A stretch of 46,433 nt of DNA, taken from assembly GCA_964509485.1 (NCBI GenBank), contig CAZDXW010000006.1:1-46433 (forward strand), read 5' to 3'. Shown here piece after piece: positions 1-46,433 of this stretch. A model generated the notes under the pieces. It searched no databases, had not been told where the DNA came from, and was given only the letters and a program-made list of their open reading frames with translations. Every line of letters begins with the position of its first letter. Positions within the stretch are counted from its first letter, which is position 1. A program made the position numbers and the translations under genes. This DNA is from an uncultured Christensenella sp. (GTDB lineage Bacteria; Bacillota; Clostridia; Christensenellales; CAG-138).

Positions 1-940
1 GAAACTCGATGCGGTTGATCCGCTCCGGATTATACGCGCGAACCGCGCCGGGCACATCCTTCGGCCCGCCCGCCCAGTTCAAAATCGGCCCGTCGCCGCT
101 CGTAATTGCCATCGGCGTGTTGGAAGGCGTCCCCCATTCCTTGAACAGATATGCGGTGAGCGATCCATCCAGCGGCATACTCGGCATTTTTCCGAGCATG
201 GTTCCGCCAAAGCCGAGCATTCCGCCCATTCCGGTAGGAAGCGACATCTTGTTCAAGGTAGTACCGAGCTTCTTCGATAGGGCGTATACCCGCTCCCGGT
301 CGGCGCACGGCATGGGCTTTGTCCCCGCCAGAACAACGGCCTTTAAGCGTTTGGAACCCATCACGGCTCCAACGCCGCTGCGCGCGGCAATGCGCCCGCC
401 CTCGTTGCAGATGCCGGAAATCAGGGACAGCCGTTCGCCCGCCTCCCCAATCGAAGCGATGCAGGGTTTCTTCTTGCGTCGGGTGTCACGGCAGATGCGT
501 TCCTCGGTTTCGGTCGCGTCCATGCCCCAGTAGTCCGTCGCGTCCCGCAGCTCCGCGCCGCTATTGTCGCACCAGAGGTAAACGGGGTGTTTTGATACGC
601 CGGAGAAAAAGATTCCATCATACCCGCATTGCTTGATGGCGGGCGCGAACACCCCGCCGCAGTTTGCGTCGCCCCATCCGCCGGTCAGCGGGCTTTTGCA
701 GACCACGTTCACCCGGCCTGTAAAGAACGCGCCCGTGCCCGTCAGCGCGCCGGAAACAAACCCGAGAATGTTCTCCGGCCCAAGCGGGTCGGCATCCGCC
801 GGTATGTTCCGGTAGAGATACCACGCGCCCAGCCCCTTGCCGGAGAGAACCGCGTCGTACACCGCCTCCGGAATCTGCTCGGTTCGAATGTCTCCCGTGG
901 ATAGGTCTACCCGCAGAATCTTGCCAAGGCAGCTCTTCAC
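1..940 (-). CDS. Aldehyde:ferredoxin oxidoreductase (AOR family, tungsten/molybdopterin), N-terminal ~313 aa; 3' end lies beyond the window
   Basis: My own translation of the minus strand from GTG at 940-938 gives VKSCLGKILRVDLSTGDIRTEQIPEAVYDAVLSGKGLGAWYLYRNIPADADPLGPENILGFVSGALTGTGAFFTGRVNVVCKSPLTGGWGDANCGG...GYDGIFFSGVSKHPVYLW...DYWGMDATETEE...IGEAGERLSLISGI. This is the typical AOR N-terminal domain pattern and stays open to position 1. An in-frame TAA lies just upstream of the GTG. The GTG overlaps the TGA of the upstream gene (GTGA, 937-940). It is not in the supplied track because it leaves the window. Confidence 0.85.
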   Translation of the reverse strand, partial: MKSCLGKILRVDLSTGDIRTEQIPEAVYDAVLSGKGLGAWYLYRNIPADADPLGPENILGFVSGALTGTGAFFTGRVNVVCKSPLTGGWGDANCGGVFAPAIKQCGYDGIFFSGVSKHPVYLWCDNSGAELRDATDYWGMDATETEERICRDTRRKKKPCIASIGEAGERLSLISGICNEGGRIAARSGVGAVMGSKRLKAVVLAGTKPMPCADRERVYALSKKLGTTLNKMSLPTGMGGMLGFGGTMLGKMPSMPLDGSLTAYLFKEWGTPSNTPMAITSGDGPILNWAGGPKDVPGAVRAYNPERINRIEF

Positions 941-2886
941 TTACATGCATCTCCCGCGTCATATTTGAGTTGTCGCCTGAGCGGCAGCCACCAGATGAAT
1001 CCAAAGAGCAGACAGCCGGTTATCGTCTTCCATCCCGGAACGCCGGTTTCCCGACCGGTTCGTAAGCCAATGAGGAACAGTTCCGCCAGATGCAACAGAA
1101 ATAATCCGATGACCAGCCAATGCCAGCCGGATAGAATCGAGAGCAAAATCGCACCGATCCACAATAGTATTGTAATCGAATATCCCGCAATCTGCCAGCC
1201 CTGCGTTGCTTCACCAAGGCCGGAGTCGCAGGCGGATTTCACAATGTCCCATTGACTCTTGAGCTGCACCGCCTTTTCCTTCGCGGTCATCGGCGGCAGC
1301 GGCCAGCGAATGTAGTCCTTCTGCTCGTCCTCCGGCGTCAAAATCGGCAGCCCGAATACGCGGTCTTCGTGCGTGGTGGGGCAATCCACATATCGCCCCG
1401 CCGCAATGTGCTCCTTTCGAACCAATACGGTTTTAATCATGCCGTGCAGCGTTTGAAGCAGGGCTTTGTTCCGGATACTCATAATCGGCATCGGTACGCC
1501 TGCCGCGCGGCAAACAACGGACATGCACTTTGCCGGGTCGCAGCAGCCGCTTGCGACAAACTGGCACGCGCTTTTTGCCGTCATCGCGCAGTTGCCGAGC
1601 GCCATTTTTCGCATGGGCAGCGCCGCAATGTCGGCAATCGTGTACGGCTTGCCCGTTTTGTCGAACCAGTAGCGTTCCCCCTGAATCAAAACGCCCTCGC
1701 CTTCGATAATGCAGAGCGCAAAATCCTTCCGCGCATTCTTTTTGAAATTATAGTAGTCCAGCCCCGTCTTTGCCGCGGCAAGGCAGCCGCCGGTGCACGC
1801 CTGCTCCAGCGCAAGCGCAATCTCCGGCGTGACCTTGTCTTTGTCCGTCACGACGGGCGCGCCGTTTCGCGTATGCCCGGCCAGCGCCAGCAGGTTTGGA
1901 AACTCGCGCGCGGTCTTCTCGTCCATAAACGAGCTGATCGCCGGGCGAAACTTCGTTACGCTCGCCTCGCCGATGATCTCCACACTTGGATCGCCAAAGC
2001 CTCTTCGCGTCGCTTCAATCATCAGCTTGTTCCGATCCGGATCAAAGCCCATCATGCGGGTGGTGACGCGATCCGCCTCCACGCTGTTGTTGCTGACGAT
2101 GATCTTTCCAACGCGCACCGGGTCGACCGGCGCGGGCGTGTTGCCCTCCCCGCCGATGATGCCGTCGATTACGGTTAAGTCCGGCTTAAACAGATACAAC
2201 AGGTCGGCGAGCTTCTTGTCAATCAGATAGCTGTGGTTGCGCTCCCGCAGAAAATAAGGAATGGTGCCCATTGCGTTCTTAAAGCCGAGCGTCACGCCGG
2301 TGTATAGGTTCGTCTTCATCTTCGGCACGGAGATGTAGAAAGCCTCGTTCCGCACGGCGGCGTCCAGCGTGTCCGGTAAATAGACTTCCTTCATGACCTC
2401 CGCTTTGGGCAGCATGTAGCGCACAACGGGGCGCAGTTCCAGCGCAACCAGCTTTGCGCCGTAGTGCTTTGCAATGCGGTCGTAGCCCGCAACGCGAAAA
2501 CTCACGGGCGTCGGCATGGGTTTGCCGGAGGATTCCGCAATCGTAATATCGTCGGTATAGCGCCGGATATACCGCACCACCGCCTCAAACACACGCGGAT
2601 CGGTCGTTTCCGGATAATCCCGCTCGTCAAATCCGCTGTCGTGATACACCGAAACGAGGTTCGGCTTAATGATCACCGGTCGGTTGTTCTGCAGCAGCTC
2701 GGAAAAGTGAACGGCTTGATCGAGCTTATCCAGCGCACTGTCCACCGCCTGCCGTATGCCGACGACCTCCGGGATTTTATCGTAGGCTTCGGTTCCAAAC
2801 GCCTTTGGCAGCACAACAAAATCGGTTAAATAATCGAGCGGGGCTGCCTGTTCAATGACGACCGTGCTCTTATTCATGTGATTCAT
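937..2886 (-). CDS. DUF362-domain protein with a Cys-rich middle region and a C-terminal multi-helix membrane domain
   Basis: 649-aa ORF. The N-terminal ~300 aa show a DUF362-like pattern (VIIKPNLV..., TDPRVFEAVV, GYDRIAKHYG, KMKTNLYTGVTLGFKNAMG, VIDGIIGGEGNTPAP). Cys-rich stretches follow (CTGGC, GNCAMTAKSACQFVASGCCDPAKCMSVVC). The C-terminus is hydrophobic (ITILLWIGAILLSILSGWHWLVIGLFLLHLAELFLIGL...CLLFGFIWWLPL). ATGA overlap with the upstream gene at 2883-2886. An alternative ATG exists at 2877. Confidence 0.65.
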   Translation of the reverse strand: MNHMNKSTVVIEQAAPLDYLTDFVVLPKAFGTEAYDKIPEVVGIRQAVDSALDKLDQAVHFSELLQNNRPVIIKPNLVSVYHDSGFDERDYPETTDPRVFEAVVRYIRRYTDDITIAESSGKPMPTPVSFRVAGYDRIAKHYGAKLVALELRPVVRYMLPKAEVMKEVYLPDTLDAAVRNEAFYISVPKMKTNLYTGVTLGFKNAMGTIPYFLRERNHSYLIDKKLADLLYLFKPDLTVIDGIIGGEGNTPAPVDPVRVGKIIVSNNSVEADRVTTRMMGFDPDRNKLMIEATRRGFGDPSVEIIGEASVTKFRPAISSFMDEKTAREFPNLLALAGHTRNGAPVVTDKDKVTPEIALALEQACTGGCLAAAKTGLDYYNFKKNARKDFALCIIEGEGVLIQGERYWFDKTGKPYTIADIAALPMRKMALGNCAMTAKSACQFVASGCCDPAKCMSVVCRAAGVPMPIMSIRNKALLQTLHGMIKTVLVRKEHIAAGRYVDCPTTHEDRVFGLPILTPEDEQKDYIRWPLPPMTAKEKAVQLKSQWDIVKSACDSGLGEATQGWQIAGYSITILLWIGAILLSILSGWHWLVIGLFLLHLAELFLIGLRTGRETGVPGWKTITGCLLFGFIWWLPLRRQLKYDAGDACK

Positions 2887-4016
2887 TCCCCATATTCGCC
2901 GTATTCACAGCCAATGTTCTTTGCCTCAATCTCATCCAATAGTGTCATCTTGCCGCCCTTCTTCTGGTAGAGCTTGATCACGCCCGTGCCGTTACCACCG
3001 TTCCAGAGGCGGTTGTGCAGCTTCTTGCCGTTTGGTGCTTCGTAGTTGATCAGCAGCATGTCCTTCTTGCTGCAACGAATCTCAACCTCCATCACCGCGG
3101 TCGTGGTTTCCTGGCGAACGTGCCAGAGAATGTCCGTCTCCGCCTCTTTGCCGGTAAACTCGGTGCGGCAGAACGTCCAGAACTTGGAAAAATTAAACTC
3201 GTAGCTCTTTCCTTCATAATAAAAATCCGAAAGCAGCTTTCGATCCAGCGCCACGCCGAGCACCTTCGGGCGGCCGCCGCCAATGTTGAATACGCTGTTG
3301 TTCAGGCGCTTTCCCGTAACTTTGCTGACGAGGTTGTTGCTCGAAAGCCAGACCCACGGGCTCGTGAAATCCCCGCCCCAGTTCTTGTCCGCGTAGCCGT
3401 AGCAGGTCTCCGGCTTGACGACAAACTCCTTTCCGTTGAGACGAAGCGTCCCGCGGTAGGCGGTCTTCATGCCCTCTGCATGCCAGAACATCTCAAAGGC
3501 GTTCAGCCGCTGGAAGAACTTCGACGCACCGTAGCCAACGTGGAACGCAATCTGCTTGTCGATTGCAATGTCCCATTCCAGCGTGCCGCCGTTGCACATA
3601 TATTCCGGGTGTGCCTTCGCCTCTTCATCCGAAAGCGAAATACGCCCCTTGGTGTGCGTTTCCGAGCAGATGCAATCGCCCGCTTTGACGTCGAGATCCT
3701 TATCGTATTCCAGCGAAACATCCTTCCACGCGAAGAAGCGATGCAGCTGCCCCGCGTGTTCGCCCCACCAGCCGACCTTGACCATCAGGTAGGAAGGTTT
3801 CTTTCCATCCAGTTTCCGTTCGGGCAGCTGACCAAACACCGGCGCATCCTCGGCCAATGCAGGGTTGCAGGCAAAGAACTCGATGAAGAACGGCTGTTGC
3901 TCGCCCGTTTGGGAGTCTTCGGCAGTAAAGTTATGCCACCACCAGTCATATCCGCGCTTGGCAAGCGGTCCGCGTAGCATGAAGTGGTCTCTCTGCTTGT
4001 CACTGATGTTCGCCAT
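2883..4016 (-). CDS. Tocopherol-cyclase-like family protein (function unknown in bacteria)
   Basis: 377-aa ORF with AGGAGGA RBS upstream of ATG 4016. The motif CYGYADKNWGGDFTSPWVWLSSNN resembles the (E/D)KNWG...W.W signature I recall for the tocopherol cyclase family. Assignment is from memory only. Confidence 0.4.
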   Translation of the reverse strand: MANISDKQRDHFMLRGPLAKRGYDWWWHNFTAEDSQTGEQQPFFIEFFACNPALAEDAPVFGQLPERKLDGKKPSYLMVKVGWWGEHAGQLHRFFAWKDVSLEYDKDLDVKAGDCICSETHTKGRISLSDEEAKAHPEYMCNGGTLEWDIAIDKQIAFHVGYGASKFFQRLNAFEMFWHAEGMKTAYRGTLRLNGKEFVVKPETCYGYADKNWGGDFTSPWVWLSSNNLVSKVTGKRLNNSVFNIGGGRPKVLGVALDRKLLSDFYYEGKSYEFNFSKFWTFCRTEFTGKEAETDILWHVRQETTTAVMEVEIRCSKKDMLLINYEAPNGKKLHNRLWNGGNGTGVIKLYQKKGGKMTLLDEIEAKNIGCEYGEYGE

Positions 4017-4031
4017 TTGGTCATCCTCCTG

Positions 4032-4592
4032 TTATTTATCATCCGGCGCAAAGAAATAATCTCCGCGCATGATATCGCTGATGATCGTCACAATCTCGTT
4101 CCGGTCGGTGGCCCGATCCTCCAATAGCCAGATGGAATACACCTCAATGAACGCCGCCACCCAGAACGCGTTAAAATACCGCCGCTCCGTCTCCGTCCGG
4201 TTCTCGCGCTGGCACTCCAACACCGGCGGCAGCTGGGTCAGCTTCTCGCGGAACACTGTTTTCGCCAGATCGGTCAAGCCGTTTTCCACCAGCAAGCGAA
4301 AGAACGCGGCGTTCTCCTCGACAATCGTCGTGTAAACCTCGGTGAGTTTGCGGATAGTGTCCACGTGCTCCACCTGAACCCGAAGCATGATCTCGTCCAG
4401 CATTCTGGAAAGATGCCGAATCAAAATCGCATTCTTATCGGCAAAATTCAAATAGAACGTCTGTCTGGAAAGACCGGCGCGTTCCGTGAGCGAGCGGATG
4501 GTGATGTCCTTATAGGGTTGTTCTGTTAAAAGCGAAAGCAGCGCGTCCTCAATGCTATCCTTCGAGCGGATCGACATGGGATTTTCTTTCAT
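4032..4592 (-). CDS. TetR/AcrR family transcriptional regulator
   Basis: 186 aa. N-terminal HTH pattern IEDALLSLLTEQPYKDITIRSLTERAGLSRQTFYLNFADKNAIL. RBS GGAGAAACAGAAT before the ATG. It is the first gene of the minus-strand operon ending in the AOR. Confidence 0.9.
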   Translation of the reverse strand: MKENPMSIRSKDSIEDALLSLLTEQPYKDITIRSLTERAGLSRQTFYLNFADKNAILIRHLSRMLDEIMLRVQVEHVDTIRKLTEVYTTIVEENAAFFRLLVENGLTDLAKTVFREKLTQLPPVLECQRENRTETERRYFNAFWVAAFIEVYSIWLLEDRATDRNEIVTIISDIMRGDYFFAPDDK

Positions 4593-4602
4593 ATTCTGTT
4601 TC

Positions 4603-4626
4603 TCCGATGTGTTAGTCCGATGTGTT
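4603..4626. repeat. Direct repeat TCCGATGTGTT x2 (13-bp period) immediately upstream of the TetR start
   Basis: Read directly: tccgatgtgtt at 4603-4613 and 4616-4626, separated by 'ag'. It lies 11-34 nt upstream of the TetR ATG (4592), in the divergent TetR/MarR intergenic region. Confidence 0.6.
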
Positions 4627-4657
4627 CTACTTGCATTATATCCTGCGGATATAAGTT

Positions 4658-4693
4658 TTACAAGTGTCTATTCTTTTACTTGTGTCTATTCTT
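4658..4693. repeat. Tandem 18-bp direct repeat TTAC-NN-GTGTCTATTCTT x2 (candidate operator)
   Basis: Read directly: ttacaagtgtctattctt (4658-4675) is followed at once by ttacttgtgtctattctt (4676-4693), 16/18 identical. The region is AT-rich and intergenic, between the divergent TetR (4592) and MarR (4857) genes. Confidence 0.6.
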
Positions 4694-4856
4694 ATTTTGA
4701 GAATTCTGCTATACTTGTTGTGTTCGATTGATGTTGGTTTCGAACGGTATACGCTGGAACCAGCCTGTAAATCGTCACAACTTTTTTATCATCCGTGTAG
4801 ATTGTGCCACCGCTCCATGGTAAAATATCGATGATCAGATTGTACGGAGGGTTCAA

Positions 4857-5366
4857 ATGGTTTCCAGTTGGATGGGTCGATATCGCGAAATTGTCGCCGC
4901 GCTTGTGCGCCACGGCAACATGGCCGCGCGCAGTCAGTTTACGCGCAACGAAATCTACCCCGGTCTCTCCCTGACCCATCAGGAATGGCAGGTGCTGGAG
5001 TATATCATCGAGCATGAAACCGACGATGAAACCATGACGCAGATTTCGGATTGTCTCTGTATTCCGCAGAGTTCCTTCTCCAAAATCTCGAAACTGTTGT
5101 ACGAAGAAAAGCTGATTGCGCGGTTTCGCGTCTTTGGAAACCGGAAGAACATCGTGCTCAAGGCAACGCCATACGGCAAAGAGGTTTACGAGTCCTACAG
5201 CAAAACCATCCTGACCAACGTGTTTCAACCGTTCTTCGATCAGTTGAGCGGTCTCTCCGATGCCGATCTGGCAACCTTGGCACACGCCATCCAGAATCTA
5301 GATCAAAGCGTCGCAAACGCAACGGAGAAGGACACAAAAAAGGAATTGATCGAAATCGATTCCTAA
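4857..5366 (+). CDS. MarR family transcriptional regulator
   Basis: 169 aa. Winged-helix pattern LTHQEWQVLEYIIEHE...MTQISDCLCIPQSSFSKISKLLYEEKLIARFRVFGNRKNIVLKATPYGKEVY. RBS GGAGGG 7 nt upstream of the ATG. Confidence 0.85.
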   Translation: MVSSWMGRYREIVAALVRHGNMAARSQFTRNEIYPGLSLTHQEWQVLEYIIEHETDDETMTQISDCLCIPQSSFSKISKLLYEEKLIARFRVFGNRKNIVLKATPYGKEVYESYSKTILTNVFQPFFDQLSGLSDADLATLAHAIQNLDQSVANATEKDTKKELIEIDS

Positions 5367-5416
5367 CATCGGAGATTATCCCGATCCACTGCTTTTCTAT
5401 TGATACGCACCCGATC

Positions 5417-5445
5417 AAAGCGCTCGAAAGAAGCGCTTTTTTATT
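5417..5445 (+). terminator. Rho-independent terminator after the MarR gene
   Basis: 7-bp stem aagcgct (5418-5424) / agcgctt (5432-5438) with a 7-nt loop, followed by a T-run (ttttttatttg). Confidence 0.6.
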
Positions 5446-5704
5446 TGTTTTTTACAACTCACATAGATAAATCGACAGCCATCTTTGGATTGACGGAACT
5501 GGTTGGATTCGCTATTATATTCTGTGTAATCTATATTTATTCTTTGCGATTTTTCTATAATTCAATTTCGCGCGTATTTCTGTGCCAGTCCTGTTGCATG
5601 TCCTTATTTTGTTTTTCTAAGCAATCTTTTGAATATCGTATGAAAGGAGGAGCGATTGTCCTTATCCCTAAAAACAGCATTTCAAAATGAATTGGGAGGT
5701 ATGT

Positions 5705-7543
5705 ATGAATCACGTACAAAAAAAGAACAAGATTTGGCTCTGTGTCGCCATCGCGCTGATGCTCGTTAGCATGGTGTTTGCTTCCTGCATCCAGAGCGAC
5801 TGGGGCAAAGTCACGGTCAAAGACCTGCGCTGGGAAACGACAATGGGTTACAAAATGAGTGGTCTGCTGTTTGTGCCCGCCGGCGTATCCGCAGAGAACA
5901 AAGCACCCGCCATCGTCGTAAGCCACGGCATGTTCAACAACCGCGAAATGCAGGACGCAAACTATGTCGAGCTTGCCCGCCGCGGATATGTCGTGCTCTC
6001 CATGGATATGTTCTCGCATGGCTATTCGGACAATGTTCCAAACATCGGCCTTGTGACGACAGGCATGTATGAAGCGGTCAAAATGCTCTCGACCATCGGT
6101 TATGTGGACGTTACAAAGATCGGCATCACCGGCCACTCGCTCGGCGGCATGTCCAGCAACACCGCCGTGAGCGAAGACAACGCGGCGCCCGTTCGCCTCA
6201 TCTCCGCCGTGCTGCTCAACTGCGCGGACGCCACCTATACGGACGCCACGACTGGCGCGTATACGGATGTCTACGGCAGCCGCGACGTCGGCATCGTCGC
6301 CGCGCAATACGACGAATTCTTTATGCGCCAGACCGACGCAAACGGAAACGAAACATCCCCGCGCGACTATCTGAAGAACTCCAACGCGCAGTCATTCCTC
6401 TATTTTGGAACAGACCCAGCCGGGAAGGAACTCCGCACGCAGGGCACCGTCTATACAGAGACCATCGACGGAACAGAGGCCATGCGCGTCATCTACAATC
6501 CCTCCATCATCCACCCCTGGTCGCATTTCTCGCAGCGCTCAACCGCCGCGACCATCGCGTTCTTCGACCAGGCGCTCGGCGCGCCGAATCCGCTGGCTCC
6601 GACCGATCAGGTTTGGCAGTGGAAAGAGTTCTTTAACTGCGTCGGCCTCGTTGGCTTCGCAATCTTCCTCGTGAACTTCACGATTCTGATGGCCGCCACC
6701 CCGTTCTTCTCCTCGATTCGCAGAAAGGAAATCGCCGCACCGCGCGCGTTTGCCAAGGGCGGCAAGCTCTGGTTCTGGGGCAGCATCTCCGTCGCCGCGA
6801 TCTTTGGCGCGGTCATCTACCTACCGGTTCTGAACAATGTTGGTTCGTTCACGATGGCAAAATCCCCGTGGGCGCAGAGTTCGCCTTGGGGCGTGGCCTG
6901 CTGGGCGGCAATCACCGGCGTGTTCGCGATTTTGACCATGCTTCTTAGCTACCACCTGCATGTCAAAAAGAACGGAGCCGACGCATCGTCCATCGGCGTC
7001 AAGATCGGCGCAAAGAGCCTTGGCAAGACCGTGCTGCTCGCGCTGATCGTCGTCGTCGTCGCCTATGGCTGCGTGTTTTTTGCGGACTACTTCTTCAAGA
7101 CCGACTTCCGTCTCTGGGTGTTGGGCGTGAAAGCGTTCGACGCAAAGGTTGTTACCACTGCGGTGTTCCCGTATCTGCCGCTGTTCCTGACTTACTACGT
7201 CGCCGCGTCCGTCGCCGCGAACTCCTTCAACAACAACACCCTCGGCAGCAAGGACGGCAAGCGCGCCTGGGTCAACACCGCGGTTCTCGCCGTGTTCGCA
7301 GCAATTCCGCCGGTGGCGCTGCTCGCGATTCAGTATGCCACGTTCTTCAGCACGGGCTTCCTTGCGTGGAGCGTCGGGCATATGCAGATTGTCTGGCTGT
7401 TCCCGGTGGTTGTGTTCCTGCCGGTCACCACGATTATCTCCCGCAGGATCTTCCGCGAAACCGGAAACCCGTACCTGCCGGGCATCATCAACGGCGTTCT
7501 GGTCACGCTGATCGCCTGCTCCAACACGCTGACCTGGCTGTAA
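5705..7543 (+). CDS. Alpha/beta-hydrolase domain fused to a C-terminal polytopic membrane domain; possible lipoprotein or signal anchor at the N-terminus
   Basis: Start trimmed to ATG 5705 (GGGAGG at 5693-5698). N-terminal hydrophobic segment IWLCVAIALMLVSMVFASC. Hydrolase motifs HGMFNN and the nucleophile elbow GITGHSLGG. From about aa 310 onward there are at least 7 hydrophobic helices (e.g. VGLVGFAIFLVNFTILMAA, ISVAAIFGAVIYLPVL, ACWAAITGVFAILTMLL, VLLALIVVVVAYGCVFF). Confidence 0.75.
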   Translation: MNHVQKKNKIWLCVAIALMLVSMVFASCIQSDWGKVTVKDLRWETTMGYKMSGLLFVPAGVSAENKAPAIVVSHGMFNNREMQDANYVELARRGYVVLSMDMFSHGYSDNVPNIGLVTTGMYEAVKMLSTIGYVDVTKIGITGHSLGGMSSNTAVSEDNAAPVRLISAVLLNCADATYTDATTGAYTDVYGSRDVGIVAAQYDEFFMRQTDANGNETSPRDYLKNSNAQSFLYFGTDPAGKELRTQGTVYTETIDGTEAMRVIYNPSIIHPWSHFSQRSTAATIAFFDQALGAPNPLAPTDQVWQWKEFFNCVGLVGFAIFLVNFTILMAATPFFSSIRRKEIAAPRAFAKGGKLWFWGSISVAAIFGAVIYLPVLNNVGSFTMAKSPWAQSSPWGVACWAAITGVFAILTMLLSYHLHVKKNGADASSIGVKIGAKSLGKTVLLALIVVVVAYGCVFFADYFFKTDFRLWVLGVKAFDAKVVTTAVFPYLPLFLTYYVAASVAANSFNNNTLGSKDGKRAWVNTAVLAVFAAIPPVALLAIQYATFFSTGFLAWSVGHMQIVWLFPVVVFLPVTTIISRRIFRETGNPYLPGIINGVLVTLIACSNTLTWL

Positions 7544-7579
7544 AAAGCATACAAAACAGCGAACAACTTGCTCAAAACA

Positions 7580-7620
7580 AATCGACCCCGCGGATGCTTC
7601 CTTGGGGTCGATTCTTTCGT
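7580..7620. terminator. Bidirectional intrinsic terminator between convergent genes
   Basis: Perfect 10-bp stem aatcgacccc (7580-7589) / ggggtcgatt (7604-7613). An A-rich run lies upstream (caaaacaa) and a T-rich run downstream (tctttcgtt). It sits between the + gene ending at 7543 and the - gene ending at 7709. Confidence 0.65.
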
Positions 7621-7708
7621 TCGAATAAAGTGTTTTTACGAGGGCAGCGTCGTTTTCTACCGCAGAAAGCAGGCCTTTCAGACCCACAACGCGAAACACC
7701 CGCTCTCC

Positions 7709-8341
7709 TCAATCGGTCGGCGGTTCCTGCGGATACTGCTGAAACACGCGCCGGAATAGCCCGCTCGCGAGATAGGCCGGCAGCGAAATGCCAAGGAAGA
7801 GCCAGATGAGCCCGATCATTGGCGAATAGGCCGGAAACATCCAAATCAGCAGCACGGGCAGCAGGTGCAGCGCGAGCACCAGTACAGTCGTCAGCAGATG
7901 GCGAACGCTCAGGAAGAATGCGTTGGCAATCGTCTTCTTCACGGTGTTTTGGTAACGCGCAAACAGCGCAAACACATACGTCATCGGAAAGAAAAGCAGC
8001 ACGCCGATGGCAACGACGGCAATCCACGTCCAGACCGTTCCCGCACTCAGTTCTCCCAAGAACAGCAACAGATAAGCGCAAAATGCAGCTTCCGCGAGCA
8101 AGCTGAGCAGCCCCAGCGGCAGCGCGGGGCGAAACTCCGCCCGAAATGTCTGCCAGTAGCCGGATAGCACGCTCCCCTGTTGCTCGCGCAGGTCAAACAA
8201 CGTTTTGTACAGCGCGGTCATCGCTCCGCCCGCGGTCACAAGCGGAATGCAGAGCACTAGCGTCACGAGGTTGAGCATCAGCAGGTCGAACACGCGCTCC
8301 AGAAAGCGCATGATCGGGGAGTTGTAATTCAGCAGTTTCAT
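7709..8341 (-). CDS. YesL/DUF624 family membrane protein
   Basis: 210 aa. N-terminus MKLLNYNSPIMRFLERVFDLLMLNLVTLVLCIPLVTAGGAMTALY plus four more hydrophobic helices, as in DUF624 proteins found next to Firmicute sugar-uptake loci. Confidence 0.7.
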   Translation of the reverse strand: MKLLNYNSPIMRFLERVFDLLMLNLVTLVLCIPLVTAGGAMTALYKTLFDLREQQGSVLSGYWQTFRAEFRPALPLGLLSLLAEAAFCAYLLLFLGELSAGTVWTWIAVVAIGVLLFFPMTYVFALFARYQNTVKKTIANAFFLSVRHLLTTVLVLALHLLPVLLIWMFPAYSPMIGLIWLFLGISLPAYLASGLFRRVFQQYPQEPPTD

Positions 8342-8422
8342 CGTTTCTACCGCCTTTGCTTGCAGTCGAAGCAGACTCGCCCTTTCGCTTCCGTTATTGT
8401 GATAACCTTGTTTGCCGCTGCG

Positions 8423-9325
8423 TCAAATCCAACGTGTTCCATCGTTCTCTTCAGGATAGATCGTCGCGCGCTTGAGCGGCAGCAGCCGATCCAGCCCCAG
8501 CTCGATGTAGTCGTTCCACATGCGAAAATCGTGGTCATACCCCTGCGCGCAGATATACTCAACGTCAAAATCCATCTCTTTGAGGATTCTCACGTCGTTC
8601 TCCATCCGCGCGCGAATGAACTCCTCGCTGCCGCAGGCAAGCACAAACCGGCAATCCGGCAGGCCGTTTGCGCGGTTCGTTCGGGCAACCTGCGCCAGAT
8701 CAAACTCGGAACCAACGACGGTTTCCGCCGCGCCAAAGGTCATACCATAGAGCGGAAATCCATTCTGAAAATGATCCGACTCCAACTCACGTTTCAGCGT
8801 TTCCGCGTCCAGCGTCATCCCGATTCCGCCAGAGATGTCCATGCAGACGCTGTAGCGATCCGGCCACGTGATCGCGGCGGCGAGCGCAGCGTTTCCACCC
8901 ATCGCGTAGCCCATGATGAAGTTGTCCTCGCGGCGGCTCGAGGAGGCAAACAGCGTTTGAACCACCGTTGGCAGCTCCTCCGTCACAAACGTCAGATACG
9001 GCACCCCGTAGCGCGTGTTCGCGCCAAAGCTGTTGGCAATGTTCGGGGTAACGAGCATCACGCGGTTTCGCTGCGCAAAGGCTTCCGCATTCGTGTAGCG
9101 GTAGGTCAGCGTGTCGTCGTCCCCGCCGCCGTGCAGCAGATACACGGTTTGAAACTTCATGCCCGGCGCGTATTCATCCGGCTTCTCGCGCAGCACCAGT
9201 TGGTGCGAGCGGTTTTTGAGCGCGGGCGTTTCTGGGCAGCGGAAGGTGTCCGTCGGATACACGATTGTGATGTCAACGTAGTGCCCCAGCACCTCGCTGC
9301 GGTAGTTGAACCGTAGTTTCCCCAT
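8423..9325 (-). CDS. Esterase-D/'putative esterase' family (PF00756-like) protein with Ala in place of the nucleophile Ser
   Basis: 300 aa, RBS GAGGAG. It aligns by eye with the paralog at 20629-21465: REDNFIMGYAMGG versus REDNFIAGLSMGG (Ser->Ala), and ACGSEEF versus ACGQEDT (Asp->Glu). HGGGDD and the C-terminal His (YDHDF) are retained. No signal peptide. Confidence 0.8.
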   Translation of the reverse strand: MGKLRFNYRSEVLGHYVDITIVYPTDTFRCPETPALKNRSHQLVLREKPDEYAPGMKFQTVYLLHGGGDDDTLTYRYTNAEAFAQRNRVMLVTPNIANSFGANTRYGVPYLTFVTEELPTVVQTLFASSSRREDNFIMGYAMGGNAALAAAITWPDRYSVCMDISGGIGMTLDAETLKRELESDHFQNGFPLYGMTFGAAETVVGSEFDLAQVARTNRANGLPDCRFVLACGSEEFIRARMENDVRILKEMDFDVEYICAQGYDHDFRMWNDYIELGLDRLLPLKRATIYPEENDGTRWI

Positions 9326-9358
9326 GGCGTCTCCTCTAACTCTTTGTCTCTACGCCGA

Positions 9359-10996
9359 TCATTCTGGCTGAACGCGTTCCAGCGAGCCGTCTGGCAGCCG
9401 ACGGAATTGCTTGACGTAATTCCAGCCGAGCCACGCCTCCTCCGGATTGCAGTCGTGCCCCTTTCCGTCCGCGAGCGAATAGTTGTAGAGATTCTGCGGT
9501 TTCGCGTCGTTCGAGAAGAACCGGTGCGTCGTGTACTTGCGCTTGGGGTAGCGCGGATTCGGATGATACTCCTCCACCACGTCCCCGACAACGCCGACGC
9601 CGCAGCTCGCGGGCCGATCGATGTATGGCGTTTCCTTGCAGGTGATGTTGTTGTAGGACTTCCAGAAGTCATATTGCACCTGCTGGCCGCTGCCGCGCAC
9701 CGCCGGATACTCATAGTCCCGCGTACCGTAGGTATACCAAACCGGCATGCGAAAATCGTAGTCCAGCTTCTTTTTCCAGGCGATGGCAAAGGGCTTTGTG
9801 TTTCGATTCTGGCAAAAACGCGTGTTATCCGCAACAACCGCGGCAATGATTTCCGGGTTCGTCATTGCAAACACCTGCGACATCGCGGAGCCGTTCGAGA
9901 ACCCGCCGATGTAGACGCGCGTGTCGTCCACGGCGTAGGTCTGCTTCATGTAGGTGATCAGCGCATACAGGTAAGCGACGTCGTCCGGCTGCTCCGGCAC
10001 CATGTCCTGGTTCCAGCCCCATCGCGCGGTTGCCCACGGATAGACGAGCAGGAACCCTTCCTTCTCGGCGATTTCATGCATCTTGATCGTGTTGCAGATG
10101 TTGCCCGGCGTGTCCGCCCCGCCGTGCTGAAAGAGCATCAGCGCAACGGGTTTGCCTGGATTCTCCTTCACGCAGGTCGGAACGTATTCAAACCACGTGT
10201 GCGCAACGCCGCCGTTGTCGCCGAGCCGCGTATCGTCCTCGTGCACGATGAAACGGTAGTCGTCCCGCACGGTTCGCGGCCCCATGTCGCCATATTCGCA
10301 GGAGTTCGGGCGGCATACCTTCGAAAAAAGGTGCTCCCAACCGTAGCGAACAACCGCGGGAGTCAGCTCGTTTGGTTGACCTTGCAACGTTTCTACAAAC
10401 TGCGCGTTGTTATAACTGCAATAGGCGTGCTCTGCCGTACCCGCGTCCACCGCGTTGATCCGCCGGAAAAACGCGTTGCTCGCTTCGTCCGAATTCCAGA
10501 GAATCGCGGAAACGGCTGCGTTCACACTTTGTTCCTCCGCCTTCGGCGCGAGTTTCCCGCCGAGCGTAAATACGCCCGCAACATTCACCGGATTGCAGGC
10601 GGCGAGCGCATGCAACAGGGAACCGCCCGTGCCGCTGCCGATAAAATACCGCGCGTTGTGCATGTTGTGGTAGATGCCGCAGTCGACAAACCCCTCCTGA
10701 TGGTTAAACAGACGAACGAGTTCTGCGATATCGTTTAAATCGTCGCGCTGCTCCGGGTCAAGCGTCCAGTTCCAGCCGCCGTCGAGTGGGTTCGGAAACA
10801 GCAGCAGAAAGCGCTGTTGATCCGCCAGTTCGCAGAAGCTCGCGTCGGCAAGCAGCGCGCGCGCCGGTTGTTCGCCGCCCTGATCGGTCAGCACTGTAAT
10901 CAGGGTGTTCTCATAGCAGCTCAAGCGCTCCCCCGCGGGATAGAGCACATACATGCTCCTCCCCAGTTCGGGATATTCCAAAAATTCCAGTCTCAT
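9359..10996 (-). CDS. Two-module PHB-depolymerase/LpqC-like (CE1-type) esterase; the N-terminal module is degenerate
   Basis: Start trimmed to ATG 10996 (MRLEFLEYPE...; GGAG RBS; 17 nt after the upstream stop). The C-terminal module has LMLFQHGG and the nucleophile elbow YIGGFSNGSAM. The N-terminal module has the equivalent stretch YFIGSGTGGSLL, with Thr at the Ser position and the first Gly lost. No signal peptide. Confidence 0.7.
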   Translation of the reverse strand: MRLEFLEYPELGRSMYVLYPAGERLSCYENTLITVLTDQGGEQPARALLADASFCELADQQRFLLLFPNPLDGGWNWTLDPEQRDDLNDIAELVRLFNHQEGFVDCGIYHNMHNARYFIGSGTGGSLLHALAACNPVNVAGVFTLGGKLAPKAEEQSVNAAVSAILWNSDEASNAFFRRINAVDAGTAEHAYCSYNNAQFVETLQGQPNELTPAVVRYGWEHLFSKVCRPNSCEYGDMGPRTVRDDYRFIVHEDDTRLGDNGGVAHTWFEYVPTCVKENPGKPVALMLFQHGGADTPGNICNTIKMHEIAEKEGFLLVYPWATARWGWNQDMVPEQPDDVAYLYALITYMKQTYAVDDTRVYIGGFSNGSAMSQVFAMTNPEIIAAVVADNTRFCQNRNTKPFAIAWKKKLDYDFRMPVWYTYGTRDYEYPAVRGSGQQVQYDFWKSYNNITCKETPYIDRPASCGVGVVGDVVEEYHPNPRYPKRKYTTHRFFSNDAKPQNLYNYSLADGKGHDCNPEEAWLGWNYVKQFRRLPDGSLERVQPE

Positions 10997-11012
10997 TTGA
11001 ATGCTCCGTTTC

Positions 11013-12182
11013 TCAGTTTTCCATCGCTTCGTAGGCCAAATCCCGAATGGTCGGGTGAATTTCGTTGTACGCGGCAATCATGCCGACGATTTCATGCGTG
11101 TAGAAAATGCTCACGTGATTCTTTGGGTCGATCAACGCGTATCCGCCCGCTGCCCCGTCCCAACCGAACTCGCCGACGGGGCTCTTCGCGCAGTTGGCGT
11201 CCACCAGTGTGCGCACGCCGAGGCCGTAGCCGTAGCCGATCTTGCCCGTCTTGTGAAAGTCCTTTAGCTGCTGTTCGTTCAGCCGGTTCTGCTGCATCGC
11301 GGCAATCGACTCCGGCCGCAGAATCCTTAGTCCGCTCGCGCCGACGCCGCCGTTTGCCAGCGCGTCCAGCACGAGGCTGTAGGAATCCACCGTACAGGTC
11401 AGCCCCGCGCCGCCGCTGTCGTGGCGGTCGGAGAGGCGAAAGATCATGTCGCTGTTCGGCGAAATCACGCCCGTTTGAAAGTCCATTCGATATTGCGCGC
11501 TCAGGCGGCTTTTCTCGCTTTCCGGCGTGTGAAAATACATGTCCGTCGCGCCGAGCGGATCAAACAGATGCCGCTTCACGTGCTGGGCAAACGGCTCCCC
11601 GCCGATGAGCTCCACCACCGCCGCGAGCACGTCGTGCCCCAAGCCATAGGAAAAGCGCGTTCCCGGTTCGGCAATGAGCGGCATTGCGGCAATCGCCTTA
11701 ACCACCTCGCGCGTCGTAGCCTGGTTTCCGCTTTCCTGCTGAATCTTTCGAATCGGCTCGGAGAACACGTCGTAGGAAAGCCCCGCCGTCATGGACATCA
11801 GCTCGTGAATGTGAATCGGGTGTTTCGCCGGTGCTAGCGGCGAGGCCAGCGTCGGCCAGGCAAACGGCCACTCGCCAATGCGAAAGTCCGTCGCCACCAT
11901 CATGTTCGCATACTCCGGCAGGTAATCCGAAAGCAGATCGTCGAGTCCCAGCCTGCCTTGCTCCACGAGCTGCATCACCGCGGCCATCGTAACAATCTTC
12001 GTGCAGGAATACACGTCGTATAAATCACGTTCGGAAACGGGTTTGGTCAGCGCATAGTCGCTATAGCCGGTCATGTACCGGTAGACCGGTTCGTGCTCAC
12101 GCAGGATCTTGCAGTCCAGCCCGTGCACGCCGTAGCGCGCTTCCAATGTATTGAGGTACTCGGTCAATTTCGAAAAGTTCAT
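11013..12182 (-). CDS. Beta-lactamase-fold serine hydrolase (family VIII esterase / EstB-like)
   Basis: 389 aa. S-x-x-K motif in DLYDVYSCTKIVTMAAVMQLVEQGRLGLDD, typical of the class C beta-lactamase/DD-peptidase fold. No signal peptide. RBS GGGAGAG. Confidence 0.85.
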   Translation of the reverse strand: MNFSKLTEYLNTLEARYGVHGLDCKILREHEPVYRYMTGYSDYALTKPVSERDLYDVYSCTKIVTMAAVMQLVEQGRLGLDDLLSDYLPEYANMMVATDFRIGEWPFAWPTLASPLAPAKHPIHIHELMSMTAGLSYDVFSEPIRKIQQESGNQATTREVVKAIAAMPLIAEPGTRFSYGLGHDVLAAVVELIGGEPFAQHVKRHLFDPLGATDMYFHTPESEKSRLSAQYRMDFQTGVISPNSDMIFRLSDRHDSGGAGLTCTVDSYSLVLDALANGGVGASGLRILRPESIAAMQQNRLNEQQLKDFHKTGKIGYGYGLGVRTLVDANCAKSPVGEFGWDGAAGGYALIDPKNHVSIFYTHEIVGMIAAYNEIHPTIRDLAYEAMEN

Positions 12183-12194
12183 AGGGCTCTCCCG

Positions 12195-13298
12195 TCAGGC
12201 ATTTTTACGATGTGAAATCATCCAATCCAGAATACCATATTCGTTGTGCAGCACAAGCACCCAGCTGTTGTGATTGGCTCCGCGAATCTCCCGCTCGGTG
12301 AGGTTCGGCGAAGCGACAATGCCATATTGCTCCAGCTCCTCCGGCGTAAAGAGCGTGTATTTCATGTCCTTTCGCCCCTGCTCCCAGAGTTTGGTCAGCG
12401 CGCGGAGGATATACGCGTGCCTGCCCGCCTGATGGTCGATGTACGCGGTCGCGATATACGCGGGCACGTTCGGCCAGTTTTCGAGCAGCGGGTAGCTGTC
12501 CCCGTTCATGCTCGGGCAAATCGGTACCGCCGCGGCGAACAGATCCGGCGCGGAAGAAACCGTCGTAATGACGCCCGCCCCGCCCATGCTCATGCCAATC
12601 ACGTAGACGCGGCTCGCATCCACCATTCCTTTTACGATCATCTTGCGAATCAGGTCGCAAACCCGGCCCACGTAATCCCGGTTCCAGCCGCGATCGCCAA
12701 GACCGATGCACGTCTCGGCGCCAATGCATACCCTGAATGGGTCGCCCTTGGCCATCATACGCGCAAACATCTGCTGCATGTCGAGCCCATTGTCCGGCGC
12801 CTGCGGAGCCAACACATACATATCCGGAAAGCGCTTTACGAGGCTGATTGCCCCGATCGTGCCCGTGAGTTGCAGCAGATTGTCCGTTCCGCACTCGCCG
12901 CCGCCATGCAGAAACAGAATCAGCGGACGTGGCGAATTCGCCTTGGTTTCATAGAGGCGATAGATCACGTCGCCCTCGCTGTATTTGGAAAACAGCGCCT
13001 CGTCCCGAACGACGACTTCGCCGATCTCCGCCTTGGTGATCGCTTGCCCTGCCACTTCCACCCGGAATTCCGCGCGGTAGAGGAACGGGTCAAACACGAT
13101 CCGCGTTTCTCCGCCCTCCTGCGTAACGGAAGTTACGCCCAAATTCGGAATCGTCGTGCAGCAGTCGGTGTAGGCGTTGGTCAGCGTGATTTCCTCTTTG
13201 GACACCGGCTTATCCAGCCCCGTGATGCGGATTTCTTCCACCATCTGGCCAAAATCGCCAATGAACGTATAGGCGGTGATTGCATTGTATTTGCTCAT
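12195..13298 (-). CDS. Alpha/beta hydrolase (carboxylesterase / predicted-peptidase type) with an N-terminal ~100-aa beta-rich domain
   Basis: Start trimmed to ATG 13298 (MSKYNAITAY...; RBS GGAGGAG). PLILFLHGGGECGTDN and nucleophile elbow VYVIGMSMGGAG. No signal peptide. Confidence 0.75.
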   Translation of the reverse strand: MSKYNAITAYTFIGDFGQMVEEIRITGLDKPVSKEEITLTNAYTDCCTTIPNLGVTSVTQEGGETRIVFDPFLYRAEFRVEVAGQAITKAEIGEVVVRDEALFSKYSEGDVIYRLYETKANSPRPLILFLHGGGECGTDNLLQLTGTIGAISLVKRFPDMYVLAPQAPDNGLDMQQMFARMMAKGDPFRVCIGAETCIGLGDRGWNRDYVGRVCDLIRKMIVKGMVDASRVYVIGMSMGGAGVITTVSSAPDLFAAAVPICPSMNGDSYPLLENWPNVPAYIATAYIDHQAGRHAYILRALTKLWEQGRKDMKYTLFTPEELEQYGIVASPNLTEREIRGANHNSWVLVLHNEYGILDWMISHRKNA

Positions 13299-13354
13299 TC
13301 TCTTCTCCTCCGATCGGTAAAATCCAATGAATAATGTTTGTAACGGAATCGCGA

Positions 13355-14842
13355 TTATTGTTCCAGCAGCATATCCTGAATCAGCCAGGATAGATACCGC
13401 GAAATCTCCGCGTAATGGTCGGTCACGTAGAGCACGCCGTCGTACTCGGACACTTGCAGGTTCATCGCAAACCGGCAGAACCACTCCATCGAAATATAGA
13501 GCCTGCCTTCGCGAAAAATCGCTTCGCAGAGCATCTGCTCCACGCGGTTGTCCGCCACGCAGCCGATGCACCCCTCGGCAAACTGAAATGTCCGCCCGTC
13601 AAAGAGCGTCAGCCGCGCCGCCTTACCCGCATGCAACGTTTCCAGCTCCGCCTGGAATACCCCCGCCAGAAAGTCCAGCGGCACGCAGAGGTAGCTTCCG
13701 CGGACGATCTCTCCGCCGTTGAGACCGTGGTATTTCAGCTTGTCCCAGCGGAGTGTCTTTGCCCCCATGGGAACAATCCGGTTGTTCACCCAAGCGCTTT
13801 TCGCGCCTTCGCAGACGGCAATCGCGAACGAGTCGCCCTCCCGCTTCCGCAGCGGGATCGTGTGTTCCAGCGTGCCGTCCTCGCGCTTTCGCACGCCGGA
13901 GAACAGATAGTCCCAAACCAGCTCGGCGTCGTCAAACGTCTGCCCGTGGTCGCGGTTCTTGCCGTCCATCAAAACGACGTTTGCCTTGTTTCCCGCAAAG
14001 AACGCAAAGCCCTTCTCACCGCGAATGCAGATCTGCGGCAGTTCTTGCGCCTCGTTGACCGCGCGCCAGTAGTCGAGATTCGCGCGCACCACACTGCGGT
14101 CGTCCGCGCCGTAGTGGTAGGGTGTTTTGTCGTGTTCCAATCGGGACTGCCAGTTGTCCAGCGCGCCGCCCTTATTGATGACGCTTCCGTCGGGCGCAAA
14201 CAACAGCTTCGGGTTCGTCGGGCAGCCGGACCCCGCCGTCGCGGCAAAGTATTTGCCGCAATAGCGCGCAACCTGGCTCGTCATGCAGTCCCCCATGGAC
14301 ATGCCCTGCATGTACACGCGACCCTTGTCAACGTTGTAGCGCTGTTTCATGCGCTCCAGCAGCGCGAGCACGAGCTTTACGTCGTGAAACTCCTCTACGG
14401 TTCCCGTCGGGCGGTTGAGCGAAGGAATGCCCGGCGGCGCGGGTTTCGTCACCTCGTCCAGCGTCTCGGGGTCACACTCGATCATCCACATGCGTTTGTC
14501 GTGCGCGTTTGGAAACACGCAAATGAATCCCTCGCGGTCAGCCACCAACGACCAGGAGGTGTAGATGCACTGCCCCCAGCCGGTCATCAGTCCGCCGTGC
14601 ATGGAGAAGACAAGCGGCGTCGGTTTGCCGGGATCGTAGCTTTCCGGTACGTATTCGTACCAAACGTCCTCCAGCCCGTCGTCCGTAATCTGCCCGCGGT
14701 GCTCCGTCAGGCGCTTCGGGTAAACCTGCGAGTTGTTGCCGTTTTCGTTGACCACCATGTCGCTGCCATAGATCGCCTCTGGCAGGTAGTCGCGGTTTGC
14801 ATCGTTTGGCATGCCTGCCAATACGGAAATCTTGCCTTGCAT
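13355..14842 (-). CDS. PHB-depolymerase-family (LpqC/CE1-like) esterase, paralog A, with a ~170-aa C-terminal extra domain
   Basis: Start trimmed to ATG 14842 (MQGKISVLAGMPNDANRDYLPEAIYGSDMVVNENGNNSQVYPKRL). PLVFSMHGGLMTGWG and the elbow VYMQGMSMGDCM. The C-terminal region (RWDKLKYHGLNGGEIVRGSYLCVPLDFL...LYVTDHY) looks like a copper-amine-oxidase-N-terminal 'stalk'-type domain; that part is low confidence. Confidence 0.75.
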   Translation of the reverse strand: MQGKISVLAGMPNDANRDYLPEAIYGSDMVVNENGNNSQVYPKRLTEHRGQITDDGLEDVWYEYVPESYDPGKPTPLVFSMHGGLMTGWGQCIYTSWSLVADREGFICVFPNAHDKRMWMIECDPETLDEVTKPAPPGIPSLNRPTGTVEEFHDVKLVLALLERMKQRYNVDKGRVYMQGMSMGDCMTSQVARYCGKYFAATAGSGCPTNPKLLFAPDGSVINKGGALDNWQSRLEHDKTPYHYGADDRSVVRANLDYWRAVNEAQELPQICIRGEKGFAFFAGNKANVVLMDGKNRDHGQTFDDAELVWDYLFSGVRKREDGTLEHTIPLRKREGDSFAIAVCEGAKSAWVNNRIVPMGAKTLRWDKLKYHGLNGGEIVRGSYLCVPLDFLAGVFQAELETLHAGKAARLTLFDGRTFQFAEGCIGCVADNRVEQMLCEAIFREGRLYISMEWFCRFAMNLQVSEYDGVLYVTDHYAEISRYLSWLIQDMLLEQ

Positions 14843-14852
14843 AGAACCCTTT

Positions 14853-15857
14853 CTATCGCGCGGTGTCGCTCGCTCGCGGTGCGCGGATGCTGGTTGTGCT
14901 CTTTCGTTCAATGTACTCCACCGGCAGCGCGGACCGCTGCGGAACGGGGTTGCCGTTGATGCGCGAAATCAGCAGTTCCACCGCCAGTTGCCCCATCTTC
15001 TGAATCGGCTGCGCAACGGTGGAAAACTCAAACAAGCGGGAGACGTCCAACCCGTCGAACCCGACGAGCGGCAAGCGCTTCCGTTGCGAATCTGGCTGTT
15101 GCAGCAGCATATGCAGAAATCCCGCGGCAATCAGGTCGCCGAGCGCAAACACACCGTCGATCTCCGGATGCTGTTCCATCTGCGCGAGGATCCGCTCTGT
15201 TTCCTCCGGGCCAAAGTTGACGTCGTTTAGAATGCATTCGATGTATTCCATTCCGCGCGAAGTGCATTCCGCGCGGAACCCGTTCTGCCGCTGGTACATC
15301 GCCATGTATTCCGGCACCTCGGTGGTCAGCACGAGAACGTGCCGGCTGCCCGCGCGGTAGAGCGCGTCCGCCGCCAGCACGCCGCCGCCGAAATTGTCCG
15401 CCATAACCGAGGGAACGCCTTCCAGCTCGCGGTCGATGCTGATGATCGGAAAATCGCTCTCGGTATACAGCGAAGCGTCGCCGAGCCGACTGCAAAGCAA
15501 AATGCCGTCCACCTTGTTCGCCTTGAGCAGGCTGACCATCTCCAGCTCCTTCGTGTCGCTGTAGGCGGACTGGCAGAGCATCAGTTTGTAGCCGCTGCGG
15601 CTGCAAGCGCGCTCCACCGCGTCCGTCAAGCGGCTGAAAAACGCGTAGTCGACCACCGGCACCACCAGTCCGATGATGCCGCTCTTCTGCGTTTGCAGCG
15701 CGCGCGCCATCGGGTTTGGCTCGTATCGAAGTTCCGCTATGGCCTCGGCCACGCGCCGCTGCGCCCGAGGGCTAACGATCTCCCGCTGGTTCATATAGCG
15801 GGAGACCGTCGCCGTCGAAACGCCCGCGCGGCGCGCAACATCCTTAATGTTTACCAC
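14853..15857 (-). CDS. LacI family transcriptional regulator
   Basis: 334 aa, GTG start with GGAGG 8 nt upstream. HTH is VNIKDVARRAGVSTATVSRYMNQ...VSPRAQRRVAEAIAELRYEPNPMARAL, followed by a periplasmic-binding-protein-like sugar-binding core. It is embedded between esterase paralogs A and B. Confidence 0.9.
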   Translation of the reverse strand: MVNIKDVARRAGVSTATVSRYMNQREIVSPRAQRRVAEAIAELRYEPNPMARALQTQKSGIIGLVVPVVDYAFFSRLTDAVERACSRSGYKLMLCQSAYSDTKELEMVSLLKANKVDGILLCSRLGDASLYTESDFPIISIDRELEGVPSVMADNFGGGVLAADALYRAGSRHVLVLTTEVPEYMAMYQRQNGFRAECTSRGMEYIECILNDVNFGPEETERILAQMEQHPEIDGVFALGDLIAAGFLHMLLQQPDSQRKRLPLVGFDGLDVSRLFEFSTVAQPIQKMGQLAVELLISRINGNPVPQRSALPVEYIERKSTTSIRAPRASDTAR

Positions 15858-15906
15858 GTAAGCCGCCTCCGCCGCTAATCTGCGGCTGTTTCTAAGCGCA
15901 GGTCGT

Positions 15907-17427
15907 TTACTCCACGGGCTCCTGATCTTTAATCTGCCGAAAATCGCTCGGCATTGGGCAGCCCTTGAGCAGGTCCTTGATCAGATCCGCCAGAAAGATC
16001 GAGAGCTCCGCAAAGTGATCCGTAATGTACACAACCCCGTTGCTCGCGCTGACCTGCAGGTTAAACAGGTACTTGCAGAACCACTCCACGCCAACGAGCA
16101 GCTCGCCGTTTCGATGCAGCGCTTCGCAATACATGCTCCTAAGATCGTTGTCAATCACGCAGCCGATGCTGCCGCGCGCAAACTGAAGCACGCGACCGTC
16201 CTTGAGCGTGACCACGGCGGTCAGCGTGTCGGCGGAAGGCTCATACTTTGCTCCAAACACCTTGCTCAAAAACGACAGCGGCGCGCAGAGATATTCGCCG
16301 CGCACCTTCACGCCGCCGTTGAGTCCGTGGTACTTGAGCTTTTGCCAGCGAACCACCGGCGTGGTCAGATCGCAAACGCGGTTTTCAAACCAGGCGGTTG
16401 AACAACCTTCCGTAAACGCGAGCGCGAACTTGTCCCCCACGCGGGGCAGAATGCTCTCGGTGTGGACAATCGTTCCGTCCTTTTCACGCCGCGTGCCGGA
16501 GAAGAAGTAATCCCAATAAAGGAACGCTTCGTCGAGCGTTTGCCCGTGGTCGCGATTCTTGATGTCGAGGTACACGAGATCCGCCTTCTTGCCTTTGTAG
16601 AACGCAAAGTTGTCCTCGCCAATGACGCTGATCTGCGGAATGGGATCGCACTCGTTGAGCTTCATCCAGTAGAAGCGGTTGTATTTATTGGTCGTATACT
16701 CGCTGTAGTTCTTGCCCGGCGGCGTGCCGTTCTTCTCCGGGCGCGAGTGCCAAACGGGCAGGTGCCCGCCCTGATTCTTGAGGTTGCCCTGCTCGTCGAA
16801 GAGTAAGTTCAGCCGCGAAGGCCCGCCGCTGCCCGCCGCGCCCGCGAGAATGTCGCCATAATAGCGCGCGAACTGATCCGTCATCAGGTTTCCCATGGAC
16901 ATGCCCTGCATGAAGATGCGTCCTTCGTCGATGCTATATTTCTCCTTCATGCGCTCAATGAGCCCGCGCAGGAACTTGAGGTCGTGGTTGTCCCGATAGT
17001 CCTTCGGCACGCTCTGGATCGGCAGGTCGGGCGCGGCGGCGGGGTCAAAGTCGTCAAACACGCCCTCGACAATCCACATCCGCAGCGAATGCGCGTTTGG
17101 AAACACGCAGATGAACCCCTCGCGGTCGGCAACCATCGTCCAGCTCGTGTAGATTGCGTGCCCCCAGCCAGTCATCAGCCCGCCGTGGTTGCCAACCACC
17201 AGCGGCACCTTCTTGGAAGGATCGTAGCTCGCGGGCACGTATTCATACCAAACATCCTCCAACCCGTCGGCAATCACGCCGCGGCACTCGATCAGCCGTT
17301 CGGGATAGGGCTGGGAGTTGTTGCCGTTTTCGTTGACCACCATGTCGCTGCCCTTAATCGCCTCCGGCAGGTAGGTTCTGTTGTCGTCGTCCGGCGTACC
17401 GGCGCGCAGTTTTACTCGAAAATCCAT
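15907..17427 (-). CDS. PHB-depolymerase-family (LpqC/CE1-like) esterase, paralog B
   Basis: The track ORF starts at TTG 17439. I prefer ATG 17427 (MDFRVKLRAGTPDDDNRTYLPEAIKGSDMVVNENGNNSQPYPERL), 5 nt after GGAGG. PLVVGNHGGLMTGWG and the elbow IFMQGMSMGNLM. Same C-terminal domain as paralogs A and C. Confidence 0.75.
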   Translation of the reverse strand: MDFRVKLRAGTPDDDNRTYLPEAIKGSDMVVNENGNNSQPYPERLIECRGVIADGLEDVWYEYVPASYDPSKKVPLVVGNHGGLMTGWGHAIYTSWTMVADREGFICVFPNAHSLRMWIVEGVFDDFDPAAAPDLPIQSVPKDYRDNHDLKFLRGLIERMKEKYSIDEGRIFMQGMSMGNLMTDQFARYYGDILAGAAGSGGPSRLNLLFDEQGNLKNQGGHLPVWHSRPEKNGTPPGKNYSEYTTNKYNRFYWMKLNECDPIPQISVIGEDNFAFYKGKKADLVYLDIKNRDHGQTLDEAFLYWDYFFSGTRREKDGTIVHTESILPRVGDKFALAFTEGCSTAWFENRVCDLTTPVVRWQKLKYHGLNGGVKVRGEYLCAPLSFLSKVFGAKYEPSADTLTAVVTLKDGRVLQFARGSIGCVIDNDLRSMYCEALHRNGELLVGVEWFCKYLFNLQVSASNGVVYITDHFAELSIFLADLIKDLLKGCPMPSDFRQIKDQEPVE

Positions 17428-17442
17428 ATGCTCCTCCAACCG

Positions 17443-18972
17443 TTATTTTATGATTGCTGGAATTCGTTCGTAGTCGCTCAATTTGCCACCGTCTTTGAGC
17501 ATATCGCGAATCAGATCCGCCATGTTCGCGGAAAGCTCGGAAAAATGATCCGTCGCGTAGACAACGCCGTCGCAAACCGAAACCGCGGAGCCAAACAGGT
17601 AGCGGCAGAACCATTCGATGGAAACGAGCAGCTCCCCGTCGCGATGCAGCGCCTCGCAATACATGCTGCGCAGGCTCTCGTCGATTACGCAGCCAATGCT
17701 GCCGCGCGCAAACTGGAGCGTTCTGCCGTCCGGCAGCTTGACCACGGCGGTCAGCGTATCGGCGGAAGGCTCGTACTTCGCGCCAAAGGTCTTGCTCAAA
17801 AACGACAGCGGCACGCAGAGATACTCGCCGCGGACGGCCTGCCCGCCGTTGAGCCCGTGGTACTTCAACTTCTGCCAGAGCACGGCCTTCGTGTTCATTG
17901 GCATAACGCCGTTGTCAAACCAGGCGTAGGCGCAATCGCTCGCCGCCGCAATGGCAAACGAGTCGCCCTCGCGCGGCAGGTTCGACGTATAATGGACAAT
18001 GGTGCCGTCCGACTTGCGCCGCGTGCCGGAAAAATGATAGTTCCAAACCAGCGCCGCGTCGTCAAACGTCTGTCCGTGGTCGCGGTTCTTGATGTCCAGG
18101 TAGGTCAAATCCGCTTTCTTGCCCTGATAGAACGCAAAGTTGTCCTCGCCGACGATGCGAATCTGCGGAATCGGCGCGCACTCGTTGATGCGCATCCAGT
18201 AATAGCGGTTGTAGCGGTTGACGTTGAGCGCTTCGAGCTTGTCCGGCGGAATGTCGTTGAGCTCCGGCCGGGACTGCCACACGTCGAGATGCCCCGCTTG
18301 GTTGACAATCTCCCCTTCCGGCGTAAACAACTTCGAAAGGAACGTTGCGCAGCCGGAACCCGCCGCGCCCGCGAGCACGTCGCCAAAGTTTCGCGCAAAC
18401 AGCGAGGTCATCAGGTCGCCCATGGACATGCCCTGCATGAACACGCGTTCCTCGTCCACGTTGTACTTCTGTTTCATCTTCGCAATCAGTGCGCGCGCCA
18501 TGCTCAAATCGTGATTCTGCGAAATATCCTCCGAGAACGTCGGAATTTCGCCCGGCGCTTCCTCGTGCTCAGCTACACCGTCGTCAAATCTCCAGCGTCC
18601 CCACTCCACGCACCATACGCGTCCGGTCGTCGCGTTTGGAAACGCAACGAGAAAGCCGTGCTGTTCCGCGAGGATCGTCCAGGAGGTATAGATCGCCTGC
18701 CCCCAGCCGGTCATCAGCCCGCCGTGCATCGAGACGACGAGCGGCGTTTTCTTCGCCGGGTCATACGTGCTAGGCACATATTCAAACCACGTGTCAATGG
18801 CGCCGGTTCCGGTCAGATCCTCCTGAAATTTCTTCAGCCGTTCCGGATAGGGCTGGGAGTTGTTTCCGTTTTCGTTGACGACGATGTCGCTGCCCTGAAT
18901 TCGCTCCGGCAGGTAGTCCCGGTTGTCGTCGTCCGGCGTGCCGGGGTGCAATAGTGTTCGCATCTGTTTCAT
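17443..18972 (-). CDS. PHB-depolymerase-family (LpqC/CE1-like) esterase, paralog C
   Basis: Start taken at ATG 18972 (MKQMRTLLHPGTPDDDNRDYLPERIQGSDIVVNENGNNSQPYPERL), downstream of GGAGAGAG; ATG 18987 is also possible. PLVVSMHGGLMTGWG and the elbow VFMQGMSMGDLM. Confidence 0.75.
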   Translation of the reverse strand: MKQMRTLLHPGTPDDDNRDYLPERIQGSDIVVNENGNNSQPYPERLKKFQEDLTGTGAIDTWFEYVPSTYDPAKKTPLVVSMHGGLMTGWGQAIYTSWTILAEQHGFLVAFPNATTGRVWCVEWGRWRFDDGVAEHEEAPGEIPTFSEDISQNHDLSMARALIAKMKQKYNVDEERVFMQGMSMGDLMTSLFARNFGDVLAGAAGSGCATFLSKLFTPEGEIVNQAGHLDVWQSRPELNDIPPDKLEALNVNRYNRYYWMRINECAPIPQIRIVGEDNFAFYQGKKADLTYLDIKNRDHGQTFDDAALVWNYHFSGTRRKSDGTIVHYTSNLPREGDSFAIAAASDCAYAWFDNGVMPMNTKAVLWQKLKYHGLNGGQAVRGEYLCVPLSFLSKTFGAKYEPSADTLTAVVKLPDGRTLQFARGSIGCVIDESLRSMYCEALHRDGELLVSIEWFCRYLFGSAVSVCDGVVYATDHFSELSANMADLIRDMLKDGGKLSDYERIPAIIK

Positions 18973-18991
18973 AGTTGCTCTCTCCATTTTC

Positions 18992-19801
18992 TTACTCGCT
19001 CAATCGCTTGAACGTGTCTTCAATTTCCAGCCAGTCGATGAATTTCTTCACGTGGCGGTCGCAGTATTCCCAGTTGTGGTGCCCGTGGTCAATGGTTTCG
19101 ACAAACTCAAGCCCCAGCGCGCGGTATTTTTCCATGTACTCCACGTTGCCCTCGTAATGCGTGTCCTCCTGACCGGTCGCCATGTAGCCCTTCGGGAAGC
19201 GTTTTCCGGCTTCCTTCTGTTTCTTGATCATGTATGCGATGTCGTTTTCCGTGTTTTCCACGTTGGCCTTGCAGCCAAACGCGCTGGCAAACATGAAGAA
19301 GCTTTCCGTGTTGTCCTCCACCTCGGGAACAAAGTCAATTGCGTTCTTGTTGCCGGAGAACGTGCCAAATGCCGCAAACTGCTCCGGATCGCGCAGCATC
19401 CACTTCAGCGAGCCGTAGCCGCCCATCGAGAAGCCCGCGATGTAGTTCTTTGCCGGGTCCTCCGAAAGCGGAAACAGGTGGCGCACCACGCGCGGCGTTT
19501 CGATGGAGAGCTGGGTAAAGTATTTGAAGTTGCCGTGCACGGTGTCCATATAGCCGGAGCAGTAGGTTCCGCTGCAAACAACCGCAATGCCCGCCTCCGC
19601 CGCATAGAGCTCAATCGCGGTATAGCGCTGCCAGTCGGTATAGTCAAACCCGCCGCCGCTCTGGAGCCAAAGCACGGGGTAACGATAGCCCTCCGGACGA
19701 TCCGCCAGCGAATGTCCCCAGGTGTTTTCCGGCAGGATCACGTTCACGCCAACCTTCATTCGGAGCGCTTCGGAATAGTAGTACAGTCGAATGTTTGCCA
19801 T
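18992..19801 (-). CDS. Esterase-D/'putative esterase' family (PF00756/CE1-like) serine esterase
   Basis: Start trimmed to ATG 19801 (MANIRLYYYSEALRMKVGVNVILPE...; strong RBS GGAAGGAGGG; 1 nt after the upstream TAA). Canonical elbow YIAGFSMGGYGSL, Asp in ATGQEDT, and His in DHGHHNWEY. Confidence 0.8.
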   Translation of the reverse strand: MANIRLYYYSEALRMKVGVNVILPENTWGHSLADRPEGYRYPVLWLQSGGGFDYTDWQRYTAIELYAAEAGIAVVCSGTYCSGYMDTVHGNFKYFTQLSIETPRVVRHLFPLSEDPAKNYIAGFSMGGYGSLKWMLRDPEQFAAFGTFSGNKNAIDFVPEVEDNTESFFMFASAFGCKANVENTENDIAYMIKKQKEAGKRFPKGYMATGQEDTHYEGNVEYMEKYRALGLEFVETIDHGHHNWEYCDRHVKKFIDWLEIEDTFKRLSE

Positions 19802-19802
19802 G

Positions 19803-20582
19803 TTACTTGCCCTCCTTCCCCGCAATTGCCCAGCGAACCGCAAACGGCAGGCTGTGTTGCAGGCTGTGGCAGTCCGCGCCCGCGAGCAACCGTACCTGTT
19901 CGGCGGAAATGCCCAGCTTTTCCGCGAGCAGAACGCTCTCTTGGCGGTGCGCGTAATCCTCCTCGGTAACGAAGAGAAACTTGCTCCGTGCGGGTCTGTT
20001 TGCAAGGGTATATAGATCGTTCTCCCCGCCCGCAAAGCCTTCCAGCTTGCCAAAGACCGCCCCCAACGAAGCCGCGTCATGATAGATACCGGTGTCTTCG
20101 CCCGCAAGCGCCCGCTGAATCACCGCGCCCATATCGAGCACACCGTTGAGCGAGAACGCCTTGGAAAACACGTCCGGGTGTTCCAGTGCGGTCTTCACCG
20201 CGCCATATGCGCCGGTACCGACGCCGCCAATCCATGTTTCCGCCGGATTGGCCGATACGGGAAAGATGTTTCGGCAGATGGCGAGCAGTTCGCCACTGAC
20301 GAAGTTTTCGTACTTCGGGCCGTATTCCATGTTGGTGCCGAGCGTATGCTGAACGTCCGGCGCGACAATGAAGATGCCGTGCTCCTTTGCACAGCGTTCC
20401 GCGGGCGTGGTCTGCCAGTCCACCGCGGCGCCGCCCTCGCTGTGCAGCAGCACCAGCACGGGGTACTTCTTCGTGTGCTTCGCGTCGTCGAGCTGCAGCT
20501 TGTCCATCTCCGGCAGGAACACCCGCGCGGCAAACGAACCGCAGAGCACCACCGAGAGTGCGTTAAATTCAAAATAGGCCAA
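19803..20582 (-). CDS. Esterase-D-family-like protein lacking the nucleophile Ser (Gly substitution)
   Basis: 259 aa, TTG start 8 nt after AGGAGG. It aligns by eye to the neighbouring paralog: PAETWIGGVGTGAYGAV versus PAKNYIAGFSMGGYGSL, so the Ser position is Gly. The YPVLVLLHSEGG oxyanion region is retained. Confidence 0.75.
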   Translation of the reverse strand: MAYFEFNALSVVLCGSFAARVFLPEMDKLQLDDAKHTKKYPVLVLLHSEGGAAVDWQTTPAERCAKEHGIFIVAPDVQHTLGTNMEYGPKYENFVSGELLAICRNIFPVSANPAETWIGGVGTGAYGAVKTALEHPDVFSKAFSLNGVLDMGAVIQRALAGEDTGIYHDAASLGAVFGKLEGFAGGENDLYTLANRPARSKFLFVTEEDYAHRQESVLLAEKLGISAEQVRLLAGADCHSLQHSLPFAVRWAIAGKEGK

Positions 20583-20628
20583 GGTCGTTTCCTCCTAGTT
20601 GTTATGCGACTAAATAAAACACGTCAGA

Positions 20629-21465
20629 TCAATACGGGTTGCCGCCCTCTTCGGTCAGACCGAAAAACTTGAGCGCTTCCTGAATCGCCAAATCCCAAAA
20701 GCGCCATTCGTGCCGGTAGTTCGGCAGCTCGAACCAGTGCGCCTGTAGGCCGATCTCCCCGGCGTGCTGCTGAAACTTTTTATAGAACTCATACAGCATC
20801 GTGTCCTCCTGCCCGCAGGCAAACATGAGCCGTGGCAGCTTGCCGGTGGGCGCGAGGCGATCGATGATTGCCCAAACATTCTCGTTTGAGTTTAAAAACG
20901 CATCCAGCCCGCCCGCATTAGCGAGCGTGTTTGCCATGCGCTCGTTGTTTGTGTTCAGCATTGGGCATGCGTTGTCCGGCCCCATGCCGGACATATCCAT
21001 CGGCGCCGCGGAGAGCACCGCCGCCGCCGCGAACTTCTCCGGATGGTTCACCGCGAACTTAATCGTGCCGCGTCCGCCCATGCTCAGCCCCGCGATAAAG
21101 TTGTCCTCGCGCTTGCTTGAAACGGGCAGCCAGCCGTAGACGAGCGGCATGAGCTCTTCCGTGAGAAAATCGAACATGCGGTAACCCAGCATGCAGTTGT
21201 TCCAGTTGGAATAGTTCGAGTTCAAGGCGCTGGGCATCACCACCACGAGGTTCTTCTCCGTGGCATACATCTCGATGTTTGTCTTGCGCACCCAGTCCGT
21301 GTGGTCGCCAAAGGTGCCGTGCAGCAGCCAGAGCACCTTGTATTTCCGCCCGCTCGAGTAGAAGTCCGCGGGCGTGACGGCGCGCGGCTTGTCCGGCAGA
21401 ATCACGGTGATCTGCGTGTTGCTGTTGAGACATTCGCTTTCAAACGTGTATTGCAGAATGGACAT
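20629..21465 (-). CDS. Esterase family protein (tributyrin/acetyl-esterase EstA-like, PF00756)
   Basis: 278 aa, RBS AGGAGG. YKVLWLLHGTFGDHTDW, canonical elbow FIAGLSMGGRG, ACGQEDT, and YRHEW near the C-terminus. No signal peptide. Confidence 0.8.
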   Translation of the reverse strand: MSILQYTFESECLNSNTQITVILPDKPRAVTPADFYSSGRKYKVLWLLHGTFGDHTDWVRKTNIEMYATEKNLVVVMPSALNSNYSNWNNCMLGYRMFDFLTEELMPLVYGWLPVSSKREDNFIAGLSMGGRGTIKFAVNHPEKFAAAAVLSAAPMDMSGMGPDNACPMLNTNNERMANTLANAGGLDAFLNSNENVWAIIDRLAPTGKLPRLMFACGQEDTMLYEFYKKFQQHAGEIGLQAHWFELPNYRHEWRFWDLAIQEALKFFGLTEEGGNPY

Positions 21466-21491
21466 GTTGGCCTCCTGTTTTTGTAGATCGA

Positions 21492-22982
21492 TTATTCAAT
21501 CGTGCAGACGAACGGCAGCATCGGCAGCCCCGCGCTGTTGTAGAGATTATCCGCGCAGTAGGGCCGCTGGCAGAACGAAACCGCAACCGTCCCTTGCGCC
21601 AACTCCGGCGCGGAAAGCAAGAGCTCGTTGTCGCGAACCTCCGCGGAAAACGCCTCCAAAGCAGCTCCGTTCACCGAAACGTCCAGCGTTTCCGGGTATG
21701 CGCCGCGGCAGAACAGCCCTTCCCCGCTGTTGGCAAAACGAATTCGAATGGTCGAGCCTTCGCGGCGCGCGCCCTCTACCGAGGGCGAATCCGCGAGGAT
21801 GCTGCGCCCGTAGACCTTGCTTAGCGCTTGTAGCGCCAGCCGTTCGCCGATGGGCCGCTTGTGCTTTGGGTGCACGTCGTAGCGCATGCCCGCGTCCATG
21901 GAGCAGACCAGCCAGACCCGGTCGACGGAATGCGTCAACCTTTCCTGCGCCGCGCGAATGGGAACGAAGTTGAGCGGTTCCACCATTCGTTCGAACGTGG
22001 TCAGCTGCACCTGCAAAAATGGCAGCGGTTCATGCCAAAGATCGCGCCAGCAGGTGATCATCGCCTGCATCAGCTCCTCGTACAACTCCATAAACGGCTC
22101 GTCCGACTCGCCCTGATACCAGATGACCCCGCTTACGGAATACGGCGCAACCGTTTTCAGCATGGTTTCATACAGTCCACACGGACGAAACGGCGAATAC
22201 TGCGAAAGATGCAGCGCGTCCATCTGCGCCATCGCGGCCTTCATCGATTCGTCCGGGTCAATGGGCGCGAGGTTTGGCACGCTGTTGTCAAACGGCAGCG
22301 AATCGATCATCCGCTGGTTTGCCTGAAAGCGTTCCAACTCCGTCGCGGGATCGATGCAAGCCTGCGCCTCGCTCGCTCGATCCAGAAAGAACCGCAACCG
22401 TCCGGTCAGATATTCCGGCGCGGTGAATACGCTCGCGGAGGTTCCGCCCCAGGTGCAGTTGAGAATGCCGACCGGCACATGAAACTCGTTGTAGAGCTTT
22501 TGCGCAAAGTAGAACCCGACAGCGGAAAAATAGCGCGCTTCCGCCCCGACCGCCTTTCGCCAGACGCCAACCTCGGAATAATCCCGGTCGTTTTCCTGCC
22601 CGGCGTAGGAAATCTTTGGCACCTCAAAGCAGCGCATCTCCGGGCAGTCGATCTGCATCGCCACTTCGGCGTCCGCGTCGTCCCGCAGCAAAAACTCCAT
22701 GTTGGACTGCCCGCTCGCGAGCCAAACCTCGCCGATGGCAACGTCCTCAATCGCAATCGTATTGTCCCCGGCAAACACCGTCAGCATCAGGCCGCTGCCC
22801 GCCTCCATCGGCGGTAGATACGCCTTCCAGACCCCGTTTCGCGAGACCGCTAGCGCGGTTTCCCCCGCGAGGCGAACGGTCACGAGGTTGCCCTCCGGTG
22901 CGGACCCCCAGACGCAAATCGGCTTTCTGCGTTGCAGCACCATGCCGTCCTGAAAGATCAGCGGCAGTGTGATATTACCCAT
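21492..22982 (-). CDS. Sialate-O-acetylesterase-like (SASA/DUF303, SGNH-type) carbohydrate acetylesterase
   Basis: Start trimmed to ATG 22982 (MGNITLPLIFQDGMVLQRRKPICVWG; GGAGG 6 nt upstream). Diagnostic GEVWLASGQSNME block plus GVIWYQGESD. The start overlaps the upstream gene's stop by 8 nt (22975-22982). Confidence 0.8.
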   Translation of the reverse strand: MGNITLPLIFQDGMVLQRRKPICVWGSAPEGNLVTVRLAGETALAVSRNGVWKAYLPPMEAGSGLMLTVFAGDNTIAIEDVAIGEVWLASGQSNMEFLLRDDADAEVAMQIDCPEMRCFEVPKISYAGQENDRDYSEVGVWRKAVGAEARYFSAVGFYFAQKLYNEFHVPVGILNCTWGGTSASVFTAPEYLTGRLRFFLDRASEAQACIDPATELERFQANQRMIDSLPFDNSVPNLAPIDPDESMKAAMAQMDALHLSQYSPFRPCGLYETMLKTVAPYSVSGVIWYQGESDEPFMELYEELMQAMITCWRDLWHEPLPFLQVQLTTFERMVEPLNFVPIRAAQERLTHSVDRVWLVCSMDAGMRYDVHPKHKRPIGERLALQALSKVYGRSILADSPSVEGARREGSTIRIRFANSGEGLFCRGAYPETLDVSVNGAALEAFSAEVRDNELLLSAPELAQGTVAVSFCQRPYCADNLYNSAGLPMLPFVCTIE

Positions 22983-24456
22983 GAACATCCTCCCCCTGCG
23001 AAAAGAATACGCGTTCGTTTGTTCCATCTGTGGCGGTAATGCGGAAGGCCTTGCTCGCAAAGTCCGCATGCAGCGCAGCCCGCTGCAATCCGTTTTGCCA
23101 GGCGACGGTCAGTGCCCCATCCGCATGGTCCGGTTCAATCGAAATAGCACCGTTGAACGCGGAATGCGTGTTGCGAAAACGCATGATCTGATAGAGCACC
23201 TGCAGCTTGGGCTTGTGTACCGCTTGCTCAATCTCCGCCTCCGTATAGCTGTGGCGGTTGATACTTCTCGGCTCCTCGCCGCGCTTGAGCGCTTCAATGT
23301 CGTTCTCCCCAGCGAGCAGGCCAACGTAATACACCTGCGGAATGCCCGGCGCAAAGAACTGCACCACGCGCGCCAATAGATACGCCGCGTCGTCTTCACC
23401 CAGCGCGGAATAGTAGCTGCACATGAGCTGATACCGCTGCGCCTGCTTGCCGGAAAGTTTGATCATGCTCGGGAATTTCATATACGGCTGCGCGGGGCGG
23501 GTGATTTCGTCCACGCGTTCGCGCACGAGATCGATCTCCTCGTCGGTCAACAGCCCCGCAACGTCTACAACGCCGATTCCGTCGTGGGTGTCCAGCGTGG
23601 TAAACTGCTTACGCGGGCAGATATTCAGCCAGTGGATCAGCCGGTTCGTGCGCCCGGTCAGAAGGGCGTGCAACAGCAGCATCGGCAGCGCAAAATCGTA
23701 GACCCAGTAGCCTTTGTCCGCCATCTTGAGCTGAATCGTATAGTTCTCGTGAATTTCGGGCAGCATTTCGGTTCCGGTCGCTTTCAGCGGCTTCATGCCG
23801 ATGTCCAGCACGTCCCAAATCTCCGGTTCGACAAAGAAGCACGAGGTGCCCGGCTTTTTTGAAGCGTAGGCAAACGCGTCAAACCGAATCAGCGGCACGT
23901 GCTTTGCCAGCAGACCGAGGTTTCGCTCGTAGTAGTCCTGCGTCGCCTGGCTGTAGGGGTCGATGTCCACCTGCTCCTGAAAGAAGGTGTTCCAGAGGCG
24001 AACCCGTTTGCCGTCGTCCCGCACGAACTCGAAGTACGGACCCTTTTCCTTGCGGCGATACATCACCTCAAGCTCCGCTTCGGTCGGCTCGCCGTTTGGC
24101 CAGAACTTGTCCCAATGGATAAACATGTCCTTGTATGGGGAATCCTCTCCGCGCTTCATATAGTCCTGAAACTCAGCGCAGCGAATGGACACGTGGTTGA
24201 GCATGAAATCCGCCATCAGGTAGTACTGCTCGCCGAGGCGGTCAATGTCCTCCCAGGTGCCAAACGCGGGGTCAACGTCGTCGTAGTGGATCACGGCAAA
24301 TCCGCGGTCGCCCGAAGAGGGAAAGAACGGCAGCACGTGGATTCCGCCGAACACGCCGCGAAAATGGCGCGCAAGCACCCGATCCAACGCGGACAGGTTC
24401 TCGCCCATGGTGTTGGCGTAGGTAATCAGCATGATCTTGTTTTCGACTTTTTTCAT
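22975..24456 (-). CDS. GH13_18 sucrose-phosphorylase-family alpha-glucoside phosphorylase (true substrate unknown)
   Basis: 493 aa. It aligns along its full length with sucrose phosphorylases as I recall them: LITYANTMG, HVLPFFPSSGDRGFAVIHY, MADFMLNHVS, the nucleophile region IRFDAFAYASKKPGTSCFFVEPEIW, the acid/base region MLPEIHENY, TLDTHDGIGVVD, and QFFAPGIPQVYYVGLLAGEND. Confidence 0.85.
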   Translation of the reverse strand: MKKVENKIMLITYANTMGENLSALDRVLARHFRGVFGGIHVLPFFPSSGDRGFAVIHYDDVDPAFGTWEDIDRLGEQYYLMADFMLNHVSIRCAEFQDYMKRGEDSPYKDMFIHWDKFWPNGEPTEAELEVMYRRKEKGPYFEFVRDDGKRVRLWNTFFQEQVDIDPYSQATQDYYERNLGLLAKHVPLIRFDAFAYASKKPGTSCFFVEPEIWDVLDIGMKPLKATGTEMLPEIHENYTIQLKMADKGYWVYDFALPMLLLHALLTGRTNRLIHWLNICPRKQFTTLDTHDGIGVVDVAGLLTDEEIDLVRERVDEITRPAQPYMKFPSMIKLSGKQAQRYQLMCSYYSALGEDDAAYLLARVVQFFAPGIPQVYYVGLLAGENDIEALKRGEEPRSINRHSYTEAEIEQAVHKPKLQVLYQIMRFRNTHSAFNGAISIEPDHADGALTVAWQNGLQRAALHADFASKAFRITATDGTNERVFFSQGEDVHG

Positions 24457-24502
24457 GAAACGCTCCCTTAGATTGATTGATGATCTTCGAGAAAAACCGT
24501 TT

Positions 24503-24517
24503 TGTAATCGTTTTCAT
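24503..24517 (-). promoter_or_regulatory. cre-like / LacI-family operator candidate upstream of the phosphorylase-esterase genes
   Basis: The minus strand reads ATGAAAACGATTACA, which fits every fixed position of the cre consensus WTGNAANCGNWNNCW. It lies 47-61 nt upstream of ATG 24456 and overlaps a weak possible promoter (TTTACC-16 nt-TACAAA on the minus strand). Confidence 0.45.
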
Positions 24518-24741
24518 TTTTCGGTAAAAAGAAAGTGGGATTCGGTTGTTCTACCGTGGTGATCGATGCGGCGCAGCGGGCGCTCGACGCTCGTTCTCGA
24601 ACGCCCGCCGCGCCAAACATCCTCTCTCCTACAGCCAGGTCGATGGCGAGTCTTTAATACTTGGGTTCTGTGGTTGCCTTTCGGAAACAAACGCTGGAAA
24701 AGAACTTCTTCGCTCGATTGACCCGCAGGATCAGAGACTGC

Positions 24742-24772
24742 TTTTTAAAACAGCCGAAGGCCCCCTCCGCTG
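24742..24772 (-). terminator. Possible weak intrinsic terminator after the ABC permease genes
   Basis: Imperfect hairpin cagccgaagg (24751-24760) / ccctccgctg (24763-24772), 8 of 10 pairs with a very small loop. On the minus strand it is followed by TTTT (24747-24750). It lies about 55 nt downstream of the permease stop (24827). Confidence 0.3.
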
Positions 24773-24826
24773 CACGCGATGGTCGCGTATGATCTTTTTC
24801 GTTCAGCGGAATGCAGATCAACATTG

Positions 24827-25708
24827 TTAGCCCTTAACCGATCCGAGCGTAATGCCCTTGACGAAGTACTTCTGAAAGAACGGATACGCAATCAGCAGCG
24901 GAAGCACCGCAACGACGGCAATTGCCATTCGAACGCTGATGTTGGGCACGCTCTTTGCGTTAATCATGCCATTCATATGTGTCTGAAGGAACGCGGCCTT
25001 GTTCATCACGTCGTTGAGGTAGTTCTGAATGCCGTAGAAATCCGTCCGCGTAGTCAAAAAGTAGATACCGTTTGTCCAGTTGTTCCAGTAGGAGATCAGC
25101 GTCATCAGCGCGATGGTCGCGAGGATGGGCTTGCTCATGGGCAGCACGATCTTGAGCAGGCTCTGCACCTCGCCCGCGCCGTCAATTCGCGCCGCCTCCA
25201 GCACCTCTCCGGGAATGTTCGTGGTAAAGTACGTTCGCACAATGATCACGAAGAACGCGTTCATCAATAGATATGGCACAATCATGCCCGCGAGCGTGTC
25301 CTTAACGTTGATCAGGTTCGTATACACCATGTAGGTCGGCACAAGACCGCCGTTGAACAGCATCGTAAAGAACAGGAAAAACGAAATCACGCTGCGCCCC
25401 GGCAGGTCCTTATGCGACAGCGGGTACGCAAACAGTACCGTCAGCACGAGGTTACCCAACACGCCGATGCCCGCGATGACAACGCTCATCAGATACGCCC
25501 GGGCAATGGAGTCCTTCGCTTCCCAGAGGTAGTTGTACGCAGCAAAGCTGAACTGCTTCGGAATCAGCGAGTAGCCATGCTGAATCAGGTAGTCCTCGGA
25601 GGTCACCGATCCGACAAACAGCAGCCAGAACGGAATCACGCAGGCCGCAATCAACACGACCAGAAACGCGTTGACGAAGAAACTATAGACCTTACTATTG
25701 TTAATCAT
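24827..25708 (-). CDS. Carbohydrate ABC transporter permease (CUT1, LplC/YtcP-like)
   Basis: 293 aa with six hydrophobic segments. EAA loop EAARIDGAGEVQSLLKIVLPMSKP. Confidence 0.85.
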   Translation of the reverse strand: MINNSKVYSFFVNAFLVVLIAACVIPFWLLFVGSVTSEDYLIQHGYSLIPKQFSFAAYNYLWEAKDSIARAYLMSVVIAGIGVLGNLVLTVLFAYPLSHKDLPGRSVISFFLFFTMLFNGGLVPTYMVYTNLINVKDTLAGMIVPYLLMNAFFVIIVRTYFTTNIPGEVLEAARIDGAGEVQSLLKIVLPMSKPILATIALMTLISYWNNWTNGIYFLTTRTDFYGIQNYLNDVMNKAAFLQTHMNGMINAKSVPNISVRMAIAVVAVLPLLIAYPFFQKYFVKGITLGSVKG

Positions 25709-25723
25709 GCTTCCATTCCCCCT

Positions 25724-26707
25724 TTAAAACAGGGCGCTTTCCTTGTCCAGCTTGGTGACAAGCCAATTTGCGCCGAACACGAGTATGAATCCGAAGATGG
25801 ACTGCAAGAAGCCCGCGGCGGAGGAGCGTCCAACATCGTTGAGTTCCAACAGCGCACGATATACGAAGGTATCCACCGTCTGCGTCGTTGCATAGAGAAG
25901 TCCGCTGTGCTGCGGAATCAGGTAGAATAGACCAAAGTCCGAATAGCAGATTCGGCCGACCGCGAGGAGCACCAGCGTAATGATGGTCGGTTTAAGCCCC
26001 GGCATTGTGATGTGCAGAATCTGCTGCCATACGCTGGCGCCGTCCACAACCGCCGCTTCGTAATAGGTTTTGTCAATGCCGATGATGGTGGAATAATAGA
26101 GAATCGAACTGTAGCCAAACGACATCCAGAGGAACACAATGTTCAGAATCACCGGCCAGTATTTCGACTCGTTGTACCACTTAATCGGGTTTTCCACGCC
26201 GAACAGCGGCAGAATTGTGTTATTCATAAAGCCGTTGCTCGGATTCAGAAACGCCAGCGCAATGTAGCTGACGATAACGGTGGACAGCAGAAACGGAATC
26301 AGAAAGATCACCTGACTCGTCTGCTTGAAGAACTTGTTGCGCGCGCTGTCCAGCGCAATGGCAACGACGATTGCCAATATATTCCCAAAGAAAATGAACC
26401 CTAAATTATAGAGAACCGTGTTCCGCAGCGCCAGAAGAGCGTCGTTGTTGCTAAAGAGATATTTAAAGTTCTTTAGCCCGACCCAGGGACTCTGAAAGAT
26501 GCCAAGCGAGTAGTCGATCTTTTTAAACGCGATCACCAAGCCCGCCATTGGCAGATAATTGTTGATAATCAAATAGGCCGCGCCCGGCAGAATCATAAGA
26601 TACAGCGGCAGGAACCTTAGAAACTTTCGACGTCTTCTCATGCGCAGATACGCCTCGCCCGAAGGAGAGACCACCTGTTTATTCGACGTCTTTGTTCGTT
26701 TTTCCAT
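25724..26707 (-). CDS. Carbohydrate ABC transporter permease (CUT1, LplB/YteP-like)
   Basis: 327 aa. EAA loop YYEAAVVDGASVWQQILHITMPGLKP. RBS GGAGGA. No ATPase gene is adjacent; it is presumably supplied in trans (MsmX-type, inference). Confidence 0.85.
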   Translation of the reverse strand: MEKRTKTSNKQVVSPSGEAYLRMRRRRKFLRFLPLYLMILPGAAYLIINNYLPMAGLVIAFKKIDYSLGIFQSPWVGLKNFKYLFSNNDALLALRNTVLYNLGFIFFGNILAIVVAIALDSARNKFFKQTSQVIFLIPFLLSTVIVSYIALAFLNPSNGFMNNTILPLFGVENPIKWYNESKYWPVILNIVFLWMSFGYSSILYYSTIIGIDKTYYEAAVVDGASVWQQILHITMPGLKPTIITLVLLAVGRICYSDFGLFYLIPQHSGLLYATTQTVDTFVYRALLELNDVGRSSAAGFLQSIFGFILVFGANWLVTKLDKESALF

Positions 26708-26856
26708 TTGAGCATCCTCCGTGAAGGGCTGAAGTCAGATGTGCCATACTTACAGCTTCCTAAACAAATGGTAGCAAAAAGAAATGCCCCGAACTATCAA
26801 AATTCCGATGGGATTTGTTATTTTTCTGGAGCCGGACGCGAAACTTTCGACATATT

Positions 26857-26884
26857 TTGTTTCAAACGCCGTTTGCTATATAAT
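26857..26884 (+). promoter_or_regulatory. Candidate sigma-A promoter for the binding-protein gene, with a perfect 6-1-6 palindrome in the spacer
   Basis: TTGTTT (26857-26862), a 16-nt spacer, then TATAAT (26879-26884). The spacer contains CAAACG-C-CGTTTG (26863-26875). It sits in the divergent region between the permease start (26707) and the SBP start (27075). Confidence 0.35.
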
Positions 26885-27074
26885 TATGTAATGCTGCACT
26901 TATCGCCATAAGTGTTGTCGAACATAATCGGAATATGATCGGAAATGTGATAAAAAGAGCCAGAAAAGTGATGGCGGGCGAATTCTCCGCTTTGCTATGA
27001 TCACATTGTCAGAGGCGTTCTGCCTCATTTCGAACACATGTCATCCCGTTGAAAAATCAAAAGGAGAGAGAAAA

Positions 27075-28625
27075 ATGAAAAAGCACAGAGCCCTATTGGC
27101 GATCCTGGCAATGCTTCTGCTTGTCGGCATGCTCGGCGCTTGCGCTGCCCCCGCTGCACCCGCCGCAGCGACCGAAGCGCCCGCCGCCGAAGCAGCCACG
27201 ACGGACGCCGCCGCGACCGACGGAACGTATCCCGTCATCCGCATGGCGTACACGAGAATTTTTGCAACGGATTCCGAAGCAAAGATTGAAGCCGCGCTGA
27301 ACGAAATTCTGCGCAAAGAAGCCGGCGCCGAGATCGACCTCGTTCCGGTTGACTTCTCCAGCATGAACACGCAGTTCAACCTCATGCTCACGGGCGGCGA
27401 AGACTCGATCGACATCTTCTCGTCGTTCTGGTACATGCCGATGAGCACCCTGTATGCCAACGGTCAGCTCGCTCCGCTGAACGACCTGCTGGCGTCCGAC
27501 GGTCAGGGCATCCTCGACCTGTTCTCCGATGTACCCGGCGTGCTCGAGTGCGCCCAGATCGGCGGCCAGTATTACGGCCTGCCCTCCTACGGCCCGTATT
27601 CCTCCCCGATGATTTACATCGTGAAGGAAGGCTCCTCCAAGGCCGCAAACATCGACTGGTCCACGGTGAAAACGCTGGACGACGTCACCACCGCGCTGAT
27701 CGCGATGAAGGACGCCAATCCGGACAAGTACTATGTCCCCGGCGCAACGCAGACCTACTGGATTCCGAAGGACATCGACTACCTCGGAGACACCAACTTC
27801 CTCGGCGTTCTGACCGACCCGCTCAACAGCACGCAGGTGGTCAACTACTATGAGTCCGACTACTTCCTCAACCTGCTCGACAACGTCAAGACCTGGGTTG
27901 ACCACGGCATCATCAATCCGGACGCCATGAGCAACACGAACCCGACGCTGATGAGCGTTCAGTTCGGCATCACGGAAGGCACCCCCGGCTACTGCTGGAA
28001 CCTCGACGAGTGGATCTACGAAGCCAACCTCCAGCAGACCTACGGCGACAACATGGTCGGCACGCAGCTGGGCGACTCGCTGATCACCACCGGCAACGCG
28101 ACCACCTACCTCTGGCACATCACGAGCTTCTGCGAGAACAAGGAAGCCGCCATGCGCGTACTCAAGGTCTTCTACACGAACGCGGAAGCCGCCAACCTGC
28201 TCGGCAACGGCATTGAAGGCGAAAACTACGTCGTGGACGACAAGGGCTATGTCCGCTTCCCCGAAGGCAAGGACATGACGAACTGCGGTTGGACCGGTCT
28301 TGGCGCATCCTACAACCTGCCCAACTCCTCCGGCTGCCCGGTTTGGTACTATCAGCCCGACAATATGTGGCAGATGATGGCCGATTCCAACAAGGCCGCG
28401 AAGAACTCGCTGGCGCTCGGCTTCACCTTCGACAGCTCGCCGGTTGCGGACCAGATCACCGCTTGCAGCAACGTCATCGCGCAGTACTATCTGCCGCTGA
28501 TCAACGGCGAAGTCAACATTGACGAAGTGCTGCCGGTCTTCCAGCAGGCGCTGCGTGACGCCGGCATCGAACAGGTCATTGCCGAAAAGCAGACGCAGCT
28601 GGATGCTTGGCTGGCCGCGAAATAA
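27075..28625 (+). CDS. Extracellular solute-binding lipoprotein of a carbohydrate ABC transporter (LplA/YtcQ-like, ~516 aa)
   Basis: Start trimmed to ATG 27075 (AAGGAGAGAG RBS). Signal peptide plus lipobox MKKHRALLAILAMLLLVGMLGAC, then an Ala/Pro/Thr/Glu-rich linker. Size and composition match large family-1 SBPs. It is transcribed divergently from its permeases. Confidence 0.8.
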   Translation: MKKHRALLAILAMLLLVGMLGACAAPAAPAAATEAPAAEAATTDAAATDGTYPVIRMAYTRIFATDSEAKIEAALNEILRKEAGAEIDLVPVDFSSMNTQFNLMLTGGEDSIDIFSSFWYMPMSTLYANGQLAPLNDLLASDGQGILDLFSDVPGVLECAQIGGQYYGLPSYGPYSSPMIYIVKEGSSKAANIDWSTVKTLDDVTTALIAMKDANPDKYYVPGATQTYWIPKDIDYLGDTNFLGVLTDPLNSTQVVNYYESDYFLNLLDNVKTWVDHGIINPDAMSNTNPTLMSVQFGITEGTPGYCWNLDEWIYEANLQQTYGDNMVGTQLGDSLITTGNATTYLWHITSFCENKEAAMRVLKVFYTNAEAANLLGNGIEGENYVVDDKGYVRFPEGKDMTNCGWTGLGASYNLPNSSGCPVWYYQPDNMWQMMADSNKAAKNSLALGFTFDSSPVADQITACSNVIAQYYLPLINGEVNIDEVLPVFQQALRDAGIEQVIAEKQTQLDAWLAAK

Positions 28626-28646
28626 CAGGAAACTACTGGTTTGAAC

Positions 28647-28678
28647 AAAAACGAGGGCACCCTGTGCCCTCGTTTTTT
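28647..28678 (+). terminator. Rho-independent terminator directly after the SBP gene
   Basis: Perfect 10-bp stem acgagggcac (28651-28660) / gtgccctcgt (28664-28673) with a 3-nt loop, then a T-run through 28678. An A-run lies upstream. Confidence 0.8.
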
Positions 28679-28692
28679 GAAAGGTATTGTCT

Positions 28693-29883
28693 ATGGAACA
28701 AACAAACACGCCGCAGGAACCAACTAAGCTTTGGAATTCGTCGTATATTCTGGTACTCGTAATCAGCACGTTGAGCTCGTTTTCCTTCTTCATGGTAGCG
28801 ACGATTCTATCCAAATATCTGGTCGGCATCGGCACCACCATTGCGCTCGCTGGCATCATCGTCGGTCTGTTTTCCCTGACCTCGCTGTTCAGCCGTCCGT
28901 TTTGCGGGCTGATGGCGGACCGTCTCAACAACGTCCGTCTTCTGCTGGCAAGCAACGTGCTGATGGCGGTCGGGTTAATTGGCTTTGCGTTTACCAGGAA
29001 TATTCCTCTGATTTTCTTCTTCCGTATTTGCAGCGGCTTAGGGTTTGCCGTCGGCAGTACCGTTCAGGTTTCCCTGATCATCCGGTTCATCCCGAAGGAT
29101 CGCATGGGCGAAGGAATCGGTTATATGGGCATCAGTCAGCTCATCAGCACCGCGTGCGCGCCGGGTCTCGGCCTCGCGATTGCGGACGCGGCGGGCATGC
29201 AGGCCACCTTTCTGACCGCCGCCGCCCTGCCCGCGCTGACCTGCGTCTTTCTACTGTTTATCAAAAATCTAAGCCCCAAGGCTCCCCCGGCGGAACCGCA
29301 CAAGATTCAACTTCGCGACTTTTTTGAACCGAAGGCCCTGTTCTTTACGCTCCCCTACTCCACGCTCTCCTTTGTAAACGGCATTATCGCTTCCTACCTC
29401 GTGCTGTTTGCGGACGCGCAGGGAATCAAGGGCATCAGCATCTATTTCACCGTCTACGCCGTCTTTCTGTTTCTGGTTCGCCCCGTCGCGGGCAAGCTCA
29501 TGGACTCCAAGGGAATTCGCTATACGGTCTTTCCCGGCATGCTGCTCACCGCGATATCCATGTTTCTACTTGGGTTTAGCAGCACCATCTGGCTCGTGTT
29601 GCTCACCTGCCTGCTCCGCGCCATCGGGCAAGGCGCCGCCCAACCTTCTCTGCAGGCGGGCTGCATCAACTACGTCGGGCGCGAGCGCAGCGGCGTCGCC
29701 ACCAGCACCTATTTTCTCGGCGGCGACGTTGGGCAGGGCTTTGGGCCAATGGTTGCGGGCGCGATGCTCGCGCAGATTGCGGGCGTTCCCGGATACCGGT
29801 TTGTCTTTAGCTTTTGCGGCTGCCTGATTCTTTTGGCAATGGTCTACTTCTATTTTGCCGGTCGAAAGGAGAAGCTCCTATGA
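28693..29883 (+). CDS. MFS transporter
   Basis: 396 aa from ATG 28693 (the track ORF starts at TTG 28687). About 12 hydrophobic helices. MFS loop motif GLMADRLNNVRLLL between TM2 and TM3. Confidence 0.8.
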   Translation: MEQTNTPQEPTKLWNSSYILVLVISTLSSFSFFMVATILSKYLVGIGTTIALAGIIVGLFSLTSLFSRPFCGLMADRLNNVRLLLASNVLMAVGLIGFAFTRNIPLIFFFRICSGLGFAVGSTVQVSLIIRFIPKDRMGEGIGYMGISQLISTACAPGLGLAIADAAGMQATFLTAAALPALTCVFLLFIKNLSPKAPPAEPHKIQLRDFFEPKALFFTLPYSTLSFVNGIIASYLVLFADAQGIKGISIYFTVYAVFLFLVRPVAGKLMDSKGIRYTVFPGMLLTAISMFLLGFSSTIWLVLLTCLLRAIGQGAAQPSLQAGCINYVGRERSGVATSTYFLGGDVGQGFGPMVAGAMLAQIAGVPGYRFVFSFCGCLILLAMVYFYFAGRKEKLL

Positions 29884-31394
29884 CGAAGCACTCGTTTCCG
29901 CGCTGCGCGCCGGAGGAAATTGGCGTCTCCAGCCGTCAGGTCATGGCCTGCATCCGCGCGCTGGAGCATGACCAAACCACGATGAACGGCTTTGTCGCCG
30001 CGCGGCACGGCAAGGTGTTTGCCGAGTGCTGGTGGTCGCCCTACGAACCGGAATTGGTGCACTGCAACCATTCGCTCGGTAAGAGCTATACCGCAACGGC
30101 GATCGGCATCGCCATCCGCGAGGGTAAGCTCTCGCTGGACACGCGCCTCTGCGGCCTGTTTGCGGACGAGATTGCCGAACGCGGCATCGAACTATCCGAC
30201 AAAACGCGGCGCATCACAGTCCGTCATGCGCTGACCATGACCAACGGCATGGCGCACCATCCCGCGATGAGCGGGGACTGGATTGGCAACTATTTTCGCA
30301 CGCCAATGGCCTATGAGCCAGGCACGCGTTTTGCGTATAACTCCTCCGGCACATGCCTGCTCGGCGCGGCAGTATTGAAAGCCACCGGGCAGAACATGAA
30401 AAAATATCTGACGGATCGGCTGTTTCGTAAGATCGGCATCGATCCGGAGTCGTTCGTCTGGTTGACATTCCCGAATCAAATCGACGCCCAACCCGGCACA
30501 TTCGCAAAGACGGAAGATAATCTCCGCTTAGCGCAGCTCTACCTCAACGGTGGAAGCTGGAACGGGGAGCAGATACTCGATCCAGACTTTGTGAAAAATG
30601 CGCTCTCCGTGCAAATTGAAAACCCCTATGCGCCGGAGGAAAAGGACGGGCGCTGCGGCTATGGCTACCTGCTCTGGGCCTGCAGCATTCCCGGTGTGTT
30701 CCGTTTTGACGGCGGGCAGGGCCAGTTCGGCCTCATCTGGCCGGAGAAGGATCTCGTCGTCGCGGTGCACGAGGGCGCAATCACCCCGACCGGCCCGCAG
30801 AAAACGCTCGATACGCTCTACGAAACCCTGCTGTTGCAGCTTGCAGACGAGCCTCTTCCCGCCGCGCCGGAGGACTACGCCGCGCTGCAAGCGCTGCAAT
30901 CCTCGGTTCATCTCCCGTCCGACGAGCCAAACCGCCTGCCGCTGAACCGCGCGTTCGCCGGTTTATGGCGCGTGGACGAGGGCGTGTTCGACCCATGGAT
31001 GGCCGTTTCTCCGCCGGGCAGCGGGGACTTATTTGCCGCGTTTCGTTCTCCGGAGCGGAATGGTTCGATCTCCGCCTTTGGTTTGGACGTTACAGACGAC
31101 GCGCTGACGATTTCGCTCAGTACCGGCGCGGTTCTGCGTGCCGTCTGGGACGGCACGCTCACGCGGTATATCGTCGATACGCCGTTTCCCGGCCTAGGCG
31201 CATACGCCGCGACGGCGCGGTTCTCCGACGAACAACAGCTGAACGTCCGCATCCACTGGCTGAACGGCTGGTTCGAAACGGAGCTTACGCTGGAACTGCT
31301 GGACAATGCGCTGGCAATCGTAACGCGAAAGCTCCGCCTGAATCCGGCGGACAACTATCTGGTCGAGACTGCCTCGGCCGTTCGGGAGGCATAG
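29880..31394 (+). CDS. Beta-lactamase-fold serine hydrolase (esterase/amidase) with a C-terminal extra domain
   Basis: Start trimmed to ATG 29880 (AAGGAG RBS; ATGA overlap with the MFS stop). S-x-x-K in NHSLGKSYTATAIGIAIREGKLSLD, and FAYNSSGT downstream. No signal peptide. Confidence 0.8.
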   Translation: MTKHSFPRCAPEEIGVSSRQVMACIRALEHDQTTMNGFVAARHGKVFAECWWSPYEPELVHCNHSLGKSYTATAIGIAIREGKLSLDTRLCGLFADEIAERGIELSDKTRRITVRHALTMTNGMAHHPAMSGDWIGNYFRTPMAYEPGTRFAYNSSGTCLLGAAVLKATGQNMKKYLTDRLFRKIGIDPESFVWLTFPNQIDAQPGTFAKTEDNLRLAQLYLNGGSWNGEQILDPDFVKNALSVQIENPYAPEEKDGRCGYGYLLWACSIPGVFRFDGGQGQFGLIWPEKDLVVAVHEGAITPTGPQKTLDTLYETLLLQLADEPLPAAPEDYAALQALQSSVHLPSDEPNRLPLNRAFAGLWRVDEGVFDPWMAVSPPGSGDLFAAFRSPERNGSISAFGLDVTDDALTISLSTGAVLRAVWDGTLTRYIVDTPFPGLGAYAATARFSDEQQLNVRIHWLNGWFETELTLELLDNALAIVTRKLRLNPADNYLVETASAVREA

Positions 31395-31397
31395 CGC

Positions 31398-32504
31398 ATG
31401 ATGAAAGAATACGGTTGGAAGGAACTTTCGGGGTTGGTCTTTCCCCTCGGCCGCACGTATGTCAGTGAGCAACAGCAGGCGCTGTACTTTAACTGGAGCG
31501 CCAGCGGAATCACCTTTCAGTTTCACGGAACCGAGCTTACCGCGCGGTTCTGCGCGGAGTCTGGCGAAGAGGTCGAAGGCGTTCCTTGGGACGAGACCGC
31601 CCCCCGCCGCAAAACCTGGCCGTGGGTCGCCGTCTACTTGGACGACCAGCCGGAACCCGCGCGCATCTTTGAGGTGTCCGCGCCGGAGCAGGACTGGCTT
31701 TTGTTTCAGAGTGAGCAACCGGAGACGCACCGCATCCGCGTGCTCAAACGCACGGAGAACTACAAAACGTTTCTCGGCCTTCGTTCGCTGGCCGCGGAAG
31801 GCGAAATTCTTCCTCCGGTGCTTTCGCCCCGAAAGCGAATCGAATTCGTCGGGGATTCCATCACCTGCGGCTTCGGCAACGGCAGCAAGGAGCGCGATCG
31901 TGCTTTCTTCTCTGCGGAGGAGGACGGCCCACTCGCCTACGGGCCGCGCGCGGCAGAGCTACTGAACATGGAAGTCAGCTGCGTCTGCATCTCCGGCATC
32001 ACGGCGGTCAAGCACCAGAGCTGGCCGGTCGCGTTTGCCATGGACGAGCTTTACGCCTACACCGACCGTCCGCATCAGGAGAAATCCGGCTCAGGAAACG
32101 ATCTCTCCCGCTGGGATTTCGCCGCAAAGCAAAACGACTATGTCGTGCTCAACCTCGGCACGAACGACGCGTATGCAACGCTCTTTGGCGGGGACGGCGA
32201 GGAGGCCGCGTTCGACCGCGATTACCTCGTTTTTCTTAGGCATGTTCGCGCCTGCAACGGGCCGGACACGCAGATCATCTGCGCGCTTGGCAGCATGAAC
32301 TATTATCTCTGGCATAACATCGTTTGCGCGATGGAAATCTATCGCCAGCAGACCGGAGACGCGAAGATTCACCTCTACCGTTTCCGGCTGATGCACCCCA
32401 TGGACGGATTTGGCGCCGCGGGACACCCTTCCATGGCGACACACGAAAAGATGGCGCAGGAGATTGCGGACGTGATCCGTTCGCTGGAAACGAACGGCAA
32501 ATGA
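31398..32504 (+). CDS. CE2-like SGNH/GDSL acetyl esterase (N-terminal beta-sandwich plus SGNH domain)
   Basis: 368 aa. Block I IEFVGDSITCGFGN, block III VLNLGTNDA, and C-terminal GAAGHPSMATHEKMA (His). The ~140-aa N-terminal module precedes the SGNH domain, as in CE2 enzymes. Confidence 0.75.
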   Translation: MMKEYGWKELSGLVFPLGRTYVSEQQQALYFNWSASGITFQFHGTELTARFCAESGEEVEGVPWDETAPRRKTWPWVAVYLDDQPEPARIFEVSAPEQDWLLFQSEQPETHRIRVLKRTENYKTFLGLRSLAAEGEILPPVLSPRKRIEFVGDSITCGFGNGSKERDRAFFSAEEDGPLAYGPRAAELLNMEVSCVCISGITAVKHQSWPVAFAMDELYAYTDRPHQEKSGSGNDLSRWDFAAKQNDYVVLNLGTNDAYATLFGGDGEEAAFDRDYLVFLRHVRACNGPDTQIICALGSMNYYLWHNIVCAMEIYRQQTGDAKIHLYRFRLMHPMDGFGAAGHPSMATHEKMAQEIADVIRSLETNGK

Positions 32505-33532
32505 TAACGAGCAGTATGCAAAACGGCGTGGTACAGGTTGGCATTCTCGGCTGCGGGCGCATCGCGCGGACGCGGCATATTCCCGAACTCGTGGCGAACC
32601 CAAATGCGCGTCTGGCGGGTTTTTACAACCGCACGCTCGCCGTCGCTGAGGAACTGGCCTCCGGCCTTGGCGGACGGGCATATGCCACGCCCGAAGAGTT
32701 GCTCGCGGACCCGTATCTCGACGCGGTCTGCGTGCTCACGCCGAACAGTTCCCATGCGGAGCTCGCCATCTCCGCGCTCCGCGCGGGAAAGCACGTACTC
32801 TGCGAAAAGCCAATGGCGGTGTCGCCGGAGGAGTGCGAGCGGTTGGCGGAGGCGGAACACGCCTCTACGAATATCCTCATGATCGCGCAGAACCAGCGGT
32901 TCCACGCCGCGCACGTCAAAGCGCAGGAGTTGATCGCGAGCGGCACCATCGGCCGCGTTCTCACCGTCCAGGCCGCTTTTTCGCACGGCGGGCCGTCGAT
33001 GGACGCAAATTCCTGGTTCTTGAGCAAGTCGACCGGACGCCTCGGTGTTTTGGGCGATCTCGGCGTGCACAAAATCGACCTCATTCGGTTTTTAACCGGT
33101 CAGGAGATCGTCGCCATCAGCGCCGTGGTCGATACGCTCGACAAAAAGAGCAAGGACGGCGGACGCATCGAGCTGGACGACAACGCCGCCTGTCTCTTCC
33201 GCCTCAGCGGCGGCGCAATCGGCACCCTGACCGTTTCCTGGACGGCCTATGGCAAGCCGGACGTCTCGACCCGCATTTGCGGAACGCTGGGCACCATCGA
33301 ACTCATGCGAACCTTCGAAGAGCCGCTCGTGCTCTACCGTCCCGGAACCGAGCCGGAGCAGATTTCAGTCGAGTCAATTACCAACAGCGGAGTCGTCGAC
33401 GCGTTCATCGGTGCCATTGTCTCCGGCGCACCGTCCCCCGTCTCCGCTGCCTCCGTTCTACCAAGCATGCGGGCGCTCTTTGCCGCCTACGAGAGCGGGC
33501 GCACCGGCGGAAATATGATCCGACTGGATTAA
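32501..33532 (+). CDS. Gfo/Idh/MocA family NAD(P)-dependent oxidoreductase
   Basis: Start trimmed to ATG 32501 (ATGA overlap with the previous stop). Rossmann motif VGILGCGRIARTRHIPEL and the family signature GKHVLCEKPMA. Confidence 0.85.
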   Translation: MITSSMQNGVVQVGILGCGRIARTRHIPELVANPNARLAGFYNRTLAVAEELASGLGGRAYATPEELLADPYLDAVCVLTPNSSHAELAISALRAGKHVLCEKPMAVSPEECERLAEAEHASTNILMIAQNQRFHAAHVKAQELIASGTIGRVLTVQAAFSHGGPSMDANSWFLSKSTGRLGVLGDLGVHKIDLIRFLTGQEIVAISAVVDTLDKKSKDGGRIELDDNAACLFRLSGGAIGTLTVSWTAYGKPDVSTRICGTLGTIELMRTFEEPLVLYRPGTEPEQISVESITNSGVVDAFIGAIVSGAPSPVSAASVLPSMRALFAAYESGRTGGNMIRLD

Positions 33533-33555
33533 CCGTCAATCCTTATATACTTCAA

Positions 33556-33604
33556 CAAAAAACCGCGCGAGTCTGTCCGGAAACAGTCGCGCGGTTTCTT
33601 TTTA
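33556..33604. terminator. Bidirectional intrinsic terminator between convergent operons
   Basis: The stem pairs ccgcgcga (33563-33570) with tcgcgcgg (33587-33594), plus a 4-bp extension after a 2-nt bulge. It is flanked by an A-run (33557-33562) and a T-run (tttcttttt, 33595-33603). Confidence 0.65.
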
Positions 33605-33617
33605 TAGTTTTTATAAC

Positions 33618-35213
33618 TTATGAACCCGTATGCTTGCTGCGGTACTCGCTGGGCGTCATGTTTTCGTACTTTTTAAACACCTGCGTAAAATGCGAAAAAT
33701 AGGAATACCCCAACTCCAGTGCGATCATGCCGACCGAGAGGCTCGAGTGCTCCAGCATTTCCTTTGCCGCCGAAACCTTCGAAAGCGCAATGTATTCCTT
33801 AATGTTCTGCCCGGTCTCGCGCTTAAAGAGTTTCGTAAAATACTCCGCGCTCAAGTTCACGTGGTCGGCCACGTCCTTTACCGTAATGGGGTTTGCCATG
33901 TTGTTGACGATAAAGCTCTTCGCCTTCTCCACATCGCTCTTTGGCATGTTGCTTTTGTGAATCTTCTCCACCGCGTTGAGCATGAACGCAACGCCCTTTC
34001 GCAGCGAGTCGATGTCCTTAAAGCTGTCCATGTAGTCCGTATACGTATACTCCGCGTTGAACAGGTCGCTCATGTCCGCGTTGTTTTCGTAGAGAAACCC
34101 GAGGAAGATGTGCGTGAGCTGCTGGTGCAGTTCGCAGAGCGCGCGAAACTTGTTTTTGCTCTTTCGCTCCGTATCCTTTAGAAATTCCTCAATCTCGTAT
34201 TCGAGAATGCGCTTTTGTCCGCCCGCAACAAGCGTCTTCCAGCGCTCCGCGCTCTCCGCGAGATTCGTCGACACCGCAGCGGAAATGCCCTCGCCAGAGG
34301 TCAAGTAGATGCCCGCCGTATTGCTGATGTTCTCGTCGATGTACTGGTGAATCACCTTCATCTCTTCACGCATATCGGTAAAGCGGACCCAATTGCCAAC
34401 GTAGCAGTTCAGCACCTCGCTTGGTAGCTCCAGGCAGAGTTTTTCAAAGAAGGTTTCATATTGCTCTGGCGAGAACGAAAGCTCCTCGTTCGTCGCGGAA
34501 AACAGAACGAGCACAAACTGGCGAAAGCGGTTCAGGGTGCTGAGTTTGAGCACCGGATAGATCATATTCGCCTGTTTCAGCGCGTTGGAAATCGCCTTGT
34601 GAATGCTCTTTTCGGAGAAGATGGGTTCGTTGGACGTTCGAAATGACTGAACGTTGATGATCACGACCTGAACGCGCTTGTCCTTGTGGATCGCATACCC
34701 CATTTGGTTGAGAAACTCCAGCGAGGAGTCCACGTCCTCCGGAACACGCGAAAACAGCTTGGTCACCACGTGGTTCATCAGCTCGGTTTCGTTCGTTTCG
34801 AGCAGTTGACCGTATTGCTGCAGCCGCGCGCGTTTTCGCTGCTGGTAGAACTGCTGCAACGCCCTGCGTAAGCAGTCCTCAATGACCTCATATGGCGCGG
34901 GCTGGAGCAGATAATCGAAACAACCCAGCTTAATGCTTTCCTGCGCATAGCGAAACTCCGCGTGCGAGGTCAGCAGAATCCGCAGCGTCTCGGGGTATTG
35001 CGCCTGCACCGCGCGGTTGAGTTCCAGTCCGTTTTCGCCGGGCATTTCGATGTCCGTGAGCATAATGTCAATCGGAATTTCCCGAAATACGTTCAGCGCC
35101 TCTTCGGCGCTTGTCGCCGAGCGTACCTCGTCGATGCCCAGTTCCTGAAAATGCACGCCGGAAAGAATGCCGCTCAGAACCGAAATCTGATCGTCTACAA
35201 CCAGAACATTCAT
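33618..35213 (-). CDS. Two-component response regulator, REC plus AraC-type HTH (YesN-like)
   Basis: 531 aa. REC domain MNVLVVDDQ...IDIMLTDIEMPGENGLEL. C-terminal AraC HTH (VKDVADHVNLSAEYFTKLFKRETGQNIKEYI...IALELGYSYFSHFTQVFKKYENMTPSEYR). RBS GGAGGGA. Confidence 0.9.
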   Translation of the reverse strand: MNVLVVDDQISVLSGILSGVHFQELGIDEVRSATSAEEALNVFREIPIDIMLTDIEMPGENGLELNRAVQAQYPETLRILLTSHAEFRYAQESIKLGCFDYLLQPAPYEVIEDCLRRALQQFYQQRKRARLQQYGQLLETNETELMNHVVTKLFSRVPEDVDSSLEFLNQMGYAIHKDKRVQVVIINVQSFRTSNEPIFSEKSIHKAISNALKQANMIYPVLKLSTLNRFRQFVLVLFSATNEELSFSPEQYETFFEKLCLELPSEVLNCYVGNWVRFTDMREEMKVIHQYIDENISNTAGIYLTSGEGISAAVSTNLAESAERWKTLVAGGQKRILEYEIEEFLKDTERKSKNKFRALCELHQQLTHIFLGFLYENNADMSDLFNAEYTYTDYMDSFKDIDSLRKGVAFMLNAVEKIHKSNMPKSDVEKAKSFIVNNMANPITVKDVADHVNLSAEYFTKLFKRETGQNIKEYIALSKVSAAKEMLEHSSLSVGMIALELGYSYFSHFTQVFKKYENMTPSEYRSKHTGS

Positions 35214-35232
35214 GTGTCATTCCCTCCGTTTC

Positions 35233-36945
35233 TCAGCGGCGCAGCGGCAGGTAAATCAGCGAGCAGGCGCCGCCGTCCTGCGCATTGAAGAACGCAATCT
35301 GAAAGTCTTTTTGATAGATCAGCGACATCCTCCGCTTGAGGTTGCTGATGCCAATGTGATACTGCTCAAACTGCTCGTCCGGCTCCAGCAGCATCTTGAG
35401 CGTTTCGTTGCTGTAACCAACGCCGTTGTCCCTTAGCCGCAGGCGGATGTAGGGTTTGCCGTCCATCTCAATCTGATCGATCTGCACGTTGAACCGCAAG
35501 AACTTCCGGCTGTCCGTGTTGTACTTATAGGAGTTCTCCAGAAAGGTCTGAATCACGAGCGGCGGAACGCGGCAGTCCAGCAGGCTTTGATCCACCTCGA
35601 GGTTGAGTAGCAGCGGGCGCGCGCGATCCATCTGTATAATGCGATAGTAGTCCTGCGCCTCGTCGAGCTCCGACTTGAGCGTAACGAGCAGCAGATTGTC
35701 GTGAAACACGTAGCGCAGATGGTTCGAAAAGGCGAGGATCATGAGCTTCATCTTGTCCATTTCGCCCTTTTCGGACATGTTATACAGGCTCTTGAGGCAA
35801 TTCAAAAAGAAGTGCGACCGGGTCTGCAATTGATAGTATTGCAAAAGCGCGTGTTCAATCTCCTGGGTCTTGCTGGTGTTTTCCTGCACGAGTTGCACCT
35901 TTTGCTCCACGAGCTGATTGAGCGCTTCCCGAATCGTCGCAAACTCCTGCAAATTCTCGTGCTCCTGCGTGAGTATCTCGTTTGAACCTGCGAGGCGCTC
36001 GGAAGCCTGCGTAATCTGATTCAGCGGAAAGATCAGAATCCGATTGATGAACGCGTAGATCACGAGATATAGCGTGCAGATCACCAGAAACGCAATCAGA
36101 AACAGCACGACGGATATGCGCGAGTAGCTCCAGATCCCCTGGGTGGACATGATGCCGCTCAGTCCAATGCCGAACGATGGATAATAGTCGGACTGGATGA
36201 TGTTGCCGACAAAAAAGTATGGAAAACGCGGCGTCTCCGCCGTTTGAATCCGCTCCAGCGTGATTCCCTCGCGCTCCACATAGTCCACGTTGGTCAGCAC
36301 CCGCTCGTTCGAGAAAAACGAGTATTCAATGGAGTCGATTCCCTTCGTGTGGCGGCTGATGAACGCGTTGAGATCGAGAATGGAGCAAACGTACATGTCC
36401 CCCTGCCGGTAGGCGTTCATCAAAAGGACGTACTGATCGGTCGAATACGCGTGCCAGCGCATCAGGCCGCCCTGCGGCTGCTCCAGCCACCATTGTCGAA
36501 TGTCGTTCATGAACTCCATAATCGGGCGGGTCAGCGTTCCGCCGAGGAAATCGGGCCCAAAGCTATAAAAAAACTCGGAGCGGGATTCATTGAACAAAAA
36601 GATTGCACCCGCGGTTGGCACGCGGTTGGAAATGGTCTTTCTCAGGTTGTATTCCGGCAGAATCTTCTCCTTGTCCGAGAGGAGATCCGCCTTGTTGGAA
36701 AGCAGCATAAAATCGGTATCGGTCGAGTACATGTCCTGATTGAACGAAGTCAAATCCTCCAGCACATAGATCAGGTTGTTGGAGTATACGTCCAGCGCGG
36801 CCTGGTTGCTGAAGATGAGCTGCTGTTCGTACATCCAGATGGAATACACGCCATAGGAAACCAGACACAGCAGCGTAATGAGCAGCAGCGTCAGAAAATA
36901 TTGCATCATGCTTTTTTTCGCAGAGCGAACTCGCTTCAAGGGCAT
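35233..36945 (-). CDS. Sensor histidine kinase (YesM-like; membrane/extracytoplasmic sensor, HAMP, His_kinase and HATPase domains)
   Basis: Two TM segments (FLTLLLITLLCLVSYGVY and VVLFLIAFLVICTLYLVIYAF) flank a ~270-aa sensor domain. H-box region LQYYQLQTRSHFFLNCLKSLY. ATPase region LVIQTFLENSYKYN...LRDNGVGY. The start is uncertain (ATG 36945 or 36909; the track gives 37002). Confidence 0.8.
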   Translation of the reverse strand: MPLKRVRSAKKSMMQYFLTLLLITLLCLVSYGVYSIWMYEQQLIFSNQAALDVYSNNLIYVLEDLTSFNQDMYSTDTDFMLLSNKADLLSDKEKILPEYNLRKTISNRVPTAGAIFLFNESRSEFFYSFGPDFLGGTLTRPIMEFMNDIRQWWLEQPQGGLMRWHAYSTDQYVLLMNAYRQGDMYVCSILDLNAFISRHTKGIDSIEYSFFSNERVLTNVDYVEREGITLERIQTAETPRFPYFFVGNIIQSDYYPSFGIGLSGIMSTQGIWSYSRISVVLFLIAFLVICTLYLVIYAFINRILIFPLNQITQASERLAGSNEILTQEHENLQEFATIREALNQLVEQKVQLVQENTSKTQEIEHALLQYYQLQTRSHFFLNCLKSLYNMSEKGEMDKMKLMILAFSNHLRYVFHDNLLLVTLKSELDEAQDYYRIIQMDRARPLLLNLEVDQSLLDCRVPPLVIQTFLENSYKYNTDSRKFLRFNVQIDQIEMDGKPYIRLRLRDNGVGYSNETLKMLLEPDEQFEQYHIGISNLKRRMSLIYQKDFQIAFFNAQDGGACSLIYLPLRR

Positions 36946-37041
36946 GCCCCTTCTCAACTCGATCTGGTGTTGTTTTCGAACCGGATGGCTGTACCGGCGC
37001 AACAGGAATTGCGAAAATCAGTACTGTTATTCTATCAATCC

Positions 37042-37117
37042 GCGAAATAATGAGCAAGTTATTTCGCTGGATGCGGCTCTCGCGGCATTTCCCGCGAGCT
37101 TCGTTTCATGCTATAAT
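37042..37117 (+). promoter_or_regulatory. Inverted repeats plus an extended -10 element upstream of the DUF362-ferredoxin gene
   Basis: Perfect 9-bp inverted repeat GCGAAATAA (37042-37050) / TTATTTCGC (37059-37067). 7-bp inverted repeat CTCGCGG (37079-37085) / CCGCGAG (37092-37098). TGcTATAAT at 37109-37117, 34 nt upstream of ATG 37151. No clear -35 element. Confidence 0.3.
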
Positions 37118-37150
37118 TCTCGTAACCAACCTACGATTTGGAGTACAAAC

Positions 37151-38299
37151 ATGCCTTTTAATTCAAATGAAGTCTCCATTGCGCGCTGCGAAACCTACGA
37201 TCCCGCGGCGGTCAAAGCCGCGCTGCTGGAAGCGCTCGCGCCCATCCACGGGCTGGACTGGGTGACCCCCGGTATGAAGATTGCCGTCAAGGCAAACCTC
37301 ATGATGCTCAAAAAGCCGGAGAAAGCGGCAACCGTGCATCCGGAAGTGGTCGTTGCGCTCTGCGAACTGTTGATCGAAAAAGGCGCAAGCGTCGTCGTCG
37401 GGGACAGTCCCGGCGGACCGTTCAACTTGGCTTACCTGACGCAAATCTACACGTCCACCGGCATGCGCCGCGTGCTGGACGCGGGCGCGCAGCTCAACGA
37501 GGACTTCTCCACGCGGGACGTCTCCTTTCCCGAGGCGGTTTCGGCAAAGGAGTTTCAAATAACTGACTATTTATTAAAAGCGGATGCAATCATCGACCTC
37601 TGCAAACTCAAAACGCACGGGCTGATGGCATATACCGGCGCCTGCAAAAATCTCTTTGGCGCGATTCCCGGCACGCGAAAGTCCGAGTCGCACTATCGCT
37701 ACAGCACGCATACGTCGTTTGCCAATATGCTCGTGGACGTCTGCGAATACTGCAAGCCGCGCCTGTCGATTGCCGACGCGGTGATGACGATGGAGGGCAA
37801 CGGCCCTTCCGGCGGCACCCCGCGCTATATGGGCGCGATTCTCGCGTCGTACAATCCGCACGCGCTGGACATTGCGGGTGCGCACCTGATGAACCTCGGC
37901 GCTTGCGACGTGCCAACGCTTCAGGCGGCGGTGGAACGCGCTCTTGCGCCAAACGACGTCTCCGGGTTAACCATATTTGGCGATCTGGAATCGTTCGTAA
38001 TTCCCGATTTTCAGCTGACCCCCAAGCACGACGTCCAGTTCTGGGGCTCGAAAGACCCGACGATTTCCAAGATGCTCACAAAGCTGTTTGCCAGCACGCC
38101 AATGGTCGACCGAACGGGCTGCGTCGGCTGCGGAGAGTGCAAGAGCGTTTGCCCCGCAAACGCGATAACGCTTCGCAACCGAATCGCTGAGATTAACCGG
38201 CAAGCCTGCATTCGCTGTTTCTGCTGTCAGGAGTTCTGCCCAAAGGGCGCGATTCGCGTCCATCGCCCGTTCGTCGCACGAATGGTGGACAAACTCTAA
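37151..38299 (+). CDS. DUF362-domain protein with a C-terminal 2x[4Fe-4S] ferredoxin domain
   Basis: Start trimmed to ATG 37151 (GGAG RBS). DUF362 pattern (MKIAVKANLM, TVHPEVVVAL, VVVGDSPGGP, KLKTHGLMAYTGACKNLFG, DAVMTMEGNGPSGG). Two CxxCxxCxxxCP motifs: CVGCGECKSVCP and CIRCFCCQEFCP. Confidence 0.8.
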   Translation: MPFNSNEVSIARCETYDPAAVKAALLEALAPIHGLDWVTPGMKIAVKANLMMLKKPEKAATVHPEVVVALCELLIEKGASVVVGDSPGGPFNLAYLTQIYTSTGMRRVLDAGAQLNEDFSTRDVSFPEAVSAKEFQITDYLLKADAIIDLCKLKTHGLMAYTGACKNLFGAIPGTRKSESHYRYSTHTSFANMLVDVCEYCKPRLSIADAVMTMEGNGPSGGTPRYMGAILASYNPHALDIAGAHLMNLGACDVPTLQAAVERALAPNDVSGLTIFGDLESFVIPDFQLTPKHDVQFWGSKDPTISKMLTKLFASTPMVDRTGCVGCGECKSVCPANAITLRNRIAEINRQACIRCFCCQEFCPKGAIRVHRPFVARMVDKL

Positions 38300-38385
38300 T
38301 AGAGTTGCTGTCGAACCAGCGGCGTCCTCTGCCGAAAATGGTTTGCATACACGACGACCAATCAGCTTGAAAGGCGGAACATGAC

Positions 38386-39381
38386 ATGCTACTCGGTTTG
38401 GTTCTGATCGACATTCAAAACGACTACTTCGCGGGCGGTCGGCACGCGTTGGTACACCCGAACGAGGCGGCGGCAAACGCGCTTTTGATCCTGTCGGCGT
38501 TTCGCGCCAAGGGCTGGCCGATCTTTCACGTGCAGCACATCAGCACCAAACCCACCGCAACGTTCTTTCTGCCGAATACGCGGGGCGCGGAGTTCTATGC
38601 CGATACCGCGCCGGTCGGCGGCGAACCGGTCATCCTGAAGCACAAGCCAAACAGCTTTCTGGGCACCGATCTGGCGGAGCAGTTGACGAAGGCCGGCGTG
38701 GACGAACTCGTCATCTGCGGCATGATGACGCATATGTGCGTCGATACCACCGTTCGCGCCGCGGCGGATCTTGGCTACCCGGTCACGCTCATCGGGGACG
38801 CCTGCGCAACTAGAAATCTGAGCTGGGCAAACGAAACGGTTCCGGCCTTGCAGGTGCAGCGCGCCTATCTGGCGGCGATCGATGGTTCGTTTGCCAGCGT
38901 CGTTTCGGCGGAAGATTGGCTAAACAAGCTGTCTGGCCAGAGCATCCAGAAAGAAAGCACTGCTTCGCCGAATAAGGCTACGGTGCTCGATTCCGGCCCG
39001 TTCTACCACGGAACTAAGTCGGATTTGCATCCCGGCGATCTCATCGAACCCGGCTTTCGCTCGAACTACAGCGAGCACAAGGCGAATTTCGTCTACCTGA
39101 CCGCGACGCTGGACGCCGCAAAGTGGGGCGCGGAGCTTGCGGCGGGAGACGCGCGCGGGCGCATCTACCTCGTGGAGCCAACCGGCGCGTTTGAGAACGA
39201 TCCCAACCTGACGGATCAGAGATTCCCGGGCAACCCGACGCGCTCCTACCGCACCCGGGAGTCGATTCGCGTGGTCGGCGAGGTGCTCGGCTGGGTCGGG
39301 CACTCGCCCGAAGTGCTGCAAACCATGCGGGATCATCTGGAGCAGTTGAAACAAGCAGGCATCGAAGCCATCAACGATTAA
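38386..39381 (+). CDS. arr: Fusion protein: N-terminal isochorismatase-family cysteine hydrolase (aa ~1-180) plus C-terminal NAD+:rifampin ADP-ribosyltransferase (Arr) domain (aa ~204-331)
   Basis: N-terminal domain: LIDIQNDYF (Asp9), ILKHKPNSF (Lys85), ICGMMTHMCVDTT (Cys118), which is the D-K-C triad pattern of isochorismatase/nicotinamidase-like hydrolases. C-terminal domain matches Arr proteins as I recall them (Arr-ms, Arr-2): GPFYHGTKSDLHPGDL, NFVYLTATLDAAKWGAELAAGDARGRIYLVEPTGAFENDPNLTDQRFPGNPTRSYRTRESIRVVGEV, WVGHSPEVLQTMRDHLEQLKQAGIEAIND. It is a single uninterrupted ORF. The linker KLSGQSIQKESTASPNKATVLDS joins the two domains. Confidence 0.85.
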   Translation: MLLGLVLIDIQNDYFAGGRHALVHPNEAAANALLILSAFRAKGWPIFHVQHISTKPTATFFLPNTRGAEFYADTAPVGGEPVILKHKPNSFLGTDLAEQLTKAGVDELVICGMMTHMCVDTTVRAAADLGYPVTLIGDACATRNLSWANETVPALQVQRAYLAAIDGSFASVVSAEDWLNKLSGQSIQKESTASPNKATVLDSGPFYHGTKSDLHPGDLIEPGFRSNYSEHKANFVYLTATLDAAKWGAELAAGDARGRIYLVEPTGAFENDPNLTDQRFPGNPTRSYRTRESIRVVGEVLGWVGHSPEVLQTMRDHLEQLKQAGIEAIND

Positions 39382-39415
39382 TCTAACCGTTCAAATCGGT
39401 TTTGGAGATAGCAGA

Positions 39416-40429
39416 ATGAACTCTACCGAAGTACTGCAAACCGAACGTCTCTTCCTTCGCCTCCTCACGCTATCGGATGCGGACGCGTTCTTTCGCTACC
39501 GCTCGCTGCCGGAGGTCTGCCGGTTTCAATCGTTTCAACCAAAGACGCATTCCGAAATCGAGGCGTTTCTTCGCGAAAACGAGAGTGTGCCGCCGAATAC
39601 CCCCAGTACCTGGCGTCAACTCGCGATATGCCTGCGCGACGGCACGCTGATTGGCGACGTCGGCCTGCATACGCTCGACGAGTGGCAGCTGGAACTTGGC
39701 TATACCCTCGCGCCGGAGCATCAGGGCAAGGGCTACGCAACGGAGGCGGTCGCCGCCGTGCTGCGGCAGGCGTTTGCCGTTTGGAACAAGCATCGGGTCA
39801 CCGCGTCCGTCGATCCGGACAACCATGCGTCCATCCGGCTGCTGGAGCGGCTCGGCTTTCGGTTGGAAGCGCATTTTCGCAAGAGCTATCGCATGAACGA
39901 AGATTGGGTCGACGATTGCGTCTACGCCATGCTCCGCGAGGACTGGGTGGGGTTGGATCATCCGCGCGTGGAAATTGCGGAAGCAACCAAGCATCTGGAT
40001 GACGTTCGGGCGCTCTTTTCGGAATACGCCGCTTCGCTTGAAATCGACCTGTCCTACCAGAATTTCTCCAAGGAACTCTCCGGCCTGCCCGGCAAGTATG
40101 CCCCGCCGGACGGAAGGCTCTTTGTCGCGTTTGTCGGCGGTCAAAGCGCCGGATGCATCGCCCTGCGCCGGTTCGACGAGACCCGCGCGGAGATGAAGCG
40201 ACTCTACGTCCGCCCCGCGTTTCGCGGGTACCATCTCGGTCGGCTGCTCGCCGAGCGCGCCATCGCCGCGGCACGGGACGTCGGCTACACAGCCGTTCTG
40301 CTCGACACGCTTAGCACAATGAACACCGCAAAGCAGCTCTATCGCGAACTCGGCTTTGTCGAAATCGAGCCGTACTACGACAGCCCCATTCACGGAACGA
40401 CGTTTTTACAGCTCTCGCTGCATTGCTAG
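39416..40429 (+). CDS. Tandem GNAT N-acetyltransferase (RimJ/RimL-like module plus a second GNAT module)
   Basis: 337 aa. Module 1 (aa ~10-175): LRLLTLSDADAFF...GYTLAPEHQGKGYATEAV...VDPDNHASIRLLERLGFRLE. Module 2 (aa ~185-337): LFVAFVGGQSAGCIALRR...MKRLYVRPAFRGYHLGRLLAERAIAAARDVGYTAVLLDT...AKQLYRELGFVEI. Each has its own acetyl-CoA (R/Q-x-x-G-x-G/A-like) region. Confidence 0.8.
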   Translation: MNSTEVLQTERLFLRLLTLSDADAFFRYRSLPEVCRFQSFQPKTHSEIEAFLRENESVPPNTPSTWRQLAICLRDGTLIGDVGLHTLDEWQLELGYTLAPEHQGKGYATEAVAAVLRQAFAVWNKHRVTASVDPDNHASIRLLERLGFRLEAHFRKSYRMNEDWVDDCVYAMLREDWVGLDHPRVEIAEATKHLDDVRALFSEYAASLEIDLSYQNFSKELSGLPGKYAPPDGRLFVAFVGGQSAGCIALRRFDETRAEMKRLYVRPAFRGYHLGRLLAERAIAAARDVGYTAVLLDTLSTMNTAKQLYRELGFVEIEPYYDSPIHGTTFLQLSLHC

Positions 40430-40459
40430 TGCCCCCCTGCCGCATAGAAAGGAGATTCT

Positions 40460-40810
40460 ATGGGAACCATCGCCTATAACCCCGACATCAAAACGGTGCT
40501 CGACTCGTTTCTCCTCGCGAGCGAACTCGTCACCCCCGGCAAGATGTTTGGTTTCCCCGCGTACTACGTCGGAAAAAAGCTCTTCGCCTGCGTATATGAA
40601 AACGGCGTGGGCATCAAGGTTTCGGCAGAAACGGCATCGCAGCTGCTCGGCAGGGAAGGCATTTCCCCGTTTGTGCCGATGGGAAGACGTCAGATGAAGG
40701 AATGGATCTACCTGACGCATCCGTCCCCGGAAGCGTTTCTGGAGGATCGGGCTTTGCTGGAGTCTTCCGCCGAATACGTCGCCTCGCTGCAGGGAGCTAG
40801 TGCGGAGTAA
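40460..40810 (+). CDS. TfoX_N-like small protein
   Basis: 116 aa, RBS AAAGGAG. GKMFGFPAYYVGKKLFACVYENGVGIKV resembles the TfoX N-terminal domain pattern (MFG..aY..gk.Fa). Weak, memory-based call. Confidence 0.45.
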   Translation: MGTIAYNPDIKTVLDSFLLASELVTPGKMFGFPAYYVGKKLFACVYENGVGIKVSAETASQLLGREGISPFVPMGRRQMKEWIYLTHPSPEAFLEDRALLESSAEYVASLQGASAE

Positions 40811-40913
40811 GCAAGCTTGATCGCATAGGCAATTGCATAATTGCAAATCACGATGCACAGGCCGCCGAAGAAATCCTGCGGCGTTACCCACCGAAATAAC
40901 AAGTTTGATCCCC

Positions 40914-40946
40914 CGCCTTGCGACGAGTGCTTCGCAGGGCTTTTTT
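40914..40946 (+). terminator. Rho-independent terminator
   Basis: 9-bp stem gccttgcga (40914-40922) / tcgcagggc (40932-40940) including one G-U pair, a 9-nt loop, then TTTTTT (40941-40946). Confidence 0.7.
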
Positions 40947-40988
40947 GCATATAGATTTGTATATGCAACGGTTAAAGTGTGGTATAAT
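40945..40988 (+). promoter_or_regulatory. Perfect 9-bp inverted repeat (candidate operator) followed by an extended -10 promoter element
   Basis: TTGCATATA (40945-40953), a 6-nt spacer, then TATATGCAA (40960-40968). TGgTATAAT at 40980-40988, 46 nt upstream of ATG 41034. Confidence 0.4.
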
Positions 40989-41033
40989 TCCGCAAAGGCG
41001 ATGAGCACCAAGCCGGAACGGAGGGTTTCTTTC

Positions 41034-41630
41034 ATGCAGCAGAAGACCGTTGGTATTTTCCTGTTCAACGAAGTTGAGGTGTTGGACTTTGCAGGCCCGT
41101 TCGAGGTGTTTTCGCTCGCCGAGTCTGAAAACAGCAGCGAACGCGCGTTCCGCGTCTGCACCATCGCCCGAACCAACGCGCCTATTCGCGCCCGCAACGG
41201 CTTGACCGTGCTTCCCGCATACGATTTTTCGTCCGCACCGAAGCTGGATTTGCTCATCGTTCCCGGCGGTTACGGCGCGGAGGAGCTCGAGATTTGCGAG
41301 CCGGAGACGATTCGCTGGCTTCAGAGCATGGCCGGTCAGGTTGAAATCGTTGCCTCCATTTGCACGGGCGCTTTTCTGCTTGCCGAAGCAGGTCTGCTCA
41401 ACGGAAAGCGGGCGACGACGCATTGGATGGATCTCGACCGTCTGGAGCGCGAATATCCTGCGGTTCAGGTGCAGCGCAACACCCGTTTTGTAGACGAGGG
41501 TGCCATCTTGACCTCCGGCGGTATCTCTGCCGGAATTGATCTGTCCCTGTATCTGGTCAAGCGTTTGCTCGGCGCGCCCGCGGCAAAGAAAACCGCAAGA
41601 CGAATGGAATACGACTGCTCCATTCTATAG
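41034..41630 (+). CDS. DJ-1/PfpI family protein (isocyanide-hydratase / GlxA-N-terminal-like)
   Basis: Start trimmed to ATG 41034 (GGAGGG RBS). VGIFLFNEVEVLDFAGPFEVF, LLIVPGG, nucleophile elbow VASICTGAFLLAEAGLLNGKRATTHW, and TSGGISAGIDLSLYLV. Confidence 0.85.
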   Translation: MQQKTVGIFLFNEVEVLDFAGPFEVFSLAESENSSERAFRVCTIARTNAPIRARNGLTVLPAYDFSSAPKLDLLIVPGGYGAEELEICEPETIRWLQSMAGQVEIVASICTGAFLLAEAGLLNGKRATTHWMDLDRLEREYPAVQVQRNTRFVDEGAILTSGGISAGIDLSLYLVKRLLGAPAAKKTARRMEYDCSIL

Positions 41631-41683
41631 TTGTAAGTGAAGGAATCCTCAACCATCAGGACATACCCCGTAAGGATGAAGCT

Positions 41684-42181
41684 ATGAATACAAACACCGT
41701 TTTACTGGAAATGATCGAATACAACGCCGCCGACCCGAAGCGCGCGCAACACCTAATCAAGGTGCATTCGTTTGCGGAACTGATCTGCGAACTGGAACAC
41801 GTCGATCCGCAAACGCGGGAGACCGTGTCCATCGCCGCGCTGGTGCACGACATTGGCATTCGTAACAGCGAGCGCAAATACGGCAGCAGCGCGGGGCGTT
41901 ATCAGGAGTTGGAAGGCCCGCCGGAGGCCGAAGCGCTCCTTTCGCGTCTATGCTACCCTGCGTCGTTCGTCGAACGCGTTTGCTGGCTGGTTGGCCACCA
42001 TCACAGCTACGGCTCGATACAGGAGCTCGATCACCAGATTCTCGTAGAGGCGGACTTTCTCGTCAACGCCTACGAGGACGAGATGGACCCGTCCGCCATC
42101 GCGACGGTGCGCGAGAAAATATTCAAAACAGCCGGCGGCATTCGCCTGCTCGATACACTCTATTCGCCGCGCGGCGAATAG
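41684..42181 (+). CDS. HD-domain phosphohydrolase
   Basis: 165 aa. H...HD signature: RAQHLIKVHSF...IAALVHDIGI, and GHHHSY further on. Confidence 0.75.
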   Translation: MNTNTVLLEMIEYNAADPKRAQHLIKVHSFAELICELEHVDPQTRETVSIAALVHDIGIRNSERKYGSSAGRYQELEGPPEAEALLSRLCYPASFVERVCWLVGHHHSYGSIQELDHQILVEADFLVNAYEDEMDPSAIATVREKIFKTAGGIRLLDTLYSPRGE

Positions 42182-42228
42182 AAACGGTGGCACTCCCCGA
42201 CTGACGAAACCGAACAGGAGGGTTTGTT

Positions 42229-43107
42229 ATGCAGAAAATCGTTCCGCATCTCTGGTTCGATACCCAGGCCGTTGAAGCCGCAAACTGGTACGTTTCCATC
42301 TTCGAGCACTCGCGCATTCTCCGCGTCTCCTCGCTGGAGGGCACGCCGTCCGGCCATGTGGACACCGTGGAATTTGAACTCGACGGCGTCGCGTTTTCGG
42401 CCATCAGCGCCGGGCCGTACTTCGAATTCAACGCGTCCGTCTCGCTGATGGTCACCTGCCGTTCGCCGGAGGAGGTCGACCGACTCTACGCGAGCCTTTC
42501 GCAGGGCGCAACGGAGCTGATGCCGCTCGGCGAATACCCGTTTAGCAAGCGCTATGTCTGGCTGGCCGACCGTTATGGCCTGAACTGGCAGCTCACCTGC
42601 TTTGAAACCGACGAAATCGCGCAGAAAATCCGCCCGAACCTGCTCTTTGCGGGGGATGCCTGCGGAGAGGTTGAGGCGGCACTTGCGTTTTACGAAAAGG
42701 TGTTTCCTGGTGCCTCTGTCGGGTACGTCAACCACTATGCCCCCGGCGAAGCGCAGGACACGCGCGCAAAGATCAACTATGCCGAACTCTCGCTATTTGG
42801 ATTCCAGTTTGTGCTGATGGATCATGGTATGGGCGGGGACGAAGCGTTCAGCGAGGCGTTTTCGTTTCTGGTCAACTGCGACGATCAGGCGGAGATTGAC
42901 GCGTACTGGTCTGCACTCTCCGCCGTGCCGGAAGCCGAGCAGTGCGGCTGGCTCAAGGATCGCTTCGGGGTATCGTGGCAGATTGTTCCGGCGAACATGT
43001 CAAGCGTGCTCGCGTCCCTGTCCGGCGAGGCAAAACAGCGCTATACGGAAGCGTTTTTGCAGATGAAGAAACTCGACATCGCCGCCCTGCAGCGCGCCGC
43101 CGAATAA
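42229..43107 (+). CDS. Tandem VOC/glyoxalase-fold protein (two PhnB / 3-demethylubiquinone-methyltransferase-like domains)
   Basis: 292 aa. Repeat 1: KIVPHLWFDTQAVEAANWYVSIF...YVWLADRYGLNWQL. Repeat 2: KIRPNLLFAGDACGEVEAALAFYEKVF...CGWLKDRFGVSWQIVP. This is the typical PF06983-type pattern, seen twice. Confidence 0.75.
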   Translation: MQKIVPHLWFDTQAVEAANWYVSIFEHSRILRVSSLEGTPSGHVDTVEFELDGVAFSAISAGPYFEFNASVSLMVTCRSPEEVDRLYASLSQGATELMPLGEYPFSKRYVWLADRYGLNWQLTCFETDEIAQKIRPNLLFAGDACGEVEAALAFYEKVFPGASVGYVNHYAPGEAQDTRAKINYAELSLFGFQFVLMDHGMGGDEAFSEAFSFLVNCDDQAEIDAYWSALSAVPEAEQCGWLKDRFGVSWQIVPANMSSVLASLSGEAKQRYTEAFLQMKKLDIAALQRAAE

Positions 43108-43141
43108 CCGCCGAAAAAGCCCGAACCAAACGAGGATTTCG

Positions 43142-43930
43142 ATGAAACTACTAATGATCAACAGCAGCGCCCGCGTCGGCGGCAACACCGCGCGCGTGAT
43201 GGATCTCTACGAAGAGGCGTTTTCCGAGCTCGCGCGCGAGCTCGGCGTCGAGATTGAGACGGAGCAAGTGAGCCTTTCGCGTCTTTCGCTGAAAACCTGC
43301 CTCGGCTGCCGCGCGTGCTTTGATCTTGGCGAGGAGAAATGCCCGCTTCACGACGAGCTGCTGTCCCTGCGGGATCGGCTGCTCGCGGCGGACGGGTACG
43401 TGATCGCCAGTCCCGTCTACGTGGAGGACGTCAACGGCGTGATGAAGAACTGGATCGACCGCATGGCGTTCACCTCGCACCGCCCGGCTCTCTTTGGTAA
43501 AGCCGCACTGCTCTACACCACCTCCGGCATCGGCTCTTCGAACCACGCGCTTCGTACCATGCAAACCGCCTTTGGCACCTGGGCCATGAAGACCATCGGC
43601 GGCGGAAAGTATCGGCTAGGCGCAATCACGGAACCGGAGGAAATACGCAGGCGCTACGCAAAACAGATTTCACGTTCCGCGCGTCGGCTGGTCGGCTCCA
43701 TTCGGAAAAAGCCGTTCCGCCCTTCCCTCTACTCGCTGATCGCATTCACCGTTCAGCAAACCTACTGGCGCAGGGACAAGGCGTATTTCAACACCTACGA
43801 CTATGCGTTCTGGAACAACACTGGCTGGCTGGACAGTGGCAGGCGCTACTATGACCCTGCCATGGCACGTTCGCTACGTGCAATTGTCGCGCGATTGTTT
43901 GGCAAATTCGTTGCCCTGTTCTTTGGTTGA
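43142..43930 (+). CDS. Flavodoxin-like fold NAD(P)H-dependent FMN reductase / iron-sulfur-flavoprotein-like protein
   Basis: 262 aa. MKLLMINSSARVGGNT, CLGCRACF...CPLHDE, and ADGYVIASPVYVEDVNGVMKNWIDRM, followed by a ~90-aa C-terminal extension. Confidence 0.75.
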   Translation: MKLLMINSSARVGGNTARVMDLYEEAFSELARELGVEIETEQVSLSRLSLKTCLGCRACFDLGEEKCPLHDELLSLRDRLLAADGYVIASPVYVEDVNGVMKNWIDRMAFTSHRPALFGKAALLYTTSGIGSSNHALRTMQTAFGTWAMKTIGGGKYRLGAITEPEEIRRRYAKQISRSARRLVGSIRKKPFRPSLYSLIAFTVQQTYWRRDKAYFNTYDYAFWNNTGWLDSGRRYYDPAMARSLRAIVARLFGKFVALFFG

Positions 43931-43956
43931 ACGAGCGAACGCAACTGGAGAAACCA

Positions 43957-45069
43957 ATGTTTGATCAACTGGATTTATTTGTCTATTCCGGCACGGGCAA
44001 CACCTATCAGGTCGCGAAATGCCTGCGCGACGCCGCGAGCCGTCAGGGTCTGCAAGGCACCCTTCGCACCATCGACAGAAGCGCAAAGCCGCAGGCATAC
44101 CAACCGCGTGGGCAGACGCTACTTGGATTATTGTCGCCAACCATTGGCGCAATCCAGCCGCCGAGCTTCTTTTGGTTTGTACTTGGCCTTCCAAAGGGCA
44201 ATCGCCAGCGCGTGTTCCTCGCCGCAACCGGCGCCTGGACGCGAATTGGCCGCCTGTTCGTTCCCGGCTATGTCGGCTTTGGCCTGTACCTCGCCGCGCT
44301 GATGCTGCTCTTGAAGGGATACCGCGTGGTCGGCATCAACGGCTTTGGCATGGCGCAGAACTGGACGACGCTCCTTCCGCCGTACAGCTCGTCTCTGGAA
44401 CAGCGCATCAACGGGGATATTCATGAGACGACGGAGTACTTCCTCGCGGAACTGCTCAACGGAAAACGCGTCTACCGCCGCATCGTCGATCTGGTCATCA
44501 CGCTGCTGATCTTTCCGCTGCCGCTGCTGTTTCTGCTGCTCGGCCATCGATTTCTGGCAAAGACGATGTTTGCGGGTTCGAGCTGCAACGGCTGCGGACT
44601 CTGCGCCGAGCGCTGCCCGCAAAAGGCAATTCGCATGTACGGCGGCGAGCAGAAACGTCCGTTTTGGACGTTCTCCTGCGAGCAATGCATGCGCTGCGCC
44701 GCATATTGCCCGCAAAAGGCGGTCGAGAGCAATACGCTTACCTACGCGGCATTCATCGCGCTCTACTCCGCTCTGCCGGTCGAGGCGCTGCTGCTGCAAT
44801 GGTTTCGGCAGAGCGTTTTCGCGGTCGTATCGCCCGTTGTGGCGGTTCTCATCTGGCTGGTCGCGAACACCGTGCTCCTGCTGCTCGGCGCCGCCGTTTC
44901 TGACGGGCTATATCTGCTGGGCCGGATTTCCGCCGTCAACCGGTTCTACACGTTCGTTTCATTCTCGCGCTTCTGGCGCAAGTACCGGCAGACAAGCGTT
45001 TCGATATCCGAACTGGCCCCAGCATCCAAAACAACGGCATCCACTCCCAAGAACACGACTCTTGAGTAA
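43957..45069 (+). CDS. Membrane-associated flavodoxin-like / 2x[4Fe-4S] ferredoxin protein (EFR1-family-like)
   Basis: Start trimmed to ATG 43957 (GGAG RBS; the track ORF begins at a TTG overlapping the previous stop). N-terminus LFVYSGTGNTYQVAKCL. Two clusters: CNGCGLCAERCP and CEQCMRCAAYCP. Several hydrophobic helices (e.g. LVITLLIFPLPLLFLLLG, VVAVLIWLVANTVLLLLGAAV). Confidence 0.65.
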   Translation: MFDQLDLFVYSGTGNTYQVAKCLRDAASRQGLQGTLRTIDRSAKPQAYQPRGQTLLGLLSPTIGAIQPPSFFWFVLGLPKGNRQRVFLAATGAWTRIGRLFVPGYVGFGLYLAALMLLLKGYRVVGINGFGMAQNWTTLLPPYSSSLEQRINGDIHETTEYFLAELLNGKRVYRRIVDLVITLLIFPLPLLFLLLGHRFLAKTMFAGSSCNGCGLCAERCPQKAIRMYGGEQKRPFWTFSCEQCMRCAAYCPQKAVESNTLTYAAFIALYSALPVEALLLQWFRQSVFAVVSPVVAVLIWLVANTVLLLLGAAVSDGLYLLGRISAVNRFYTFVSFSRFWRKYRQTSVSISELAPASKTTASTPKNTTLE

Positions 45070-45087
45070 TCGGTTAGGAGAACCCGC

Positions 45088-46433
45088 ATGACACAAACCA
45101 AGTTTCAGCAACACATGAACCAAACGCTGCAGGAAAAAACGATTCTGGAGCAAGCGAAGCAGTACGCCTTTGACTATCTGGACGGCGTGTCCGACCGGCG
45201 CGTTTCGCCGGATAGCGACGCCCTCTCTGGTTTGACCGCCTTCGACGAACCGATGCCGCAGCAGCCGCAGCAACCCGCGGAGATTCTCGCGCAGCTGCAA
45301 ACCTACGGCGCGCCCGCAACCTGCGCGCAGGGCGGCGGACGATACTTCGGCTTCGTCAACGGCGGAATCACGCCTGCGGGGCTTGCCGCACGCTGGATGG
45401 CGGACGCTTGGGATCAGAACTGCGGACTATACGTGATGTCCCCCATCGCCTCCAAACTGGAGGATGTCTGCGAGCGTTGGCTGGTCGATCTGCTCGGCCT
45501 GCCGCAAGGCACCGCCGCCGGGTTCGTCAGTGGCTCCTCCACCGCCATCATCTGCGCGCTTGCCACCGCTAGAAACGAGCTATTTGCGCGGCAAGGCTGG
45601 AATGTCTCCGAGCAGGGCTTATGGGGCGCGCCGCCCGTCCGCGTGGTGCTTGGTGAGCAGGCGCATTCCTCCGTTTTCAAGGCGCTCTCGCTGCTCGGCA
45701 TGGGCAAGCAGATGGTCACCCTCGCTCCGGTGGACGCGCAGGGACGTATGTTGCCGGATCGTCTGCCCGAGCTCGACCAAAATACGCTGCTCATTCTGCA
45801 GGCGGGCAACGTCAACAGCGGCGCGTTTGACCCGCTCGACGCGCTCTGCGCCCGCGCAAACGAAGTCGGCGCCTGGGTGCATGTCGACGGCGCGTTCGGG
45901 CTTTGGGCGAATGCTTCCGAGCAAACGCGGCATCTGGTACGCGGCGTGGAACGCGCGGATTCCTGGTCGACGGACGCGCACAAAACACTCAACGCGCCTT
46001 ACGACAGCGGCATTGTCTTCGTGAAGGATCGCGCGGCTCTCGTGCGCGCCATGCAGGCTACCGGATCATACCTGCTCTACAGCGACCAGCGCGACGGCAT
46101 GCTCTATACGCCGGAAATGTCCCGCCGCGCGCGGAGCATCGAGCTCTGGGCGACGCTAAAGGGCTTCGGTCAATCCGGCGTCGGCGAACTCGTGGACTCG
46201 CTCTGCGAAAACGCGCGGTACTTTGCCGGACAGCTTTTTAAATACGGGTTCCGGATTCAGAACGACGTCGTGTTCAATCAGGTACTCGTTGGCTGCGACT
46301 CTCCAGAGGAAACAAAGGCGACACTCGCCCACTTGCAGGCAAACGGCGTCTGCTGGTGCGGTGGCGCGGTCTGGAAATCGGAGCCGGTCATCCGCATCAG
46401 CGTCTGCTCCTGGCGGACGACAAAAGAGGATAT
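45088..46433 (+). CDS. PLP-dependent group II decarboxylase family protein (3' end beyond the window)
   Basis: My own translation from ATG 45088 (AGGAG RBS at 45076-45080) stays open to the end of the window. It includes GGRYFGFVNGG, GFVSGSSTAIICAL, WVHVDGAFGLWA and the PLP-lysine motif SWSTDAHKTLNAPYDSG. It is not in the supplied track because no stop falls within the window. Confidence 0.8.
   Translation, partial: MTQTKFQQHMNQTLQEKTILEQAKQYAFDYLDGVSDRRVSPDSDALSGLTAFDEPMPQQPQQPAEILAQLQTYGAPATCAQGGGRYFGFVNGGITPAGLAARWMADAWDQNCGLYVMSPIASKLEDVCERWLVDLLGLPQGTAAGFVSGSSTAIICALATARNELFARQGWNVSEQGLWGAPPVRVVLGEQAHSSVFKALSLLGMGKQMVTLAPVDAQGRMLPDRLPELDQNTLLILQAGNVNSGAFDPLDALCARANEVGAWVHVDGAFGLWANASEQTRHLVRGVERADSWSTDAHKTLNAPYDSGIVFVKDRAALVRAMQATGSYLLYSDQRDGMLYTPEMSRRARSIELWATLKGFGQSGVGELVDSLCENARYFAGQLFKYGFRIQNDVVFNQVLVGCDSPEETKATLAHLQANGVCWCGGAVWKSEPVIRISVCSWRTTKED

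Follow-up and report, generated by a model that had tools for sequence, protein, structure and literature searches.

Analysis of a 46,433-nucleotide window of DNA from an uncultured Christensenella sp. identified a locus, spanning about positions 7709–36945, that is interpreted as a catabolic system for a small, multiply esterified alpha-glucoside. Acylated sucroses, such as plant acyl-sucroses or phenylpropanoid/acetyl sucrose esters, are proposed as the likeliest substrates, a reading to which we attach roughly even confidence and for which we infer the substrate from gene content alone. In the proposed pathway, the sugar ester would be imported intact via a solute-binding protein (SBP) and ABC permeases, after which paralogous esterases, each forming its own orthologue group, would take off acyl groups differing in position or chemistry. 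A GH13_18 enzyme would then phosphorolyse the alpha-glucosidic bond to yield glucose-1-phosphate and fructose (or a still-modified fructose), while an MFS transporter, and MATE pumps in relatives, may pump out the freed acids. Certain genomes would supplement or replace the last step with a P-loop kinase and a GH13_18 enzyme of the strict sucrose-6F-phosphate-phosphorylase type. The interpretation withstood every attempt at refutation that could be made in silico and is, overall, partly supported.

Using gene coordinates based on RBS-supported starts, a minus-strand array of 15 co-directional genes was delineated from permA (26707) to E1 (8423), in the 5′ to 3′ order permA, permB, GH13_18, E11, E10, E9, E8, E7, E6, LacI, E5, E4, E3, E2 and E1, with junctions of 15, 370, −8, 26, 46, 1, 4, 15, 49, 10, 56, 12, 16 and 33 nt, respectively. 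The tight arrangement described in the initial annotation was thus reproduced, the largest spacing (370 nt) being that between permB and GH13_18 and the remaining junctions ranging from −8 to +56 nt. The array had, however, been given as 15 genes: a gene for a DUF624 membrane protein (7709–8341, minus strand; PF04854, 35.6 bits) is its 16th and last co-directional member, located 81 nt downstream of E1, syntenic in relatives L006–L010 and L063, and part of the minus-strand operon. A second, plus-strand operon encodes the SBP, the MFS transporter, E12, E13 and a Gfo/Idh/MocA oxidoreductase, and its junctions (SBP/MFS 67 nt, MFS/E12 −4 nt, E12/E13 3 nt and E13/Gfo/Idh/MocA −4 nt) bear out the close packing previously ascribed to it.

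Two importers, a LacI regulator, a YesM/YesN pair and the oxidoreductase had been listed as completing the locus, and all of these genes are present. The ABC system comprises two CUT1-type permease subunits, PermA (25724–26707) and PermB (24827–25708; both minus strand, PF00528), and a lipoprotein SBP (27075–28625, plus strand; SBP_bac_1 (PF01547) and DUF3502 (PF12010, 96 bits)) with the lipobox L-G-A-C, whose closest counterparts in the PDB are 5swa and 5mlt, both extracellular solute-binding proteins (at most 79 bits). The corresponding ABC ATPase is encoded elsewhere. The role of the MFS_1 transporter (28693–29883, plus strand; PF07690, 201 bits) as an importer fared less well: its sub-threshold NCBIfam matches are mostly to efflux families and MATE pumps occur in nine related loci, and it may therefore export released acids rather than import the substrate. 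Its adjacency to the SBP recurs in L005 and L073–L076. The oxidoreductase (32501–33532, plus strand; PF01408 and PF22725), although translationally coupled in the window, was found in none of 67 related loci. The LacI-family repressor (14853–15857, minus strand; PF00356 and PF00532) is encoded among the esterase genes and has a counterpart in 21 of the 46 related loci that are full-length. The YesN-type response regulator (33618–35213, minus strand; REC and AraC HTH) was identified by NCBIfam response-regulator and AraC matches, its orthologues bearing PF00072 and PF12833, and the YesM-type sensor histidine kinase (35233–36945, minus strand) by 35–45% identity to PF06580-bearing neighbours of related loci and a transmembrane segment at its N-terminus.

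Thirteen esterase-fold proteins of CE1-like, esterase-D, family VIII, CE2-like and SASA types are encoded in the locus. Eleven lie on the minus strand, as claimed initially and in the claimed families: four PF00756 proteins (E1, E8, E9 and E10), four PHB-depolymerase-like proteins (E2, E5, E6 and E7), and E3, E4 and E11. HMM and structure searches assigned the genes to esterase families, not to peptidases or glycosidases. Among the PF00756 proteins, the carboxylesterase E10 (20629–21465; 64 bits) bears a GLSMGG motif and has esterase 4rgy, FphF, tributyrin esterase and feruloyl esterases as top PDB matches, while E8 (18992–19801; 50 bits) bears GFSMGG, its Ser being kept in 59 aligned sequences. 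The nucleophile position of E1 (8423–9325; 45.7 bits) is Ala (GY-A-MGG) in 33/33 members of the alignment, which joins the window protein with its orthologues; the His motif is HDF in 32 of these and HNF in one. E9 (19803–20582; 35.5 bits) has Gly at this position (GV-G-TGAYG), as do all eight of the commonest elbow variants (47/49 aligned sequences), and its His motif is not conserved. Similarly, the two modules of E2 (9359–10996; NF050058, 116.7 bits in two stretches) share 24% identity, the N-module displaying G-x-G-T-G, without Ser, and the C-module GFSNGS. Motif alignment therefore reveals a conserved loss of the nucleophile Ser in three units, E1, E9 and the E2 N-module, which are probably not esterases; consequently, the term esterase fold is correct for all of these proteins, while the label esterase may not be. 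E9 is a candidate non-catalytic partner of E8, from which it is separated by 1 nt in the window and which is always beside it in related loci (53 counts of adjacency for 52 E9 genes), and the E2 N-module would be a non-catalytic partner of the C-module.

Further esterase-fold proteins were assigned as follows. E3 (11013–12182, minus strand; PF00144, 169 bits) is a family VIII (beta-lactamase-fold) carboxylesterase with a conserved S-x-x-K motif and the carboxylesterases 4ivi and 7pp3 and Est-Y29 as top PDB matches. E4 (12195–13298, minus strand) is a 367-aa alpha/beta hydrolase (GMSMGG) with weak Peptidase_S9/PETase/Abhydrolase matches at the nucleophile elbow and a TIGR01840 score of 35 bits, its motifs being kept across 57 aligned sequences. 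E11 (21492–22982, minus strand; PF03629, 56 bits) is a SASA-type (SGNH-like) O-acetylesterase with conserved GQSN and GESD motifs that matches 9h4u ('carbohydrate esterase FI8') and the sialate O-acetylesterases 9ega and 7kmm. On the plus strand, E12 (29880–31394; PF00144, 100 bits, and PDB matches) is a beta-lactamase-fold serine hydrolase scoring 185.7 bits against NF045925 (3-succinylated cholic acid synthase; cutoff 800), and E13 (31398–32504; PF17996 CE2_N, 46 bits, and GDSL) is a CE2-like SGNH esterase scoring 90 bits against the AxeC2 model (cutoff 500). Overall, the folds and nearest structures of the esterases are those of CE1-like or short-acyl/acetyl esterases.

Three PHB-depolymerase-like paralogues constitute a 500-aa family: E5 (13355–14842; NF050058, 68 bits), E6 (15907–17427; assigned by alignment and an AF2 model) and E7 (17443–18987; PF10503, 25 bits, cutoff 23), all on the minus strand. 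E6, the anchor of the comparative work, is 54% identical to E5 and 64% to E7, while E5 and E7 share 51% identity. The paralogues fall into separate orthologue clusters, E5 having its own, to each of which a locus contributes one member; this fits a division of labour among them. G-M-S-x-G, HGGLMTGWG and NRDHGQT are invariant in the E6 family alignment, and the top eight Foldseek matches of the E6 model, all at 14–18% identity, include a PHB depolymerase, an acetyl xylan esterase and a feruloyl esterase. The family thus shares the alpha/beta-hydrolase fold, G-x-S-x-G elbow and HGG oxyanion motif of the Lihuaxuella thermophila PHB depolymerase (8DAJ/9BYU) and of Aspergillus acetyl xylan and feruloyl esterases; unlike these CE1/PHB-depolymerase enzymes, its members are predicted to be cytoplasmic, carry towards the N-terminus the segment NENGNNS, conserved without exception, and end in a beta-rich domain of 180 aa (in E6 weakly resembling the copper amine oxidase N-domain), and they score under the TIGR01840 cutoff.

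Export signals were assessed by a hydrophobicity heuristic (12-residue Kyte-Doolittle mean) rather than SignalP. None of the 13 esterase-fold proteins displayed a signal-like N-terminus by this measure (maximum mean at most 2.06, compared to 3.23 in the SBP), in agreement with the initial contrast between signal-less esterases and a lipobox-bearing SBP, and all 13 are thus predicted to be cytoplasmic. This prediction bears on the alternative that the true substrates are esters or oligo-esters other than carbohydrates, for example hydroxyalkanoate oligomers, fragments of cutin or suberin, or xenobiotic esters, and that only genomic convenience links the esterases to sugar genes. Such a role would accord with PHB depolymerases being the best NCBIfam and Foldseek matches of the 500-aa family and with the frequent promiscuity of family VIII and esterase-D enzymes. 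We nevertheless consider it very improbable given the predicted cytoplasmic location, the fact that every match to an NCBIfam PHB-depolymerase model is far under cutoff, the CUT1 sugar-type transporter with its LacI repressor, the carbohydrate-specific nature of the CE2-like and SASA families, and the conserved linkage to GH13_18, which includes a gene fusion.

The GH13_18 protein (22975–24456, minus strand) is a predicted alpha-glucoside phosphorylase, and its description as the only glycoside-cleaving enzyme held: profile searches identified no other GH in the whole window. Membership of the sucrose-phosphorylase family was likewise upheld by TIGR03852 (615.8 bits, above cutoff), the top PDB match being the sucrose phosphorylase 7qqj (538 bits). 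Its catalytic triad (D192/E232/D290) is intact and its −1 subsite (glucosyl-site) residues are all invariant, being identical to those of the sucrose phosphorylases of Bifidobacterium adolescentis (1R7A/2GDU) and Firmicutes (7QQJ/7QQI), with which it shares the GH13_18 subfamily. In contrast to the D and I/L/V of those enzymes at positions 342 and 343, the window enzyme and its relatives present D342 to Q/K/R and L343 to R/S/T changes; its loop-A fingerprint is AQRYQ, in a loop a few residues longer than that of 7qqj. Of the 120 closest homologues, 118 could be scored, two not fitting the extraction pattern; the replacements hold across these 118, and not one carries the sucrose-phosphorylase motif. 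Replacement of the fingerprint Asp by Gln/Lys/Arg places the enzyme in an uncharacterised GH13_18 clade, with a remodelled aglycone (+1) loop beside an intact glucose (−1) subsite. This Asp is treated as the determinant of specificity (PMC7178133, PMC12703740); a sucrose phosphorylase identity, as implied initially, can therefore not be assumed, and the substrate may not be unmodified sucrose. Additionally, a perfect cre/LacI-type palindrome, TGAAAACGATTACA, is located at 24503–24516 within the 370-nt gap, where 46 nt separate it from the downstream start of GH13_18; it is the sole such site in the window (chance expectation at up to one mismatch of approximately 2), and is only suggestive of a putative regulatory site.

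The remodelled loop raises the possibility of a non-sucrose acylated alpha-glucoside. Candidates would be acyl-glucosylglycerol, acyl-glucosylglycerate and what remains of microbial alpha-glucosyl glycolipids after deacylation, with the basic +1 loop binding glycerate, glycerol or another, possibly anionic, aglycone. The fingerprint is unlike all published ones, having gained Lys/Arg, and glucosylglycerol and glucosylglycerate phosphorylases are known within GH13_18 (PMC7178133); furthermore, a microbial substrate would suit the presence of the locus in Anaerolineae from digesters and the subsurface. However, the window enzyme lacks the published glucosylglycerate-enzyme motifs ((T/S)ETN and loop-A Glu) as well as the glucosylglycerol-enzyme motif VGAIYQ, its closest relatives overall are sucrose phosphorylases, and about 10 different esterases would be needless for two-ester glycolipids. 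Sister loci, moreover, carry an alternative module resembling the strict sucrose-6F-phosphate phosphorylase 6s9u (580 bits) with the KXXYYQ fingerprint, which is absent from the window enzyme; in L003, L073 and L074 this module lies beside a P-loop kinase. The non-sucrose alternative is accordingly rated as quite unlikely. The kinase and strict-type module in sister loci point to a sucrose core of the substrate, for which the nearest solved structures of the window enzyme provide further support. In some loci, module and kinase are additional to the window-type GH13_18 and in others they take its place; L073 possesses both types, which suggests that the two may not be interchangeable. A point against the acyl-sucrose reading is that Anaerolineae from digesters and groundwater, as well as Paenibacillus, harbour the locus, since specialised plant sucrose esters would be no obvious major substrate there.

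Strict sucrose-6F-phosphate phosphorylases in gut Firmicutes occur paired with a kinase (PMC6521584), as in the sucrose/raffinose locus Rgaga1 of Ruminococcus gnavus E1, which encodes an ABC importer, the AgaSK sucrose kinase and the strict enzyme RgSPP (PMC6521584, PMC7688924). Like Rgaga1, the window locus is a Firmicute sugar locus whose ABC importer depends on an SBP; both also have a regulator of the AraC type and leave cleavage of the sucrose bond to a single cytoplasmic enzyme, a GH13_18 phosphorylase, and L003, L073 and L074 further match Rgaga1 in having a strict-type enzyme beside a kinase. Conversely, the window locus lacks an alpha-galactosidase and instead contains 10–13 esterase-fold genes, and its GH13_18, unlike RgSPP, has neither the sucrose-phosphorylase nor the strict fingerprint. 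JGI 'alpha-galactosidase' names and a weak PRK-family match suggest that the sister-locus kinase may be homologous to the AgaSK kinase domain.

The gene set was recovered at 67 related loci, whose hosts are Christensenellaceae, Oscillospiraceae, Lachnospiraceae, Vallitaleaceae, Anaerolineae and Anaerobacterium; it is also present on further contigs, Paenibacillus included. Its cultured carriers include Mediterraneibacter hominis NSJ-55, Faecalicatena contorta, Anaerobacterium chartisolvens and Paenibacillus sp. YIM B09110. It is thus strongly co-conserved across at least five families or phyla and represents a real gene cluster, as the comparative check proposed initially had sought to establish. 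The median number of esterase-fold genes is nine per 21-kb related locus, and among the 46 full-length loci GH13_18 was present in 29 (within ±10 kb, a count partly limited by flank length) and the ABC permeases in 30. Among the 27 related loci listed, 17 have GH13_18 directly behind permB, the gap measuring 10–39 nt. Searches in reverse from members of the GH13_18 clade, started from three independently chosen points (Paenibacillus, one metagenome contig and one abundant Lachnospiraceae contig), returned the same cluster in 3/3 cases. Furthermore, Paenibacillus encodes a natural 850-aa fusion of a phosphorylase with an esterase: the N-terminal part shares 74% identity with the GH13_18 of L003, which is of the sucrose-6F-phosphate-phosphorylase type, and the C-terminal part 66% with a PF00756 esterase that has the Ser. 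Together, the permA-permB-GH13_18 coupling, the reverse searches and the fusion tie the phosphorylase to the esterases; with the kinase and strict-type module, they lend support to the originally proposed sequence of import, cytoplasmic deacylation and phosphorolysis, the substrate itself being only inferred.

These data also bear on the alternative of a general cytoplasmic de-esterification of acetylated/feruloylated cell-wall oligosaccharides (xylo-, manno- or gluco-), with glycosidases elsewhere in the genome and GH13_18 serving only co-occurring sucrose. In its favour, the esterases most resemble, by fold and nearest structure, carbohydrate esterases of the acetyl xylan, feruloyl and CE2/SASA types, the SBP is of the large extracellular solute-binding type, and one Lachnospiraceae locus adjoins GH39 and GH3 genes and a second ABC system. 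On the Paenibacillus contig L075, a GH95-type gene lies approximately 2 kb beyond the cluster and a GH106 gene at its edge. The GH genes adjoining these two contigs are, however, unrelated to and outside the conserved gene set: the recurrent extra genes of the 67 loci are a COesterase+GDSL fusion, CE4, SGNH, more PF00756, MATE pumps and the kinase, and no GH besides GH13_18 is among the recurrent families. Since GH13_18 is, in addition, operon-coupled to the permeases, fused to an esterase in Paenibacillus and, in the three reverse look-ups, of a clade found only inside such clusters, this alternative is deemed unlikely.

The route proposed for acylated sucroses has partial precedents. La Rosa et al. 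reportedly described, in 2019, beta-mannan loci of Roseburia intestinalis that import acetylated manno-oligosaccharides and employ two cytoplasmic esterases (CE2 and CE17) and GH130 phosphorylases. The logic of intact ABC import, position-specific cytoplasmic de-esterification and subsequent phosphorolysis would be common to both systems; however, Roseburia combines two esterases with several GHs for a polysaccharide-derived substrate, while the window locus reverses this ratio (approximately 11 esterases, one phosphorylase and no GH). The tomato ASH carboxylesterases, which are plant acylsugar acylhydrolases, remove acyl chains stepwise from acyl-sucroses. Their chemistry is that proposed here, although these plant proteins belong to an unrelated lineage of carboxylesterases and are not part of a transport/catabolic operon. 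No description of a pathway of such design was found in the literature searched, and, if the interpretation is true, the locus would constitute an apparently undescribed cytoplasmic acyl-stripping route for imported sucrose-type sugar esters.

The gene map was re-derived from a six-frame list of open reading frames, their translations and starts with ribosome-binding-site support. The fifteen co-directional minus-strand genes of the initial annotation were recovered unchanged at 8423-26707, in the order permA and permB (the CUT1-type ABC permease genes), GH13_18 (22975-24456, sucrose-phosphorylase-like), E11, E10, E9, E8, E7, E6, LacI, E5, E4, E3, E2 and E1, where E1 to E13 denote the esterase-fold proteins. 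The junctions, in that order, measure 15, 370, -8, 26, 46, 1, 4, 15, 49, 10, 56, 12, 16 and 33 nt, i.e. tight spacing with one 370-nt gap. A sixteenth minus-strand gene, DUF624 (7709-8341), lies 81 nt past E1 and is syntenic in relatives. The second, plus-strand operon is equally borne out, with junctions of 67, -4, 3 and -4 nt between the genes for the lipoprotein solute-binding protein (SBP), an MFS transporter, E12, E13 and a Gfo/Idh/MocA oxidoreductase. No ABC ATPase encoded in the locus was detected by Pfam search; CUT1 systems commonly share one ATPase.

The gap between permB and GH13_18 (24457-24826) folds more stably than shuffled sequence (z = -3.1). Two hairpins lie in it, one long and GC-rich, the other terminator-like at 24769-24755 (minus strand). 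The gap also carries a perfect cre/LacI-type palindrome (24503-24516) which, as a single site against a chance expectation of approximately two at no more than one mismatch, is only a lead. The LacI regulator obtained no sugar-specific assignment in the NCBIfam scan, and Rfam returned no match at the gathering threshold across the whole window. Scans for promoters and terminators gave numbers close to those of shuffled sequence (8 vs 6.8 and 27 vs 21.9, respectively) and were left out as evidence of operon structure.

Pfam and NCBIfam searches agreed with all of the esterase families initially proposed, returning esterase-type matches throughout, and the nearest solved structures (for E3, E10 and E11, and for E6 by way of its model) are likewise esterases. 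The thirteen proteins comprise four PF00756 members, four PHB-depolymerase-like proteins (including the two-module E2), two beta-lactamase-fold proteins, one further alpha/beta hydrolase, one SASA protein and one CE2_N+GDSL protein. PF00756 scores were 45.7 (E1), 50.1 (E8), 35.5 (E9) and 64.2 bits (E10) against a cutoff of 22, and the closest solved structures to E10 are tributyrin, feruloyl and FphF-type esterases. E2 and E5-E7 score 51-69 bits with TIGR01840 (cutoff 107.85) and 68-117 bits with NF050058 (cutoff 150), while PF10503 is above its cutoff in E7 only among these four (25 vs 23). The AF2 model of E6 (15907-17427, minus strand) matched 9byu, 8daj (PHB depolymerase), acetyl xylan esterases and feruloyl esterases at a Foldseek probability of 1.0, and GMSxG and DHG are invariant in the alignment of its 500-aa esterase family. 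E2 and E5-E7 are thus predicted to share a CE1/PHB-depolymerase-type alpha/beta-hydrolase fold with a Ser-His apparatus, except for the N-module of E2, which lacks the Ser. PF00144 was matched by E3 (169 bits) and E12 (100 bits; cutoff 27); E3 reads SCTK at the S-x-x-K motif, which its aligned relatives keep, and its closest solved structures are family VIII carboxylesterases. E11 matches PF03629 (56.1 vs a cutoff of 24.8), has a conserved GQSN motif and finds 'carbohydrate esterase FI8' and sialate O-acetylesterases in the PDB, and E13 matches CE2_N (46.4 vs 27.9) and GDSL (37.3 vs 32.9), with a GDS block-I motif readable in the window translation.

Catalytic motifs are kept in ten proteins and in the C-module of E2: the alpha/beta hydrolases have G-x-S-x-G plus His, E3 and E12 have S-x-x-K, E11 has GQSN and E13 has GDS. 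Alignments show the motifs to be conserved among orthologues, while the SLGK motif of E12 was read from the window translation alone. The proposal that the esterases lack signal peptides also held, as no signal-like N-terminus was seen in any of them and the SBP carries the lipobox LGAC; this result comes from a simple hydrophobicity heuristic.

E8 and E10 possess both the Ser nucleophile in G-x-S-x-G and the catalytic His. In E1 (8423-9325, minus strand) the nucleophile position is occupied by Ala in 33/33 aligned sequences, 32 of which keep the His motif. E9 (19803-20582, minus strand) displays Gly then Thr at the elbow in its eight commonest variants, which account for 47/49 aligned sequences, and its His motif is not conserved. 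The same G-x-G-T-G signature occurs in the N-module of E2 (9359-10996, minus strand), a module that is a diverged copy of the protein's own catalytic C-module. E9 is translationally coupled to E8, with a junction of 1 nt, and adjoins it essentially always in related loci. The loss of Ser in E9, together with this constant adjacency to a catalytic E8, suggests pseudo-esterase partners; E8 and E9 as separate proteins, and the two modules of E2 in fused form, may represent pairs of a catalytic esterase and a pseudo-esterase.

The 500-aa paralogues E5-E7 are 51-64% identical to one another and fall into separate orthologue clusters with one member per locus each, a pattern to be expected if the paralogues differed in the position or acyl group on which they act. 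The last 180 residues of these proteins make up a beta-rich domain which, submitted alone to Foldseek, gave marginal matches (E ~0.1) to the copper amine oxidase N-domain and nothing else, without a functional clue. The family also shares a strictly conserved stretch near the N-terminus, GTPDDDNRxYLPExIxGSDxVVNENGNNS (E6 residues 10-40, and the same region of E5 and E7); in E6 its AlphaFold pLDDT is below 50.

The window GH13_18 scores 615.8 bits with TIGR03852 'sucrose phosphorylase' (cutoff 334.4), and an exact-sequence look-up found it on one 2.8-kb contig only. Residues D50, F53, H88, F156, Q160, R190, D192, Y196, E232, H234, H289, D290 and R399 (BaSP numbering) are invariant in this enzyme and its 34 locus-associated orthologues, and include the equivalents of the BaSP nucleophile (D192), acid/base (E232) and transition-state (D290) residues; in the BaSP structures the listed residues make up the glucosyl -1 site. 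In the literature, loop A at the +1 site serves as the specificity fingerprint of GH13_18, and in sucrose phosphorylase (EC 2.4.1.7) it reads N(L/V)D(I/L/V)YQ (PMC7178133; PMC12703740). The closest solved enzymes, 7qqj and 7qqi, both have the canonical NLDIYQ loop, while the window enzyme has GKQAQRYQ, without the sucrose-phosphorylase Asp. The original designation as a sucrose-phosphorylase-family protein is consequently upheld for subfamily GH13_18, by TIGR03852 and the triad, and not for the EC 2.4.1.7 fingerprint. In the clade as a whole, BaSP D342 is replaced by Q/K/R and L343 by R/S/T, and the loop is a few residues longer than that of 7qqj. A survey of the 120 closest database homologues (67-92% identical) returned AQRYQ, VQRYQ, ARQYQ, FKSYQ and similar fingerprints; two sequences fell outside the extraction pattern, and 118/118 scorable ones match none of the published motifs, i.e. 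(L/V)D(I/L/V)YQ, FDVHQ/FDTYQ (promiscuous sucrose-6F-phosphate phosphorylases), KXXYYQ (strict ones), GAIYQ (glucosylglycerol phosphorylase) or the pattern of the glucosylglycerate enzyme.

The hallmarks of characterised relatives were compared one by one and are absent. A strict sucrose-6F-phosphate phosphorylase of the RgSPP/IcSPP type is approximately 530-570 aa long, and the window enzyme has 493 aa, no KXXYYQ and no kinase in the window. A glucosylglycerate phosphorylase would have (T/S)ETN rather than PEIHEN in the acid/base region and a Glu in loop A, which here ends in RYQ; the same ending, and the absence of VGAIYQ, speak against a glucosylglycerol phosphorylase. Sulfoquinovosyl-glycerol was dropped as a substrate, since its sulfonate would sit in the invariant -1 site. 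The intact GH13_18 residues and a loop A unlike any published motif point to a bona fide GH13_18 alpha-glucoside phosphorylase of an uncharacterised clade, whose members are called 'sucrose phosphorylase' or 'sucrose 6(F)-phosphate phosphorylase' in public records, probably through automatic annotation. As first noted, it is also the only glycoside-cleaving enzyme, since the Pfam search and window checks revealed no other GH family member in the 46 kb.

E6 (506 aa) was used as the anchor for comparative analysis. It has 839 detectable homologues, the best 120 of which are 67-98% identical and all unnamed or 'hypothetical', and a profile search of 1.84 billion cluster representatives gave 141 matches at E <= 1e-30, indicating a compact family. 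A scan restricted to one genome per species yielded 67 loci in which a common gene set recurs (blastp matrix), in accordance with the synteny that the first interpretation required; the cluster is more than a chance neighbourhood. These loci derive from Christensenellaceae, Oscillospiraceae (Gemmiger, Subdoligranulum, Faecousia, Ruthenibacterium, Neglectibacter, Acutalibacter), Lachnospiraceae (Faecalicatena contorta, Mediterraneibacter hominis, Roseburia, Butyrivibrio, Schaedlerella), Vallitaleaceae, Anaerolineae and Anaerobacterium chartisolvens, and from rumen, chicken, mouse or Hadza gut, and digester or subsurface samples according to record titles. The window proteins themselves are 95-99% identical to those of the 'Clostridia bacterium CTOTU7604' and a 'Christensenella sp.' MAG. 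In the 46 loci for which all 21 kb were available, E3 was found in 41, E4 in 37, the E8+E9 pair in 37, E10 in 33, the ABC permeases in 30 and GH13_18 in 29, with a median of nine esterase-fold genes (range 3-15) and three 500-aa paralogues per locus; these counts are lower bounds, as clusters often exceed the fetched flanks. Recurrent genes that the window lacks include a COesterase+GDSL fusion (9 loci), an extra PF00756 gene (7), CE4 (5), SGNH proteins, MATE pumps (9) and a P-loop kinase (6), and no GH is among them.

Three independent lines support a link between the phosphorylase and the esterases. Of the 27 related loci listed, 17 (mostly of Lachnospiraceae, Vallitaleaceae and Anaerolineales) have GH13_18 10-39 nt behind permB, implying that the 370-nt gap is peculiar to the lineage of the window and that the phosphorylase belongs to the importer operon. 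The reverse test started from three GH13_18 homologues, one of Paenibacillus sp. YIM B09110, one on a metagenome contig and one of Lachnospiraceae that is indexed in 264 collection blocks; 3/3 lie in a cluster of SBP, permeases, 500-aa esterases, MFS and PF00756. Additionally, a Paenibacillus contig codes for a protein of 850 aa; its first 560 residues share 74% identity with the long GH13_18 of the related locus L003, and its last 288 share 66% with the neighbouring Ser-bearing PF00756 esterase.

Gram-positive polysaccharide/oligosaccharide utilisation loci are defined by an SBP-dependent ABC importer, local regulators and GH-dominated CAZymes; here the importer and regulators are present, one phosphorylase is the sole glycoside-cleaving enzyme and carbohydrate-esterase-type genes dominate. 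GH39, YesMN and GH3 genes and a further ABC system adjoin the esterase/GH13_18 cluster of an abundant Lachnospiraceae contig (L077:12481-19856). In the Paenibacillus contig L075 a GH95-type gene lies approximately 2 kb beyond the cluster (15105-17480) and a GH106 gene starts at the contig edge (21251-21461). These are the only glycoside-hydrolase neighbours in the contigs examined. The enzyme families, and the one GH39/GH3 neighbour, would suit esterified hemicellulose oligosaccharides whose GHs are encoded elsewhere; however, the conserved gene set is without any GH and its esterases are coupled to a phosphorylase, and we regard such substrates as unlikely. Tannins were rejected because gallotannins have beta-glucose cores.

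Few plant alpha-glucosides are known besides sucrose and its derivatives. In several related loci (L003, L004, L023, L046, L065, L071, L073 and L074) a P-loop kinase of approximately 317 aa forms a tight gene pair with a 563-569-aa GH13_18, which aligns at 580 bits with 6s9u (the strict sucrose-6F-phosphate phosphorylase of Ilumatobacter) and contains KXXYYQ; the 569-aa type in L003, L071 and L073 thus combines the strict-type motif, length and kinase neighbour. Taken together, this module and the scarcity of plant alpha-glucosides make sucrose the most economical core, and the chance that the core of the substrate is sucrose-type is judged to be about even. In gut Firmicutes, strict sucrose-6F-phosphate phosphorylases accompany a sucrose-kinase domain (PMC6521584) that has been modelled on uridine kinase (PMC7688924). 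The kinase of the related loci has a weak PRK/uridine-kinase match, and several stand-alone homologues are named 'alpha-galactosidase' by JGI, as expected from annotation transfer off the bifunctional AgaSK; a PDB sequence search with the L003 kinase gave weak APS-kinase P-loop matches and no AgaSK. Its candidate sucrose-kinase homology therefore draws on the weak PRK match, the JGI names and the modelling template of PMC7688924.

One sub-module recurs, made up of CE4 (or a PHB-like esterase), the P-loop kinase, the long sucrose-6F-phosphate-phosphorylase-type GH13_18 and a PF00756 esterase (L074:7961-10513; L073:6090-10558; L003:15017-20136), the last two being the partners fused in the 850-aa Paenibacillus protein. 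L073 encodes both the long and the window-type GH13_18, and the two may consequently serve different intermediates rather than being simple substitutes. Acylated alpha-glucosides that are not sucrose-based would accommodate the novel basic +1 loop and the occurrence in Anaerolineae, and, set beside the kinase module that favours sucrose, are considered improbable.

Two accessory assignments of the initial annotation call for revision. The MFS protein had been taken for a second importer; its NCBIfam matches are sub-threshold and mostly to efflux families, and MATE pumps occur in nine related loci. Its gene directly follows that of the SBP in L005 and L073-L075 and adjoins it in L076, and on these sequence grounds export of released acids would be at least as plausible as import of the substrate. 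The Gfo/Idh/MocA gene, counted as part of the locus set, is absent from 67/67 related loci and is probably a lineage-specific addition. A tocopherol-cyclase-like gene (PF14249; 2883-4016, minus strand) overlaps a DUF362 gene (937-2886, minus strand) whose product has a C-terminal membrane region; as a similar gene lies directly beside the MFS-SBP genes of L076 (L076:3694-4671), it may be an occasional accessory of the system. This DUF362 gene and another at 36878-38299, fused to a 4Fe-4S dicluster domain, bracket the locus, which suggests the genome of an anaerobe. A 618-aa protein encoded immediately beside the locus (5687-7543, plus strand), and not seen in related loci, starts with a transmembrane segment, continues with an alpha/beta-hydrolase domain and ends in a multi-pass membrane region; it could act as a surface esterase before import. 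A single open reading frame at 38386-39381 (plus strand) joins an isochorismatase (133 bits) to a rifampin ADP-ribosyltransferase Arr (155 bits).

The locus probably encodes a pathway in which multiple esterases act in the cytoplasm on a small alpha-glucoside that carries several ester groups; the esterified sugar would be imported, de-esterified there and then phosphorolysed. Non-carbohydrate oligo-esters, as an alternative substrate, appear very improbable. The mix of CE1-/feruloyl-esterase-like and tributyrin-esterase-like enzymes, family VIII carboxylesterases and CE2-/SASA-type acetylesterases suggests chemically heterogeneous esters, e.g. acetyl plus hydroxycinnamoyl or short branched acyl groups of plant sucrose esters. 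Such import, de-esterification and phosphorolysis is a logic known from Firmicute mannan loci. The sucrose/sucrose-6F-phosphate branch is already known from R. gnavus (PMC6521584). Compared with both, esterases here outnumber glycoside-cleaving enzymes by approximately 10:1. Full-text literature searches found no such conserved esterase-dominated locus built on a GH13_18 clade not yet characterised and a 500-aa esterase family that lacks annotation, nor a bacterial catabolic route for multiply acylated sucroses; a Butyrivibrio transcriptome study does not deal with the locus.

Among the defence and storage metabolites of plants, sucroses with several acyl groups are abundant; sucrose esters also serve as food additives. 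It is conceivable, if somewhat doubtful, that the locus is the first bacterial pathway dedicated to plant acyl-sucroses or phenylpropanoid sucrose esters, horizontally spread among gut Clostridia, Paenibacillus and Anaerolineae, with a new GH13_18 specificity (for fructose-side-modified sucrose or another alpha-glucoside), a new CE1-like family of cytoplasmic 500-aa esterases whose paralogues are position-specific, and obligate esterase/pseudo-esterase pairs (E8/E9 and the fused E2). Should the locus function as its gene content suggests, it would reveal a substrate class used by gut, rumen and digester Clostridia without any glycosidase, and would give functional context and assayable candidate substrates to a GH13_18 clade now auto-annotated as 'sucrose phosphorylase'. 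It would furthermore provide about ten sugar-ester hydrolases, probably regio-selective and of interest for biocatalysis, and examples of conserved pseudo-esterase partners.

What the first reader, a model, noticed from the sequence alone, without database searches (positions are those of the whole stretch)
38386..39381. Single-ORF fusion of an isochorismatase/nicotinamidase-like cysteine hydrolase to a rifampin ADP-ribosyltransferase (Arr)
Seen in the sequence: one uninterrupted 331-aa ORF. Residues ~204-331 match Arr proteins almost block for block (GPFYHGT..., YLTATLDAAKWGAELA, GRIYLVEPTGAFENDPNLTDQRFPGNPTRSYRTRE, GHSPEVL...LEQLKQAGIEAIND). Residues 1-180 carry the isochorismatase-family catalytic triad pattern (Asp9, Lys85, Cys118 in CGMMTHMCVDTT).

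Established knowledge: Arr enzymes as I know them are small stand-alone proteins of about 140-150 aa. They use NAD+ and release nicotinamide. Nicotinamidase (PncA) belongs to the isochorismatase family.

Inference (Rosetta-stone logic): the fused hydrolase could remove nicotinamide produced by the Arr domain. That would relieve product inhibition and feed NAD salvage. Alternatively it could act on the ADP-ribosylated product or on another substrate, giving a two-step modification enzyme. Either would be a new architecture for this resistance family. The Arr domain might also target something other than rifamycins.
Basis: partly seen in the sequence, partly recalled or inferred. Interest (0 to 1): 0.8.

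Follow-up and report, generated by a model that had tools for sequence, protein, structure and literature searches.

The report
Hydrolase–Arr fusion from a lost stop codon
A real but rare gene fusion joins a cysteine hydrolase of unknown substrate to a rifamycin-inactivating enzyme (Arr); it arose when the stop codon between two touching, in-frame genes mutated, and nothing found here shows that the two halves work together.

Summary
Window 38386-39381 (+) is one uninterrupted 331-aa ORF. Residues 1-184 are an isochorismatase-like cysteine hydrolase and residues 204-331 are a full Arr domain. Both have intact catalytic residues and both are under purifying selection.

The fusion is not an artefact. 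The same architecture occurs in 7 protein clusters (71-94% identity) from many independent assemblies.

Its origin is simple. Sister genomes with the same gene order carry a 184-aa hydrolase gene whose TAA stop directly abuts the ATG of a 146-aa arr, in the same frame and without indels. In the window that TAA is CAG, so 184 + 1 + 146 = 331. Fused forms never group together in bootstrap trees, so the state changed at least twice. Other relatives keep the hydrolase in the same cluster with no arr at all.

Outside this lineage the pairing is absent: 0 of 80 genomic hydrolase homologues have arr nearby, and 1 of 79 other Arr loci has a hydrolase nearby.

The hydrolase is not a nicotinamidase by signature. 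It scores far below the PncA model cutoff, and two of the three core PncA metal ligands are replaced by Ile and Phe.

The fusion is new as an architecture, but the proposed nicotinamide-removal coupling is unsupported. Most likely it is two independent enzymes on a flexible tether.

The parts
38386..39381 (+). Fused ORF, 331 aa plus stop: isochorismatase-like cysteine hydrolase, linker, Arr
   Evidence: fused homologues P0001-P0006; 12 sequence variants in independent assemblies
38386..38937 (+). N-terminal domain, residues 1-184: isochorismatase-like cysteine hydrolase with triad D9 (38410-38412), K85 (38638-38640), C118 (38737-38739). It corresponds to the whole 184-aa stand-alone gene of sister genomes.
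   Evidence: Pfam PF00857. Best solved structure is 3LQY, which has no defined function (PMC5353710). Triad is invariant. dN/dS 0.18-0.39.
38938..38940 (+). Codon 185, CAG (Gln): the exact position of the TAA stop codon in split relatives. This is the fusion point.
   Evidence: Gap-free DNA alignment with L005, L006 and L008. Codon listing: TAA ATG in split forms, CAG AGC in the window and L001, CGA TTG in L004. P0004 keeps Gln-Met.
38941..38994 (+). Linker, residues 186-203. It derives from the N-terminal tail of the former stand-alone Arr, diverges fast and is predicted disordered.
   Evidence: dN of 0.6-1.0 between lineages; AlphaFold pLDDT below 50 over residues 185-212
38995..39378 (+). 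Arr domain, residues 204-331: NAD+-rifamycin ADP-ribosyltransferase with H208 (39007-39009), SNY 226-228, Y237 (39094-39096) and D272 (39199-39201)
   Evidence: NF033144 199.5 bits against cutoff 130; 2HW2 Arr-ms E 5.8e-48; residues invariant in clade; dN/dS 0.07-0.20
37151..38299 (+). Upstream syntenic gene: DUF362 plus 4Fe-4S ferredoxin domain protein. It is 382 aa in homologues; the mechanical ORF list starts it earlier, at 36878.
39416..40429 (+). Downstream syntenic gene, 35 nt after the fusion: double GNAT acetyltransferase (337 aa)
   Evidence: In L001 and L175 it is further fused to an AAA_18 kinase-like domain, giving 520 aa.
40460..40810 (+). TfoX_N/YjbR-like small protein (116 aa), the last gene before a terminator-like hairpin at 40915-40940

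Best explanation
The ORF is a chimeric gene made by loss of a stop codon.

In the ancestor, an arr gene was acquired as a separate ORF, like essentially all other arr genes. It lay immediately downstream of a resident isochorismatase-like cysteine hydrolase gene, in a cluster of small modifying and detoxifying enzymes: DUF362-ferredoxin, GNAT-GNAT, AAA_18, DJ-1, HD, PhnB-like, flavodoxin-like reductase and PLP decarboxylase. The hydrolase stop TAA directly abutted the arr ATG, in the same frame.

A single T-to-C change (TAA to CAA, later CAG or CGA) joined the two genes into one 331-aa protein. The old N-terminal tail of Arr became a flexible linker of about 20 residues. This change, or its reversal, happened at least twice in the lineage.

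The product most likely carries two independent activities. The C-terminal domain ADP-ribosylates rifamycins from NAD+, as a canonical Arr does. The N-terminal domain hydrolyses an unidentified amide, lactam or ester through its Asp-Lys-Cys triad. It has no PncA-type metal site, so nicotinamide is not its likely substrate. The fusion gives co-expression at most, in the way fused bifunctional resistance enzymes do. It does not indicate substrate channelling.

Shown here: the anatomy, the origin of the junction, the state changes, the purifying selection, the lack of co-occurrence elsewhere and the failure of the nicotinamidase signature. Inferred: the enzymatic activities, their independence, and the direction of change (split form ancestral).
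For: Domains and catalytic residues.

Junction: split relatives L005-L009 and L090 have a 184-aa hydrolase, TAA, then the ATG of a 146-aa Arr with no spacer, and identical synteny. The gap-free in-frame alignment puts that TAA at codon 185. Gln occupies position 185 in 5 fused forms and Arg (CGA) in one. P0004 still has Gln-Met.

State changes: fused forms are monophyletic in 0% (N-domain) and 1% (Arr domain) of 500 bootstraps. The window group clusters with split L005/P0009 at 97%.

Single acquisition of arr: the clade's Arr domains are monophyletic, with 75% support.

Independence of the hydrolase: the same cluster lacks arr around P0011 and P0017. None of 80 GTDB loci with 47-60% identical hydrolases has arr within about 6 kb. 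Of the 79 nearest Arr loci other than the fusion L095, only L102 has such a hydrolase. A published survey found no universal arr gene context (PMC8492726).

Selection: omega is 0.18-0.39 for the N-domain and 0.07-0.20 for Arr, and the linker is unconstrained.

Fusion-prone locus: GNAT-GNAT-AAA_18 is a triple fusion in L001 and L175, and AAA_18 is deleted in the window.

Arr fuses with many unrelated partners elsewhere.

Not PncA.
Against: The zero-spacer TAA-ATG arrangement and the repeated fusions persist over about 30% protein divergence. That is also what a real functional partnership would produce.

One unrelated contig (L102) again has this hydrolase subfamily within 1.3 kb of arr.

No biochemical data exist for this hydrolase subfamily. 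Its closest structure, 3LQY, has no assigned function, so a substrate linked to the Arr reaction cannot be excluded.

H48 and H51 are conserved and align with two PncA metal ligands, so a variant metal site is not excluded.

The AlphaFold model was too poor in the Arr half (mean pLDDT 64) to test whether the domains pack together.

The direction of change (fusion versus fission) is inferred, not proven.
Confidence: 0.7

Rival explanations
1. The hydrolase domain acts on a product or substrate of the Arr reaction. It might deamidate the released nicotinamide, relieving product inhibition and feeding NAD salvage. Or it might hydrolyse an amide or ester of the (ADP-ribosyl-)rifamycin. Either way the protein would be a two-step inactivation enzyme.
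For: The fusion is real and both domains are catalytically intact and under purifying selection. Tight TAA-ATG juxtaposition or fusion is kept across the clade. Nicotinamidases belong to the same superfamily (established knowledge), and hhalign gives 98.5% probability against PncA. L102 shows a second case of proximity.
Against: The N-domain scores 47 bits against the nicotinamidase equivalog cutoff of 174, and only over residues 94-149. PncA metal ligands D49 and H71 are replaced by Ile46 and Phe60. The closest relatives are hydrolases of unknown function or lactam hydrolases, not PncA (PMC5353710). The hydrolase persists in the same cluster without arr. There is no co-occurrence elsewhere. 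Fused and split states interchange freely. Arr is fused to at least seven unrelated partners elsewhere, which argues for opportunistic fusion.
Confidence: 0.12
2. The fusion is adaptive as a bifunctional resistance or detoxification protein. Both halves would inactivate different xenobiotics, for example a lactam- or amide-containing antibiotic and rifamycins. Fusion would be selected for stoichiometric co-expression, as in AAC(6')-APH(2'').
For: The locus is an array of small modifying enzymes: GNATs, AAA_18, DJ-1, glyoxalase/PhnB-like proteins and reductases. Isochorismatase-like hydrolases can inactivate antibiotics: SttH opens the streptothricin lactam (PMC11702664), and MhIHL is a gamma-lactamase (PMC5353710; 5HA8 matched at E 6.8e-12). 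The neighbouring genes also fuse (GNAT-GNAT-AAA_18).
Against: No substrate is known for this hydrolase subfamily. It is widespread in bacteria and archaea as a chromosomal 'cysteine hydrolase family protein', which looks more like a housekeeping function. The changes between fused and split states suggest the fusion itself has little selective value.
Confidence: 0.15
3. The single ORF is an assembly or sequencing artefact, and the organism really has two genes.
For: Close relatives do have two genes that differ at one codon.
Against: Twelve distinct fused sequences in the same 90% cluster come from NCBI, ENA, JGI and Logan assemblies, one of them on 21 contigs. Fused forms diverge to 71% identity, with CAG, CAA-type or CGA codons at position 185 and loss of the ATG.
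Confidence: 0.01

Closest known systems
Arr-ms / Arr-2 rifampin ADP-ribosyltransferases (PDB 2HW2, 9IAF, 9IBA; NCBIfam NF033144)
   Same: Residues 204-331 align end to end with Arr-ms (E 5.8e-48). They carry H19/Y49/D84 equivalents and the HGT, SN[Y/F] and DPN[V/L] motifs, and score above the equivalog cutoff.
   Different: This Arr is the C-terminal domain of a 331-aa protein rather than a stand-alone protein of about 143 aa. Its former N-terminal tail now serves as a linker. Activity on rifamycins has not been tested.
Split gene pair in sister genomes (P0008 or P0007 hydrolase plus a 146-aa Arr; loci L005-L009, L090)
   Same: Same synteny, same reading frame and same total length. The hydrolase is 84-85% identical and the Arr 83-88% identical.
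   Different: The split forms have TAA ATG where the window has CAG AGC, so they make two polypeptides and probably use translational coupling.
Oleispira antarctica isochorismatase-like hydrolase OLEAN_C07660 (PDB 3LQY) and related hydrolases 4H17 and 8CIB
   Same: These are the best solved-structure matches to the N-domain (E 1.8e-43 for 3LQY). They have the same length of about 180 aa and the same D-K-C triad.
   Different: They are stand-alone proteins. 3LQY has no defined function (PMC5353710), so it gives no information on substrate.
Nicotinamidase/pyrazinamidase PncA (PDB 3PL1, 1ILW/1IM5)
   Same: Same superfamily fold and the same aligned Asp-Lys-Cys triad.
   Different: Only 26-28% identity. 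The equivalog score is far below its cutoff. Metal ligands D49 and H71 are replaced by Ile and Phe.
Fused bifunctional antibiotic-modifying enzymes such as AAC(6')-Ie-APH(2'')-Ia (comparison from general knowledge)
   Same: Two complete catalytic domains from different enzyme families sit on one polypeptide, joined by fusion of adjacent genes.
   Different: In the known cases both halves act on one antibiotic class. Here the hydrolase substrate is unknown and no resistance phenotype has been shown.
Other multi-domain Arr proteins found here: tandem Arr-Arr (about 240 aa), SRPBCC/AHSA1-Arr, SDR-Arr, Zn-ADH-Arr, GNAT-Arr, MobA-like NTP-transferase-Arr, Imm5-like-Arr
   Same: A complete Arr domain sits at the C-terminus behind an unrelated N-terminal domain.
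   Different: The partner domain differs in each. None has an isochorismatase-like partner. None has been characterised as far as the searched literature shows.

Membership tests
Arr, NAD(+)-rifampin ADP-ribosyltransferase (NF033144 / PF12120) | Score above the curated family cutoff over the full domain | tested here: met
   NF033144 scores 199.5 bits against cutoff 130, residues 204-331 on model positions 3-131 of 131. PF12120 scores 155 bits against cutoff 25.
Arr, NAD(+)-rifampin ADP-ribosyltransferase (NF033144 / PF12120) | H-Y-D catalytic and NAD-binding residues (H19, Y49, D84 of Arr-ms) and the HGT, SN[Y/F] and DPN[V/L] motifs | tested here: met
   H208, Y237, D272, S226-N227-Y228 and D272-P-N-L are present and invariant in 9 clade sequences. 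Motif definitions come from PMC6092378.
Arr, NAD(+)-rifampin ADP-ribosyltransferase (NF033144 / PF12120) | ADP-ribosylation of rifamycin O23 and a rifampicin resistance phenotype | not testable with these tools
   Needs an enzyme assay and MIC measurement.
Isochorismatase-like (cysteine) hydrolase superfamily, PF00857 | Pfam score above the gathering threshold | tested here: met
   133 bits against cutoff 27, residues 5-147
Isochorismatase-like (cysteine) hydrolase superfamily, PF00857 | Asp-Lys-Cys catalytic triad | tested here: met
   D9, K85 and C118 are invariant in 20 family members and align with PncA D8, K96 and C138.
Nicotinamidase/pyrazinamidase PncA | Score above the curated equivalog cutoff (NF008623 / PRK11609) | tested here: not met
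   47.3 bits against cutoff 174, and only residues 94-149 align. PncA structures rank far below 3LQY: 1ILW at E 6.5e-8 against 1.8e-43.
Nicotinamidase/pyrazinamidase PncA | Metal site that binds the pyridine nitrogen: Asp-His-His core, with D49, H51 and H71 (plus H57) in M. tuberculosis PncA. Residue roles are from established literature, recalled from memory. | tested here: not met
   In the hhalign of the family profile against Mtb PncA, D49 aligns with I46, H71 with F60, H51 with H48 and H57 with H51. The PncA query sequence was verified as identical to 3PL1.
Nicotinamidase/pyrazinamidase PncA | Nicotinamide deamidase activity | not testable with these tools
   Needs an enzyme assay.
Rosetta-stone functionally linked pair (fusion reflecting a conserved partnership) | The two families co-occur as neighbours or fusions in several unrelated lineages | tested here: not met
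   None of 80 GTDB hydrolase loci has arr within about 6 kb. One of 79 other metagenomic Arr loci has a hydrolase. There is no fusion in 72,556 plasmids. There is no other such fusion among the top 150 of 1.84 billion representatives.
Rosetta-stone functionally linked pair (fusion reflecting a conserved partnership) | Each partner depends on the other (gained and lost together) | tested here: not met
   The hydrolase is kept in the same syntenic cluster without arr around P0011 and P0017 (L091, L092).

The most novel reading that the evidence does not exclude
The tight coupling (a zero-spacer TAA-ATG or outright fusion, kept over about 30% sequence divergence) reflects a real two-step chemistry. 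A metal-independent isochorismatase-like cysteine hydrolase would process a product or substrate of the Arr reaction: nicotinamide, or an amide or ester on the ansamycin or its ADP-ribosyl adduct. That would define a new bifunctional rifamycin-inactivating enzyme and give this large orphan 'cysteine hydrolase family protein' subfamily its first function.
Probability: 0.1. Interest if true: 0.65.

Novelty: new variant of a known kind. Interest (0 to 1): 0.3.

Why it matters
As it stands, this is a clean natural example of how a bifunctional-looking resistance gene can arise from one nucleotide change between abutting in-frame genes, and revert. It is a caution against reading function into a fusion that is confined to one lineage.

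It also shows that Arr domains occur in more multi-domain contexts than the literature describes. That matters for resistome annotation, because length or coverage filters tuned to proteins of about 145 aa may miss or mislabel these forms.

If the two halves did cooperate, the protein would be a new two-step rifamycin-inactivating enzyme. It would also provide a first functional handle on a widespread orphan hydrolase subfamily.

Tried and rejected
- GTDB genome scan with the full protein. The host genome was not recovered, so the taxon remains unknown. It is probably an uncultured Bacillota, judged only from the YesM/YesN-type two-component genes, the carbohydrate-esterase and ABC-transporter content and the best hydrolase hits.
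- tblastn matches in L012, L021 and L026 seemed to extend into the Arr region. They turned out to be stand-alone hydrolases followed by other genes.
- Plasmid hit H45 (91% query coverage) is a spurious HSP running past a 212-aa isochorismatase gene.
- The exact-sequence look-up of the window protein found no record. A cluster member, P0135, gave GCA_036804025.1 instead.
- AlphaFold2 with a 16-sequence alignment modelled the hydrolase domain acceptably, but the Arr half was poor (mean pLDDT 64, pTM 0.58). Interdomain geometry could not be assessed.
- A deeper alignment that included tandem-Arr proteins forced their first repeat onto the hydrolase columns, so no second prediction was run.
- Rfam found no riboswitch or other RNA in the window.
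- The promoter and terminator scan found nothing above chance near the gene.
- GNAT-Arr fusion P0148 rests on a single 1-kb contig at 0.85x coverage, so it is treated as weak evidence.
- Literature searches for an isochorismatase or nicotinamidase link to Arr found nothing relevant.
Full report
**1. Observation**

Window 38386-39381 (+) is a single 331-aa ORF with no internal stop. Pfam places an Isochorismatase domain (PF00857) at residues 5-147 (E 1.6e-38). It places an Arr-ms domain (PF12120) at residues 206-303 (E 5.3e-46). NCBI's equivalog model for NAD(+)-rifampin ADP-ribosyltransferase (NF033144) matches residues 204-331 end to end, at 199.5 bits against a cutoff of 130.

They are invariant in the family. 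The Arr half is about 58% identical to Arr-ms (PDB 2HW2, E 5.8e-48). It keeps H208, Y237 and D272, which correspond to H19, Y49 and D84. It also keeps the HGT, SNY and DPNL motifs that PMC6092378 describes as required for NAD+ binding and catalysis.

**2. Not an artefact, but rare**

A search of 5.8 billion proteins found the two-domain architecture in only six other 90%-identity clusters (P0001-P0006, 71-94% identity). All are from metagenomes or MAGs. The window's own cluster holds 12 distinct 331-aa variants from NCBI, ENA, JGI and Logan assemblies, one of them on 21 contigs. One lies in MAG assembly GCA_036804025.1.

An exhaustive HMMER scan of 1.84 billion cluster representatives showed no other isochorismatase-Arr fusion among its best 150 hits. 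A tblastn search of 72,556 plasmids found none either. No paper in the searchable library mentions the combination.

**3. How the fusion arose**

Close relatives of the hydrolase half (P0007 and P0008, 84-85% identical) are 184-aa stand-alone proteins. On their contigs (L005-L009, L090) the stop codon is followed with no spacer by the ATG of a 146-aa arr gene. The gene order around them is the same as in the window:
- histidine kinase and AraC-type response regulator, transcribed divergently;
- DUF362-ferredoxin, hydrolase, arr, GNAT-GNAT, TfoX_N-like, AAA_18;
- DJ-1, HD, PhnB-like, flavodoxin-like reductase, ferredoxin, PLP decarboxylase.

The split and fused loci align without any gap and in the same frame: 184 + 1 + 146 = 331 codons. 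At codon 185 the split forms read TAA ATG, the window and L001 read CAG AGC, and L004 reads CGA TTG. Five fused proteins have Gln at position 185, and P0004 still has Gln-Met. The join is therefore a TAA-to-CAA-type substitution that lets translation run from the hydrolase into arr. The former N-terminal tail of Arr serves as the linker.

**4. Evolutionary behaviour**

All Arr domains of the fused and split loci form one clade (75% bootstrap). This suggests arr was acquired once next to the hydrolase.

The fused forms are never monophyletic: 0% of 500 bootstraps for the N-domain and 1% for the Arr domain. The window group clusters with the split forms L005/P0009 at 97%. The fused or split state therefore changed at least twice.

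Two further relatives, P0011 (74% identical) and P0017 (73%), sit in the same gene cluster with no arr at all.

Both domains are under purifying selection. Omega is 0.18-0.39 for the hydrolase and 0.07-0.20 for Arr. The linker (residues 181-203) evolves almost freely, with dN of 0.6-1.0.

The locus is generally fusion-prone. The next gene is GNAT-GNAT (337 aa) in the window but a GNAT-GNAT-AAA_18 triple fusion (520 aa) in L001 and L175. The window keeps only the last 14 codons of AAA_18.

**5. Is there a conserved partnership?**

No.
- Eighty GTDB genome loci encode 47-60% identical stand-alone hydrolases, in Bacillota, Bacteroidota, Deltaproteobacteria, Methanosarcina and others. None has an Arr domain within about 6 kb.
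- Of the 80 nearest Arr loci in JGI metagenomes, one (L095) is the same fusion. One (L102) has a 47%-identical hydrolase separated from arr by a GFO/IDH/MocA gene. The other 78 have no isochorismatase-family ORF, and 58 of the 80 loci have at least 600 nt of upstream sequence.
- A published survey of arr in 198,082 genomes likewise found no universal gene context (PMC8492726).

Arr is also not strictly a stand-alone protein. Tandem Arr-Arr proteins of about 240 aa are abundant, for example in cyanobacteria. Single examples or small groups are fused to SRPBCC/AHSA1, SDR, Zn-ADH, GNAT, MobA-like NTP-transferase and Imm5-like domains. Such varied partners fit opportunistic fusion with whichever gene lies upstream.

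**6. Is the N-domain a nicotinamidase?**

The evidence says no.
- Its best solved relative is 3LQY from Oleispira antarctica (E 1.8e-43), which has no defined function (PMC5353710). PncA structures rank far lower (1ILW, E 6.5e-8).
- The nicotinamidase equivalog PRK11609 scores 47 bits against a cutoff of 174 and aligns only residues 94-149.
- A profile alignment of the subfamily against M. tuberculosis PncA (query sequence verified against 3PL1) aligns the Asp-Lys-Cys triad. It places Ile46 opposite metal ligand D49 and Phe60 opposite H71. Only H51 and H57 have His counterparts, H48 and H51. The roles of the PncA ligands are recalled from the literature.

The metal site that holds the pyridine ring of nicotinamide is therefore not conserved. 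Characterised members nearer to this subfamily hydrolyse lactams. MhIHL is a gamma-lactamase (PDB 5HA8, matched at E 6.8e-12; PMC5353710). SttH, another isochorismatase-like hydrolase, opens the streptothricin lactam (PMC11702664). These are leads only. Similarity to SttH could not be tested.

**7. Structure**

AlphaFold2 with the available shallow alignment gave a reasonable hydrolase domain, a disordered linker (pLDDT below 50 over residues 185-212) and a poorly modelled Arr half (mean pLDDT 64, pTM 0.58). It neither supports nor excludes interdomain packing.

**8. Verdict**

The fusion is real, lineage-specific and undescribed, so it is a new architectural variant of Arr. Its origin is a one-nucleotide loss of a stop codon between two abutting in-frame genes. 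The state has changed back and forth. The hydrolase lives on without arr in sister genomes. The two families are not associated elsewhere. The hydrolase lacks the nicotinamidase signature.

The best-supported reading (confidence about 0.7) is two independent enzymes on one flexible polypeptide: a canonical Arr and an orphan cysteine hydrolase. Functional coupling remains possible (about 0.1) and is cheaply testable by the assays listed. Interest is modest at 0.3.

Noticed in passing
Proteins P0012-P0120 (e.g. P0013 from Leptolyngbya sp. NIES-2104, P0028, P0034, P0060, P0087); not in the window: Most of the best Arr-domain matches are proteins of about 240 aa made of a truncated N-terminal Arr repeat followed by a full Arr domain. 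NCBI annotates them simply as NAD(+)-rifampin ADP-ribosyltransferase. In some, such as P0013, the first repeat has lost the catalytic Asp (EAAPE instead of EDDPN), which suggests a pseudo-enzyme half. The searched Arr papers do not mention this.
   Followed up: partly
P0150, P0161, P0167, P0183, P0214, P0181, P0148; L100:11-1051, L135:2355-3866, L148:371-1714: Complete Arr domains are fused C-terminally to unrelated domains: SRPBCC/AHSA1, short-chain dehydrogenase (seen at least 3 times), Zn-alcohol dehydrogenase, Imm5-like, alpha/beta-hydrolase fragment, GNAT and MobA-like NTP-transferase. Several partners belong to classes that bind or modify small molecules.
   Followed up: partly
window 39416-40429 and 40858-40899; L001:2926-4488; L175:11033-12595; L005:5945-7866: The gene after the fusion is also fluid. 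It is GNAT-GNAT (337 aa), TfoX_N-like and AAA_18 as three genes in L005. It is a single GNAT-GNAT-AAA_18 protein of 520 aa, without TfoX_N, in L001 and L175. In the window AAA_18 is deleted except for its last 14 codons (100% identical remnant).
   Followed up: partly
L102:1322-3680: An unrelated, lower-GC metagenomic contig carries a hydrolase of the same subfamily (47% identical), then a GFO/IDH/MocA oxidoreductase, then a stand-alone arr. This is the only other hydrolase-arr proximity found. A GFO/IDH/MocA gene also lies about 5 kb upstream in the window (32324-33532).
   Followed up: no
L104:3969-5408; P0148 (L094:34-918): The nearest Arr relatives outside the clade sit next to, or are fused with, a GNAT that is 58-59% identical to one half of the window's GNAT-GNAT neighbour. 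This hints that arr and this GNAT type travel together. The P0148 fusion rests on one 1-kb contig at 0.85x coverage.
   Followed up: no
window 937-2886 (-) and 37151-38299 (+): The window encodes two DUF362-domain proteins, one of 649 aa and one of 382 aa with a 4Fe-4S ferredoxin tail. The second always directly precedes the hydrolase gene in every related locus, whether or not arr is present.
   Followed up: no
window 38527-38538 (residues H48-V49-Q50-H51): An H-V-[QR]-H motif is invariant or nearly invariant across this hydrolase subfamily. It aligns with two of the four metal ligands of M. tuberculosis PncA, while the other two positions are hydrophobic. Its role is unknown: possibly a variant metal site or substrate binding.
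   Followed up: no
window 1-36000: The rest of the window is dominated by carbohydrate-active and transport genes. These include SASA and CE2/GDSL esterases, alpha/beta hydrolases, an SBP_bac_1+DUF3502 lipoprotein with two ABC permeases, an MFS transporter, a beta-lactamase-fold protein and a YesM/YesN-type two-component pair. There are no tRNA genes and no Rfam hits. This fits an uncultured polysaccharide-degrading Bacillota-like genome of about 58% GC, but the taxon was not established.
   Followed up: partly
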